NCBI GenBank assembly: GCA_002633005.1 | Contig: NMRA01000437.1 | Location: 154,330 to 218,329, forward strand | Source of the DNA: Phoronis australis | Lineage: Eukaryota; Animalia; Phoronida | Direction of reading: 5' to 3' | DNA: 64,000 nt | In this document: piece after piece, positions 1-64,000 of the stretch | Layout of the letters: each line of letters begins with the position of its first letter | How positions within the stretch are numbered: position 1 is the first letter of the stretch | Made by a program: the position numbers and the translations under genes | Notes under the pieces: model-generated | Seen by the model: the letters and a program-made list of their open reading frames with translations, nothing else | The model's database searches: none | Told to the model about the DNA's origin: nothing

Positions 1-129
1 TTTCTCTTGTTGTGGTGTACGATGTAGCGCACATTTGGACTTAATCGCAATTAATCTGGACTCCACGTGAACTTTAAAAAATGTAAAACATCAGGAAGAT
101 TTCAGATAATTTGTTGAGTCCAAACTATA

Positions 130-440
130 TTTTTATTCAAGAGTACAAGTTTTGCTATTGACGATGGCGATTCAGCGGCGACTCATCAGTCGGCAAGTTT
201 TCGCCCTGTGATGAGCACAATTTTTTGAAAACTTATTGTAATTTAACAACGGAAGTTCATAGCAATGCACCACAATTTTCTAGAAAGACTGTCATAGGCT
301 AAAAATTCGTCACAAAGCGTAAATTTTATGAACCCTAGCTTCCGATTTTACCCGTCTTTCAACTGCCGTAGGCTACAATAAGAATCCCCTTCCCTGTGAA
401 ATGATTTTTTCTAAGCGTTTATTAGAGCCAATACACTATA
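130..440 (+). repeat. Dispersed repeat, copy 1 (homologous to ~21830-22150)
   Basis: Shared blocks such as gttttcgccctg, tagcaatgc.ccacaatttt.tagaaag.ctgtcatagg and cttccgattt.acccgt. Confidence 0.7.
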
Positions 441-922
441 CAGCTTTCCACCAAGGCTAGGTGATACTACGACATCTTTGTTGCATTAGTAACTGGTCTT
501 GGCTAATATTATCATTTTATGGCCTGGTCATCCATTCAGCCAAAAGTAGTTCCAGAAGTGGCTTATCAGCCAATTATTCACGCATGCTGACTCACAATAG
601 AAGCCTGATAAGAGTGAAGGTGGATAAATGCGGTGTTCCTACAGTTTATTGTTTTAGTAGATGTGTTCACGACATGAAGATTGGATGAAAGGTTGAAACT
701 CGTGTCAATTTTATTATTACTGTTTTTCATTTTCAGACTCGAGTCTGGATTGTTGGGGCACATTAATGAATAGTGTACTAATTAAAATAGTAGTAATTAC
801 GGCTAACTTTGCTAAAAGTGAACTTACAACCATAGGTAACATGGGCTTTTGGACGTGTATTGTAAACAAGAATGTTTCATTGTTCTTTTTGTGAAATTTA
901 AGATAATTTACATACTCGGCAG

Positions 923-1054
923 GTTTGTAACCACCAGTGGGATCTGACAGATACCAATGTCGTCTGCCGGCAGCTGAAGCTAGGTCCAACCAATCAGACG
1001 TTTGCTGCAGGGATCCCACCGGGGAAAGAAACAACTCTGGTGTGGATACAGGCA
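923..1054 (+). CDS. Receptor exon: SRCR domain 1, middle part
   Basis: cag| VCNHQWDLTDTNVVCRQLKLG...VWIQA |gtaagt matches the SRCR motif VCxxxWxxxDxxVVCRQL. Confidence 0.9.
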
Positions 1055-4000
1055 GTAAGTAGGTGCAAGTCGTAAAAAGTCTCTCGGATGATCATTATCC
1101 TCATGGAACAGTGTTGCCTCATTTTTGTGTTCATTAATTAACTGATTTTAATATTATTACTTCGTTTTAGTTGAAATCATCACGGAACGAGTTTTAATGC
1201 AATCACTTGTCTCATCGCAAATGTCCTTTCATTATTGCACTGACATTTGTTTCAAAATTGAGGGCTTGATGTACCTGACTGGTGATGCATCTGAACATTC
1301 GATATCCAATTTGATTTTTGCTAAATGGTTTACAGGTAGCGTGCTCAGGCAATGAAGAAAGACTTACAGAATGTAGTCACTCAGGATTTGGCAATGCTCA
1401 TTGTACACACAACGAAGATGTTGCAATAGCTTGCGGTGGTAAGTGCTTGTCAGTAGACTGTGTCTCTTGAAAACTGCTAGACCCTTGTGTATTTACTCAC
1501 AGTAGTTGAATCCTATGGTAAACGTTATTCACCTTTAGAACTTCGTATGAGGAACAGTGAGTTATCAAAATTTTAAAAAAATAAACCGGAAAATTTAACT
1601 TCTTTTTGACATACTTTATTTTGTGCAGCTGTCATAAAAACACACCTTGAAATTTGAATATTTCTATGTACCTAATATTTATAATTAATGTGGATGCATT
1701 ATGATATCGTCACCTGCTGCTGTATCTCCAAAACCTCTTGGTGGATGTTAGTGAAATTTTTCAGACATGTTTCTATCATGGATGGGACAACAGGAGCAAA
1801 TTTTTGGATGGATTCGACTACTGTTGTAACCTCTAGTGGCAATTTCAGGTTTTTAGGTTAGACTCTGTAGGTTTTGAAGTTCCATTATGACTGATTTTCA
1901 TGAAATTTGGCAGATGGATTCAACATGTTTTGTGCCAACTGGTGGCCGTTTTTATTGTTTTTGAGACTGTCTTTTGGTGTCTAACTCTTAATCGGCCAAA
2001 CCACTCAAAGGATTATTCAGAATTCATGGGACATCTGGACCACTGATGACTATTTTGGAGAGATCTGACTGCTGTCAGAGGGAGTTCTGATTTTTGACTG
2101 GAGTATTTCTAGGAACCTGACAAGTGCATAAGTGACAATGCCATGATACGCTCTTGGGGTATTTTTATTGTCTGTGGTTCAATGTACATTTACTAACTTC
2201 AATAGCATTGCCCTATTTACTGGCAGTGTTTAAAGTAAGAATCATCTATTGTATCCGCACTCTATGCGATGCTCAAGGTGGGCGCATATCAGTGCTTCGC
2301 ATTTGGCTCTTTATAATGCAGTGAGTCTTAGAAAAATGGAAAATTTCAGTTTTGGCTATTATCTTTGATCTGTTGTCATATTATGGAGAGTATGTGGTAC
2401 CTTTGTTGTTATTGCTGAAATGTATTTTAATTCCATTATGTTGTAGTTTACAGACTTTCACGAACTCAGGACTGAAAATTAATATCTCTGATAATAATTA
2501 CAAATTGTTTCTATGCGCAAAAATCATTCTGTCACTTCGAAACTGAAAATCCACGATTTTTGTGAAACTTTCATCACTACAAATTTTAAGTTCTGAATAC
2601 TGAAGAAAAATATTAACTACTTTCACTTGGTCTGTTATTGGTTTTAAAGGCTAGTATGTACACTATGATTTTTGATTTTTTTTTCCAGAGCCTACAACTC
2701 CCAATGACATTCGTCTTGTCAATGGCACGGATTCTAGCAATGGCATCCTTGAAGCGCTTTTCAACGATACATGGTTGCCAGTTTGTAAGCGCGGTTTTGA
2801 TATCAAAATTCTCAATGTCGTCTGCCGTCAGCTGGGCTTCAGGAGGTTTCTCGAATATAATGGTACAACCTTGGACTTGGCGGCTAAAATGATAGGAACA
2901 TACGCTTCGTGTGAAGGTAATACAACTATTTTCTTTTCATGACACTTTTTTCTTGTCAGGAGAGTGGAGAGAAAGTCTTGATTTTTCATGTCTGTGAATT
3001 TCCTTGTTCTAGTAATCCCGTAATGCTCCACATTTTGTCAACTTCCACCATTGCAACTGTGATAGACACACACACACACACACACACNTTGTATCCGCAC
3101 TCTATGCGATGCTCAAGGTGGGCGCATATCAGTGCTTCGCATTTGGCTCTTTATAATGCAGTGAGTCTTAGAAAAATGGAAAATTTCAGTTTTGGCTATT
3201 ATCTTTGATCTGTTGTCATATTATTGAGAGTATGTGGTACCTTTGTTGTTATTGCTGAAATGTATTTTAATTCCATTATGTTGTAGTTTACAGACTTACA
3301 CGAACTCAGGACTGAAAATTAATATCTCTGATAATAATTACAAATTGTTTCTATGCGCAAAAATCATTCTGTCACTTCGAAACTGAAAATCCACGATTTT
3401 TGTGAAACTTTCATCACTACAAATTTTAAGTTCTGAATACTAAAGAAAAATATTAACTACTTTCACTTGGTCTGTTATTGGTTTTAAAGGCTAGTATGTA
3501 CACTGTGATTTTTGATTTTTTTCCAGAGCCTACAACTCCCAATGACATTCGTCTTGTCAATGGCACGGATTCTAGCAATGGCATCCTTGAAGCGCTTTTC
3601 AACGATACATGGTTGCCAGTTTGTAAGCGCGGTTTTGATACCAAAATTCTCAATGTCGTCTGCCGTCAGCTGGGCTTCAGGAGGTTTCTCGAATATAATG
3701 GTACAACACTGGACTTGGCGGCTAAAATGATAGGAACATACGCTTCGTGTGAAGGTAATACAACTGTTTTCCTTTCATGACACTTTTTTCTTGTCAGGAG
3801 AGTGGAGAGAAAGTCTTGATTTTTCATGTCTGTGAATTTCCTTGTTTTAGTAATCCCGTAATGCTCCACATTTTGTCAACTTCCACCATTGCAACTGTGA
3901 TAGACACACACACACACACACACACCTTATTAGACTCGGAGAGTAATATATACCTGAGTGCGTGTGTGTGTGTGTTAGTTGCATTTCTCTAAGTGGCGAT

Positions 4001-7000
4001 AAACCCGCCTTCCGTCACAAAAAACAACTTTTGATTTAGACCACTTAGCACTCAAAAGTTCCTGGAATTTTGTTCACGAGTCGCATTGGATATGTCTCCA
4101 GAGTTTCGAAAAAAATGGAAAGTTTCGAAAAAATAAGCGGCAGCTGATTACTGCTTGAGACCACGCTATTACGTAGCCAAGGTCGTTGAAAATAGATACC
4201 TGTTATGTGCCAAGCATGTTACCAAAAAATAAGTAGCTTTCAGTTCCACGCAAACCCGTAAATCACTTGCCATCTGAGGATAGAACATGCGTAGACAAAT
4301 TTCATAGCGGTAAGTGGTGTGCACGAAATGTTTGTTTTTTGGACGGAGCATTGTGTGTGTGGCTGCTTTAAGTGTGATTTCCGACATTGCAGTAACTGAC
4401 CCTATGCCTGACCCTTGGGTGGTCTGTTCGTCTAAGTACAACCGAGGTGTAGACATTTTCGTCTCACTCCAGGCCTTTCCGGTAGTCGTGATCTACTTAG
4501 TGGCAGACGGCTGGTGTTTTGTAATGTGCCTTTTTTGTAAAATTTGTGGTTTTTCATGGAGATCGTCTTGATATCGAGAGAGTTTTTTCACGAAATTTGC
4601 CAAAAGAAATCTATTTGTTTAGTCAACAACAAAATGTTTGGCCTAGGCCCTTTTAGTGTTTGTCATTAGATTTAACTAAAGGTGTGACAGACAATTGCAG
4701 ATTCATAGTTTGGTAGTTTACAGAATGCAGAATAGGATTTGCCTGCTTTGTGCAAAATGGAGGTGGAAGTTGATGTCAGTGGTCTCTGTGAAAAGTCGTA
4801 TTTTTTCAGAAAAAATGTCACTATTGAGTGGATAACTGTTAACTACGATCATTAATTTTAATGATTTTCAGTTTGATTCATGGATTCAAAGTTGGTATTT
4901 GAAAATTTCAATATTTTAAGGAATATATGATCCTGATTGTTTAAAACGGTTGGCAAATAGCTTTAATTTTGTAATGTTTTACACTCTGTTCATCCCTTCT
5001 AGGTGTGGAGGAGAAGCTAAGCGAGTGTCCTGGACATTCATGGTTTTTTGAAAACGAGTACAATTTTGGTGGCCGGTTCCCCATGCCTAATGAGTGTTAT
5101 CACAACAGAGAGCAGGGAATTGTTTGTACTAACGAGCCAAGTCAACCACCTGCAGCCAGCACCCCGTCGCCTCCTGGCATTTCCGGATGTGAGTAATTGC
5201 CTTGTTAAGAGAACGATCGTTCACTACTATCGCCAATTTCATAAGATATACAAAAATTATGCTTCAAGGATTGAAGGATCGTGGCATGCTAGTGACCTCA
5301 GGAAAGTATGGTGATGTCAATTCAATGCTTTTTTACATAAAATAAGTGGTTAATTTTTACATAAAAAATATGGAGAATGTTGTTTGAAATTTTCTATTCT
5401 ATGTCGTCAGCATTGAAGATAAAATGCTTGGTAAAATAACAAAACAGCACTGAAAAAGTCTGCAAGTATGACACATTTTGCACGTTTTGTCTATCTCTCG
5501 TCCTTTAACTTCCCTGTATTAATACACATCCTATCGAGAAATCATTTCATCTGGGAAGGTCAAGTTGGGACATTCTCGGGTGAAATGAATTTGAGGAATG
5601 CTGCTAGCAGATGAGTGTGTCAATAAAAAACTCGTACTCCCATTTTAGGTCACAATTTCCTGTAAATGTCTTAGCACTCATTGTAGATAATTATAATGTA
5701 TGCATACTGATTTTGACTGATTGTGTTACCCAGGATGCTGTTTAATTTGACCTATTTATGATGACCTATATTGAAACTAGCGAGGCATAAAAATAGCTGT
5801 TTAATCACACTGTTTTTAGAGCAGTAAAACTGTCATTTCATGAACGACGCTTTGCATCAGTGTTTTAGGTAACCCAAATGATTGATCCCAATCAAATTTG
5901 GCATTGTACGTCCCGCAAATTTACTCCACCAGGGAGACTGCATACCAATAAAGAAATACGGCTTCAACCATTGTAAAAGGCCTGTACCGTGGGGTACGGA
6001 TTGGGTCTACTTTCCCGTATTTCATAGTTAATAACGTGACGTATACAGTATCAGTATATCCATGTATATGGGATAAAGTTTAATATTATGCAGTACTTTC
6101 CAATAGTGTATGAAAAAATTTTCACACTTTTTAGGGAGGGAGTTAAAAAAAAGTATGCTTTGTATGCTTCGCAATCCCTTGCTTATCACATTGATCAAGT
6201 CGTCTTTACGTGACCAACTTTGATACTTCATGTCTTAGAAGCAACTGGTTGGATTCATATGACATTTTAGTTCATTATACTATCATGGTGAACTCTTCTC
6301 CAAAACATGTTTGGGAATTGTTTTTAAGATGTTCCACTTTTGCATAAGAGGATATGATAATGAAATTGTGCATAACATGACATTGTAATCAACTTGGAAA
6401 ACTGCAACTGTACAGCTTTTTCACACGGAATTTGATCAAGACATGTTATTGATAATATTGTTGTAAAAATCAACTTCTACAGGCTTTCAGAAAATATGTC
6501 CTCAAGTTCCTACATAACATTTAATATAAGTTATTATCATTAACTTCTTCCGGGATATTCCGTACTAGATAAACCCATGGTCGCGTATTAGTAAAATACA
6601 AATTTTCAGGCATTTCGGTTACTCCAAATAAACACCCTGGCGTTCATTCAGAAGAGGATGGCGTGTAAACGAAAAGTCAAATATCAGGGATTTTTTTTGC
6701 AGTCTATAATGTTATTGTTTTTTTTAAGTTTAGGTTGGACTCAATAAATACACAGTTTGCCCACATTTAGTTCATTCTGAGTGGGCTTTTTAGAGGAAAT
6801 TTCCGAATTAACGCCCATGTTCGTTTCATTGGGTGGGCTTATCTGTGGAAAATCTCGGTATGAAGTATTTGTTCAATGAAACTTTACTATAAGTGACATA
6901 GGTGATGACACGTCTTGGTGTTTGATGTCTATAGTTTGCTGGTTCCTTTGTCTAGATATAATCTTTTGGGCATTTTCAAATTAAACTACATAATACTAGT

Positions 7001-10000
7001 GTACGAGTGCTCAAACTGTTGATTATAGTACGCATCTATATCACATATGTTTTTGTATTGTTTGCAGATTGCCGGCCATATAACAGTCATAAAACCTACA
7101 GCGGCACAGCTGAAGTTGGGTCTATCTATTCTCCAAAACATCCTGATACTTATGATTTTGACCTGATTTGTACATGGAGAGTGACAGCCTCCCATTCTCA
7201 GTCTACCATTAAAGTGGTCATTGATGGTAAGATGTTAGAATCAATGAAATAAGATGGAGATACAATGAAGTTATTTCTTTTTTCAGCTAGGCTTTGTTGG
7301 ATATTTATATCCCGCGATTGCTTTCAAACAAGATCCATTTCAGGTTGGGTATTGTGCCTCCTATCATGGAGTACAGCTGAGAGATACAGCCATCCACAAC
7401 ACAATCTTGGAAGCCCCAACTCGTGAAAATGCCATTTAAAAAAGTGAAATTTTACTGAAATTGTAACTGCCAGGGCTTGGAATTTTCTGCGGAAATGCGG
7501 ATTTCCGCTTTTTCAAATGTTCTGTCCGCGTATTTTATAATATTTCGAATTTGATATAAAATTTCCGCGGCAAATTCCTTTCTTACCGCGGCATTGCAGA
7601 CGACGTTCACCTCGAAAAGCGGAAGTTGCTCTTTATGTTTCGGAGGAACGTAAATTGTCAACATTGCCGGGGCATCTGGGATAGCGTGGTGGGATTTTCA
7701 TTGGCGTCTCGTGTTATTGTAAACCGCGGCAACAAATACTACGGCTCTGCAGCCAAAAATGTGTGGCTTGGGAGTGGACGGACGAGCTAAAAGGACGTAG
7801 ACACATGCTACTGATGGTGGTAACGTTTTTTTTTTTGTTTTAGTCCTCCCGATTTTTGTCGGAAAGGTTCACATCGACCATTTCAAGGCTGGGTAGCGCG
7901 CATGATTTGGGCCGTAAAAGTTTCAAAGTTTCCGCGTTTTTTGTCCTTGGTCATTCCAAGCCCTGAACTGCGTCCATAGATAAGGCCAGGTGCGGTGCTA
8001 TATCACTTGTCTTTTAATGAACAGATGTAGACTTACTAATTGCAGTAGTTTTCAAAATAAACTCCACAGCTTCGAAACGTAACAGGGTTTCTAAACCCAA
8101 AACCACGACAATATATCCACATTTTTTTACTACAATTTATTTCAGTTCCTGCAAATCCTCTGCAAAATCTTGTCAGGTACGGCTCTATGCAATTTGTTGC
8201 AACAGCTTACCTCGTAAGTCCAGGTGCAATTTTCGGCATTAAACTCCGACTAAAGTTTGACAGAAATTCAATTTTACTGTGACAAAGCAAATCCTATGCT
8301 GATACCCTCACGGGTCGAGTTTAGGCAACTTGACCAGTTCGCTCACCTTAAAATCCTCTGTTGCCTTCAAAGAAACCATCCAGCTTCAACTGATGGTTAT
8401 CCTTATCAGGAGGTTAGCTTAGATAGTCGGGCGCGAACTTGCCCAACATGGTTTTAAACTTTGGGGGTTGACAAATTTCAATTCTGAAAGTTTTTAAATG
8501 GTGAAAAGTAAAATCACGAAACGTATGTTACTTTGACTGGTGAATACATAATATTGGAAAGTTCTTCATATACACTCAATGTGTTAATAATAATAAAATA
8601 ATAATAAACTTTATTTATAGAGGATAAAATACAATAAATATAAAACATGCTTTAGCCAAAGGCTAATATCCAGCATGGTCTTCTGCAGCAAGAAATTGAA
8701 TTAATTAAATTAAGATACGCAATTAGATTAAATTAAGATAGATAAATAGATTAAATTAAGACAGATAAATAGATTAAATTAAGATAGATAAATAGATTAA
8801 ATTAAGATACATTAAATTAAACAGTAGATACAAATTGGATTTACAGATTGAATTAAAGATAAATATTATTAAATAAAAAAAAAATTTTATGGAATATACG
8901 TTTATGCGTGCTAGTTTTAGCGGCTTACACCACAGCTTTTGTCAAACTAATGATGTTGTGATTGGTTTGGACATGTGATGTCATCGTTATAGGCTGTGGG
9001 GACATCTATTGGGTGTCTGGTCTGCTGTGCTCTACAGTGCCGTAGCTATCTGGCAAGGCATGCTCACCCATGTCTCTATTCACGTAGGAGGCACCTTGTT
9101 TTTTAATGTGATATGCCTCCCAGATCCATCTTGTTCTTCTACTGTAGTTGTGTGACAGGATTTTACAATTGTGATTGAACTGTGTATGGGCTTTTAAATT
9201 TTGAAAATCTGGCAGAAAATGAGACTTTTAGTAACTGAAGCTAGAAAGTTGTCTACAACCACTCTTCTGCCTCTGTCATTTATTCTGCAAGGCATGCAAT
9301 ATAATGGCCCAGTTTGTAAGGGTCACAGATTGATAGAATCCAAATGCCAAATTTCAATGCTGGACAACTGGATGTAACGATTTCTTGTCTTTCGCTATGA
9401 GGTTTTAAAGACGAAATACCGTTTCTAATAACTGAACAATGCATCACTCCAATTTAGGTTCAACTTCATTACAATTTCATTTGTTTCATCTGTGTTGATT
9501 TCATTCCAGCGTTTTCCACAGAAGAGTACAGAGACAAGCTGGAGGTGTTTGATGGCTGGTCTGAGCATCACCCCAAGATAGCTAGCTGGTCTGGTGAAAT
9601 ATCAGGTATGTGTTCATTTTACAAGAACAAGTCTATCCTCACAGGGTATGCGCCCATGGATAATTTTAACCACAGGTGCTCATGAGAGCGATTCACTTAA
9701 TCTATCTCTATGTAGTTTACCAAGAACAGATGAATCACTTCTGGCCCAGACTTACCACCCATACAGTCACTGCACCATTGACAGAATAATTCTCAGTTAA
9801 AGTTGAGTATTTTATTTTGTAAAATATCTTAACATGACATTCAAGAAGATGTTTATTCCTTTCTATATAACACAACAAGAGACCCAAGAATTAGGTGGCT
9901 TCAGTTCAGACTCTTGACGAGAATTTTGACTACTAACTCTTTTTTAAAAATAATTCTAGTTACGGATGACGACTCTTGTTCATTTTGTAGACAATCGAAA

Positions 10001-13000
10001 GAGACTTTGATACACTTATTTTTGGAATGTGAAACAGTAAATTCATTTTGGGCAAGAGTTAATAATGAAATTCTTAACAAAGCAAATCCCCAGTGTGTCG
10101 GCACTCTCCTGCAACAACGTTATTTTTGTTTTTTTTTGATAAAAAAGAAAATTTTACAAACATTGTTTTATTATTGGGTAAACAGTTAATTTATATCCAG
10201 AAGTTTGGATCAAAAAGATTACTTCTAAGTAGATTTTTTAACTTCATCAAAGAATATTATATGAGTCAAAAGTATTATAATGGTCGTAAGGATTTGAATT
10301 TAGAATTTATACGAAAAAGATGCTGTAACTTTGAAACGGTTTTTCTTAGCAGTCAAGAGGATTAGTTGTGGGGTATGCATGTATGTGCGTGTGCGCGCGT
10401 GTGTGTGTGTGTGTGTGCGTGTCTGTGGTGTTCTTTGTCTTTTTGTGATATTGTAATGTTTTTCTCATTGCCAATAAATGTATAAAAATAAGTTATCGTT
10501 AATGGTCTCTGTTTTTAATTGTTTTGATTAGAAAAACAACATATGCCGCATATGGAGAAGTATACCAAAATAATATTGACCTACTTGAATATCGAGGTCA
10601 CGCTGAATTCATCGTGATCACTATTTCCTGTTTTCTTTCTTCCAGCGGGGACCACTGTCACAACAAATAGCAGTTCCTGCTTCTTCAAGTTTGTGTCTGA
10701 TCATGCCTTGAGCAGATCAGGGTTCAAGCTTAGTTATACAAGCTCAGGTGAGTGTTAGTTTACTCAGAATTCACTAGGTGGCACTAATGAATCAAGGGTT
10801 CTAGTTGTGGAAATGTCTACATCATGGTAATCACTTGAGATATCCCATGATGCTGAGCTTTCTGATTTTAATATATTCAAAATCTTTGTTGGCTTTGTGA
10901 ATAACAAGTTGCACATTCGAAGCTGCAGACATTTTCAAAAAAGGTGTTAAATGTTGACATGTTGCTTGAAATGTCGATGAAATTTCTTGGCAGATTATTT
11001 TCAACTCATTTACCGTGATGGCGTTCAGTAACTTTTCCAGACGTGAGGGGTTCTGAACGTGCGATAACGTCTGGCTCCTTTGTTAACTGCCCAGCACAGT
11101 CTTTTGTCCCGTATGATAACAAGCAGTCCAATTATCTCCCAGGCTTCAAAGGGTTACTGAAACCTGGCCGAATGGATTGTCTTACCTTCTGTCGTAGTTG
11201 GACGATTTTGGTGATTCGCAAACTAAACATGATCAGCATTTGACTAGGAATTCAGAAATGCTATTGGTTTATGTTCAAATGTGTTATAACTTAACTTCCA
11301 TTTTTAGCAGCTCAGCCCAGTCCCGCTAAATATGATCTGATCGGAGATTAGAGCAATTATCGAACAAAAGAGAGCCTGCCCTCCAAACATAAATGCCAGA
11401 ATGGAGTTAATCAGTCGTATAAGATATTGGCTACAGGGGTGATCTTCCCAACTTGTTGTTGGGCTATAGAATCGAACATGTTGGGAGCAAGGGGAAAGCG
11501 CCGTAATGCTTATTATATACAAAAATATTAAATTTCTGTTACACTCATACAACATCGCATTGAACTTGATTTTGCTTGCTTTGTACATTCTATAAGGTTT
11601 GGAAGCCAACTGTGCTGTACTGACACAAGTTGATTTGCTCACCACAACCTTATTCTGAATTCAAATATTTAACATTTTGAGAAAAAGCGAATTCAAATTT
11701 ACTAGTTGGCGGGAGCGCAACTATGGTTCTTCCAGTGTTAACTCAGTTAGTCATGTGGGACTATTGGCCCACTGGCACCCCATGGTGATGAGGTGCTTAG
11801 TCCTCTCATGCTAAAATGAGGACATTATTGGCGCTTTATGATCATAAAGTCTCCTATTCCCACTTTGTTGTTAAATTACTTGGTTTGACTTTGTATAACA
11901 CAGAAAAAGTCCAATTCTTTGAAAGTTTGGAGTCTGTGTCCATTTTTCTGTTTTCAGGAGTTTATTGTATTCTCAACTGTATTATACTATTTGCCATTTG
12001 TTTCAGGTGTTGTCACAACCCAGGGACCACCAAGTACTCACACATCAAGTAAGTTATTCAGTTATAGCTTTGACATGATATTACCATTATGTGTCCATCA
12101 CGTGACCCTGTTTAGCTTTCCATAATAAGTGGAACTTCACAGGAATTGTGCGCGTCAATTGTATTCCAAGTTACTGACAGTTCTTTTGTTAATTGAGAAA
12201 TAAAGCTCTTACATTTTGTTAAGTGACTGCATCAATTGTGTTGGTCTTTCAAATTCATGCGCAACTCGACAGTTTCAAAGTTGTCTAAGACCTCAGTATG
12301 CCTGGCAAACTCTCTGTTAGGTAAAGGAACTAATTGCAATTATTAGCAGCCTTCATTAAGTTGCCTTTGTTCATCAACTTGTTGATTGAATGTTATAATT
12401 GTCCAGTGATGTAATAACTGCAGCCTGTAGATGTTAATTACAGCGCATGTTGCTGAGTGTCATTGTTAGTTTGTGAGGAAATGCATGACTTCTTAGTTAG
12501 TTGCTTTTAACTTTTCATTGGCAGGTTAGACTAGTTATTATACAACGCGCATTAAATTTTGAAGTTTTTCAGTTAAGAACATTGAAACATATGGGAATAA
12601 ACAAATAAATCCAAAATAATTATTATGTACTTATTAATTGGGAACTCCCATTATTTTAAGCATTAAGTTTTATTTTATAAGAAACATCTTCAAATGTCAT
12701 GGATGTAACCCTAATTTATCTTGAATTTACAAATCTTGCACGTTGTTGGTCTTATTTATTGGGTTTTTTTAAATTCCGAGACTCCAAAAATGCTGCCTTC
12801 ATTAATTACAACATGACTGTTTTTCGGGAGAAAGTTTTCCGAAATGCAAAATTGACACATGACACTTGTCGCTATGAACAGTCTAACCGCTCTTCCATTC
12901 CGTTCATATACTCGGAATATAACTCTACTCACAACTGAATATTGGTGAAGTAACTGACCAAGAGACATGATTAAAAGGTACACGATATTTTGAAACAGAC

Positions 13001-16000
13001 TTGTTTTATTCTCAAGTGGAAATAAAATGATGCAGTAATACCACCACAGAGCATAAGCTGGAGACATACACAGTGGGACACGGCAGATGTGAAATACTGC
13101 AGCAGAGAATGACAAATGAGGGAGCCAGTGTAACAGGGTAGTCACACAAACAAGTGTAACGTGCGGCGTGACCCTGTTTGCTGCTCATTCAAAACAGGCT
13201 TCTCAAATGCAATCAAAAGGGACTCCAATACTTTCAATCACAGCACATTGGACTCTACGTAGTTAGTTGTTTTCCACAATTTCTTAACGGGTGATTTCAC
13301 GTTCATGACATTGCAGAAAATGATCTTGGATGGCGCCATTTTGAAGATGAATAGATAACCGACGGGAAAGACTGCAAACCGTTTGACCAATGTAACATCG
13401 TTTGACATTTAAACTAAGACTTTGTTCATAGGGCATACAAACCCGTAAACAACCCTACATTGGGCAACGGGGCAGACTTTCGCTTTAGAAATGTTATTTT
13501 CGTGAGTATGGCAGGAGTCCCTTTTGACTGCATTTGATTTTGTCTTGAATGAGCAGCATACAGGGTTGCCCACACATGACACGTTTGTGCCTGAATTTTC
13601 TGTTACCCCTTTTCATTTGTCATTCTTTGCTGTATTTCACACCTGCCATGTCCAGCTTATGTATGTCTCCAGCTTATGCTCTTTGGTGGCTTTGCAATGT
13701 CATTTTATTTCCACTTGAGAATGAAATGAGTATGGTTCGAAATATTGTGTACCTTTTAATCATGTCTCTTGGTCAGTTGCTTCACCAATGTTCCGTTGAG
13801 AGTGGAGTTTTATTCCGAGCGTACGAGCAGACCGGCGTGTCGTGTGTTTAATCAATTTTGCATAATTATATCATGCAAAATATATAGGAAAAGCTTAAGC
13901 TAAATGAATATGACCAATGAGCTAAGTAATGCTAGTAAGAAAATGTAGAGTCTTGCCTCCTGGTGATGAGATGTCACAAAGTGGACATAAATCCAATGAG
14001 CTAGTCTACACAGAAATCAGAATTAGGGATTATCGAATGGTGGTCTCGCGCATTGCAGGGAATTGAAACAAGACATGTCAGTATGATGTATCACATAAGA
14101 TAAGACAATTTTTAAAACATCATAGAGAAAATGAATGCTACGTCTTGTGTCTTTCGTCCAACACTACGTGTGGTCCTTGACGATATGAACAATGACTTGT
14201 TTTCACACTGAACAATGCAGAATTAATTATTTACATACATCCCGACTTATTTTGAAGAAATTGACACTAAATAACACTTGAGCTAGCACAACATTGCTCT
14301 AATTGATGTGTGCCGAAATTTCTCATAATTCCTCTCAGCGTTCGCTATGAGGAGATGTTTTATCTGAGATATTTTTGCTTTTCTCATAGCGACTCTCCAA
14401 GACTCCAGTTCCCACCCTCCCTCCTCTACGTCTACTGTTGCTCCAGTTCCTACCGCCATTAAAACCACCTCCGGCTCACCAGAGACTTCTACGTCTCCCA
14501 GCATGTCTAGCACACTCAAGACTTCTCATACCTCTGAAGTTTTTAGCCCTACCGACGCTTCCACTATCGTAATAACATCTGCTAGTGCAAGTTCTGGTAA
14601 AACAACAGTTAAAATCATGGAAGTTTTTACAACTGAAGGTAATTGTTAGTTCTATACCATGTGAAATTTTTGCTCTATTGGCTCAGAGATTGCCAATGTT
14701 AGCTGACAATTTGCACGACTGCTGTCCGACCATCAAGCTGCAGGGATGATGTTTGCTTTCCTGAAGAAGCTGTATACAGTCACATCCCAAAATACTACCT
14801 GTTGCATCTTTACCTATAACAGTACTGCAGATCTCAGCGACTGAATTCTGTCTTGACGCGGGATGGTTGGTCAATTTTCAATGATGCGAAACCGATGTTA
14901 GTCCAGCATGCTATAACAACAATCAGTGAACAATCTATTTGAAATGTGACAAGAAATCTGCAGATCATCAGGAGATTGTTGGCTAGTAATAAATAACAAC
15001 TAGTGGTCTGTAAGGCCAGGTGCAGTTCATCGGTTTTCGATTGAACTAAGCAAAATGAAATTTATGAGTGTGCATTGAAATTTTGTTCTTTGACAGCAAA
15101 TAGTCTTTAAAAATTATTTCAAAGCAAGTTCTGGGCACTCACTAAGGTGTCAGTTTAAACCTTGTTTGGGTTTTGCTCTCGTTGTGTTCCCATTGCAAGT
15201 TTCCCAAAAAAAATTCCACTCAGTGTTCGGTATTTGAAGAATCTGATGTTTTATTTGAGATATATTTTTACTTTTTTCATAGTCGCAACCCGAGAAACCA
15301 GTTCCCACCCCCCCTCTTCTACGTCTACTGTTGCTCCTGTTCCTACCACCCTTAAAATCACTTCTGACTCACCAGAGACTCCTACAGCTCCCGGGATGTC
15401 TAGCACATCCGAGACTTCTCAGGCGTCTGATGTCTTTACTACCACTGAAGAACCTAGCTTAGTTACCTCTTCCACTGAAGGTTCTGGTACTACGTCAGTT
15501 AATGTGGGAGATTTTACCACTGAAGGTAACTGTTTGTGCTTTATCAGGTGAAACTGTCAGTGTATTGGATCAAAGTTTATTTGGTGGTAATCAAAACTGT
15601 TTGGCCAATGTAAGCTAACAATTTGTTCATTCTCTCTCAATTTAGAGCAGCAGGTAATTAATTGTATGTTTTTCTGAAGTCGGTGAGTCTGCCACAATCT
15701 CATTCCAAAATACTAGCTACCTGTTACCTCTATGTAAACACTAAGTTTGTGCAGATCCCACATTTTAATGATGCAGAACCGGTCACGTTAGGTCAACATG
15801 CCATAACAACAATCAGTAGACAATGTGTTTGGACATCGCCTGGATGTTTTTACAATGACCACCTGTTTAAAATCTGGCAACTGTCTGTAGAGCGTCGGGA
15901 GATTCTTAGCTAAATGAGAACCAACCGCTTATGTCCAACATTATGGCAAGTGAAACAGTCCATCATTTATTTTCAACTGAACTATATAAAGTATATAAAA

Positions 16001-19000
16001 GTTAAATTTTACACGCCTATTTCTGACTCTGCTTTAGTTTTTTTGACAGAATAAACTTTGTCGCAGCAAGTTTTGAACACTCGGGTGTCATTTCAAACCT
16101 TAGTTTAGTATGGTTTTGATTATTATGTGCCCAAGTTTCTCATAAATATTCCACCAGGTGTTCAATTTTTTGAAGATGTTTAATTCTGAGATATTTTCTC
16201 ATAGTCACATCCCAAGAAACCAGCTCCCACTCTCCCGCCTCTACTAATTATTGTTGCTCCAGTTCCTAGTACCCTTAAAACCGCTTTTGGTACACCAGAG
16301 ACTTCTGCGTCCACTGTTGCTCCAGTAACTACTGTTCTTCAAACCGCTTCTGGTACACCAGAGACTTTTGCGTCCACTGTTGCTCCAGTAACTAATGTTC
16401 TTCAAACCACTTCCGGTACTACAAGGAGCTCTACATCTCGCGGGATGCCTAACACTGTGAGGACGTCTCGTATCCCTCATACCTTAACACCTACTGAAAC
16501 TTCTAGCATAGTTACTAGTGCGGAGTCTGCTACTGCGGGAGCTAACAAGGCATTTTTTACCTCTGAAGGTAACTGTTGATGTGTTAACATGGTGTAAACC
16601 CCTCCCTGTGTTGGCTGACAGTTTACTTGGTGTTAATCATAAACCATCAGGCACATATTGGCAAACTGTCGGTCTTACTGATCACCAAGCTTCAATTGTA
16701 TAAAGTTCTAGTAACCCTAGGACTGATGGGGTTTGTGGCGCATGCATTACTAAATAAATGAAACATTTGTAACCTGCTAGCAAAATTTCAGTCCTTTACA
16801 AAAGTGAGCCATTTAAAGTTTCTGATGAAAAAATGCTTTTAATTATTTTAGCTTACAGTTTACAACTTAGTGATTTGCACGCGGACATCTTAGTTCTGCA
16901 CCGTTCAGGACATTCTAGTCTGCTCTGCTTACGCTCACTATTTGCTTGCTTTAATCACGTCATTTTGACATTTTGTACCCAGTCAAGTAAAATTAATATG
17001 CCAAAATTAAGAACAGTAAAGTATAAAGTATGCCAGATGTATGTGGTGTAGCTATAAATAAACTGAGCACTTAGAAAATTTATAACATGGTCATTGACCT
17101 GGTCAGTCATAAAATTATCTTAACTCCCCAGTAACATACAGTGAGTGCAGCCTGTGGTGACTTGACAAATCAAAAAAAGTCCAACACTGTGAAAATGTGG
17201 CTGTATTTCTATTCCTACAGTGTATCTGTGGGTCCAAACCACGTCATATCTGTGGCAGGTACGTCATCACTTAACATGGGAATAGCCCACAACAAAGGAA
17301 AATTTAGAGGTACGATTGTCCTTCATCCAACATCCATTAAAGCATCATGGAAATGGAGGGTGCGCAGTGTGTCGACATTACAGAAAGAATATTCAGGCTT
17401 GATACCTGAACCAACTTAAGGTTGATCTCTGCCTGATGAATGCAACCCATAATCAGCAATTAATGTTTAGTACCTGAAATAGTTGGCTTTGCATAAGCCT
17501 TGAGATGCATAAACGTTCTTGAATGAAACCACTGGTAGTTAGTTTTAGCACCAGAATGAAATTGGTGTTGTACAGATTGGTGGACTAACAACGTCAGAAG
17601 AAAATAACACCTGAACAGTAGATTAGTTCGATCTGTAGCATGTATTGCCCTTTAGTTTGCATGCAACGGTAATCAAATCTGAATCACCTGAGATTAAACA
17701 AGCATGTCAACATTATCATCTTCAATATTCCAAACAACTAACAAAACGGACATACATAACTAGCCTTTTCTTTACCATCACCTTGTTTGTTTATGTAATA
17801 GGTCTTCCCAGTACGTCATGGGTGTCTCAGAATCGCAGACCTCAAAAACACAGAAACTGCAAATCTCGAAAGTGCAAACCTCGAAAACACAGGCCTCGAA
17901 AACACAGACCTAGAAAAGGCAGACCTCGAAAACACAGACCCCGCAGACCTCGAAAACGCAGACCCCACAGACCTCGAAAACGCAAACCCCATAGAACTCG
18001 AAAGCGCAGACCTCGAAAACAAAGACCTTGACTTTCAATCGGGATTTGCTAAAACTGTCGTCCTAGGCTGTCATAAGCAGTACTGTTTTGCATGTGTATT
18101 TTTTCCGTTCTCTGTACGTTTCAATTTATTTCTTATAAAATCTGTCAGTATAACCATGAGGGGTTATTTAACCTTCACTTCTCATGACGGCGTTTTCCCG
18201 TTCAGTGACTTTACCAGATGAAGGGGGTCTTGAGCCTCTGATAACATCTAGTTTCTTTGTTAACTGCCAAGCACAATCTTTTGTCTGTTATGACAACATG
18301 CAGGCCAATTGTCTACCAGGCTTATTACAGACCACCTGTTAACACAATCAATCTCAGAGTGAATTAGTTCATTGGGAAAGAATAGATTATCGTAACTTCC
18401 GTTGCACTTGGGCGATTTTGGCGATTCAAAAACTAGACATGATCACCATTTGACTAGGATTTCAGAAATGCTGTTGGTTTATGTTCAAATATGTTGTAAC
18501 TTAAGTTTTATTTTTAACAGCACAGCCCAGTCAGGCCAGATAGGATCTTATTGAAGATTAGCAATTATTGAACAAAAGAGAGTTGGCTCTCCAACCATGA
18601 ATGCCAGAATGGAGTTAATCAGGCGTGTTTAAGATAGTGGCTACAGGGGTAAACTTCCCAACTTGTTGTTGGGCTATAGCATCCAAAAAGTTGGGAGCAA
18701 AGGGAAAACGCCACTGTAATGTTGGTTTTAGTTATCTAACATATTATGTAGGTGCCTATTTTAATTAGCTCCGTTTGTCCAGGCATCATGCCAATATTGA
18801 GTGTATCTGACCTGTTCAGGGCCCTCTAGTGGCTGTTGCCTTATTTACATCAAATTTTTAGCTTCTTTCTCAGAACGCTTCAGTGATCGCCTTGAAACAG
18901 TTATGGCCCTGTTGATGATAATTGCCTGACTGCTGTTCCCTCTAGCGACACGGTTAGTTTTTTTATGCTTGCCTTAAGAACTGCCATCAGTTGATGTGAA

Positions 19001-22000
19001 CTGTAAGTTTTTCATTGTCTCCTGAAGTCAGTTTAAAAATATAAGCTCATTTACTAGGGGACAAGTTGACTAAAACATTCCGTCAGCGATTGAGCACCCA
19101 TGTAGCTTGTATTAGTTGGCTGTACACGGGAGACAAGTTGACACCTTTAAGGTCACAGTTCAAAGGGGGGGGGGTTTGTGCTGTCAGTACGGATGTTGAT
19201 AGACTCCTTGATATTACGTGAGTGCCAATTAAAGTGCCAATAATGTTCTCGTTCTCCATGGAGATGGAATGGCCGCTCACGATCATGTGTTCATTGACAG
19301 CAGACGTTAATCCAGTTTCGTAATGCTCTTTAAGCCTGAGGTGTCCATCTTATGTATGTGTGCGGGGGGAGGGGTCTTGGTCACATGAGGTTAATTATAA
19401 CACCATCCTGTTTGCCTGCAGGTGTAGTGTCTTCACTTAATTTTACCAGTTTATTACGTAACGTGTTTACTGGCTGCATAAATGAATTTATGGGGTGTGC
19501 AATATAGGTTCGACGAAGCTGTTCTGATAGACGTTTTACCTATATAGGGTATAGCCAGAGTGGGTCCATCAGTGGGTTCATGTTGTCTTTGATGTGGTCT
19601 CTGGTGGAATATCCAATCAGGATTACTTCAAAACTGTCGTAATATGCCTCGCCCCCTAGTAAGTGAGCTTTCAATTATATTCTTAACATCTGCAAAGTTC
19701 TTTGATGATATAGTTTCGAAATTTGACACAGATTTAATGTTTCTAATATCAAGAAAAAGACACCTTCCCTTTTTCAGTTGGACCCTACTTGTACTACAGC
19801 TCTTTAGTCACTGTCTTATCAGTTCGGATGAGCTTTCTTTCTGCTAAATACTTGAAAGATTTTCATGAAATCTGAAAAATGTCCCCAATCAGAATTTTGC
19901 GTCTACTTGAGTTGGTAACTATTGGGCTCCTTCACGAATTTGTACTATGGCATGGCTGTGTTCTCAATTAACAAGTACTTAATGTGAGACATACTATGTA
20001 CGCCAAAAGTAATCAGCCAAAATACTGTTTTCCTGTCATGACGGTCAATTGATAATCCGTTAATAGCAAAAAATGACTGGTATTATGGTATCAATATAAT
20101 TGTAATTACAAAATGACTTAGATACCGTGCTAACTTCCCTCACTAGTTCCCTCCATTCTCAGTCATGCAGGATGACTACTCCTGACAATGAATTTACCTT
20201 CCGCTTAGTCGCCATGACTGGGAATTCCAGGTCATTTTGTGTGAATACTTTTGGCTAGTTGTATTGCATGCTTGCCATCTGTTTTGGGCTGATCTATTCA
20301 TTAAGTACATCTCAGGATGATTATTTTACCAAGCATTCAAGTTGTCGTCCTGCTGATAGGTCAGGCGTTGCTTACATGCATGCTGATCATGGCTTGAGAT
20401 GTGTACATCTGCAGTAAGCTCAGGTGAAGCATGAAATGAACGTCCTGTTATTTTAACGTTTTCCTGGAGTTGCCTCTATTCCTTAATAAAGCTTAATATT
20501 CTTCCTAACTTCTTGTGTCTTGCTGGTGCTTTCCAATCTGGTTAATTTTAATAGGTATTCGGGCTGCTTGTCAGTTAATGTCTTGAGGTCACATCATACG
20601 CTATGAATTTTAGAATTTGTAGAAATATTTAGATGTTTTGACCTTTTTGTTGCCTTGAAGGGGTGGGATTGAAATTGAACTTTTCAAACTTTAGGTAATT
20701 ATTTCAACTGATATGGTTCAACATAAGAAGAAATCCCTGCTAAAGTTTTACTGTTTTGGATGTCAATTAGCTCGCACTGCATTTAAACGTATGCCCCATG
20801 GTTATGCAACACAGCAATGCACTCTGTTGGACTATAATCACAAACTCTTGCATTACACCTTAAACAAAATGGTTCAAGTTAAAAGCCTTTATTAGCAAAA
20901 TCAAACAACTGATAGATAGTATTTACGTGTTATTATTTACTAGATTCAGTGAGGGACTGTAATCGAATTTTGAGTGTGATATAAATGATTCCGATGTGGA
21001 TAACATCACCCAGGTCTGAGGTAGAGTCTTATTGGTTAGCTGGGCAGTTAATAGTTAAGCGTGATTGATCAATAAAGAACATTAGATGCTGAGCCACTCC
21101 CATCATCCATATCAATTGTGTGGTTGGCCTGTTTGTTATGAAGGGTTCGAGACGATCAAAATCTGACGATTGTTGCTAGCTAAGGAAAATTTTGGATCCT
21201 TAACTTTACAGTTGTTGGAAAACTAACTTATACTGCTTGTTGTTCAAGGGAAAGTGACTCACTTTGAACACCTTTTAAAAGAACTAAATTGTTAAACATT
21301 GGACAGCAATTTGGTGAAAGCTTATCATAATTCTTTTGATGGCATCCATTACCTTAGTCAATGGGTCACAAGCCAGCTGTAACGTAATACTAGCGACTGA
21401 ATTGCGACAATGGCTGCTCTTAATTGGCTTTGCCGGTTCTGCCTTGTCAAGCGGGGTCGGTATCTGATAGGTCTGTAAGCTGGAATTTGTCATCGAAAAC
21501 CAATCAGATGTGTTAGTTGGATGACATAGAGGAGTCCGCAAGGTCAGTCAACTGTGTGTGTACCCATGCAATGAAGCATCTGGGCCTTAGCGAGACACTT
21601 GTCAAATGTTTAAAATTTTTAATTAGCAGATGAGACCGGCTAGTTCTGATTGAAACACATTCTGCTTTCTGCTTGTGTACAATGCACATGTAGCTCGTTA
21701 GATTGCGTTTACTCTCACTGACAAATGAATTCTGGCGACACGCACGTGCTTGCTTACTCACACACACAGATGCACTTCAAACAAATGTCACGTGACAACA
21801 ACATGTCCAGAGATTTTTTTCTCGGGTTACTATTTTTATTCAAGCATTCAAGTTGCCATTTCGCGGATTGCAAGGTACTCAGTTGTCGAGTTTTCGCCCT
21901 GGGCTTTATGCACAATTTTCTGTAAAATGATCGTAATTTAAGAGCAAAGTTTGATAGCAATGCTCCACAATTTTGTAGAAAGTCTGTCATAGGTTACAGA

Positions 22001-25000
22001 TACGTCACAGAGCGTAAATATGATTAATCTTAACTTCCGATTTCACCCGTTTAGGAGACCGGGTTTCAACAGCCATGGGTTACAATAATCGCCTCCATGA
22101 CACCAATTTTTTCTAAGCGCCCTGGGCGGTTATTAGGGTGAATACGGTATCCTAAATTTTAGTTCACTCATTCAATGAAAACTTAATAAGTGTATTTTGA
22201 AAACTTGACTTCTTGCCTATGAACTTAAATAACTTTTTGCCCAAAAACCTATTTTTGTATGGGAGTTCTAGTACTGTCATGAAAATTTCTGCCTATGGAA
22301 ATACTTTAGGCATAATCTAAATGGGTTTTGATGTGATAAGGCTTCTTGACGCTCTCTAACCATTCTACAATCTTAGGTGCAAATATGGAATCAAGGAAAA
22401 TTGATATTAATGATAATGTTAGTGGTAGTATACTATAATAGCTCACTGAGTCAAAAATTTCAAAAATAAAGAAAAATTTCAATCATTAAAATTAGCACAT
22501 GATTACCTACAGGCTTGCTTGAAATTTTGACTAATGTAGCCTCACTTCATAATAATAATAAAACCGGATAATGATGCGTAAAATGACTATCAATTGCCTT
22601 CAGCCTCTGTTAGTACTAAACTGCCTTCTACTGTTCCTACAGGTACTTCTCAATACCCAGCTGATACTTCTACTGCTGCAGAAACCGATAGTGGTGAGTG
22701 TTTTGCCTGCTAGTACCATACAGTGCTGCTCTGCCTAGAATACAAACTTAGTACACGGAAGGTAATTCATTTAAAACATGCATATTCCAGGGCACCTTGT
22801 ATTTCGTGTTGAAACAGGCACATGTGGATTGCACAAAAACAGCTTCAGTCCATGGCATACTGTGAATGCTAGTAGGTTCCTTTTGGTGAAGCTGAGCAAT
22901 GACTTCTGTGGTACTAAACTGTGTGTGCTGTTGGATAAAAGATTTCTGGGAACTTGTAATAGACCAAGTCGATATCTCATTTTGAAACCTGCTCTTTTTC
23001 TCTCTCTAACTCTCTAGTTGAGACTAAATGTGAGATGTTTGTAATATCCTAGAGCTTGTGAAGTTGCAGTAAGTTTTGATCAAAAGTGTTTTGATCGTCG
23101 GTGATTTGTCACATAATTGTAAGCACTTTCCAGTCTCTTTCAAAATCAAGTTGTTGATAAAACAACTTTTAATTGAACAGTTTCAGGTTTTGCTTGCAAT
23201 TTTTGTCTCAATAAGTGGATAAAATTTAAGTCATCTCTTGGTAAGGCAGAGAATTTCCAAATTCATGTATCAATCTAGTTCATTGCTACGTGTTATTGCA
23301 GTCTTCGTCCCAGCATTGTGTCTAGCTCTTCAATTATGCACCTTGGCGATTCAGATAATTGAAACCCAGTGGAAATGCGTATTGATGATGAAGCAGTATT
23401 TCTCTCAAACATGTATTGTTGTGAATAAACACCCAAGATAGCTTGAAGTTGGAAGTGTCATGATGACAAAGCATCTTGTTTCATATTAATTCATCCACTT
23501 CAACTTACTGGAATTGTTATGAGTGTTAACGATGACGTTGACATTTGACTATTGCGAGGTTTTTCTACAGGTGGAGCCACAAGCACCATTATACCTCCTG
23601 ATGGTGGAGGTGTTACTACTACCTTTGGAGCTACTACTGTACAAGGAACTGGTAAGTTCGCATTATGAGTGCGTCTCAATTAAGGTAATTTGTTTGTGCG
23701 CACCCCGGATCACACACAGAGCTGGGTGCAGGCACCTCATTATCTGTGGTTCATTAGATGCCCACAGTCGGAAAGCCAAAAGGTCCTTTCATATTAACTT
23801 AACTTGAAGCCTGGATGTGATGGAGGAAGTTAAGTGAACCGTTCATACCAGCTTCAGTAGATAACAGCGTGGAAGTAAACAGTGGGTGACGCTGTCATCA
23901 TTGAAGTAATCGTAAGGTAGCGCATCCCGTGCGTGCAAAGATTTTTACAATGTGACGATTTGAGAACATTTACACGTGCTACTTGACATATAACTTATTT
24001 ACTCGAACAAAATGCAAGCAACTATTGGCGATGACACCCCACTTTTATTGTTGACGATAGTTAAGTGGCCCCTGGTGATAACTTCCATGAGATTGAAGTT
24101 TACTGTTCATACCACACTGCAGCGTTGACGCTTCGCTGTTAAATCCACCTGTTCACTGTGAAGTTAACTGGTGCGGTTAGCATCAATCCATAACCGAAAT
24201 TAACTGTTCAAACTGAACACAACTCCCCAAAACATCGACGCTTCAGCATTAGTATGAATAGGCTTTATGAATGCCTGTTGCTGGTTGGTATAACAAGATT
24301 TGTTACTGACTGCAACCCCCAAAACATTGGCACATCGATGTCAGTATGAAAGAGTCTTTAGGATGTGATCAGCTCAACAGTCAGAGTAATTGGTATCTGG
24401 TAAGATGGACACCACTTTCTGTTAGAGGTAGAGTTTGGTGACAGGACAGTCAACAGAATACGCACACTTGATTGAGGATGTGTAGTTATATACTAGGCAC
24501 ACATTGCCCTAGTGCATGAGTCTAGATCGTTCTATACGAGTCATCTGACGTTTTTGAAGAACTTGTGACTGATGGTGTTGGTCTTGAAGCAAACAAGCAA
24601 GAAACTGTACTACCCTGGGTGTCACATGTGTGATAAATTGCATTATTTATGAAGTTCAACTATGTATTTTGTGGAGGTTCAAAATTATACTGAAAAGGAA
24701 TTAAAAACAATTATTTTGACTATTTACTGAACTTTTAATTTGGATTATTTATTGGTATAACACTGATTTTAAGTTGTTCCTTAGTCAGATCAAAAGTGAT
24801 TTCTGACCCTTATCACAGCTTGAAGGTTCTTGGTCCATAAACTGTCCTGCCAGGTCAATTGATCCCAATTAACAGCAATATCACATTCCAAGTCAAGAAA
24901 TCATGCATCTAGTGCCGAGTAACGGCAAATGGTCTAACTTGAAACTATTTTTGAGAGTGAAAAGTGCATTAATAGCGGTATTGAGGCTTTTTGTTGAAAC

Positions 25001-28000
25001 GAAGGATGTTGTGATGTTTGTTGTGAAAATTATGACTTGAAAGAAGCAAGTCGTTAGTGCTACAGGAGCAGTAAGGTGTCTTTTGCTTGACCCAATTTCT
25101 AATTCTGTTGTTCGTGATGGGTTGAGTTGACAGGGACGAAACGCAATTTCTTTCATTCATGGACATTTCGTGACATTGGTCATTTTGTGTGTGAATTGTT
25201 AAATCATTGTTATTGGCACATGCTCGTTATTGTTGTTGGTAACTGAATAATAATTATATGAACTGTGGTCAAGTTTATGTCTGCTGCAAGGCAATGTTCT
25301 CACGGAGCATGCAGCTTTGTGCTCACAACGTTTTACATTGTGAACATGGCAGTTTTTTATACATTTGACAGGAAACGTGCCATATCTTTACACATATTAC
25401 ATTCTGCCAGATGGCAGATTTTCTACGCGAATTACAAGCTTTTTACACGAATGACACATTTTTGCCATGTTTGAGATGCTTTAAGCTTTAAATGTAGTAC
25501 GTGTGAAATTCTCACCTGGGAGTTTTGCAGCCATTTTTGCCAAGACCGTGCCTAGGACTTTGATTAAACGGGCACCAGAGGGTGTGGTATGTGTTAGTAT
25601 TAGCTGTTAGTGTTAACTGTATATTGTTGGTTACACTGTAGTTGGAGAATAGTGCAATCTGCTGCTGCTGAAGTGAGTATCAAAAACAGGTGTGGGATCG
25701 CAATAGCAGCACTGTCAGATGTGATGTGTGATGAGTTACAAAGTACTTAAATTTATTATTTGCAGGTGGCAACGAGTCTGGTCAATCCGTTGGAGTTATT
25801 GTTGGTGTCCTCGTTGGCGTTGTTGTATTAGTTGTAGTTGTGGTGATTATCGTGTATGTCATCAAACGACGCCCGTGTCCCACGTTTAAGAGGTAAATTA
25901 GTTAATCATTCTTCTAGAACATCTTAAATGTACTTGCCTCAATGTACCATTCACAGGTCAGTCCCTAGTTAGGGAATCTCCAAGGTTGAATGGCATAAGG
26001 ATGCTGTTTTTAGGGTTGGCAAAAAGATTTTGCCTCGGAAATTGGGCCCCCTCAGAACATGCTAGATCTGCCAGTGGTAAGAAAGATGGTACACAGCTGA
26101 AGGTTTGAGTATTCTTGCTTCAGTACCACAAGTATGACAGACTTTAATTAGTACTCCTCAATCTCATTACGTTGATTGTTCTGTCTTATCACTGGATTTT
26201 AACCTGTGTGGTGTTGTAAGCAAAATGACCGTGAAGCAATCTTAGGGTACTCGTGTAGGGACTTTAAACTGGACACGCTGTTATCATTGATTTGAGCGGG
26301 CTCGTCCTTCAAGAGAGCAAAAATTGAAAACAAACATTTCAGTTAATTTGGGAACTCGTAATGTGTGACAGCCTGAACATTGCATGTCTTCTGCAAAACA
26401 AAGACTTGCAATTTGCTAAGGAATTTTGATCATCCCACGTAGGTGAGTTATCTATTCAGGATGGTCGGTCATGACGAAATTGCGTGTAATGCTCAAGTTG
26501 AACTGGAACCCTAACGTATCATCATGTAAAATTTTGGAATATCACATCTCAGAAATGGCTGATCATATACTTTATGAAAAAATTCAGATTCCAGGCTTTT
26601 ATGCATTATTCCCCATAATTCTTTTAGGAATAATTGTTTTTAAAGTGTTCTCCTTTTGCTTGATGGACTATCAAAAAAGGACTTACATGATTTCTTTGAA
26701 AAGCTCAAAAACTGTACAAAACCAAAAATAATGAAATGATGATTTCAAAAACTGTAGTGTTTTTTTAGATTTCATCTTGAATTCTTATATTTAATGAAAT
26801 TTTGTCATGTTGTTGATACCATTGTTTTGCTATGGGTGTTCCATTCTTTTTAGTGAATTTTTCTAAAACGATATAGTCGTGAGACCCATTCAGTATTAAG
26901 TCAAAAATCAAATAATTTCTAAATGCTTTCTATTCTTTGTAGACATATGGCTTAATACACTGACTAGTCTATAAGGTCCCACGTTGTATTAACAAAGTGC
27001 CGTTGCTTTATGAGAGAAGAATGAACACAATTGTGCTTCAAGCAATCCAATGTAATTTTTCTTGTCGTGGAGTTAAAATCATTCCATAGTTTTGTAAGTT
27101 TTGCTAAATACATAAGCTAGTCAATAAGGTCTTACATAAGTAACTTTTTCTATGAGGGAAAAATGAACATAATTTTGTTTCAAACCATTTAATGTAATTG
27201 TTCGTCTGAGTAGCTTAATATGATTCTGTTACTTAAATGAAAGCAGCTTCCTTGCATTCAATAAGGAAAGCGTTTCGAACTGCTTGGGGGGATTGGGCTT
27301 GAACGAGGGGCTTGTGGAAAGCGCTTTCATTTTTGGTGACCATTTGTCAAGCTGCATCGTCAACAAAACCAAAATGGAAAGCAGACTGTTCATAAGCGAC
27401 GTCCAATAATTTGAAGCGTTCGCAGGAAAGCGCTTTCATTTTTGGAGAGTGTTTCTCAATCTGCATCACCAACAAAACCAAGATGGAAAGCAGGTCGTTC
27501 ATTAGTGATGTCCAACAATTCGAAGCGCTTTCCTTATTGAATGCAAAGCTGTTTTTTGTAAAGTTTTAAACTATTTTGCCAATTTAGGACGGATTCATGA
27601 TGCCATGAAAATGCCAGTGTTGCTTCATTTCCTATTAATTTGTTCCCTAGCAACCGTGGATCACCTTATGCTAGATCGGGAAGCAAGAACAGTCCTTCAA
27701 GGGTACACTATGAAGCTGGTGCAGACGACGTTGGCTACTCCAATGGATATGTGAGTTCCATTATGCACTACATCTCATTTTGCAGCCGGCAAAATGGAAT
27801 ACTTCTTAGTTGTTAGGATTTGAATAGCTAGATACTGCAGCACTTAGATGGAATTTCTGTCCGACATCTTTTCTTTTGCATTAAGTTGTTGTCTTTGCAA
27901 ATTATACCCCTTGGTTTTTAATTGGTATTCCCCTGTCTTGCCGGATAAGGGAACAATTGAAGTGGATGCCAGTGACAGCATTGCCTAAATTACATTCAGT

Positions 28001-31000
28001 GAAGGATGTTCTTGATGCTGCATGCCATAAAAACTCTGAATTCAACATTAAAAGTTGAGTCTGCAGAGATTGATTGGTTTTATGGTAAGTCAAACCACCG
28101 TAGAGCTCTGTAGAAAGGACAGTGCTGGAGAAGCAGTTATTTTTTAGGTAATTCGGAGTTCAGTGCTAGAAAAACTACTGAAGGATGATGTTTCCACTGC
28201 TTTGTGGACGATTCACAATCAGAAAAACATATCGCAAAAACATCCCATGTGTTCCAATGGCTTCATGGGCCCAGACTGAAGTTTTGAGGGGTTTCACACA
28301 ATGCAAGGCTTGGCCTCAATTGATGTGTGGTGATTTTATTTTAAAAAAATGAATTAAAATCGGTACTGCTGGAGATTGATTTCAACTGCATAGTGATAAA
28401 CTGTCAGGGGAGATATGAGAGGTGTGGTGGCAGTGAGGAGACAGGAACAGTCAGACTTGCACAGCCAATGACACGACAGCCATTTTTGCTATTGGCATAA
28501 GCGCTAGTGAAAGGCTGGCACATTAAGTCACCATGGAAACGCGGTGTTAAGGGGGGGCGTTAAAGACAACTTCTGTCAAAGAAATTAACTGGGGATTTAG
28601 ACTAGTTACGGGTATAAAATTGGAATTGACTTGTTCCTCACTCTGAAGAGAAAAGATTTTTGTTCTTGCAAAAAGTGACAGTTCATTATTTCTGGAGACA
28701 TTGCGCAGCAAATAAAGTGAAACGCCATGACAGGTCAACTTACAGACTGTTCTGTAAGAGCAAACCACCAGTTCTTTCCAAGTCCAGAATTCACATCTAT
28801 TTTGACCGAGGAACATTTTGAGATGTATTTAACAGCAAGTAGGCTTAAGTCAAATTTTTTTGAAGGAAAGCGAGTTTACTGTCGTTTTACTTGAGAAGAG
28901 TTCTGACTACCATTCTGGGTTTACCGAGATACTTAATAAAAATTAGGCGCTTTGTAATATAAATGTGTTATCATGTTGGATGTATTAATAAAATGTTTTT
29001 CCTGGGAGCTATTGGTTGTTTTTCATATTCTAAGTGTGTCAGAGTTTTTTAAAAGGCACAAAAGTTAGGTAGAATATCTCAGTTGACTCTGATGTTAGAG
29101 AAGCCGTGGGTCTGTTCCCTGAAAAGCGACCAAGCCGTGGGTCTGTTCCCTGAAAAGCGACCAAGCCGTGGGTCTGTTCCCTGAAAAGCGACCAAGACTT
29201 GAGACAGAAAATTGTTCTTATCCTCCCAATTCATTATTAGCGCATCATTGCTGGAAATGATTTTTACAAATTTTTTAGCGAGTAGCAGTTATGTTTATGT
29301 TCTCGGATACTTTGTTGTTTTGATAAATTGAATTAATAATTACTTTTCAGAAATAGTTGTGGGCAACTTAAGAACGAATTTCTGTCTTATATCATAGATC
29401 ACTTTTCATGAGGTATACCCCTGCACTGGATTTTTTCAGACTCTAGGTTAATTGACTCTCTGCAAGCTTCACATTCTCTTCACTTTCAACTCGTGCATCT
29501 TTAGCTGAAGTCTACACATAGTAAACAATTTTCCTTTGTTTTATTGCAGTATCATAACCCAGATCTTTTGGTGAATAGTAACTTGGTGGATCGGCAACCA
29601 TTTGGAAGTGTCACCAACAGAGCTTTTGATCCAAACGAAACATTAGGTAGGATAACTCTTCAGTTATTTGGCTTAAAAACAATTTTCAGTTTGTATTTTT
29701 AAGGCAAGAGTGCCACAGTGATAGTTCTTCATGTGGTGTTTGCTGACCATTGTACAGTGCACACTATCTATTGTTGCTATTGAGATAATTTTTCTTTTAT
29801 CTTTGTTGAGTATTGAAATTTTAAGTGACTAAGTAAATCATCAATGTTTGTAAAAGATGATAGCTTAATCCATTGCAATCGACTCGTTCACATTTTGTTC
29901 TTGGACGGGATAAACTAGTCTGCATAGTAGATTAGAATTTTGCAGACCCTTGTAAATCTTGGGTGTTATTCACACACACACAACAGGAGTTTTGAAAGTG
30001 GCTTGCAAGGTCAGTGAAAGTAGTTCTTTGTGAACCCTTCTCTGAGTGGAGAACTCTGTCCCAGTTTGACTGCGTAACTAAACAAGGCTTAGCAGAAGGT
30101 TTATAGTCCTGGCCCGAGAAGATAATTGTTTTACTACCCCCTTTGTATAGCTGAATAGCTAAGCCCAGAACGTTATTTGAAGTCCTGTGGGAACAATTTT
30201 CAATATTTTGTTTGAAGTCTGTTGTAATCTTTTTTGACTTAAAAAAATTGGGGATTCATTCTAACGTTTGACTTTGAAATGTTTTCATTATGTGCCAGTG
30301 TTAGAGCTTACCTGGAAGGATTACGCTGTGTGAGAAGTGTGTTTTGCATGTGAAATGATCACAAGTAATTTCTGGCTTAACTGGCCCCAGAAGAAAGATT
30401 TCACAGGAAATTAGGGTAGTAAGGGGTATCGAAATAGTTTCTTTCATTGCACCCAGATATTCTTATGTGGGTGTTCTTTGCTGCACTGTGTTTAAACTAA
30501 CTTATTAATTTTTGTAGATGCTGATGTGAGAGAATTCTTGGAAAGATTGGGCTTTGAGCAATTTGTTCCTGTATTCCAACGGGAACTGATCACAAGTAAC
30601 ACTCTGGCTAAACTGACCCTAGAAGATCTCACAGGAACTTTAGGTAGGGGAGTAAGGGTCAGCGACGGTAACACTGTCTGAACTAGGCCATTGCTGGCAC
30701 CGAAGGTAGCCATCACGTAATGGTGCCATAAGGTTTTGTTCCCGAAGCACCACCCTTTTGTTGAGAGATAACTACATAAACCTAACCCTTTTGTTACTAA
30801 GATAATTCGATATTTTAAGTCCATTAAACATGAAAAAAGGCAAGAGAGGGGTCATGTCAAAAATGAGACAACATGTTTTACAACCAAAGTTTCTGACCCT
30901 TTTGTGTGTAGTTGGAAATGGAACATGTTGTAGAGTTTAACCAACTCCCAAAGTGAACCCTTTTTTAAAGAAATTAATTAAAGCTGAATGGCTCCTTTTT

Positions 31001-32087
31001 TGGTAACTTTGTCTGAAAAGGCACCCTTTCATATGTAAACTGGTCATGAAAAATCAACCTTCTGATTATGCAATGAGTTCCATATACCTCTTCTGTTGGA
31101 TTGCCCACAGCTATTAAATTGATAATTGTTACCATGTCTGTGTATTCGTTTTTATCATTATCCTCAAAATTGTACTCTCCACCTCAGTGTGTTGTGTTTA
31201 ATTCAAAATGCACATCTTTGTCCATGCCAGGTATACCACTTGGTCCAAGCAAGCGTATGATGGAAAAGATAGCTGACATGGCTCCTTATGAAGAGGCCGA
31301 GTTTCACAGAACGAACCAGGGAGACTACACTCGACTTCGTGATCCAGCGTACCAGCAGCTGGACAGGTCACGAACTGGCCAACAAGGGGTGTATTCATCC
31401 ATACAGCCGCCATTGTACCAGAAGCTGTCGAAACCTGGAGACACTGCGAGGGCTGAGTACTCTACCCTGGACCAGCATGTGTATCAGAAAACAGACAGAC
31501 AGAAGAAACACGGTTCACACTATCAATCCTTGAACTATGGAGAATATTACGCCGATGGTAGTAGCACCATTGGCCATAGCACTGGTGAGACAGAAACTGG
31601 AAGACTACCAGGAGAGGTGTATTTGGATGTCCCGCTCTATATGGAGACCGATCTCCATGACGCACATTCAAAGGGCGCCTACACGGAGGTGGGAAGTTTA
31701 TATTCATCTGTTGCTGAGCCACGTAATCACTCCAAGGATGATCCCATGAGACAGGGGAGCACTGTAAGTTTGATTTCACAATCCAGTGTTGCCTCTAGTG
31801 TCACCGCTGGTATACCAACAGAACCGCCTATCTATTTCCATTGTCCAATCACAAATGAGATCATGCAGGACCCAGTAAGGGCAAGTGATGGACGTACATA
31901 CGAGCGGTCGTCAATTATGCGTTGGTTGAGTACGCACTCAACATCTCCGGTCTCCAAGCGACCCATGACGGATAAGTCCCTGGAGAGCTGTGTGGAGCTG
32001 AAACGACAAATCAATGAATGGAGGAAACAGAGGTCAAAGATGAAGCTAGGCCGACCTTCGACCCCTATCACTGGCATTGATTGTTAA
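923..32087 (+). CDS. Multi-exon type I membrane receptor: SRCR-SRCR-CUB-mucin stalk-TM-SAM-Tyr-motif array-U-box (5' end not found in window)
   Basis: Exons 923-1054, 1336-1438, 2689-2916 (or copy 3527-3754), 5003-5188, 7068-7226, 9510-9605, 10646-10747, 12007-12048, 14390-14638, 15283-15525, 22604-22693, 23571-23651, 25766-25892, 27651-27750, 29550-29646, 30518-30643, 31231-32087. All introns are GT..AG with matching phases. The exons sum to 3018 nt (1005 aa + stop) with no internal stop, and domain motifs continue across junctions. No signal-peptide or first-SRCR-half exon was found in 1-922. Confidence 0.85.
1336..1438 (+). CDS. Receptor exon: SRCR domain 1, C-terminal part
   Basis: tacag| VACSGNEERLTECSHSGFGNAHCTHNEDVAIACG |gtaagt is the classic CxGxExxLxxC...CxHxEDxxxxC pattern. 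Six Cys in total indicates group A SRCR. Confidence 0.92.
1660..2310 (+). mobile_element. Degenerate copy of the Helentron-like non-autonomous element family seen at 33691-34888
   Basis: Shares ctgtatctcc.aaacc and ctagtggcaattt motifs and the 3' end gtgggcgcat..tca..gct.cgc.tt..ctctt. Confidence 0.55.
2689..2916 (+). CDS. Receptor exon: SRCR domain 2 N-terminal half (copy 1)
   Basis: ttccag| EPTTPNDIRLVNGTDSSNGILEALFNDTWLPVCKRGFDIKILNVVCRQLGF...ASCE |gtaata; 228 nt, phase 1-1. Confidence 0.8.
3527..3754 (+). CDS. Receptor exon: SRCR domain 2 N-terminal half (copy 2, possibly the allelic haplotype)
   Basis: Near-identical to 2689-2916 (I/T change in GFD[I/T]K plus silent changes), with intact splice sites. 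Confidence 0.7.
5003..5188 (+). CDS. Receptor exon: SRCR domain 2 C-terminal half plus Pro-rich linker
   Basis: ttctag| GVEEKLSECPGHSWFFENEYNFGGRFPMPNECYHNREQGIVC TNEPSQPPAASTPSPPGISG |gtgagt. Confidence 0.88.
7068..7226 (+). CDS. Receptor exon: CUB domain part 1
   Basis: ttgcag| YCRPY...GSIYSPKHPDTYDFDLICTWRV...IKVVID |gtaaga matches the CUB motif GxIxSPxxPxxY...CxWxI. Confidence 0.88.
7471..7965. mobile_element. Non-autonomous DNA transposon (hAT-like MITE)
   Basis: 13-bp perfect TIR CAGGGCTTGGAAT / ATTCCAAGCCCTG flanked by a 6-bp direct repeat AACTGC (7465-7470, 7966-7971). Confidence 0.8.
8700..8822. repeat. AT-rich minisatellite, 23-bp unit ATTAAATTAAGATAGATAAATAG
   Basis: About five partly degenerate tandem copies. 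Confidence 0.85.
8905..9170 (-). mobile_element. Penelope-like element 3' fragment (GIY-YIG C-terminus)
   Basis: Minus-strand translation HNYSRRTRWIWEAYHIKKQGASYVNRDMGEHALPDSY matches the R...EA..I......NRD.G...L...Y tail of Penelope endonucleases. Confidence 0.7.
9510..9605 (+). CDS. Receptor exon: CUB domain part 2
   Basis: ttccag| AFSTEEYRDKLEVFDGWSEHHPKIASWSGEIS |gtatgt matches the CUB pattern FxxE..DxLxxxDG...G. Not in the supplied ORF track. Confidence 0.85.
9820..10490 (+). mobile_element. L1/Tx1-type LINE 3' fragment (C-terminal zinc-finger region), frameshifted
   Basis: RILTTNSFL...DDDSCSFCRQSKETLIHLFLECETVNSFW (CxxC...ET..HLF..C...FW), followed by (GT)n and an AATAAA/A-rich tail. 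Confidence 0.75.
10646..10747 (+). CDS. Receptor exon: CUB domain part 3
   Basis: ttccag| AGTTVTTNSSSCFFKFVSDHALSRSGFKLSYTSS |gtgagt matches the CUB C-terminal FxSD...GFxxxY. Confidence 0.88.
11010..11505 (+). repeat. Intronic repeat homologous to ~18180-18715
   Basis: Colinear similarity, e.g. ctttgttaactgcc.agcaca.tcttttgtc, catttgactagga.ttcagaaatgct.ttggtttatgttcaaat and cttcccaacttgttgttgggctatag. Confidence 0.8.
12007..12048 (+). CDS. Receptor micro-exon, Ser/Thr stalk
   Basis: tttcag| GVVTTQGPPSTHTS |gtaagt; 42 nt, phase 1-1. Confidence 0.7.
12845..13862. mobile_element. Foldback/MITE-like element with ~350-bp imperfect inverted arms
   Basis: ~12845-13230 is the reverse complement of ~13515-13862, e.g. 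aactgaccaagagacatgattaaaaggtaca versus tgtaccttttaatcatgtctcttggtcagtt. Confidence 0.8.
14390..14638 (+). CDS. Receptor exon: mucin-like stalk repeat A
   Basis: catag| TTLQDSSSHPPSSTSTVAPVPTAIKTTSGSPETSTSPS...VFTTE |gtaatt; 249 nt, phase 1-1. Confidence 0.75.
15283..15525 (+). CDS. Receptor exon: mucin-like stalk repeat B
   Basis: catag| VATRETSSHPPSSTSTVAPVPTTLKITSDSPETPTAPG...DFTTE |gtaact; 243 nt, phase 1-1, paralog of repeat A. Confidence 0.78.
16205..16568 (+). pseudogene. Mucin-like stalk repeat C, frameshifted pseudo-exon (or sequence error) with internal 63-bp repeats
   Basis: Same splice contexts as repeats A and B (catag| ... GAAG|gtaact) but 364 nt (3n+1). One extra base near 16245-16250 gives TAG at ~16267. 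After correction it reads IVAPVPSTLKTAFGTPETSASTVAPVTTVLQTASGTPETFAS...FFTSE. Confidence 0.7.
17820..18031 (+). repeat. Minisatellite of ~15 bp (AGACCTCGAAAACRC)n reading as poly-RPRKH
   Basis: More than ten degenerate units visible, preceded by an in-frame acceptor (aatag|GT CTT CCC AGT) at 17801/17802. Confidence 0.8.
19190..19620 (-). mobile_element. Penelope-like element fragment (linker + GIY-YIG), decayed
   Basis: Minus-strand pieces LAIPYIG..SEQLRRTY, DTTPAGKQDGVI and HLRLKEHYETGLTSAVNEHMIVSGHSISMENENIIG occur in the expected order. Confidence 0.7.
21830..22150 (+). repeat. Dispersed repeat, copy 2 (homologous to ~130-440)
   Basis: Same shared blocks in the same order as 130-440. Confidence 0.7.
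22604..22693 (+). CDS. Receptor exon: Ser/Thr stalk
   Basis: ttcag| ASVSTKLPSTVPTGTSQYPADTSTAAETDS |gtgagt; 90 nt, phase 1-1. Confidence 0.75.
23571..23651 (+). CDS. Receptor exon: Gly/Thr stalk
   Basis: ctacag| GGATSTIIPPDGGGVTTTFGATTVQGT |gtaagt; 81 nt, phase 1-1. Confidence 0.78.
25766..25892 (+). CDS. Receptor exon: transmembrane helix and stop-transfer
   Basis: ttgcag| GGNESGQSVGVIVGVLVGVVVLVVVVVIIVYVI KRRPCPTFK |gtaaat; ~25 hydrophobic residues followed by a basic cluster. Confidence 0.92.
27244..27551. mobile_element. MITE with ~35-bp TIRs and an internal ~108-bp direct repeat
   Basis: ttgcattcaataaggaaagcgtttcgaa ... ttcgaagcgctttccttattgaatgcaa, with the internal ggaaagcgctttcatttttgg...caacaaaacca..atggaaagcag present twice. 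Confidence 0.75.
27651..27750 (+). CDS. Receptor exon: juxtamembrane cytoplasmic segment
   Basis: ccctag| SNRGSPYARSGSKNSPSRVHYEAGADDVGYSNGY |gtgagt; phase 2 to 0 fits both neighbours. Confidence 0.8.
29101..29196 (+). repeat. Perfect 31-bp tandem repeat x3 (AAGCCGTGGGTCTGTTCCCTGAAAAGCGACC)
   Basis: Three identical adjacent copies with no spacers. Confidence 0.95.
29550..29646 (+). CDS. Receptor exon: cytoplasmic segment
   Basis: ttgcag| YHNPDLLVNSNLVDRQPFGSVTNRAFDPNETL |gtagga; phase 0 to 1 fits both neighbours. Confidence 0.78.
30518..30643 (+). CDS. Receptor exon: SAM (sterile alpha motif) domain, N-terminal part
   Basis: ttgtag| DADVREFLERLGFEQFVPVFQRELITSNTLAKLTLEDLTGTL |gtaggg continues as GIPLGPSKRMMEKI in the next exon. 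Matches the SAM consensus V..FL..LG...(Y/F)...F....I....L..LT.EDL..LGI.LG...(K/R). Confidence 0.88.
31231..32087 (+). CDS. Receptor terminal exon: SAM end, Tyr-motif array, U-box E3 ligase domain
   Basis: gccag| GIPLGPSKRM... The U-box PPIYFHCPITNEIMQDPVRASDGRTYERSSIMRWLSTHSTSPVSKRPM...LKRQINEW lies at ~31824-32030. Stop TAA at 32085-32087. Confidence 0.92.
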
Positions 32088-32928
32088 GGATTGGATCTAT
32101 ATCATTTTGTACTTTTGCATTGAAATGAAGCTTTTTAGCCTCAAGTGGAGAGCTTTTAAATGGAGACTGCACCAATCCTAATTGTGTCAAAATGTATTTT
32201 GCGGAACAATCATTCCAGCTGATATTCAAGTATTCTTATAAATACTCAAGGTTTTTCACTTTGTTGTATTTCAGTGAAACAATGCCTATTGGTGTAAGAG
32301 CTTGTATTTACATATACATAACTTTTGTATAGTGTGTTATTTTTCGTTTATGATTTATCTATTTCGGAGAGTTTATATTATACTTATAGATCGTTGAGAA
32401 GGTGTTTAAACATGGTCCAGAATTGTTTGGGAGACAGTGTATCATTTGTTGCAGACTGTCATTATCAATTCCATAGGAATCGATTTCATGAGCTCCAGTG
32501 GTTTCGTTTTTTGACATCGCCATTCTGAATGAATGCAGTTTTAAGTAAAATAAATCAAAATATCTGTCAGTGTGTTGTTTCAACGTTCATCGGAACATGC
32601 CCCACTTCATTGCTTTCAACCCTTTGACTCAAGTGAGTCAAACTCAAGTGAGTCAAATGCTGTTTTTATCAGATAAATACTTATATGCTGTACTGATAAA
32701 CGTATGTCTCTGTAATTGATTTTTAGTCAAAATTGTTGTAACCCTTCGTGCCATATGTTAACAGTTGTCGAATGACTACTGGTCGCACAGTGTTGATAAC
32801 ACATATAACCATATATATTTTTATTTTTATTTGTATTCAGATACATGTATTGTTCTTATTTGGAATTCATATCCATATTTTGGTATCAGATAATGTATAT
32901 TCATGTTTCTCTTGGATTGTTGTTGTTG

Positions 32929-32934
32929 AATAAA
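32929..32934 (+). promoter_or_regulatory. Candidate polyadenylation signal of the receptor gene
   Basis: AATAAA followed by T/GT-rich sequence ~840 nt after the stop. An alternative AATAAA lies near 32549. Confidence 0.4.
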
Positions 32935-33690
32935 TTTCTTGTCTCTAACGTAATTTGGCATTTGCTGTATATTATTTTATGAGACAATTTCAGCTGATAC
33001 ATGTATGCAAGCATTTATGTGTCAGTGAGTCCTCTTAAATTTCTCCTGTTTACTCTACCAGTGCCTTGATGTACAGACTGCCTGTTGTATGTACTACATA
33101 CAGTACCTACGGTAGGTACTGTACACTGTATGTAGCACTCCAATATATTGTATTAGTTTGAGGTTTATTTATTTCTGAGAGTACAGTATTACTATATAGA
33201 TTGATCTGGAGATGTTTAGATATAGTTGAAATTAATCTGGGCATACAATGAATGGCTTGTTGGTTACCACCATTATTACTGTCGTATGAAATTGTGCAAA
33301 AATTTGGCTATTGGCTAATCTGTTATTGACTGGCTAAACACCAAAAAAGAATTTTTGTCCATGTTCGTGTTGAATTTTTAACAGAAGTGCTTTATATAGG
33401 TTCTCACGTTGTGTTGCACTGTTTATTTCGCTAGTTGTATATTCATTTCACTCATTGCTTGATGATGGTACATGTGGTCTCGAAATATAACTAGTATTTT
33501 AACTTATTTGTCCGTTATGTCTCTTGGTGTTTTGATTCATAGCTGCACGCCTGAAGATAGGAGATTGCTTAGAGACTAGGAGCGGTCTGTATTAAACTGT
33601 CAAACAAAAAGTACAGTCCTGTCTTCAACAAACTTTATGTTATGGTATTTAAAAACATCGAATTCGCACTTGCAGGATCCAGAGTTTTCA

Positions 33691-34888
33691 TTTTTATGCG
33701 CCCACATATTTACATGTGGGTGCATATTGCCGTCATTTATGTCAGGGAGTCGGGGCGTCTGCGGCTGTATCTCCTAAACCCCTTGCAGGATCGTATTAAA
33801 ATTTGGCTGGTGTGTTCCTATGGGGTTGACAACACAGGGCGACGAGTTTCGGACCGACACGAATACCGCTGTGCCCCCTAGTGGCAGTTTTTTTTGCGCA
33901 ATGTCTATCTCCTAAACCGTTAGCAGGATCTTTTCTAAATTTAGGACATGTATTTATACTGTTATGATGTTGACAACGGATGACGATGACTTTCGGACAG
34001 ATCTGACTACTGGTATGCCCCCTGGTGGCAATTTTAGTTTTTTACGCTTACCTCTTTATCTTCAAAGGTCATAAAATTTGGCATATAGGCATCTCATTAG
34101 TGAGTTGCCGCTATCCTCTTGTTTCACATGGATTTGAGGTAGTTTGCGCCACCTAGTGGCCATTTTTACTGTTTTCGAGTCTGTTTTTGGCGTGTACCCC
34201 TCTATCAACCAAACCACTCTAAGGATGATTGTGAAAATTGGCATGTATATTAATTTTACTATAAAGATGACAGCTGGCGATGACTTTGGGAGGACTTCGA
34301 CTACTGTAGCGCCTCCTAGTGGCAGTTTTTTTTTGCGCCCATGGCTGTATCTCCTAAAACATTGGCAGGATCTTTACTAAATTTAGCAAGTGTGTTTATA
34401 TGATGTTGACAACGAACGATGAGGATTTTCGGATGGATCTGACTACTGGTGTGCCCCTGGTGGCAATTTTACTTTCACGTTTACCTCTATATCTTCAAAG
34501 GTCCTCAACCGATTTTGATAAAGTTTGAATACGGGCATCTGTATCTCCTAAACCCATTGGAGGATCTTTATTAAATTTAATTTGTGTTTTTATAGGAAGC
34601 TAACAACAGACAATGACGACTTTCAGGCGGATCCAATGAACAGTGTGCCCCTAGTGGCAATTTCATTTTATTCTGTTTTCCTTTGTTTCTCTGAAGTTCC
34701 AGAATGGATTTCTATGAAATTTGGTGTATAGCTTTCTGTTTAAGAAGCAATTACATGTTCCCATTTTCGGATGGATTGTATGTTTTTGCACCATCTAGTG
34801 GCCATTTTTATGACAAATAAACAACCCTAAAAGCAAACCATTTACGATGCATTCGTGGGCGCATTTCAACGCTCCGCGTTGCTCTTGT
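33691..34888 (+). mobile_element. Helentron-associated (HINE/DINE-1-like) non-autonomous element
   Basis: T-run, then subterminal IR ATGCGCCCAC (33696-33705) with a nearby inverted copy (33716-33725). Central degenerate tandem repeats (ctgtatctcctaaac...cctagtggca). 3' GTGGGCGCAT (34855-34864) is followed by the stem-loop CAACGC-TCC-GCGTTG. Confidence 0.7.
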
Positions 34889-37800
34889 AAGTTTGGCCAT
34901 CCTCATCTTTAGTCCGCGGTTGTGATGTTATTCCTGGTAACAGAAATCCCATGTCCTTTTACATTAAGATATATTCGGACACTGGTTCTATCAGTTTAAG
35001 TGGATTATTCATTTTTCAAAGTTTTTGGTAGCTAAACCGACGTGTAGTAAACGTATTGTTTATTAAATAGAATTGTCATAACTAGTGTTATTTTGTTCCA
35101 TGTTAAACAGCTGAAATACAAACTGAATATGATGCATTGATTTCAAGCCTCTTGTTTCGCCAAATGCTATTTCTATCAGTTTCGCTGGAGTGATTCACTT
35201 ATTATGCCAGTGGAATTGATTTTTCTTGTCAAAATAGCAGCCTTCCTGCTGTATGCTAATTAACAGTTGAAGGACTCAATTGTAACGTTGATGAGGTAAT
35301 ATTGCATCGATGTTCGTAAACTACAACAGAGAATGAAAATAAAGTTCTGCATATCTCGACTGCCATTTATTAACGTATTTTTTGTTATATTGATGTCATT
35401 TGTTAGATCAATGTCCTCTATAATTCCACTGCTGTCGGTTATCTGTTACAAAACAAAACGCTGTAAGTGGCTTGACTTAGATAAATGCATTACCAATCAC
35501 GATCCCTTGGCTTTACCAGGCAAACAGGACTGTGAACATTGTTGGGCACAGCCCCCCCNTTTGACTTCGTCAAACTTTCGACCTCCGTGGTCCCTATTGC
35601 TAGCGCTTCAAACTCTCATCTAGTCATCGCCAATTTTCGTGAGCCCCTCGCCATCCCGCGATTGGGCGTTAGGCATGCAGACTTTTTCTTCTTGGGAACA
35701 AACTACGGAGTAACCAATCTCTGTACCAAATCTCGCGAGTAAGGTTAAATTCTTTGCCTTGAGCACTTTACGTGGCTACTTTACGATTTCGACCTTTTAT
35801 GTAATGATGCATCTTTTATCAATTTCATTTATTTTAATAGGTTGCTAAAAAGTTTATACTGCCAAAATCATTATTTAAAAAGTGCACTATCTGAAGAAAT
35901 ACAAGGAGATAAACATCCCTTCGATAATTGACGATAACTTCGTGTCAAAATACGGGTTAGTTCCGTTTATTTCCGAGAGTCAAAATTAGGCCTTAAGTCA
36001 AGATTTCAGTTGTTGAATGTAAGCCACATTTACATGAACTGACAACCTTCTAGAAATCTGAAGTTGTAATACACTTTGTGAAAATTTTATGACAAGAGCG
36101 AACTCATTACCTTGCCAGACATACTGAGCACAGCTTTCTTATACTGGGCGTGCAGTGAATCATCATCCGATGAATGAGGTACGCTGCTCCGAAATATACC
36201 AGTATGGCCCAGGATAGCAATACTCCTTTGAACAGTCGCAGTCATGATAAGGCAACAATGGCAATATAAATAGCGTGCCATATTTTAGGTATTTTCAAAA
36301 GATTAAACCATGGCCGGGAAACCACTCTACTCGCTCACGCTCGATTTTTGTTAGATATTTACGTAAACAATCTCGTATACCTAAAAATATCTAACTGCTC
36401 TCTAAGTTGGGAGTTAACTTGTTTATGCTTTATTTAAGGCCAGTTCCCTACCATATGCATCAATTTGCCAAGTATGGTCGCTTTTAGGTCAGCTGTTGTC
36501 TTATAAGCTTCACGGTGTTTGCGTCTCACTAAAGACAGCGAAATTAAAGCCCAACGATATTTATTCAGACTACCAGTAAATCTAAATTGATCTTTTGTTT
36601 GTTTGACGTCACCAAGGTTCGTGCATCTTGGGCCCGACATCAGGACTGGGTCCCACTCTATGAACTAGAAATAAGTTGAAACTAATTTCGGAAAAAATAT
36701 GCAGATGAGTGCTTAAATGACATTCGCAGTGTCAATTATCAATTGGCATCTAGTCTAATGGAATCCAGAGACAGCGTTTCGTTTACGACGTATTAGATGA
36801 GCGCCGCTCACTGAACAGAGGCAATACCGGTAGATTTCTCCCACCGGAAACAATCGTTTGATACGATCATTGCACCTAACACTGCATGGTGCTGTCGGAA
36901 CACGTGCGCAAACTGATCGAGCCAGCTGTAAACGAGATGCGTGTTGTGGAGTGAATTTTCATGTGTGTTGGCAACCTAGGGATACTCCTTTAAGAGGCAT
37001 ACACAGGATTTGTCGTTCAGTGTTTTTTTTTGAGTTAAGGTACTCTTGGTTTATAAACTTTGGGGTGCCTTTTCTGATTGAAAAGGCGCCCCATGAACAT
37101 TCCGTCCGAAAGAACCCGCTTTATGGGGTTGGGAAAAGGGTCAAATTTTGCTACAGATTAAATACTTCATGAATAAATACTATATTTCATAAGAAACCCT
37201 GATAAACTTTATCAACGTGCAGAATGAAATTGATACTAAGCAATAAATCATCTAATCAAAATCATATAGATCGAGTTTTTGATAATGGCTGTGAACAAAT
37301 ACTCCAACCAAATCCGAAGACCGTCTGATGGCCACCACATCACAGCAAATTTGCAACTTCATCATAAAAATGTCACAACTACTGTCGTCGGTGCGCTTAC
37401 TAAGATGGCATTCCGACATGAATTCCATGGTGAGCGTCCGTTGTTCTGGTAGAACAGACGTTTCGAGAAACCGCGAAAGCGTGGATGTTTTGCAGATGAC
37501 GTATTATCAATGGCAGGCTTCAGCACACACATTACACGCATTAGTGGACGGCATTATTCCGACAAAGACATTGCTTTTCAAAGGCAGAGAGAACAAGCCA
37601 GTGAAGAATTTCTCAGTCTTCAGGCTGGGCCTTGATGACTTCTTCTCAAGTAGCTTTCGCTGTCACCTGAGACATTAGGCCAGCTTAGCAAACATCGTAG
37701 AATATCTCGTTGGATTCTGTTTCCCAAGTGATCAGGGCCATCAGATCTCGTGCCTTAAAGAGACATGGAACGCGAAAGCTCATCAAAAATATCTTTTAAA

Positions 37801-38689
37801 CAATTGTTGACGAAAGCACCATCTCGCACGTCTACTGCAGAGTTATTCGCTTTCCCCAGTGAGGGATTTCAGACAAAATCACAAACGATTTTTGAAATAT
37901 GCGAGTATGAATTACTTTGTAGTCACTACAGAGTTTCTACTCTCCTTCACACATATGACAAATGCGCGCATGCGCTCACAGCCATTCCACCAACAGCTGT
38001 CTGACAAAATGCAAAGTAACGGCAGATTATCGCGTGTGATCGCACTCCGAATCTGAAGTCGCCAGCACAGCATGAGGCAAGCCAGAGAAGCAAGCAATTT
38101 CCAAAAATAATCTTTTACTATTTGCATTCAATCCCTTACAGGGCCAAGTACGTGTAGGTGTAGTCGAAATTACAGACTTCAAACTGGAATAAGTAAGCGG
38201 TGAAAAAACTTTCCGTTAACAAAATCACTGAACTGCATTCGGTCCCAACGGCGGATCCAGGAATTTGATTTGGGGAGCAAGACCACTGACACTGTGTGCG
38301 TTCTAAAATCAGAAATGAAATTAGAACTTTTATTCTCATAAAACCGACCGGGTCTCACAATGTTCCTCCCAGTGATAAGATTCTGTTCCCGTTACCACCA
38401 TGAACACGGAAACCACTAGTGACTCCAGAAAAGCGCTTCAGAATTTATAGGGGATGGCTAACCCTAAAATTGCGAATTCGAAAATGGCGTCTTTACTCAC
38501 TTTCTGTGTCTGCGTTAGCAGCACGAATTCCGTTGGGGGTAAGGTATCACGGGACTTATACAAGAGTAAAAATCTTAAATTGATTTTCGTGTTTAGCCCG
38601 CTAAACGTCGCTGTCATGAGAATCCGTGGTCATTTATTTTAACGCATTTTCCCTTCTGTATTTCAAAACTTGGATTTTGCAAGCTTATC

Positions 38690-40620
38690 TCAAAGAAGGG
38701 AATATTGAATCATATAGCCTACCATCAACAGCGGAATTTAGTTACGAAAATGAAACGAGTCAGCCTACGATCATATTTCTCAAACAGATGTAGCGAAGGC
38801 CCCAACTACAAAAACTTCTGGCCTACAATCAAACCTTTCCTCTCAAAAAAGGCCATACAACCGACATCAGGACCATAATCTCCCACGAAAATCAAACTAT
38901 TTCCGACCAAACAAGAGTATGCTCAGTCTTCAATGACTTTTTCATCAACGTAGCCAAAGGCTTAGGAAATATGACCGACCCCACTAACGAGAAACACCCC
39001 AGTCTCCATGTTATTTCTAACATAGGAAAAGACGCTGATGATTTTCATTTTCAAAAAGTGTCTGTAAAGATCTGTATCGGACTACACTGTACATGAACTC
39101 GCTAAGCTCCCGGAAAGCTACTGGTATCGATAATATACCAGCCAGACTTCTTAAGAGCTTGTTCGCGAATGGACCAGGCAGAGGGTGATAAACGCTATGT
39201 CACAGATTCTCTTTATATTTTGTCTGTGAGATGACACTGACCCCCCTGACTCCAGACCACCTTTATTTTTTTTCAAAACGCCCCCTTTTGGTTTCCATGG
39301 ATACTATTTGTTTCCGACAAGTTTTCAGCCTGGCGGCACTTAAGTTTTAGTAAAATTCCGACAGTTAAGTTACGCAGAGGAAGTAACGTTGAAATATTGA
39401 ACCTGTGTTATTGATCAGGTGTGACCTTCGTCTACTTTATTCATGAAAATTTAAAAGATTTCGATAATTTTTTGTCTGTTTTTAGAGCCGCATAAGATGA
39501 GTACTTTTAGTGATTTTGGAAACTGTCAAAATTGGCTAAATTCGTATCTCGATATCTCAGCTGGCACAGNGGGCCCCCTGGGCCCCCCCCTAAATCCGCC
39601 TATGTTTCTGATCTCCAAACTTAAAGCTTACAAATTTTATGACAATGCCGTATCCCTTCTTGGGAATTATCTCTCCAAAAGGAAACAGCAAGTGAAACTA
39701 GGCCAACACTCCAGTGAATGGGGCCAAATATACAAGGAAGTACCTAGTCAAGAATCCATCATGGGACCCCTTCTCTTCAATATCTTCATCAATGACATCT
39801 TCTTCTTTGTGAAAAAAATCTACACTGGTCAACTACGCAGATGACAACACCCTCTCCTCTGTTAACAACCCACTCTCCGTCACTGAAACCCTGAGACAAG
39901 ATAGCGAATCACTCATCAACTGGTTCTCTGTAAATGGCATGCAAGCAAATCCTGACAAATTCCAAGCAATCTGCATAGGAAAAATGAACACATTTTGTAA
40001 AACTTTCACCATTGGAAATTGCCAAATACCTTGTGAACCTAAAGTTAAACTTCTAGGAATATCCACTGTCACCAATCTAACTTTTGACTCCCATATTTCG
40101 GACATTTACAAAAAGCCTCACAGCAAATAAACGTTTTAAGAAGAATTGGACACCACCTTAAGATAAACGGCAGACTTGCAATTTTTCACTCCTTCATCCT
40201 TTCAAATTTCAACTACCGCCCCCTCTCATGGCATTTTCGCTCGAAAGAAAATACACTCAAACTAGAAAAACTTCAACTTACAACGACGATGTTAACACGC
40301 ACGAACAACTACTCACACCAGCTAACAAACCACCTATCATCTACACAGACTTTGATTTATTGCAATAGAAGTATTTAAAATCCTTTATGGCGAATCACCC
40401 AAGCCACTTCTTTCACTTTTAAAGAAGCAAGAAAACAATTACTACAGCAACCTTTTAGATATTCCGCAAGTTAAATCTGTCAAATATGGTAAAAAGTCTT
40501 TTCGCTTCGAGGCTGCTCGGGTCTGGGACAGACAACAGAGTCTTTCACTATTTTTCGTGGACTGATCCAGACCTGGACCGGCCCCGAACACATCTGTTCT
40601 CTTTGTAAACACTCCAGGTT
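38690..40620 (+). mobile_element. Decayed CR1/L2-group LINE reverse transcriptase region, interrupted at ~39155-39600 by another insertion and an assembly N
   Basis: RKATGIDNIPARLLK; SKLKAY..; RKQQVKLG..SEW..IYKEVP.QESIMGPLLFNIFINDIF; NYADDNTL; WFSVNGMQANPDKFQAI. Several frameshifts. Confidence 0.88.
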
Positions 40621-42659
40621 ATGCTGTAATTAGTGTATACCATCGTTTCTTTTATGATTTATCTAGATTATAGCATTTACACGTGTACCTATTATTGTTT
40701 ATGCTCTGACCCTAGTATATACTTTAGCAATTACGACAACTTAATTTTTATTTACACCTCTAACTTAATTTCCATTTTCGTCACGTTGCTGTTAAATTTA
40801 ATGTCGTAGAAATAGCTCAACGGGCTAATGTTAATCTGTTTCTTCGAGCGACGTTAAATAAAAATTCTTGATGCTTCATTCTTGTTATTACTTTGTCATG
40901 AACAACATTCTTTATCCGCGTTACGAGTGTTTATTTGAGTACACCTGTAGGCAACATATTCAAAGGTTACTAAATATTTTTAGTTTAAAACATTGATTTG
41001 TGTTTGATAGGACTACGAGTTCTAAAAAGTGATCAATTTCTCATTGTCTTCACTTAACAGACACCTCATCAAGTAACAGATCTGGATGCGATGGCTAGCC
41101 TACGTGCGGGATGTCTGAAGCGCGTGACGTGTGGTTTCTCTGCAAACTTTGATGATCAGGGTCTTTCATGTTGATCGTTCGTTTTCCATTAAAACGTCAA
41201 AACAGAAATATTTTCATAAGCATAACTTGTAACTTTTGTGTATTTTCTTAGTAAGCAACGGTTAAAAATATCAAAATACCCTTTTAAAGAAATAAGTAGG
41301 CCACAGCACGTCAATCAGTCCTTGTATGCGAGCGACGGGCGTATTAGGCGGGAGGAGCAATTTCCCTCAGAATTGGGAGCATTCAAGAAAATTCAGGCAG
41401 TAGAGTATCCAGTGGAAATATATGGAAAAACAATAAAGAAGAAAGATTGAAATTGGCGGTGACCGAGGATGGAAAATAGTTGTCGAGCGAGTGGGAGAGA
41501 CTTGGTGGAGACCGGGGGCGGGTGAAATTGGTGTGCTAGCAACCGGTGGGGGTGGGAGTGAAATCGGTGGTGACCGAGCAAATTCGTGACGAAAAGGCCG
41601 GGAGACGGTGCTTACAATCAGGGGAGCGGCCAATAAACGGGCAAAACTTTGTCACGTGCCTCCCAGTCGGGCAGCCAGGTCCAGTGTAGAGTTCAGTAAC
41701 GCTAGGACCTACGCTAGGACCTCGCTAAAATGCCAGACCTCGTGAGAATACCTGAGATATTGCCGTGTATGAGAAAACGGGATTTTAGACAGATTTTTCT
41801 AGTCTCAAGACAGCTACTGATCTTCACCCAGGGGTCGGTTTCATGAAAAGTTACGTAACACTATAGACAGAAATTTTGTCTTACGGTTCCTTTTCACAAT
41901 TGCTGAATAAAGGTCCAGACAAGTAATTACAAGCGCATATTTAAAGTCCAGAAATACTTATAGAAATGTTCACAGCATACTAGCAGTTATAGTATTCTCA
42001 GAATCTTTACATTTTTCTCAAATGAGATTTGAGTACTTTTAAAAATAATTGTGTAGAGCTCAACGCCAAATTTCTTATCGACCCTAGGACTGGTGATCCT
42101 ATGGCAACAGGACCACTGATAAGCTAGCCCTAACTGTGGCCTGAATTGACGATTTTTCCAGTCTGCCGGTGTGCCCATGAAGACATAAAAGGATGGCTCT
42201 AGTTAAAGCTACATGTACATTTTGCCCTGGCTATTTTGGTGTCTGAAACAAAAATCGAATTTACTCTCATAATCCTTACTGTAATAGCATTCTTTTTCCG
42301 CTACCACAAGTATATCGAATCCATCTGTGACTAGAAAACGCTTCAGATTTTGTTGGATCTGGCCAATCCCAAAAAATGCGAATTAAAAAATGTAGCATGT
42401 ATGGTTTACGAGTAACGTTAGTTGGTAACGGTAATAGAATGGGTAAGGAATAATTCGAGTCCGATTTGATGAAACTGAAAGGCTTAATTCGGATTTCGTT
42501 TTTGTAGCCAGGTAAAGATGGTGAAACGCATCTTTAATGTTTTACGTTTAGATTTCCAAGAATCATTTTAAGTGCGCGCCTCGCGTCATTGGCTCGAGCG
42601 CATGAAACATTTTAGTGACGTGCTATGATTTTTGAACTTGCACTAAAACTGTCAGTTTC

Positions 42660-43227
42660 CTGTGGCGGATTTAACGGGGGGGGGGCGCAAGGGGGTCATG
42701 CCCCCCTGAAATTCTCACATATTCCATTTGGCACTTTGGGGGTTCAAATGTCTGAAGGGACTAACCTGGCTAATACTCTTACCTGGGCCCCCCGTAACTC
42801 AAAATCCAGGATCCGCCCCTGGGCCCGGTCTCCAATCTTTTTACTCGAAATGGAACTCGAAATTAGGTTTGGCATTTTCTACTCTACTTTTGGGCGAACT
42901 CAAGATAAGTGTTTATTATTCTATGCTCGAGTACACAATAACTTACGTAGATAATTTATTGCCCTTAGTTCACAGTTTGTAAACCCAATATTAAAGCAAT
43001 AAGTTCGAGTTTGAACTTGAAATTTCGAGTTTTTACTCGAGTTTGTAGCTAGAATATAAGGGTCTTCAAGGGCAAACTTGAAGTAGAAACTCCTATGCAT
43101 AAAATATATGTATTCGAGCACAGTCTGATAACCAATTATCTTAAGTTCACTCGAAAGGAGCAGAGAAATTGCCAAAAATAGTTTCGAGTTCGTTTCGAGT
43201 ACAAAGATTAGAGACCGGGCCCTGCTG
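42660..43227. mobile_element. Nested MITEs: CAG(T/G)GGCGGAT-family element with a GGCCCGGTCTC-TIR element inserted at its right end
   Basis: Outer element c(t)gtggcggattt...ggatccgcccctg with GTTTC on both flanks (42655-42659, 43228-43232). Inner ~42822-43221 has long imperfect TIRs (ggcccggtctc.aatcttt.tactcgaaa..gaactcgaaa) flanked by CTG. Confidence 0.7.
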
Positions 43228-44864
43228 GTTTCACCACTTGTAACCGTGGAAGCTGGTTGGAGCCGGTTGGGGCAGGTCGGGTGACAGTCAATGCAACCTG
43301 AAAAGTGCATTGTGCCGCTCATGTTTCAATTTCCTGTCACAGGTTTCGGTTGTTTGTTCCCCATTTCGATATGAATTTGGGAAGTCTGTTCCGATTAATT
43401 GAAGTGGATAAAAAGTGAGTTGTTGCTGAATACTTCAGTTTGGGTATGATTATATTCTGCACGGTACAAATATTGACAAGCTTTTCAAATCACCAAAACG
43501 ATAGCGTTATAATTTGAATATTTTTCCGTATCCGAGATGCAAATATTAGTCATTTAAACCTACTTCTAAGCAGACATTTCTAACTCTTAGATTATGCATG
43601 GGTTCTATTTTCTTATTTTGGCTCGGTGTAAATATTGCCCCAGATTTCGGAAGCACATAAATACATCCCCTACTCTACATAATAACTGCATCAAACCGTG
43701 TTTTGTGAACCTGTGAATCGTGTTCGGCGATCGGAGACCAATGTTTGCGAGTCGGTGTGAGTTTACCGGGAAGAGATTCTTCTAAAAGCGACGGAGAGTG
43801 GTATTCCCAGGGAATGTTCCAGAGAGTGACAGCCGTATTGTTCCATTCGCCACCCTGGCCAGTTATTATCACCAAACACTTGTGTGCGTTTGCTAAAATG
43901 TAAAAAGGAAATTCTAAATAGGTTTACAAGCACGTACCGGAAAGTTGGTTATAAAGTAGACCAACAATAAAGTGTTTTCAAGAGGAAATTAAATGTGCGC
44001 GTTAGTCCGAAATATCGCATTGTGTGAGACCGTGTTACTTGTCATATTTTGAAGTCCCGCGAAACTATGGTGTGCCCGGTGTCAAAAAAACTGTTTCCAC
44101 TCAGGCGCATTTACTAACATTATTGTCCTTGTTTGATTTGAAATTTGTTACAACAAAACGCATAGAACTCCCTTGGCAGCGATGCTACCTTGGCGACTGC
44201 AAGAGGTAACCCGAAGTAACGAGCAACTTCACAGGTGCCAAGTACCAACGATCTAGAAACCAGTTCTAATATGAGTAAGAAATAAAATGAGGTCTAAGTC
44301 AACTTTTTGAGAAGACGAGTTCTTTAAAAGGACATTTATGAAACTGTCAGCCTCATTTATATTCCGCTGTGATGAACAGTTTTGCGTTTTTTGCTTGTTT
44401 GTGCGTACGTCTCAGATCTCACGTTTTTCTGATCGCACAATACGGTCGAGATGAAATCACACACAAGATGGCCATTTTCTGAATTTTCGTTTCTAGGAGC
44501 TTTAAGTTGACATTTGATATGTAAATAGACCTGTTCAAGAGCAATCTAAACTTCCCCATCAGTTTCTCGCAACGACATACGTTTTCAAGATTTTCGAGCT
44601 TCTCTGTCGCCTGAAGCTGAAATCAAACGGAGACTTTTCTAATGATTCACTCACCCCAACGTTCAAGAACAACAGAGATTCTGTCCTATCATTTGCATGA
44701 CACGTACATGTACCATATTTTTCGTCCAACTGAGTTGGAATTTTAACGCATGTTGTGACCTCATTATCTCAAGATTACAGATATCTAGTTGCAGTTATTT
44801 TTTGAATATTTATTACGGAAAATGCAATGAACAATATAGAGTTAAGCCCAGAAAGCGCTAGAAG

Positions 44865-44955
44865 TCATCATCACACCACACACCAAAATCATAATCATCG
44901 TCATCATCATCGTCATGACGACGACCACCACTATCATTATCATCGTCATCATGAC
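44865..44955. repeat. Degenerate (CAT)n microsatellite
   Basis: CAT/CGT/CAC triplet run, the source of the spurious His-rich ORF at 44827. Confidence 0.8.
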
Positions 44956-47900
44956 CGTGTTTCAATCAATTTCACCAAGAGTTACTGTACGAGGTTGAGC
45001 TTTATTCATTACCAAACTTCTCATCTAATATTCAATTTCGCCATGTATCATTTCTGGAGCTCTTCCGTTCACGTGTTACGTGAGCCAAATTAGTTGTTCA
45101 GGTTTCATTATCCACGATTACGTCATTTTCGATGTAAGGACACTGGACTATCTTCCGGAACGGAAGTATTACATACATAAAGTGGTGACCTTTTGAAATA
45201 TCACCTGTCATGAAATACTATTGCATAATATCACAAGGCACATTTTAGACAATTGTGAATTCGGTTTCCAATCCTAATATATCGAAAATGGCCAACTTAA
45301 CAGCTGGCCTATATTTTGATGAGCAGAAAATTTTCAAGCACTTTAAGTATGGCTTTTTCCGTTCATCAACCGTTTGATAAGTGGACATTTCCTAAAACTC
45401 GACGTCAATCATTTTTCAGAGCTACCTACGGTATCAAACCTTAATTAAGGCGTGCTAATTTTCTGGAATGAAATTAAAATAAAAATTAGGGGGGTTTCAT
45501 TTGCAATGGTTAATGGCTGAAACTGAACAATGATGTGTCTCAAACTGATTCCTGTTTTATATTTGCACGCCAAAGGGGTCGCTTTTCACTTTGTAGCTAG
45601 GTTCTCGTTCGTTCTCGTACACACATCCATTTCTTAATAAAAGATTCTCAGGATAATATTTTAAATTTAAACTTGATTTGTTTTTGTTTTTACTTTGAGC
45701 TGGTGTAAGTTATTTCCCGGCTTAGGACAATTAGGGTGCTCTCACAGAAGGTGCATACGGGACGTGTTAGGCGGATTCAGGGGAACTCCGTGACTCTCCT
45801 AATCCTCCGCCCTACAGACGCGACAAAAGGGAAAAAGGAGTCACCGATACCATGCTTTTAGGGGTTACGCCAACATTCTCTTTTAAAAATTGTGGTTGGT
45901 CTCTCTCTGGCGACATCCCAAACCGCCCTAGCACAAACGTTTGCCTTCACTGGCATAACTTAAGCACCCGAAAAGCACGGTTCATGGACTCGCGTCCTCT
46001 AAGAAACACGTTTCAATATTACGTAGTGGTTCACGAATATAAAGGGCAGAGGAATAAATTCCACAGTCACCTCCTTCCATTGTTTGATTAGTTTTTCACA
46101 AAAGTGTTTAGCTTTTTGACTCCGGCTGGGATCGAAATTTTCCCACTTCATGAGCTGCAGCCAATGGCTTTGTAGCGGATATGAAACACGATGTCTTTGT
46201 TCATCCATTAATATTTTAAAAGGTTTGACTTAAGACATTAGTACATACCACCGCACAGAAGAGGAAATTTACAGGCATTATAATGGCAGGTGAGAAACCA
46301 GAACGCTTTTAACCAGTAGGTTGAAAGTCCCCTCCCTGTAGGTGGCGCTGAACGCTTGTCCACCAAAGACTTGATTGTTGTTTGGCGGGTTAGTGAGTTT
46401 CAATATGGCGCGACTATTTCGAAAGTCACCTATTTAGACCTCTGTTATTCCATGAGACAGTGGCGGATTAACAACGAAGCAGAAGTAGCATTTGCTACGT
46501 GCCCCGCACTTTTTGGGGCTTCGCTCTCGTGGATTTTTATGTAAACCGCTAAACGCATGCGCGTTTCAGTTGAGTGCGAACCTGATTTTTGTTGTGGCGG
46601 CCCCTTCAGTATGTTAAGGGTCAGGGATGCGGGACCCCACTGAGTAAGCGATGTTCAAATAATTGTAGGTGTCACAGTGCCTCTCAAAGCTCACGCTTGC
46701 ACACAAAAACCGCGGACCTTTAAAAGTGCAGAGACACCGCAAGGCGGCAAGCATTCATTTGTTTGATATTTTAACTATTCTTGAATTTACGGTATTTGTT
46801 TTATTAAATACAGAGCGGAAAATTATAATGTATATATTTGACATGGGTAGCATTCTTGCTATAGTATTTGGTACAAGCGCGGGGCTTCAGATTAGCGGTG
46901 TACTGTGAATTAACATGAACTCGTCCAGTCCGACCAACAGCTATATAGGGTTGCCCACTTAGATGACACTGGCTGTCTCATCAGTTAGAAACCGCCTCAG
47001 TTGCTTTCCTTCTCAAAAGTGAAAATTACACATATTTTTCTTTTTTTGAGAAAATCGTTGTATGAGTACTTGAGTAGGTGCCCCGCGCTTCGAGTTGTGC
47101 CACGGGTGCCGCAAATGCTTACATGTAATCCACTGAGACATTTTGATTACTAGTGGAGGATGTAGGTCCGGCCGTGGAGCCTTGTTTATAGACTGTAGCG
47201 TGTTTATAAGCGGTTCACAAGTGTGAGAGCTGTGTAGTTCGAGTAGCCTGAACATTTCATAAGCCCCATGCAGCACCATATCGAACTTCAAAGTTAATTC
47301 TAACTGATGTCCTTACGGTGGAATAAGAGGGAGCGGAAACGTACCTTAATCTTCATTTGGTCCTGGGCCACGAATATAAAATTTTGAATGCTACTTAGTC
47401 ACGTCGAAATAGTGTTTCACCCAATAACAAACTACTGTTGTTCTACAAAAGTGTGCTGACTCTGTTTTTCCTCAGTACAAGCGAGACTGTTTATTTCTAA
47501 CGTACACAACTCACCAATAACAGATTGTTCAAGCAGTCACGTCTAAAAGGCAACGAAAAATGCTCAAGTTCTGAATCAAATGTATTTTTTTCTTTCTTCC
47601 CAGTTGCATACAATCTACGTGTACTACATTGTAGATCGGCTTTGTCTGATAAACAACATGCCATTTTAGCTAATTTGCTAATTCGCATTGTGCAGTAACT
47701 ACTATCTAAATACATGTGCAATCTACACAGCCAAGACCATGTTTTGTAAGATATGTCTACGAATGTTTAAATTACCCAACGAATGCTTTTACCAAAGGGC
47801 ACGTGCACTTGACCTGCACACTCATTCATGAGAAACGGAAATTCCATGTATGAATGGCCATGTTTGCCACAGTCGCGTTCATCAGTTAGGGTTGTTATTC

Positions 47901-48358
47901 TCCATTTTCAAAACCGAAGATATCTCTACCGTTAAAATGATCAGTAATGGTAAAATTTCACAGGGATAACAGCAGAATAGCAACGAACCTTTGGGAAGGT
48001 TTGGAGTGCTTGGGTAATCTGGTAATGCTTTTATAGCGGAAAATAACGACATCCGCAATAACGATACCCACCAAGCTCAATGACAGTAACCGTTGGACAA
48101 CATTTGCCAGCGATGAAGGTCTTGTCTAAATGATGGTCGCAGCCGTATTGTGTAGCTAAGTGCATCCGGCGCGACTGACCTTAGATCCGCGGTGATATAT
48201 TCTATCTTCTGTAAACACATTAAAAATAGCTACACCATTTGGGCAGGAAGTCTAGAAGGAAAAAGCCATGAGCTTTGACTGCGAGGGAATTCATTGCACC
48301 TTTACCAGCCGATAGAATTGAGGTGCCCTCCGGTCAAGGCAGAGTACTACCATTTAAC

Positions 48359-51300
48359 ATGAAGACCGCTTGTATACTCTTGTTAACGATTTTCGTTTTT
48401 CGTTTATCAGCAGAAGAAAGCGGGGATTCCAGTGTTACGCATGCGAGTGAATTGACGAAAATGATGGAACATCAAGACCACAGTTTTGAAATGTTGCAGG
48501 AAAATCTGAATCATAGATTTGATGAAATGCAAAACAAAATCGATGACGTCAGTCATGCAGCAAAATCTTTAAAAATGGATTTTAGTTCTAAGCTGATAGC
48601 GGCCATGGCGAATTTAGGGAACGATGTTTCAGAACAGTCTAAAGATTTCCTCAAAAGAATGGACGTGTTGGAGGGAGGACTGCGTCAGAGGTTACGTAAC
48701 ATAGCTACCCGGATGAATAAATGTCCATCCGATTACATAGGCAATGCCCATGGATGTTACAAATTTTACATTGGTCATAATTGTTGGATGGAAGCCAGGA
48801 GACGATGTCGCAAGGATGGCGCACACTTGGTCGCCATAGAGACGGAAAGTGAGATGAACGCTCTACAGACTCTTATCCGCATGAATGGGTTCACTGACAA
48901 CTGGTTCTGGTTGGGTGGTTCTGACAGCGCAAATGAAGGAAGGTGGTTGTGGGATGGCACGGGTGCGCCACTGTCCTACACCAACTGGAGAAAAGGTAAC
49001 TCTTGAAAATTAATAATGCGACGATCACCTGATATTTTTGTCGCTTTTCACGGTAACATGCCATTTGCCTACAAGCAATGTATAACTTCTAGAATTACCT
49101 TTTCGTATCCTCTAAACACATGTTGTTCTAACATCGGGACATTCACCTATTGTATTTCCTGTTGTGAGAGGATCAAAAAATTACCGATAAAATTTAGTTC
49201 CATTTTTCGAATAAAGAACTGACAAATATTTCAACCCACAGCGAATTCATTACGGTGAGCAAATGTAATATGTTATCTCGTGGGTGGAGACATGACATAA
49301 GAATAATATCCAAATTGTGTGTTTTTATTGAATTTTCAGTTTTAAAATGGTGTCATTCTAAACTGACGGCTTGTCGCAGTTCTTAGAGACTTTTTGTGAA
49401 ATGCTTTGCACCAAGAAACGTATCTTGGTGCTAGTGTATGTTTAGTACATGATGACGTATCGGCCACTATGGTAAACGATTTGGTCCCATAAGTAGGAAT
49501 AGGGATTCGAAATGCAGTCACATCACATTTTCAAAAATTTGCCGGTCATGGATTTCTTCCAATTCAAGAAACCACGGAGGCAACTTAGCACTTGGACATT
49601 TTTAGCAGAATTATGCGTTTGGATTTTAATTTTATTTCACTGGGTCCAAAATGTCTAAACGACGTCGTACTAAACGAGCGGAACTTTCAGTATGCTCCCG
49701 ATTTACACACTTCAAAGGTATTGCTTTTGGATTTCTCGCTCAAACATGTTCGACAAAAGGACAAAATCAGGTGCGGAAATGGTGCACGGCTGTTCCTACG
49801 TTCGGAACGTACGCAGTTCAGAGGTCTGTTTCATAAAAAGTGACTTAAAGGTTCTCTTTCCTTCACATTTACTAGATTAGAAAACTGAGTGAGTTTCGTC
49901 AGTCGAAGGATATCACTAAATATAAACATATCGAAACTTTCAGCTCTGCTTGTGTTTGCCATATTCTACTATTAATTAACTTTTTAAAAACGTGGAGGCG
50001 GGGTTTCGGAGGAAACCTCATTACATATGGCGGCAGTTACATGTAAGTGAGTACCCATAATGCATGAGTCAGTTGTCACTCACTACCGCGACCATTTTAG
50101 GTGGTGGTTCACTACCTAATAGACTAAGAAATTCATATTCAATTCATTTCAGTTTGAAAACATTTGGAGTTGCGTTGAATGAAAATAATTTGGGGTTAAG
50201 TTTTAACTGAACTTGCGTTAAAGAATGTTTTATTATTAAAAGTTTGTCACTAGAATGAAGCGGACAAAGTATAACTTGGGTAGAAAATTTGCTCTTACGC
50301 TCCACACAGCTATTTCTGAAAAATAATTAAATCTCACTTATGTATGAAAACGTCCAAAATCTTTGAGAATACACACATAACGGGTAGTTACCGAAATAAT
50401 TTCTGTAAACCATTTCTAGTCTCATAATGCGTACAAAACCAAAAAAAAAAAATTCAACAACTGTGGAATGGAAGCGTAAGACCAAATTTTTTTCTTTGAC
50501 CTACGTCACAACCAAACCTCATCCCAAATGTGCCCCGTGACTGTGACGTCATAGACGATGTGAATTTTGATCTAAAACGTATCATTGTATGTGTCGACAT
50601 TCGTGCGTTGTCGTGTGACTAAGTAGGTGGAACGCACGGGTCCTTCATGGTTTCAATCCTTCCTTTATAAAATCCTGTGAAGTCTTCAAGTTTAGCTGAC
50701 ATCCAAAATCACTAACTTAAGTAAATGCGTATGGTATATTTCATTGCTAGTTTAGGCACAAATATTGTCTATCTGAGGCAATCTTAACACCTAACGAATG
50801 AACGAACACTCGTCTGGAAACGCCGACGATTTTAGGTATATGTGCAGTGTCGCATTAAGGTATTTCAGGGGCCTAAAGATATAAAAAGTTTGGAGCCAGT
50901 AGTCATTACAATTCCCACCTTTTGCCACAATTTTCAAACTGCCCTTTTCCGTCGCCTCAGCTTTCGAGGAGGCTGTGACGGGGCCCCAACGTTCACTTCC
51001 ACTTGTCGCCACGCCTTTTGAAGCACCGATGTGTTGACAAGATAGGGCCCCTACTATTTCGTGCGCTCGCGACGCCCTTTGCTGCAGTTTTTTAAGTTAG
51101 TAGATTATCCAGCCTGCCGGTCGCCCAGTTTTTAATAGCTCTTGTGGAGATGAAGCGTTCGTTTTGCGCAGGGCCCCAAGCTGTAGCTCATTATTTAGCT
51201 AAATGAGTAATATGGTGCTGAAGGTGGCGAGCACTATCAGCAAGCCTGTGACTTTCCGGCAGGGGTACGAACAAATTGGTTAAGTTTTTGCACTTAACAA

Positions 51301-51475
51301 TTTGCAAAATATTTCAATTGTATTTGTAGGATTCCCTGATGGCGACAAGACAAAGAACTGTTTGAGAATGACGTCATACTCGTACTACAAGAACAAGTGG
51401 GATGACCAGCCGTGTGCACACTGCTTCAGGGATTTTATCTGTGAAATGAAAAAGCCGGGAATGAAAATGAACTAA
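48359..51475 (+). CDS. Secreted C-type lectin with N-terminal coiled-coil neck (260 aa; exons 48359-48995 and 51330-51475)
   Basis: Signal peptide MKTACILLLTIFVFRLSA, then a helical heptad-like region. CTLD reads CPSDY....GCYKF...W.EARRRC...GAHLVAIETESE...WLGGSD...EGRWLW......YTNWRK|GFPDGDKTKNCL...KWDDQPC....DFICE. Phase-1 GT/AG intron, TAA at 51473-51475. Confidence 0.92.
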
Positions 51476-51550
51476 GTAATCATGAAGCTTTCTCAGACAA
51501 ATGGGTGTGTTCTCTTGGAGACATTTGTGAGTTTAAAATGACGCATATTG

Positions 51551-51710
51551 CAGGGGCGGATCCAGGATTTTTAGTTAAAGGGGGAGCAGGGAAGAGTATT
51601 AGCCAGGATTTTGCCAGTCAGACATTCGCACCCCCGTAGTGCCAAATGGAATCTGGGAGAATTTAAGAGGGAGCCATGGCCCCTTTGGCCCGCCTCTAAA
51701 TCCGCCACTG
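51551..51710. mobile_element. ~160-bp MITE, CAG(G/T)GGCGGAT TIR family, just 3' of the lectin stop codon
   Basis: caggggcggatccagg...taaatccgccactg with flanks TATTG / CATTG. Same family as 56165-56296 and 42660. Confidence 0.8.
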
Positions 51711-52723
51711 CATTGTGAACCTATATGTTAGGATGTGTCATTCCGTACGAGAGGACAAACTTTGAGGAAGATACAGAATCGGCAGAAATGTTTTCAGTGT
51801 TCAACGGCACGTGCAGTAACGAAAAAATACGGCCGACATACACAAGTACAAAGCTACACAGGAAGCAAAATGTGGATGTTTTTAGCTCACAGAACATTAA
51901 CATTTTGGCAATTTTTACATAGCTAGTTTTTGATTCCTCTTAGTTCAGATGCACTTCTGTCCGTCTCATTCAACTGGTTTCGGCTACACTACAAGGAGAT
52001 TCGGTTCAGTGCGACATCTATTGAGCACATGTTGGTAACTGCGATGAAATATGGAGGTCTGTTTACACGGAACTGATTATAACTAACTATTCTAGAACCC
52101 ACTTGGAGCGTTCGTGTAGGTTGTTGCCGAATGGTGTGCAACGCCCATCCTGATAATAACAACAGATGGCACTGTACATATTGTAGATATGTAAGGTCAG
52201 CTCGAAAGATAAGGTTACGACTTTTAGTTATTTGTAAAAGATTTTTCTGTTGGCTTACGTACGAGTCATTCATTGAATGGGTATCGTAGATGTTTCACTC
52301 GTAATTCTCGGTAGTTTAAGGTTAACGGATTCCTACCAAGATGGAAGTGATTCTTCTCTGAATTTTGAAGATTTCAGATTATGGAACTAGTTCACAAAAG
52401 GTCTGGCTCGTTATCGACCATTGTACATCGAGTTGTTTATATTCAACGTAAATAGCGAACTCCTTTGCAATCATTGCCAAAAAACACAAAATACTTCTGA
52501 TATTTATTATTTCATAATTGACCGAACATAAAAACTGAGCTATGTTGTACATACACGATTTCAGTAACAAAAACTTCCTTTACCATTAAAAATATACAGT
52601 TCTAATTTGTCCAAATAAGTCATTGGAATGAGAATCCTTTAAAAGTATTTTTCACTTGTTAGAACACATTCTGAAAATCACAGATAGTTCCATTACGGGA
52701 TTTGCCTAAACACTTCCATTCGT

Positions 52724-53264
52724 TCATTTCCTCACGCCTCGTTTACCAAATCCAGGTCCAAAGAAGCGCCCGTCTAAACGCTTCCCAAACCCTGCGCTAA
52801 AAAATTTGCGGTCCATTCGCTTCTCTTCCGCGTTATCTCTTTTACCAAACACGGGTTTATAAAATCGCGAATCTAGACGTTTTCCAAAGGTAGCGTGGTA
52901 AAACCGACCATCTAAGCGCTTTCCAAAACCAGCATGGAAAAAACGACTATCTAATCGCTTATCATTGTTGTACAGACGTTTGCCAAATCCTGGGCTGTAA
53001 AACTGGGAATCAAGTCGCTTTTGCAAATCGTCGTCTTTGTCGAATCCCGTAGTATAAAAGGGTCTATCCAGTTCCATGCCTTTCAATAATGACCTGTCAA
53101 TACTGTCGTCCGATTCACTTCGTTTTCCGAAACCTGGGCTGAAAAACCTGGCATCCATTCTTTTGTTCATTCCATCGTCAGTCTTGAGCTCGCTCGACTT
53201 CAGGTCGTCCGAACAGACCATGACATGGACGAAGAAACCACACAGCACAATGCCTACTTGTTTC
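52724..53264 (-). CDS. Neuropeptide precursor, buccalin/allatostatin-A-like, main coding exon
   Basis: Acceptor ttttccag|G. Hydrophobic signal KQVGIVLCGFFVHVMVCS. Seven KR-[M/L]DxxF[F/Y]xxxF-G-KR units: MDARFFSPGF, LDSQFYSPGF, LDSRFFHAGF, LDGRFYHATF, LDSRFYKPVF, MDRKFFSAGF, LDGRFFGPGF. These align without gaps to Aplysia buccalin A (G)MDSLAFSGGL-amide. The precursor call is firm; the family call is less so. Confidence 0.9.
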
Positions 53265-56164
53265 CTGGAAAATGAAAATATGAAAATAAGCAAGTGCTTA
53301 GTCTGAACTCAGAAGTGTTCTCCTATAAAAATGATTAGACATTTATTGGCACTCATTGCCATGATCCTCAAGAAAAGAAAACTGGAGATCCAGTTCGATG
53401 CGTTTTATGCGTATTATAGAATGTCCAAATTTTGATGTCTTCGGAACATTTTATCTCAAATATGCAGATACAGTACCGCACTGTTCTTAAAAACGGTGTT
53501 AGGACCGGGTTGTTCTTAAAACGTTCGGCTTAGGTCTGAGAGGCTATCAAATGTCTGGACTGGAATTTTACAACTTCATCAAACGTTGCACCAAACCAAC
53601 ACGTACGTAAGACCTTATCGACAACTCTGTGTATTCAGACGAATGTGTACGATAGCAAGAAAACTTATCATTTTCTGAATTGAGAAAGCCTATAATATTT
53701 GATTTTTTGACTTTATACTAGTCTGCCGTTGATTGGGTCATGCGGTCATGACATTTTAGCAAAATTAAGCAAAAAATAAGTACAATCATAGCAAATAAAA
53801 CAAAGCTAACAATAGCGTGATAAATTTTCGTTTACCGTAATATAAAAGTTTATGATCAAATCTCCAAAATGATGTTACGTTTTCTAAGTTTTTATTTCCT
53901 TTCCTTATTATAAAACCTTTCAGTTTTTCTAATCCATTCAGATGACCTCAAATTTCTCCTTGAAGTTCTACGTTATCTGGGGATGTTCGGACTTCAGTCA
54001 TACGGCAAGTAATTCCACTTTCAAACAGGATAATGATTGCCGTTTGATTGAAGTTTCGACGTATGCGCAGATAACGTTCACCTCCTCGGGTAACTAAAGG
54101 CTACGGAAAACCGAATGCCTTTATATTGAAACCTACAATGTGCACCCTTCATTGACGGGTACGCGTTTATTTCAGAGCATATTTGAGCGAAATTGTTAAT
54201 GTTTTCACGGGGGTCTCTGCTGCTGTTATCTATAGAGTTGCGAGTTGAAACTTCACTTCATTGTGAAAGACCAGAGCAGAGAGCCGCTTCTGAGATAAAA
54301 TACTTGAAACTCGTTGTACGACAACGGCAATCATATTTCAACTAGGTGTTTTGCGGAACGTTTGACATTATGGTAACCTAGAAACCAAAAGAATAGTCAT
54401 ATAAGCTACACATACATCTTTCTTTTTATACTAGATTAATTTCGATTCATTAGGATGAAAAAGATCAATTTCTACTCGAAGTAAAGAATTCGTTGAACCT
54501 GGAAATGTTTCCACTCAAGCAAATGAAATGGTACAAAACAAGTAACGAGTGTCTAGTAGTTTAATGTCTCAGTACAATGATTTGTACGATACAGCCTTGT
54601 GGTCCTTGACCCTCAGCGCATGCGTAGTCATAACAGGAAGCATTTTGACAGCATTGCTAAAATGACATGGATACGACGGCTCCTAGATATCTCCTCTCTC
54701 TGTCATTTCTGCATTACTGCTCTTCCGACTTTAATTATTGAATATGACTGGTAATGCAATACGTATGATGTGTAAATTGATTTTGTCCATCATGTTCCTT
54801 CCCACATTACAAGGAATCCAAACCATATCTTGGTGACCGGGTACTCAAAAATTCCTTTCATCATCTCCTATTTCATAACTAGTGCTTCCCTAGAAAGATA
54901 AGAGCAATGTTCAACTAGCATTCGTCGATGTGACGCAAAATATATTCCAGTCCGAGGCTCGCGACACTCGAGTTTTCGTAAACTCGCCCGTCGTTGTGTT
55001 AGTCACGTTTGTAGCTTTGGCAAATTTGTGAGGAATTCTCGAACTTGAATCAAACTTCAGGATGGTCGAAGGCCGACAGAGTTTTATTTTGTTTCAAATG
55101 TTTAAGTGTTCAGTTAATGGTGAATACCCGGGTGTGATTACCCTTTAAATGACAAAAACGGACACGAACATAAGCAGCTCATAATCGTGTTCGACGAAAA
55201 TGAATAATGAAGATCGTAATTCAACCTTTTCTTCAAAAATGGAAAAAGTAATGATATCAAAAGATTTCAATTATTTTATAATTAAAGATTTCATATCAAG
55301 TGCTTTAAACGTCCCTAATTTTCACACCTCAAGGCATGGATTATAGATGACTTAGTGCAATGCGGAAACAATTAAGCTACTACATGTATCACCTGTCGTC
55401 AGCTCATTGTGTTTAGCTGGATTTCAACCTAGGAAATGAATATCTTAAGGCCATTGCCGGAAAGGTGTCGTAGTTATTACCCGTTAACAAAAATAAATTT
55501 ACTGATATTTAGCGATATCAAAAAACAACACAACTAACCCCGGTGTTATCAGAATCGCAACCAGCTTTAAAATCCAGTTAAATCCCATCTATGAACGTGA
55601 ATAATCCACTCACAATCAACATTTTTTTACAATAGATGGAAGCTCTGTTCTATTCTTCCGCGGTCAAAAGAAGCGTGTTTTGTCGTACATAATTATAACG
55701 AAAACGAAGAAACGAAATATAATACAAAAACATTTTCGTTCAATCGCCAATACAATCATTTTTGCTTCATTAATACCGATAGTATCTTTAAACTGACTGT
55801 TTTATTGACGGTCTAACAACAGAATGAGTGATTAGTCTAACCAACGAAAAACTCAACAACAAAATCCGTCAAAATTGGCGCTTTTTATAATCGAAGAGTT
55901 CCCACTATGCTCTTTTTATTTTTTGAAGTTTCAATTCCCTTTTACTGAACGTATACCATAAAATCTAAATGAACCTGCTCCCGTTTTATTAAAGAAGCCA
56001 GATATTTTAAATTTATTAAAGTAAAACGTGCCAGTTTCCCGCCACATGTTTGCATGGGTGGAACACGGGCGGCTGTGCTCTTACTCTGGGCAATAATTGT
56101 TGATCGAATGGATATATTGCAGCCGTTGGGATAAACACTGACATGTTATTTTAAAACCCAGTAT

Positions 56165-56296
56165 CAGGGGCGGATCCAGAGATTGAGTTGGGTTGGGGGG
56201 GGGCGTCAGACATTCGCACTCCCGAAATGCCAAATGGAATCCAGAAGAATTTTGGGGGGTCATAGCGCCCTTGCCCCCTCCCTAAATCCGCCACTG
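56165..56296. mobile_element. MITE, CAG(G/T)GGCGGAT TIR family
   Basis: caggggcggatccag...taaatccgccactg with a 5-bp direct repeat AGTAT on both sides. The internal sequence resembles 51551-51710. Confidence 0.8.
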
Positions 56297-58954
56297 AGTA
56301 TTGTTTGAATTGAAACTGAAATTATTGACAAGTTCGTGTTCTTTTGGACCATTCATTTTCATTCCAACCGACAGCTTGAATTCTCCACCCCGATGAGTTT
56401 GCTGGTTGCCGGAGGAATCGAGGCACGAACACGGGTCAAACCTGAAGGTATTGAGGAAGTAACGAAAACAATGGCGAAAATAATGAAAAAAGTAATCCCC
56501 ATTTGGTTGTGTCTGTTCCCAAGAGGCATACATTTAAAGGGATGTGCTTGTTGTTACGACCGAAAAATGCAATTTTGGGATGGTTGTTGAAAAGGATAGA
56601 CTTTAGCTTTCACCAGAACTATAAAGCAATAAAGTCCGCTTTGTTCTTGTGATTTTATTGCAAATCGCCGATTCTCAAATGCATTTATGCACTCGTGATC
56701 ATGACGGGACTGGTTTCGGAATCGTTTTGTGAAAAAACGTGCACACGGTAGGATCGCTTGTCCATTAACCGTGATTCATTGAGCAACTAGAAAATGTTTT
56801 TTCCAAACGTCGGTTTGTAAAATCAGAGACGAACAACAGAAGGTTTCATTGCTACTTGAACGATAGCAATCATAATTTCTTAAGAAATACTTTGTCTGTA
56901 ACTTTTGGAGACTTTCAATATGAACTTAGGCCCGTATAAGAGCAGTTTATGTTTGAGAGTAGGGCAAACGTCACGTGTGATTTGGATGGTCTCGCGCTTT
57001 CATCTTCTAATATCAACACGACGCGTGCGCAGCTAGCACTTTTGATGAGATCATATCGTGAATCTGATTCGCTCACAAACGGAAGGAGAGAGTTCATTTC
57101 AATCAGAGACATTTTTTTTCAAGGCATGGTTTGTTTTGTTAGCAGCGTAGGTTTAATCAAGCTTGGCAGCATTATCACATACTCAACAGTATCGGAAATA
57201 CGTTTGACGTTGATAAATTAACTCGATTTTGAGAAAGATTTGTCTACCCTAGTATTCGTGGCTATGTGCTCGAGGCCATAAGATGTATTAATAACATCAT
57301 ATGGAAATTGATTTTGTCGCTTGATTTGGAAAATGCATAAGATACGGTTCACTGGGCATTTCCCAACTGACCACGCGTGTAGCGCAATAATACACGGGGT
57401 CTGTAAACGTCGCATCACAAAGAACAAGCCGGATCTCGAGCTGGCGGTTTGTAAAGTGCCAAAGTACTGGTGACCGAATTTAGCGTCACGAATAACACAA
57501 AACCAACAAAAATTTTAGCGCACTTCAATATTCAAAGGTGAATGGACTCATACTGACGGGAGTGTGGCACAATGTCGTTCAAAATATATGTATTTGGCAT
57601 GGCTGGTTGGATTCAATTGAAACTTTTAGATGCGGTGCTTTGTGCACTATTCTCCGAATTGGGACTTTCGAGACTTCGATGAAAACATAAAACGAAAATG
57701 AATGGGTAATTGATACAACTGTAACAACGATTTTAAAATTTCATATTGAACATTTATATAGAAATGGTCATATTATTGAATCTTTATTTATTCTTAAATT
57801 TTATAAAATACTTAGTCACATGGCCATACAGGCATTCTACTTTCAGAAAATATTTTCGTTTTTATGATTGAAATCTGTAGTGCTTTCATATTTGGCAAAA
57901 TGAATTAGACTTATTGATAAGGTCGGCCTCGATTTAAAGAAGCTGAATATTGATTTCGACCACTTGTCGCTTTAAAATTGGTCCCAAATTGTGAGAAGTG
58001 ATTTTAGTCTTGCAAGAAACTGAACGCTTATTATTCCTCGAGACCAATATTGGCGAATAGAATGACACGTCAATTTGTAGAGCCTGGTATCAAGAAATAA
58101 TCACGTGACCACCCTTTTTGCGCGAGAAAAAATTTGAGATCAATCTTATAACGGACCGTGGAAAAGGGTGGCGCCTTGTCGCAAACACATTTTCATCGAG
58201 TTTTTCCCAAGCATGAGTGCACAGTGAACTTAAAAAATACCTCCGTCTACAAACAATTTCAATTTTATCAGTACCGCCGGTACAATTGTTATCAGCCTAT
58301 GTTGATTTACGAAAAAATCTTGATCTAAAGTACGCTCATTTCCTTAGTGGTGATAAAACGTATTACGTCACGTCCATCACTGATTAGCGGAACTCTTAGC
58401 AGTGACATTTTGATATTAATTAACATTACTTCCAACTTGACGTGTAGTACTACAAGAAATTTGTCTAATACTTACCCTAAAACAAATGTTTACCAAATAT
58501 TTGTGGGGAAAAATTAAATGATTGCTAAAAGGGCAAACGCCCTTACTTCCTCATAACGACACGCGTGTTCGTTAAAGAGGTATAAAAGCGAATGACCAAG
58601 AAAATCGAAAAGCCATCGAATGAATTTGTATATTATACTTATATACATTTTTCGTTATGTGGCACGCGACGCCAAAAATACACCCCGTTATTGTGTCACT
58701 TCGTCCATTGTGATCGCCTTTGTCATGTATGCCTGCTTAGGCTTAGGCTCCTATTGATCTTATGAAAAATTTAATCGTCTTATGCTCTTTTTCCCGAGTT
58801 TACTCCTATTTCCATACATGTATTCGTATCGTATGAAGAGTTTCGATTCTCTCCCAAAGATCTATCTATTCGACGATTTTTATCGAAAAGACAGAGAGAG
58901 AAAATGTTAGTATTTTGCATAAGTATTAAAAAAATACAGCAAAACAAAGTTGGA

Positions 58955-58990
<36 letters not shown>

Positions 58991-59045
58991 CGCCCTCGTG
59001 TGTGTATCATCGTACTGTACAATACAATACAATGCAATACAATTA
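58955..59045. repeat. (GT)n(GC)n tract and (ACAAT)n microsatellite
   Basis: Directly visible. Confidence 0.9.
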
Positions 59046-59299
59046 AGCAATATAAAATACAATGTAATTAATAGAGTTATTTGGCAGCAGCTCCACCTGT
59101 AGACAAAGTTAATTGAAAACACAGCAATGATCACAATTAATAATTTTCAACGTTATTTACTGATACAACTCTCTGTATATTTTTGACTTGCATTCGCCGC
59201 TCAATAATAAAGCAGACGACCAAGAAGAAACAGAAAAATAATGATTAAAATGACAACAATATTTCGATGTTCTTGATTCACCACCATGTATGAATGAAA

Positions 59300-60060
59300 T
59301 GACGAAGAGTTACACGAATATTTGACGAAGGACATGACCCACTCAGATGGCATTGAACAGTTTTTTCGCAAGTAGTCATCAAAGACAACAGTTCTTCAAC
59401 CTGTGGATACCTTGTTCCTTGAACCGAATTGCTGTATTGTCAATGATCTCCTGCCTAGTGATTTTACAACCATGGCAATGTAGAGAATGATCTTGTATCG
59501 AACCACTCTGCAAATGTATGGACACGCGCCGAGAAAGGGAACTAACCATGTGGCCGATGTATAATTGCTTACGGGTATTAGGGCAATCACATCCGTCCAA
59601 TGGATTAGCGAATTCATAAACAACGTTGCATCTAGCCAATGGTCGCAATCTCTGGTGTCTTATGTTGTTTTTCATTACCATATTACTTGACTTTATACTC
59701 TGATAGTAGGTAACAGAATTCAGTATATCCCCTGGTTTTACCACTTTGACATTCTGTCGTACGAGTTTCGTAATATCGTGGTTATCACCGAGATACATGT
59801 AGTCACTGGATATACAGTTTTTATAAAAACAGTCTTGTCAATGCCATAGTTGGCTTTAAACACTCAAATCCGTTCTAGAGACAAACGATCTTACACGATG
59901 GTCGACAAAGAGAATTAGTACAACCAGTATTTACTAGTACTTGTTTTATGCGACGGACTTCATCATTAAATGCATTCCCGTCAATACTTTCTGCGCCTTC
60001 TTAGACAATAGGCGAGGACAGTAACTTTGTAACACTGCCATGGTCGATGAATTACTAGGC
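59300..60060 (-). mobile_element. Penelope-like retroelement fragment (post-RT region + GIY-YIG endonuclease)
   Basis: NVVYEFANPLDGCDCP...LYIGHMVSSLSRRVSIHLQSGSIQDH...H matches the VVY..C....YIG.T...L..R...H pattern of Penelope GIY-YIG domains. Confidence 0.8.
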
Positions 60061-60949
60061 ACGAGATCATTGCAACACAGTAAATTGGTACATGGAACAA
60101 GACACCCACAGGTCGAAGATATTAGTATCTTTGATGACTTCTTGGGAAAAAAATGTTGAAAGAACAGCTCACGGGGTTGCGCCGCACGCTAGCCCTGTTT
60201 TCTCAGTACACGTACATGTGTATGTGTATATTCTGCACATACAGACAGCCTGTGACTTGCATCTGGGGGAGTCATGATCTTTCGTCACATGTTTTCGTAA
60301 TCCTGTGACATTTTATTTATACCTCATGACGAGAAAAGAACAGTATCGTGATATAGCTATTGTTTTTAATCATTAGTTTTATGATATCTGTTGGCCGTGT
60401 GCTTTATTGTTACGCTGGACCTCGTGAACTTTCCTGTGTGTTCATCAACTTGTGCCTGAAGGGTGTATACTATTTGTACATTGGACAAACGTTGAAAGGT
60501 TGACATATGGTATCAGCATAATAAACAGTTATATAAATACATAGATAAACCCGACACTTTAATAAAAAATAAAGTGGTTCTACATACCAAGATTCAACAG
60601 AAGACAATATGATGAACAGACAGTTCATAATAACTGCATCTGTATGCTCGTGTGAGAGTGTGCTCGTGAACGTAAGTGCGTGTGCGTGCGCGTATGTGTG
60701 CATATAAATGAGTAATCTGTCTGTAATAGTACAAATTTTATGTGTTTTTGATGGTGGACATGAATCATTGCATAGCAAATATCTTGTATCATTATCATTA
60801 TCATTATTATCATATTTTTGTATTTTCTTGAAAGTTTAGCTGGTTTGTGGTTGTTCATATTATCTAGAACGGCATAGTGCGTTTTTCTATTTTCATTGAC
60901 GATTCCAGCAATGTAAAAACGTAAACATTGAGTTGCCATGGTTGTTTTG

Positions 60950-62120
60950 TAAAATGGAATCCTGAATATAAGATTGTGATTGCGAACTGTAACAGTAAAG
61001 TCTTCTAAGAGATCGAGTAAACGAGAATTTATACTTCATCTATTGTTTCGGTTCGGATAGCAAATGAAATTGTTTTGAGAGCAATGTGGAAGTTGATAGT
61101 TTAAGAATGCCTCCAACCAAGTGTATTTTCAAAAATTTTCACATTGGATTTGTATGGGCAAAGTATTTTGAATTAATGATTATTATTGAAATACGTTTCT
61201 AAAGAAATTGTAATCTGTTGACGTTTTATAATCTCAATATTGCGATACCAAAAATTACTGAATATAGATAAAGGAGTAGTTGCTCGTAGTCATTGCGAGT
61301 AAAGACAGATATTTCTTGAGTTTATTGGGTACGATAGAGGTTTGTTTCCACCAGAATAAAGAGTCATCAAACGCTCTTCCCAAAAATTTAAATGTTTAGC
61401 GAAAGTTAGGTTTTGATTGTTTATAGTTAGGTTAGGTGTTCATTGTTGAGTTATGAGGGAAATGGAATACCGTGTACTTAATTTTGGTAACATTTAGCGA
61501 AAGTAAGTTGATTGATAACCATGCGAAAATATCCGATAGTTTATTATTGATTTCAGTTTCGTTGTTTGTTGGTTTTGTAGACTTAGGTGTGTGCACAGGG
61601 CGGGTGTCAGCAGCATGTATAAAGATCTCAAGAAACGAAGATTTGTGGAGGTCGTTTACGTAAATAAGAAAAAGGAGGGGACCAAAATAGATCCTTGGAG
61701 ATATGTTTGAGATGATAGTTGGTTTTTGGGAGCGGGGATTGTCAAAGAAAACATATTGTTGTCGATTGGTTAAATAAACGTTATGCAGAATAAATGCTCG
61801 ACTCTAGTTTTGCCGTTAAATGCAAGTTTGTCAAAGGCATTTGAAAGATCTAAAGGGATTCTTGTTGGGTTTATCACCTTGTCCTGATATTTTTTTTTAA
61901 ATCTGTCGGTTAGTTCAGATGTTGCTAATTCTGTTGATTGTAATTTTTGAAAACCAAAGTGATTTTTATAGATAGACGTAGTCATACATTTGGTCAAAGG
62001 CATTTTTTTCAAAATAATTTTTGTGATATCAGGAAATAGAGAGATAGGTGTGTTCATGTTAATATTGTGTTTACTTAAGCTGTTGGTCTTTGTGTATAGG
62101 CTAGAGCAAAATAGATTCGT
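60950..62120 (-). mobile_element. Decayed LINE (CR1/L2-group) reverse transcriptase fragment
   Basis: Minus strand: PISL.P.I.KI; HFGFQKLQSTELA; LDLSNAFD; NRQQYV; QGSIL/GPLLFLIYVNDL (frameshifted); HAADT (degenerate YADDT). Confidence 0.85.
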
Positions 62121-64000
62121 GACGATATCAGTTAACATGGAGGAATATCATTCATTCGGCAGACGCAAATATTCAGTGCAACAATTACGAAGAGTTTCAT
62201 CACAAGCGTGTGCGTGCAAACAAATACCTCGACCCCAATTCCTGCTACAGCTGACATTTTGTTGTTTAAGTCCTCCAATCTCTTAGACTTGCCGTTTGTC
62301 TATATTCTGCATCTCACCTTGGGTGAGACAAATGCTATTTTGAAGAGGTGAATCGAACATCCTGTTACTACTTACAACGAGCAAACATGAGGTCATCACT
62401 TTCAGTTTCACCAAAGAATTTAAAATGGCATTTTTTACAAGTTAGCCGCCACTGATGTCATCCTATGTCAAATCTTCAAAGACAGCAGTATTGTTGCCAT
62501 TGACTACCGCTCTTCCAAAATAGGCTATAGACTTCCCTGAGCTATTTTTCATTTTCGTGACGTAAAAATATACAAGCCTTTCATATTTCATACAGCCTAT
62601 GTTATTTTCGTTCAAAACATTGCTGAGCACAAGAGTTCTTGTTTGCAATGAACCTAGGTTCTTTGCTATGATCAGTTGTTGAAACGATCTTGCCTCAATT
62701 TCTTCAATTTGTCAGGAACCTGTCTAATAAGTGTATTTTCTCGAAAAACAAAATGAAACGAAGAAAATATATAAGTAGTCTAGTAATTAACGCATGCCAG
62801 GACTTATTACGTTTCAAGAGATCAGGAGAGTTCGTTCTACGAACATCGTTGTAATTAACGGTAGCTATCACGACTCAGCGCTTTCTGATATAATACCTGA
62901 ACTCATTAAATACATTTGTGCCGGGCAACGTTTCCTTGCTGGTCAGAAGGTCACGTGGTTCAACAGAGTGGTGGATGGACATGGCCTTGGAGATTTTTGA
63001 AAAAAATAGAGGCGATATAAAACATATTAAATTAATGAAATCGAAGTGTTTTTGATGAAATAGTTCCTAGAAATTGTTGGAGTTTCATCTGAGATAACAA
63101 TTCGAGCAATTCTCTTTATTATGAGCATTTTATTAACATTGTGTTGTCACATTTAAGAGATTAGCATTCCTAAAAGTTGCGAGAGTTCACGAGAGCATGA
63201 AAATCACAAAATTTTCCCACCATTCTACACTGAAGCTATATTACGTAGGTTTGTTCGAAATTTAAAAGTTACAAACTCGTAATAAGAAACGGATTAATTA
63301 AACGAAGAACCTTGCACACAGTCATCATAAAAGCAAAACTCAAAATTGCTTTTATGCTTTACAAAGCAATTAAAGTTCTGAAGTGGATTACCTTAATTAG
63401 CTGATCTAATTGTCTAATCAATCTTAATAGAGCTTGCCTAATTGTTGTTTACTGCATTCATAAGATCCGCTCATTAAAATTTAATTCTATTCACTGCGTA
63501 GTTCATATTACACCATACGTGTTAATATTAATGACATATCCCTGCCGGGTAAGGTGTCGATTACGCTAATTGGTGTTTTAATTCTTCGCCCTTAATTATG
63601 TAATAGGTCCATGTAATTAACATGATACGTTTGCTTAAAAGATTACCCCTGTCGAGTATTACTACGCATCCTGCCTATAATTGTCCGAGCGAACAAAACA
63701 TCAATATCCGCAATATCATGTCGTGTCAACGCTCGTATTCACGAGTTAATCAAATGATTTAATTTTAATGCTTTTAATAGAAGTTAGTGAGTGAGGGGAT
63801 TATAAATGAAAACCATGTGGCGTTGATGGGGGGGGGGGGGGNGGGACATACCAAGCTACTTTTCTCATTTAACTTTTGAAAAATCGCTCAATGATAACGC
63901 TATCGCGTTTCAAACTTCTCCGCAGTCTAGAGACAAAACTCACCATCGAAAATAAAACGAAAACCACAAAGTGAAATGTCGGTAAAATATTGCGTTCAAA

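Follow-up and report, generated by a model that had tools for sequence, protein, structure and literature searches.

A window of 64,000 nucleotides from the phoronid Phoronis australis contains a gene predicted to encode an SRCR/CUB receptor with a single membrane pass, the tail of which carries a SAM domain, a U-box and an array of tyrosine motifs. This is a real gene, with expression and alternative splicing. Because tyrosine motifs and U-box are found in the same tail, the receptor likely works with its own ubiquitin ligase, and we give about even credence to its being a receptor-type ubiquitin ligase whose targets are the proteins recruited by its tail. Invertebrates have many SRCR receptors, the signalling of which is for the most part poorly understood. 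Docking tyrosines and ligase in one transcript-supported chain would permit a direct and cheap test of receptor signalling and of its switch-off.

Gene structure and transcripts

The 17 exons are all flanked by GT-AG splice sites, agree in phase and join into one open frame with its stop at 32085-32087 (Table 1). The initial annotation had given these exons a frame of 1005 aa; the exons, phases and single frame stand, and the length is corrected to 992 aa, 13 residues fewer. Based on RNA reads from four runs of two studies, 14 of the 16 joints of this long form are among the RNA joints listed, and the other two (12048>14390 and 14638>15283) are absent among them; the listings leave out a further 10 and 16 rows. 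A 16-exon short-stalk form, made by the joint 12048>15481, encodes 843 aa from the window edge in the order SRCR-SRCR-CUB-stalk-TM-SAM-tyrosine array-U-box, and all 15 of its joints were seen in RNA. The chain of RNA joints runs from SRCR1 to the U-box exon, which supports the earlier claim that the TM, SAM and U-box exons lie on the same mRNA as the SRCR exons. The frame begins in the middle of an SRCR domain, so the 5' part of the gene and the N-terminus lie outside the window; no fitting exon was found upstream in positions 1-922.

The joints bridging the ectodomain and membrane exons have few reads, namely 6 and 11 at 12048>15481, and 3 and 14 at 15525>22643. In X4, this amounts to 11 versus 49 and 14 versus 58 reads at the neighbouring joints, and the bridge joints are absent among those listed for X3. 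No single RNA read or contig reaches across the whole gene; two RNA contigs of X1, one of 972 and one of 1677 bases, overlap by 30 bases at 15481-15510, as calculated from the piece lengths. Mismatches to the RNA contigs are fewer in the coding pieces (21 in 2082 bases) than in the non-coding pieces (53 in 1675 bases).

A copy of exon 2689-2916 lies at 3527-3754, on the other side of the N at 3088. The copied stretch is likely an allelic overlap of the assembly and adds no third SRCR domain; a third SRCR was rejected because an X1 contig crosses one copy only and the copy-to-copy joint is absent among the joints listed. Also rejected were a coding role for the repeat frame at 17800-18030, to which no joint is listed, and the full exon 16205-16568, which has a stop in frame.

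Table 1. Features of the receptor gene (positions in the window)
Feature	Position	Strand	Evidence
First exon in window, middle of SRCR1	923..1054	+	Pfam SRCR E 4e-6; joint 1054>1336 in 4/4 runs
Exon, SRCR1 end	1336..1438	+	Pfam SRCR E 9e-8; RNA joints
Exon, SRCR2 first part	2689..2916	+	Pfam SRCR E 5e-10; joints 1438>2689 and 2916>5003 in 3/4 runs
Second copy of 2249-3087	3089..3927	+	827/839 columns identical; contains exon copy 3527-3754; adjoins N at 3088
Exon, SRCR2 end and Pro/Ser linker	5003..5188	+	Three Cys in SRCR spacing; joint 5188>7068 in 4/4 runs
CUB exon 1	7068..7226	+	Pfam CUB E 3e-4; joint in 4/4 runs
CUB exon 2	9510..9605	+	No profile match alone; joints on both sides in 4/4 runs
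CUB exon 3	10646..10747	+	Pfam CUB E 2e-3; cubilin match; RNA joints
Short stalk exon	12007..12048	+	Joints 10747>12007 in 4/4 runs, 12048>15481 in 3/4
Mucin-like stalk exon, repeat 1	14390..14638	+	Predicted: phase 1-1, open; joint to it absent among joints listed
Mucin-like stalk exon, repeat 2	15283..15525	+	Joint 12048>15481; joint 15525>22643 in 3/4 runs; contig 15322-15510
Optional mucin-like stalk exon, repeat 3	16263..16568	+	Joint from 15525 in 2 and 6 reads, of a shorter allele
Stalk exon	22643..22693	+	Joint 22693>23571 in 4/4 runs
Stalk exon	23571..23651	+	Joint 23651>25766 in 4/4 runs
Transmembrane exon with basic stop-transfer residues	25766..25892	+	One hydropathy peak; joints in 4/4 runs
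Juxtamembrane cytoplasmic exon	27651..27750	+	4 Tyr, one YxN; joints in 4/4 runs
Cytoplasmic exon upstream of SAM	29550..29646	+	One YxN; RNA joints
SAM, first two thirds	30518..30643	+	Pfam SAM_2 positions 8-45 of 66, E 3e-6; joint 30643>31231 in 4/4 runs
Last coding exon, with SAM end, tyrosine linker, U-box and stop	31231..32087	+	Depth ~20, 21 and 85 in X2-X4 over 31428-32091
Three 22-residue units, a pair of tyrosine motifs each	31320..31517	+	Best lag 22; 0/2000 shuffles reach it
U-box	31827..32036	+	Pfam E 7e-19, 68 bits vs cut-off 21.4; model pLDDT 92
3' untranslated region	32088..33400	+	Stranded read depth to the end of the stretch covered; AATAAA at 32549 and 32929

Ectodomain

Pfam profiles were run on single exons (16 pieces scanned). 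The SRCR profile matched three of the four SRCR exons, and the fourth (5003..5188) matched weakly the end of the Mac-2BP SRCR (E 0.15). Group A SRCR domains are defined by six Cys (according to the available text of PMC10855680); six are found in SRCR2 and in the visible part of SRCR1, the start of which is outside the window, and the earlier assignment of two group A domains is upheld to this extent. Two of the three CUB exons matched the CUB profile, both slightly below the curated cut-off. In the stalk, an inner acceptor at 15481 reduces exon 15283..15525 to a 45-base in-frame piece, and the outer acceptor (16205) of the optional repeat-3 exon does not keep the frame in the present assembly.

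SRCR repeats with CUB are common to DMBT1/SALSA and the phoronid gene, but DMBT1 has ZP and no signalling tail, whereas the phoronid gene has a stalk and TM after CUB and no ZP. At the place of the DMBT1 cation pair (two Asp after the first core Cys), SRCR1 has Asn-His and SRCR2 has Lys-Arg. Since both visible SRCR domains are without this acidic pair, DMBT1-type microbe binding cannot be assumed, and the parallel with DMBT1 that had been drawn for recognition is weakened.

Membrane segment, SAM and tyrosine array

The protein has a single hydrophobic peak (Kyte-Doolittle 3.7; next best 0.95). The SAM domain is interrupted by a phase-1 intron; the part beyond its first two thirds likely opens the last exon, and the SAM of this gene gave no match among the 158 proteins with which it was compared. 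Nine of the 15 linker tyrosines lie in YxxL/I/V, against a shuffle mean of 2.0, and nine were reached in none of 20000 shuffles, although the motifs are not independent, six of them falling within the 22-residue repeat or directly behind it; the many YxxL/I motifs described initially are thus a non-random array. Between the 22-residue units the motifs are kept, with a DNA identity of just 41-42%. The motifs are spaced by 4 and 10 residues, and include two ITAM-like pairs at a relaxed spacing of 6-12 (the canonical ITAM spacing is 6-8) and two ITIM-like matches. The tail contains 19 Lys. Folded from its sequence alone, the last exon gave an uninformative model (pLDDT 37).

U-box

The C-terminal U-box that had been claimed looks intact: it keeps all five invariant and all six near-invariant profile residues in an 18-row alignment, and Foldseek matched its model to the U-boxes of E4B (TM 0.83, rmsd 1.3), CHIP and plant PUB proteins. 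Its conserved Ile, Trp and Pro are E2-facing residues. Three residues after the loop Pro, at what we take to be the linchpin position, it has Lys and no Arg. Plant PUB U-boxes solved with E2 have Gln there, and Arg is thus not needed in all U-boxes. In RNF38, changing the linchpin Arg to Lys lowers the affinity for E2~Ub 12-fold (available text of PMC12326332); because the linchpin is Lys, the predicted ligase activity of the phoronid U-box may be modest.

Homologues and related systems

The homologue searches gave no orthologue for testing conservation and nothing closer than generic U-boxes; they returned one of 1229 candidates and one of six, both the same multi-U-box protein. A wider search gave 12476 representatives at E 0.001 and none at 1e-30. 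The best 150 of these mostly have at least two U-boxes, and none of the 150 has the SRCR motif; among the 52 of them that were scanned, none has SRCR or CUB and three are SAM-U-box proteins without WD40. These blanks are weak because 297 further matches at E 1e-10 or better lie beyond those listed. A metagenome search gave one of 78 stretches, an unrelated U-box gene, and an atlas search gave U-box clusters at below 0.9 and no match for the linker.

We found in the literature no characterised receptor of the SRCR/CUB-TM-SAM-U-box build and no functional study of one, in agreement with the initial annotation. The SRCR-CUB-TM-U-box architecture itself, however, has been catalogued before in two Acropora species: a 2016 supplement lists the models aug_v2a.03894.t2 of A. 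digitifera and c000424 of A. millepora (PMC5119243, file 2), for which the listed domain order is that of the phoronid gene. Domains such as MAM, LDL-A or WSC are also present in the coral models. They are gene models without function, given one clause in the available text (PMC5119243), where SAM, stalk and tyrosine array are not named. Neither was among the best 150 of our 12476 matches.

WDSUB1 and WDSUB1-like proteins share with the phoronid gene a SAM followed by a C-terminal U-box, and SAM-U-box proteins without WD40 exist in sponges and Monosiga (PMC3087547). WDSUB1 is soluble, with a WD40 front end and without the 180-residue tyrosine linker, whereas the phoronid protein has a TM and an ectodomain, and no WD40 was found by Pfam in the 16 pieces scanned. 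The 2010 survey recognized seven animal U-box families and a few lineage-specific genes, found no WDSUB1 or WDSUB1-like proteins in lophotrochozoans, and does not contain the word transmembrane (PMC3087547).

CD5 and CD6 are single-pass SRCR receptors whose tyrosine-bearing tail takes part in ubiquitylation, as is predicted for the phoronid protein, but they have no CUB, SAM or U-box and the ligase (CBL/CBLB) is a separate protein. Their SRCR domains belong to group B. CD5 acts as a scaffold for CBL-mediated ubiquitylation (available text of PMC4965873).

In the layout of extracellular domain, single membrane pass and cytoplasmic RING-class ligase, RNF43/ZNRF3, MEGF8-MOSMO-MGRN1 and ATRN-MGRN1 resemble the phoronid protein, but they have a RING and not a U-box, near the membrane on a helix, and no SAM or tyrosine array, as far as the available text of PMC12458338 describes them. 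In the phoronid protein ~315 residues, among them a low-complexity linker, separate the U-box from the membrane, and the membrane E3 reminiscent of RNF43/ZNRF3 that had been proposed fits less well for this reason. RNF43/ZNRF3 are PA-TM-RING proteins; in place of the PA domain and membrane-near RING, the phoronid protein has SRCR/CUB and a distant U-box.

Proposed mechanism and alternatives

In the preferred reading, a multivalent ligand would bind the ectodomain, with splicing setting the stalk length, and the tails would be clustered through SAM contacts. Self-association of the LRSAM1 ligase is driven by SAM together with coiled coils (available text of PMC8567218). The YxxL/I pairs would be phosphorylated by a Src-type kinase and SH2 proteins would dock on the phosphotyrosines, whereupon the U-box on its flexible linker would bring E2~ubiquitin to the SH2 partners and to the tail lysines. 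Ubiquitination would drive uptake and end the signal, one chain doing the job of the two chains of CD5 and CBL.

Alternatively, the tyrosine motifs could serve unphosphorylated as sorting signals of an endocytic, down-regulating receptor, the U-box ubiquitinating cargo or a neighbouring receptor bound by the ectodomain, as in RNF43/ZNRF3 and MEGF8-MGRN1. We consider this unlikely. YxxL/I/V is also an AP-2 sorting signal, the ectodomain is of the scavenger type, and receptor-type ligases acting on surface receptors are established (PMC12458338, available text). However, in these known ligases a single helix fixes the depth of the RING (PMC12458338), nine motifs in a regular array would exceed the needs of sorting, and no NPxY or dileucine signal was found in the tail.

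Rather less credible is an activating receptor, in which K63 chains, made by the U-box together with UBE2N/V, serve as an NF-kB/MAPK platform, as with Act1/TRAF6 in cis. Structures of the CHIP U-box and the TRAF6 RING with Ubc13 are among the Foldseek matches, although the choice of E2 is not readable from fold matches; the tail has two P-x-E-x-x-acidic matches, presumably of the TRAF6 type, but motifs of this length often arise by chance; and the nearest solved matches of the SAM include TIR-1/SARM1 and tankyrase, all weak (E 0.03-0.6). No TIR or SEFIR domain was recognized by Pfam.

A U-box with little or no ligase activity, retained for dimerisation or binding in a plain tyrosine-motif receptor, seems improbable. 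The Lys linchpin, given the RNF38 effect, and the Ser-Cys in place of the usual Pro-Asn before the last helix are consistent with it, but all core residues are kept, the plant U-boxes solved with E2 carry Gln at the linchpin, and P0078 and P0119 have Ser-Cys as well. It is highly improbable that the locus holds two neighbouring genes, one for a secreted SRCR-CUB mucin and another for a membrane SAM/U-box protein, or that the chain is an artefact of assembly. The low read counts at the bridge joints and the allelic overlap would fit such a reading, but these joints have canonical ends, keep the frame and were seen in three of four runs from two studies, contigs meet across them, all stalk exons are of phase 1-1, and the coral models share the order (PMC5119243, file 2).

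As for wider meaning, the phoronid gene and the coral models may belong to one ancient family of single-chain receptor-type U-box ligases, in which an active E3 would share one chain with a phosphotyrosine array clustered by SAM, a family that predates the cnidarian-bilaterian split, falls outside the seven families of the 2010 survey and is absent from vertebrates; we propose this only tentatively. If true, no earlier U-box ligase of animals would be known to be a surface receptor in its own right, and the protein would offer a one-protein model of the SRCR-receptor-plus-CBL circuit. The phoronid receptor would also extend the few known receptor-type E3 ligases by a U-box type.

Neighbouring gene

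A homologue search for the neighbouring neuropeptide gene gave none of 7992. This gene matches a published sequence of Phoronis australis, which marks the DNA as phoronid, in keeping with the invertebrate host named at the outset.

Gene structure and transcripts

The receptor gene is real and supported by transcripts, and its build is unusual. Reading of bases 1–36000 with exon boundaries snapped to GT-AG gave 17 exons in a single open frame of 992 residues; the initial annotation had the same 17-exon frame, but its length of 1005 residues exceeds our count by 13. Addition of one optional exon extends the frame to 1094 residues. The frame opens midway through an SRCR domain, and bases 1–922 contain no exon that would fit ahead of it; the start of the protein, with its signal peptide and whatever other domains it has, therefore lies upstream of the window. 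Pfam, applied to 16 single-exon pieces, recognized SRCR, CUB (weakly, in two of the pieces), SAM and U-box in this order, and the hydropathy profile contained one membrane segment, in agreement with the order and the single transmembrane (TM) segment first annotated. The RNA goes through only one copy of the direct duplication near the start of the gene (827 of 839 columns alike); the duplication is thus likely an allelic overlap, in which two alleles were assembled side by side, and a third SRCR from the copy at 3089–3927 is unlikely.

Four RNA runs, one providing contigs and three providing read counts, were mapped on positions 13500–33400 and 1–16700. Exon reads were stranded as expected for plus-strand RNA, and 14 of the 16 joints (donor end>acceptor start) of the 17-exon model were among those listed from the four runs, 12048>14390 and 14638>15283 being absent from this listing. 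The joint 12048>15481, at the inner acceptor of a stalk exon, was found in a contig and, among the joints listed, in 6, 0 and 11 reads of the other runs, as was 15525>22643 (a contig; 3, 0 and 14 reads). A 16-exon form with both joints encodes 843 residues from the window edge, and all 15 of its joints were seen. By piece lengths, a 972-base ectodomain contig ending at 15510 overlaps by 30 bases a 1677-base contig that starts at 15481 and covers the membrane-to-U-box part; one more contig, which comes from the long stalk exon, likewise ends at 15510. The membrane, SAM and U-box exons were joined in all four runs (33, 27 and 85 reads for 30643>31231). The RNA supports one transcript that carries these exons and the SRCR exons, as initially annotated. 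The stalk is of variable length, 82 residues at the shortest and at least 231 at the longest.

In the contig pieces, 21 of 2082 mostly coding bases disagreed with the window, as against 53 of 1675 in non-coding sequence (p = 3e-6). The comparison took in 12 of 16 listed pieces, one of those counted as coding including about 190 bases of UTR. Two pieces at 113–676 and two stalk-exon pieces were left out; the latter (5/189 and 5/159 mismatches) are as variable as introns.

Ectodomain

SRCR2 has six cysteines and belongs to group A. In the SRCR domains of DMBT1, two Asp residues hold ligand-bridging cations (PMC7043408). SRCR1 has Asn-His in place of this pair and SRCR2 has Lys-Arg, which makes binding in the manner of DMBT1 unlikely for the two visible domains; any upstream of the window may differ. 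The CUB domain is without a second disulfide and keeps acidic residues at places that we take to be those of calcium-binding CUB domains (partly seen in an alignment with cubilin). As a guess, it is a putative ligand site. An immune role, as initially proposed, would be conjecture.

Cytoplasmic tail

The U-box keeps all invariant and near-invariant profile residues in an 18-row alignment, and its structure model (pLDDT 92) matches E4B (TM 0.83), OsCIE1, CHIP and others. The linker of 183 residues between SAM and U-box contains 15 tyrosines, nine of them in YxxL/I/V (shuffle mean 2.0; nine reached in 0 of 20000 shuffles), which bears out the many YxxL/I motifs of the initial annotation. Three 22-residue units keep paired tyrosines (lag score reached by 0 of 2000 shuffles) though their DNA is only 41–42% identical, which suggests that the motifs are held by selection. 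Their spacings, 4 and 10 residues, differ from that of canonical ITAMs. The SAM match covers profile positions 8–45 of 66 in one exon; the domain's end likely opens the last coding exon, and SAM, tyrosine array and U-box would then be tied into one unit.

Precedents and relatives

In the full-text literature, outside which most subscription papers lie, we found no paper uniting U-box, SRCR, transmembrane and SAM domains, and none of the matches listed for Phoronis dealt with the gene. The supplement of PMC5119243, however, lists two Acropora models that share SRCR, CUB and a C-terminal U-box with the phoronid receptor (compared by listed domains), one with a TM segment ahead of the U-box. The core build was thus catalogued in 2016, without discussion there. 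The initial annotation knew of no characterised animal receptor with this architecture; the core has the coral precedent, and no functional study of an SRCR-CUB-TM-SAM-U-box receptor was found in the searched literature. The gene is a variant within SRCR receptors and receptor-type E3 ligases. Excerpts of PMC3087547, which surveyed the U-box ligases of animals in 2010, give seven families with no receptor named, SAM-U-box proteins without WD40 in sponges and Monosiga, and no WDSUB1 in lophotrochozoans. PMC10855680 deals with the SRCR genes of P. australis, and its domain tables may be relevant to how new the build is. Nothing bearing on the gene came from PMC13228809, PMC8514136 and PMC6188537. 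No relatives were found among the best 150 of 447 matches at E 1e-10, in searches that are weak for animal genes. P0047, an unnamed protein of 983 residues retrieved with the U-box, carries two U-boxes at its C terminus together with repeats, a cadherin-like domain and a segment resembling a membrane pass, and is another membrane U-box build.

Possible mode of action

Beyond the anatomy, we infer every step. With roughly even chances, the receptor would cluster, its array would be phosphorylated and dock SH2 proteins, and the tethered U-box would ubiquitinate these and the receptor itself, ending the signal. CD5 serves as a scaffold for CBL in a two-chain model (PMC4965873), whereas the phoronid receptor would act in one chain; LRSAM1 is a precedent for SAM-aided self-association of a ligase (PMC8567218). 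The likeness to RNF43/ZNRF3 initially proposed, or a MEGF8-MGRN1 mode, is unlikely. It fits less well since a helix keeps those ligases at a fixed depth (PMC12458338), whereas the present U-box stands about 315 residues from the membrane. That the U-box builds a K63 platform is somewhat less probable again. The linchpin residue, at a position presumably mapped correctly, is Lys; plant U-boxes have Gln at this place. In RNF38, the change from Arg to Lys cuts E2~Ub affinity 12-fold (PMC12326332). A weak or dead ligase is improbable. That the locus is two genes, as the read numbers of the joints bridging ectodomain and membrane exons, lower than those of neighbouring joints, and the absence among the four runs of a molecule spanning the gene would allow, is very improbable.

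Other features of the window

Features of the window
Position	Strand	Feature
923–32087	+	Receptor gene
2249–3927		839-base direct duplication (2249–3087, 3089–3927) around a single N
35559, 39570, 63842		Three more single Ns
7242–8355, 10584–11697, 18148–18811	both	Transcribed dispersed repeats in introns; high read depth, many loose ends
14390–16568	+	Three related mucin exons, near-identical flanks, inner acceptors in two; one allele with one repeat fewer; in the second exon, 3 of 3 checked variants change a residue
16263–16568	+	Optional exon
17800–18030		Low-complexity tandem repeat in intron; two open frames, no splice joint among those listed
9833–10186, 13287–13454, 38794–40375, 59382–59837, 61435–62147		Presumed LINE reverse transcriptase/GIY-YIG retroelement look-alike fragments
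48272–49003	+	C-type lectin (Pfam E 1e-8); signal-like start, coiled-coil stretch
about 51330–51475		Probable second C-type lectin exon with domain end
53308–52727	-	Allatostatin-A-type neuropeptide precursor; repeated amidated peptides

By eye, the allatostatin frame agrees over 180 residues with the P. australis allatostatin-A precursor in the supplement of PMC8557429 and differs from the P. ijimai entry there, which places the window in a phoronid, a spiralian bilaterian. The first codons of the allatostatin frame are likely in an upstream exon.

Follow-up and report, generated by a model that had tools for sequence, protein, structure and literature searches.

Canonical ITAMs carry a spacer of 6-8 residues between their two half-sites (PMC12058738), as in CD3gamma (YQPL-x7-YSHL) and CD3delta (YQPL-x7-YSRL) (PMC10681901), and the ITAMs of Hydractinia Alr have been defined with an x6-9 spacer (10.1101/2022.03.04.482883). 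A hemITAM is a YxxL preceded by a triacidic stretch (PMC12582321), and the loose ITIM consensus is [I/L/V/S]xYxx[I/V/L] (10.1101/2022.03.04.482883). ITAM-like tails occur commonly in invertebrate receptors. The tail tyrosine motifs of Drosophila Draper work via Src42A and Shark (PMC8092387, PMC13578246), and homologs of Syk/Shark and SHP have been reported from Hydractinia (10.1101/2022.03.04.482883) and also from amphioxus and oyster. Receptor-type E3 ligases mentioned in the available text of PMC12458338 belong to the RING class, and that paper calls their number uncertain. Proteins of the SRCR-CUB-(TM)-U-box type have been listed, without study, for two Acropora corals; these listings, as available, give no function, and the term SAM does not occur in the readable supplements that hold them. 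Our literature search found no invertebrate receptor with an ITAM-like tail joined to an E3 domain. PMC13712769 contains no U-box, ITAM or ITIM terms, and the main text of an SRCR survey of 29 species (PMC10855680) contains no U-box, ITAM or ubiquitin terms, though its supplement may list such proteins.

Here we show that a gene of the phoronid Phoronis australis carries a 22-residue tyrosine-motif array between a SAM domain and a U-box, and we weigh what this array may do.

Gene structure and expression

The window analysed is a stretch of 64,000 nucleotides (assembly GCA_002633005.1, contig NMRA01000437.1, positions 154,330 to 218,329 of the forward strand). RNA joints, Pfam matches and translations together revealed an expressed, spliced gene for a scavenger-type type-I receptor of the order SRCR-SRCR-CUB-mucin stalk-TM-SAM-tyrosine array-U-box (Table 1), the 5' end and signal peptide of which fall outside the window. 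Ectodomain, one TM helix and cytoplasmic E3 domain are thus combined in a single chain, as in receptor-type (type I membrane) E3 ligases. The Pfam scan gave no match for the second exon of SRCR domain 2 or for the juxtamembrane exons; the latter contain 5 tyrosines, none of them followed by a hydrophobic residue at +3. The first exon of SRCR domain 2 has a near-identical copy at 3527-3754. The original prediction had made no mention of the SAM domain or the ectodomain.

Table 1. Features of the receptor gene (positions in the window)
Feature	Position	Strand	Details	Evidence
SRCR domain 1	904..1438	+	two exons, about 904-1054 and 1336-1438; start at 904 read from sequence only	Pfam SRCR above cutoff, both exons; RNA joint 1054>1336
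SRCR domain 2	2689..5188	+	exons 2689-2916, 5003-5188	Pfam SRCR E 4.8e-10 on first exon; RNA joints
CUB domain	7068..10747	+	exons 7068-7226, 9510-9605, 10646-10747	Pfam CUB, E 3e-4 (first exon) and 2e-3 (last exon), as fragments each slightly under cutoff; RNA joints
Ser/Thr-rich mucin-like stalk	12007..23651	+	several exons, alternatively spliced	translations; RNA joints 12048>15481, 15525>22643, 22693>23571
Single transmembrane helix exon	25766..25892	+	followed by basic stop-transfer stretch	Val/Ile-rich translation; RNA joints both sides; weak Pfam matches to TM-containing families
Two juxtamembrane cytoplasmic exons	27651..29646	+	27651-27750, 29550-29646	RNA joints
SAM domain	30518..31280	+	exon 30518-30643 and start of last exon (31231 to about 31280)	Pfam SAM_2 27.8 bits, SAM_1 26.5 bits, both above cutoff
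22-residue tyrosine-motif array	31314..31532	+	three units plus YQSL	motif scan, self-alignment
Distal tyrosine motifs YLDV, YTEV, YSSV	31620..31712	+		motif scan
U-box E3 ligase domain (predicted)	31827..32036	+		Pfam, predicted structure, Foldseek
Stop codon of receptor ORF	32085-32087	+		
3' untranslated region	32088..33200	+	transcribed; AATAAA at 32549, 32929	stranded RNA depth

The joint 30643>31231, which leads from the SAM exon into the last exon, was present in all four RNA runs, and the array and the U-box share this last exon and a common reading frame. RNA joints from two studies place the array-bearing tail in the cytoplasm, as they run from the TM exon through to the last exon with a single frame open throughout. 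We rejected an artefact of assembly or frame at the array, the X1 contig over 31229-32280 having 7 substitutions and 0 gaps.

The U-box matched its Pfam family with E 7.3e-19 (68.1 bits against a cutoff of 21.4) and retained all nine columns that are invariant among 17 aligned U-boxes. Its predicted structure had a pLDDT of 89.7, and the top Foldseek matches of the model were U-box domains (best rmsd 1.2 A), so that both sequence and fold are those of a U-box. The domain looks intact, is modelled to fold as a U-box and is a predicted E3 ligase.

The tyrosine array

In frame +1 the region 31326-31712 reads YTRL (31326), YQQL (31350), YSSI (31392), YQKL (31416), YSTL (31458), YQKT (31482) and YQSL (31521), followed by YLDV (31620), YTEV (31680) and YSSV (31701); both the motif string and the three motifs further on were as originally predicted. 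The first seven tyrosines are 8, 14, 8, 14, 8 and 13 residues apart, corresponding to spacers of x4, x10, x4, x10, x4 and x9, and two intact YQxL-x10-YSxI/L pairs lie at 31350-31403 (YQQL...YSSI) and 31416-31469 (YQKL...YSTL). The array starts 150 residues from the membrane, behind the SAM domain, and the U-box follows about 40 residues after the last tyrosine motif.

The 182-aa linker between SAM and U-box has L, I or V at +3 of 9 of its 15 tyrosines, which was equalled in 2 of 100,000 composition shuffles; six have L or I at +3 (equalled in 39 of 100,000). Three evenly spaced tyrosine pairs were seen in 84 of 20,000 shuffles. The best ungapped self-alignment fell at lag 22 with a score of 64, which none of 3,000 shuffles reached (mean 26.7, sd 4.7, max 60). 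These data bear out the original description of a 22-residue unit present three times with its tyrosines kept and its spacers diverged. The tyrosine array is a real feature, beyond chance, of an unstudied receptor-type E3 ligase.

Pairwise, the units are identical at 5-7 of 22 residues, 28-29 of 66 bases and 6-7 of 22 third codon positions, the last being near background, while all six periodic tyrosines and the 22-residue register are retained; because the tyrosines themselves served to recognise the repeat, this test is in part circular with regard to their retention. The repeat is old: a single pair of 18-nt copies at a spacing of 66 nt is left, and the array went undetected by TRF. One rival reading is that the array is an internal duplication decaying within a disordered spacer, with no special role for its tyrosines. 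The low identity between units, the loss of the hydrophobic +3 residue in the third unit (YQKT) and the fact that word-index searches found no ortholog showing conservation fit such decay. We nevertheless think it quite improbable, since three more YxxV motifs lie outside the repeat, the motif excess is as rare as given above, and the tyrosine columns and register persist despite decayed third codon positions. Furthermore, among the best 150 U-box library matches, many of which have shorter upstream parts, a single one was flagged as reaching four such motifs within the 200 residues preceding its U-box. As to the spacer itself, disorder-promoting residues make up 70% of the linker, which contains 15 Tyr, 1 Phe and 0 Trp. 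When the last exon was folded from its single sequence, the pLDDT was 36.8, a value uninformative on disorder. With the array as query, a search of PDB sequences returned one chance match (E 1.2), and there was no match to the patterns for Grb2 (YxN), PI3K (YxxM) or STAT3 (YxxQ), nor to YxxP, NPxY, di-leucine or C-terminal PDZ patterns.

Possible partners of the array

The pairs YQQL...YSSI and YQKL...YSTL each consist of two YxxL/I half-sites in the cytoplasmic part of a membrane receptor, as in canonical ITAMs, but no pair in the array has a spacer of x6-8 or x6-9, and the x9 pair begins with YQKT. The Pfam ITAM family (PF02189) matched 31401-31475 with 12.9 bits (E 0.16), below its cutoff of 22.2 bits. 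No other family came up for the second x10 pair, and the match covered profile positions 2-20 of 20; it was found in one of the five segments scanned, the first x10 pair giving no ITAM match. The triacidic hemITAM pattern [ED][ED][ED]xYxxL had no match, at most one acidic residue preceding any tyrosine. The predicted ITAM nature of the x10 pairs is therefore backed by their CD3gamma/delta-like half-site order and a weak Pfam match, and fails on canonical spacing. They are best read, from their sequence, as candidate stretched ITAMs for Syk-family kinases. Against this stand the distance of the array from the membrane, behind the SAM domain, and the use of YxxPhi as a pattern of sorting signals too.

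In that role the unphosphorylated motifs might, as YxxPhi signals for AP-2/AP-3, drive the endocytosis of an E3 ligase of the receptor type, one that takes other proteins off the cell surface as RNF43/ZNRF3 do. YxxPhi is a standard sorting signal (PMC2121048) that all nine motifs fit, and known receptor-type E3 ligases clear receptors off the cell surface (PMC12458338). Sorting leaves the fixed alternation of YQxL with YS/TxL and the kept register unexplained, and we regard it as unlikely. One or two such signals are normally enough, which also counts against it.

The main rival takes the 22-residue period itself as the working geometry, in which the like half-sites YTRL, YSSI and YSTL would bind a SHP2-type tandem SH2 in an inhibitory or scaffolding receptor. 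In PZR, pY241 and pY263 are 22 residues apart and are bound by the SHP2 tandem SH2 in a 1:1 crystal structure (PMC12415285), and SHP2 activation reportedly depends critically on linker length (PMC10231330). In the array, the period measures exactly 22 in two instances. The ITIM-consensus sites claimed earlier, SHYQSL and SLYSSV, fit the loose pattern, both through an initial S; the strict form [IVL]xYxx[LV] is matched by none of the motifs, and the periodic motifs have G, G and A at -2. As any 66-nt duplication would also give a period of 22, we consider SHP2 binding on this period possible, though rather doubtful.

Our best explanation, to which we give about an even chance, remains that the array docks proteins through phosphotyrosines, its two YQxL-x10-YSxI/L pairs serving a Syk/Shark-type kinase as stretched ITAMs, with a predicted ubiquitin ligase alongside. 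In the mechanism that we infer, the SRCR/CUB ectodomain would bind a microbial or cell-surface ligand, the receptors would be clustered with the help of their SAM domains, and a Src-family kinase would phosphorylate the array. The tandem SH2 of Syk/Shark could then bind at the x10 pairs either in cis or in trans, both modes of Syk docking being backed by modelling and cell data (PMC6743456), and SHP-type binders may join via the distal motifs. Finally, the U-box would ubiquitinate the docked proteins or the receptor itself, by which the signal would be ended or rerouted.

The x4 spacing would be a by-product of unit duplication. The original prediction had proposed that the x4 pairs, with tyrosines 8 apart, form a distinct code for another tandem-SH2 protein. 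Such pairs are kept three times, and a modelling paper reports avidity to be highest with short or flexible linkers; the spacing is, however, automatic from an x10 unit at period 22, and the tyrosine distances noted for tandem-SH2 ligands in the sources consulted are 11 (FceRI-gamma pY64/pY75, PMC6743456), 22 (PZR, PMC12415285) and 32 (GAB1 Y627/Y659), none being 8. We found no evidence for a separate code and hold it to be very improbable.

Search for relatives

Word-index searches with the SAM end and tyrosine region gave 0 of 535 candidates among longer proteins, and those with the whole last exon gave 1 of 1,229, an unrelated multi-U-box protein; among proteins of similar length the yield was 0 of 368. 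HMMER against 1.84 billion representatives returned 12,476 matches at E up to 0.001, and among the best 150 of these the best stretches centre on the U-box, none beginning before query residue 135. Pfam analysis of 41 of these 150 found no SRCR and no CUB; two (P0121 and P0140) combine SAM with U-box. A separate SAM/TM screen of the best 150 was weak, as it missed the SAM domains of both these proteins and scored a SAM helix of P0121 as TM. No Acropora-type SRCR-CUB-TM-U-box protein was recognised among the sequence-search matches, and the Atlas look-up yielded generic U-box clusters, none above 0.84. Such negative results count as weak evidence and do not prove uniqueness.

Comparison with known systems

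By itself the tyrosine array is a modest finding, and the interest is carried by the whole architecture. Should SH2 proteins dock on the array, one chain would directly couple pattern recognition with kinase recruitment and ubiquitination, and the array would offer a natural test of the tolerance of Syk-family tandem SH2 domains for longer spacers. We tentatively raise, as a rather unlikely extension, an ancient family of animal U-box receptor-ligases that has gone unstudied and that corals share. In such a family a single chain would sense a ligand, cluster via SAM and ubiquitinate its recruits, these being Syk-type kinases or SHP2 on an array read in two registers, the 14-residue pairs by the kinase and the 22-residue period by the phosphatase. 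If true, one protein would do the jobs that vertebrates split among receptor, ITAM adaptor and Cbl-type ligase.

Compared by domain listing, the Acropora proteins, among them aug_v2a.03894.t2 and c000424, share with the Phoronis protein an ectodomain of SRCR then CUB and a C-terminal U-box, the A. digitifera listing also showing a TM ahead of the U-box, but their available listings show no SAM domain or tyrosine motifs. RNF43/ZNRF3, GRAIL/RNF128 and MEGF8-MOSMO-MGRN1 (PMC12458338) are likewise type I membrane systems that combine an ectodomain with an E2-binding domain in the cytoplasm, but use RING where the Phoronis protein has a U-box with SAM and tyrosine array. Hydractinia Alr (10.1101/2022.03.04.482883), Botryllus FcoR (PMC12582321) and Drosophila Draper (PMC8092387, PMC13578246) are also single-pass invertebrate receptors with several tail tyrosine motifs; they differ in having Ig or EGF/NIM ectodomains, with no SAM or U-box described in the available texts, and the Phoronis array falls outside the x6-9 definition of the Alr ITAMs. 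The tandem ITIMs of PZR/MPZL1 bound by SHP2 have the same tyrosine distance (PMC12415285), but at -2 the periodic Phoronis motifs are without the hydrophobic residue that strict ITIMs carry. As in the vertebrate CD3gamma and CD3delta ITAMs, the half-sites are paired in the order YQxL then YSxL (PMC10681901, PMC12058738). In contrast to these, the Phoronis spacer is 10 instead of 6-8 residues, and the motifs lie in the ligand-binding chain itself, behind a SAM domain and next to an E3 domain.

Structure and expression of the receptor gene

The tyrosine array lies within the last exon of the receptor gene, and the same exon encodes the end of the SAM domain, the linker between SAM and U-box, and the U-box itself. 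Among the joints listed, GT-AG joints run from the TM exon through two cytoplasmic exons and the SAM exon into the last exon; one study supplied the evidence as three stranded RNA runs, a second as a contig set. Upstream RNA joints among those listed connect two SRCR domains, a CUB domain (domains assigned by Pfam) and the Ser/Thr stalk. A path through 16 exons gave one open frame of 849 residues, including a 402-residue tail in which SAM occupies residues ~76-134 and the U-box starts at ~316, with the motifs between them at 150-278; the 5' end of the gene is beyond the window. The whole gene was spanned by no single contig, and ectodomain and tail were linked by overlapping joints across the stalk. 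The array is a real feature, located in an expressed gene. Introns, the SRCR and CUB domains and a neuropeptide-like precursor elsewhere in the window point to an animal host.

The mucin stalk was alternatively spliced. One of its three related exons, of 364 bases, met stops when read in the phase of its sibling exons; some RNA reads entered it near 16337, with 11 extra letters. The two copies of the second SRCR exon differed at 3 bases and their flanks were 98% alike. Since no RNA joint from copy 1 to copy 2 was present among the joints listed, the doubling likely reflects either haplotypes or a duplication made in assembly.

Features of the receptor gene and of the rest of the window
Feature	Position	Strand	Remarks
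Second SRCR exon, two copies with flanks	2689-2916; 3527-3754		Region 2240-3900; N at 3088 between the copies
Mucin stalk	12007-23651	+	Internal acceptor 15481; skip 15525 -> 22643
Related stalk exons	14390-14638; 15283-15525; 16205-16568
Open frame in receptor-gene intron	17802-18221	+	Short repeat, acidic and pentapeptide-like (Pfam Pentapeptide E 2.4e-4); no RNA joint to it among those listed
Intronic tandem repeat	27316-27527		109 bases x 1.9
Intronic tandem repeat	29101-29196		31 bases x 3.1, 100% identity
Last exon	31231-32087
PxExx-acidic sequence directly after SAM	31284-31301	+	Fits a TRAF6-type binding pattern; short, possibly chance
Motif region translated	31326-31712	+
Open frames	39455-39844; 59379-59837; 61432-62147		By eye, similar to fragments of retrotransposon-type reverse transcriptase or nuclease genes
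Two-exon gene	48361-49000; ~51322-51415	+	Hydrophobic N-terminus, coiled-coil-like stretch, C-type lectin domain by Pfam (Lectin_C, E 8.8e-9); product likely secreted
Neuropeptide-like precursor	52724-53308	-	About nine short related peptides with FG ends, KR-flanked, as expected for amidated Phe-ending peptides; no informative Pfam match

The array as an old repeat

The tyrosine motifs of the original prediction, from YTRL to YQSL, could all be read in the frame +1 translation of the motif region, as could the two proposed ITIM-consensus sites, SHYQSL and SLYSSV, which match a loose ITIM pattern; frame 1 of the reverse strand carried numerous stops. Successive tyrosines of the array were 8, 14, 8, 14, 8 and 13 residues apart, with YLDV, YTEV and YSSV coming after. 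L, I or V stood at +3 of 9 of the 15 tyrosines in the 182-residue SAM-to-U-box linker, a count equalled in 2 of 100,000 shuffles, and at +3 of 0/5 tyrosines in the juxtamembrane part. An alternative, which we consider quite unlikely, is that such motifs serve as YxxPhi signals for endocytosis in a ligase resembling RNF43.

The 22-residue repeat was also borne out, the best self-alignment occurring at lag 22 with a score of 64 that none of 3,000 shuffles reached; three evenly spaced Tyr pairs arose in 84 of 20,000 shuffles. The units shared 5-7/22 residues and 28-29/66 bases, third codon positions matched at 6-7/22, near the 27% mean of other lags, and a TRF scan detected no tandem repeat in the array region. 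Because the units have diverged to this extent, the duplication is old, with tyrosines and register retained since. This retention points to selection, short of proof because the repeat was recognised through its tyrosines, and neutral decay of the array seems very unlikely.

Comparison with ITAMs and the choice of spacing

The ITAM of FcgRIIA has a spacer of 12 residues. The canonical ITAM is YxxL/I-x6-8-YxxL/I (PMC12058738), and a spacer of x6-9 was taken in the Hydractinia work (10.1101/2022.03.04.482883). The array offers Tyr distances of 8, 14 and 22, and none of its pairs has a spacer of x6-8 or x6-9. The proposal that the x10 pairs (YQQL to YSSI and YQKL to YSTL, ten residues between half-sites) are ITAM-like held for half-site order, which they share with CD3gamma (YQPL-x7-YSHL) and CD3delta (YQPL-x7-YSRL; PMC10681901), but not for canonical spacing or the Pfam cutoff. 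For the second x10 pair, ITAM was the sole Pfam family returned, at 12.9 bits, under the 22.2 cutoff; the remaining four of the five segments scanned gave no Pfam ITAM match. Docking of Syk is possible both in cis and in trans (PMC6743456), which relaxes the limit on spacing in clustered receptors. On the best reading the array is putatively ITAM-like in its working, a canonical ITAM neither by spacing nor by profile score.

A SHP2-type phosphatase could instead read the 22-residue period, as pY241 and pY263 of PZR are also 22 residues apart and bind the SHP2 tandem SH2 1:1 (PMC12415285), but the periodic motifs have no hydrophobic residue at -2 and we regard this as unlikely. That the x4 pairs form a separate code, as originally suggested, is scarcely credible: the published tandem-SH2 ligands compared, in the available parts of their sources, include none with Tyr 8 apart, and the x4 spacing follows from the x10 unit repeating at period 22. 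Jointly, these phosphotyrosine-SH2 readings (x10 with Syk/Shark, 22-residue SHP2, x4 code) have a good probability. Syk/Shark and SHP homologs are reported from cnidarians, oyster and amphioxus.

U-box and proposed mechanism

The U-box scored 68.1 bits in Pfam and agreed with 16 other U-boxes at nine invariant columns. Its model had a pLDDT of 89.7 and matched solved U-boxes, several from E2 complexes. SAM with a C-terminal U-box was also seen in two library proteins from the HMMER search, P0121 and P0140, in which Pfam calls no WD40 or ectodomain family; the pairing recurs beyond the receptor gene.

Under the x10 reading, the likeliest of those considered, ligand binding with SAM-aided clustering would lead to phosphorylation of the tail by a Src-family kinase, Syk/Shark would dock on the x10 pairs, and the adjacent U-box would ubiquitinate the docked proteins or the receptor itself. 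We infer every step of this scheme, and judge it evenly balanced between right and wrong.

Relatives and known systems

No search found relatives of the receptor, by methods weak for divergent animal proteins. Word-index searches gave 0/535, 1/1,229 (an unrelated protein) and 0/368. The HMMER library search yielded U-box matches only, among the 150 listed, and Pfam found SRCR or CUB in none of the 41 of these analysed; an Atlas look-up returned generic U-box clusters. A literature search, with most subscription papers outside it, found no description of a receptor in which a U-box is combined with SAM and ITAM-like motifs.

The SRCR-CUB-TM-U-box layout is already in print, as the quoted coral listing shows, solely as a listing in the part of that source available. 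Alr, FcoR and Draper are known to carry tyrosine motifs in their tails, be they ITAM, ITIM or unnamed. The receptor-type E3 ligases in the available text of PMC12458338 carry RING domains, whereas the Phoronis receptor has a U-box. The receptor belongs with known kinds, the invertebrate tyrosine-motif receptors and the receptor-type E3 ligases, as a variant.
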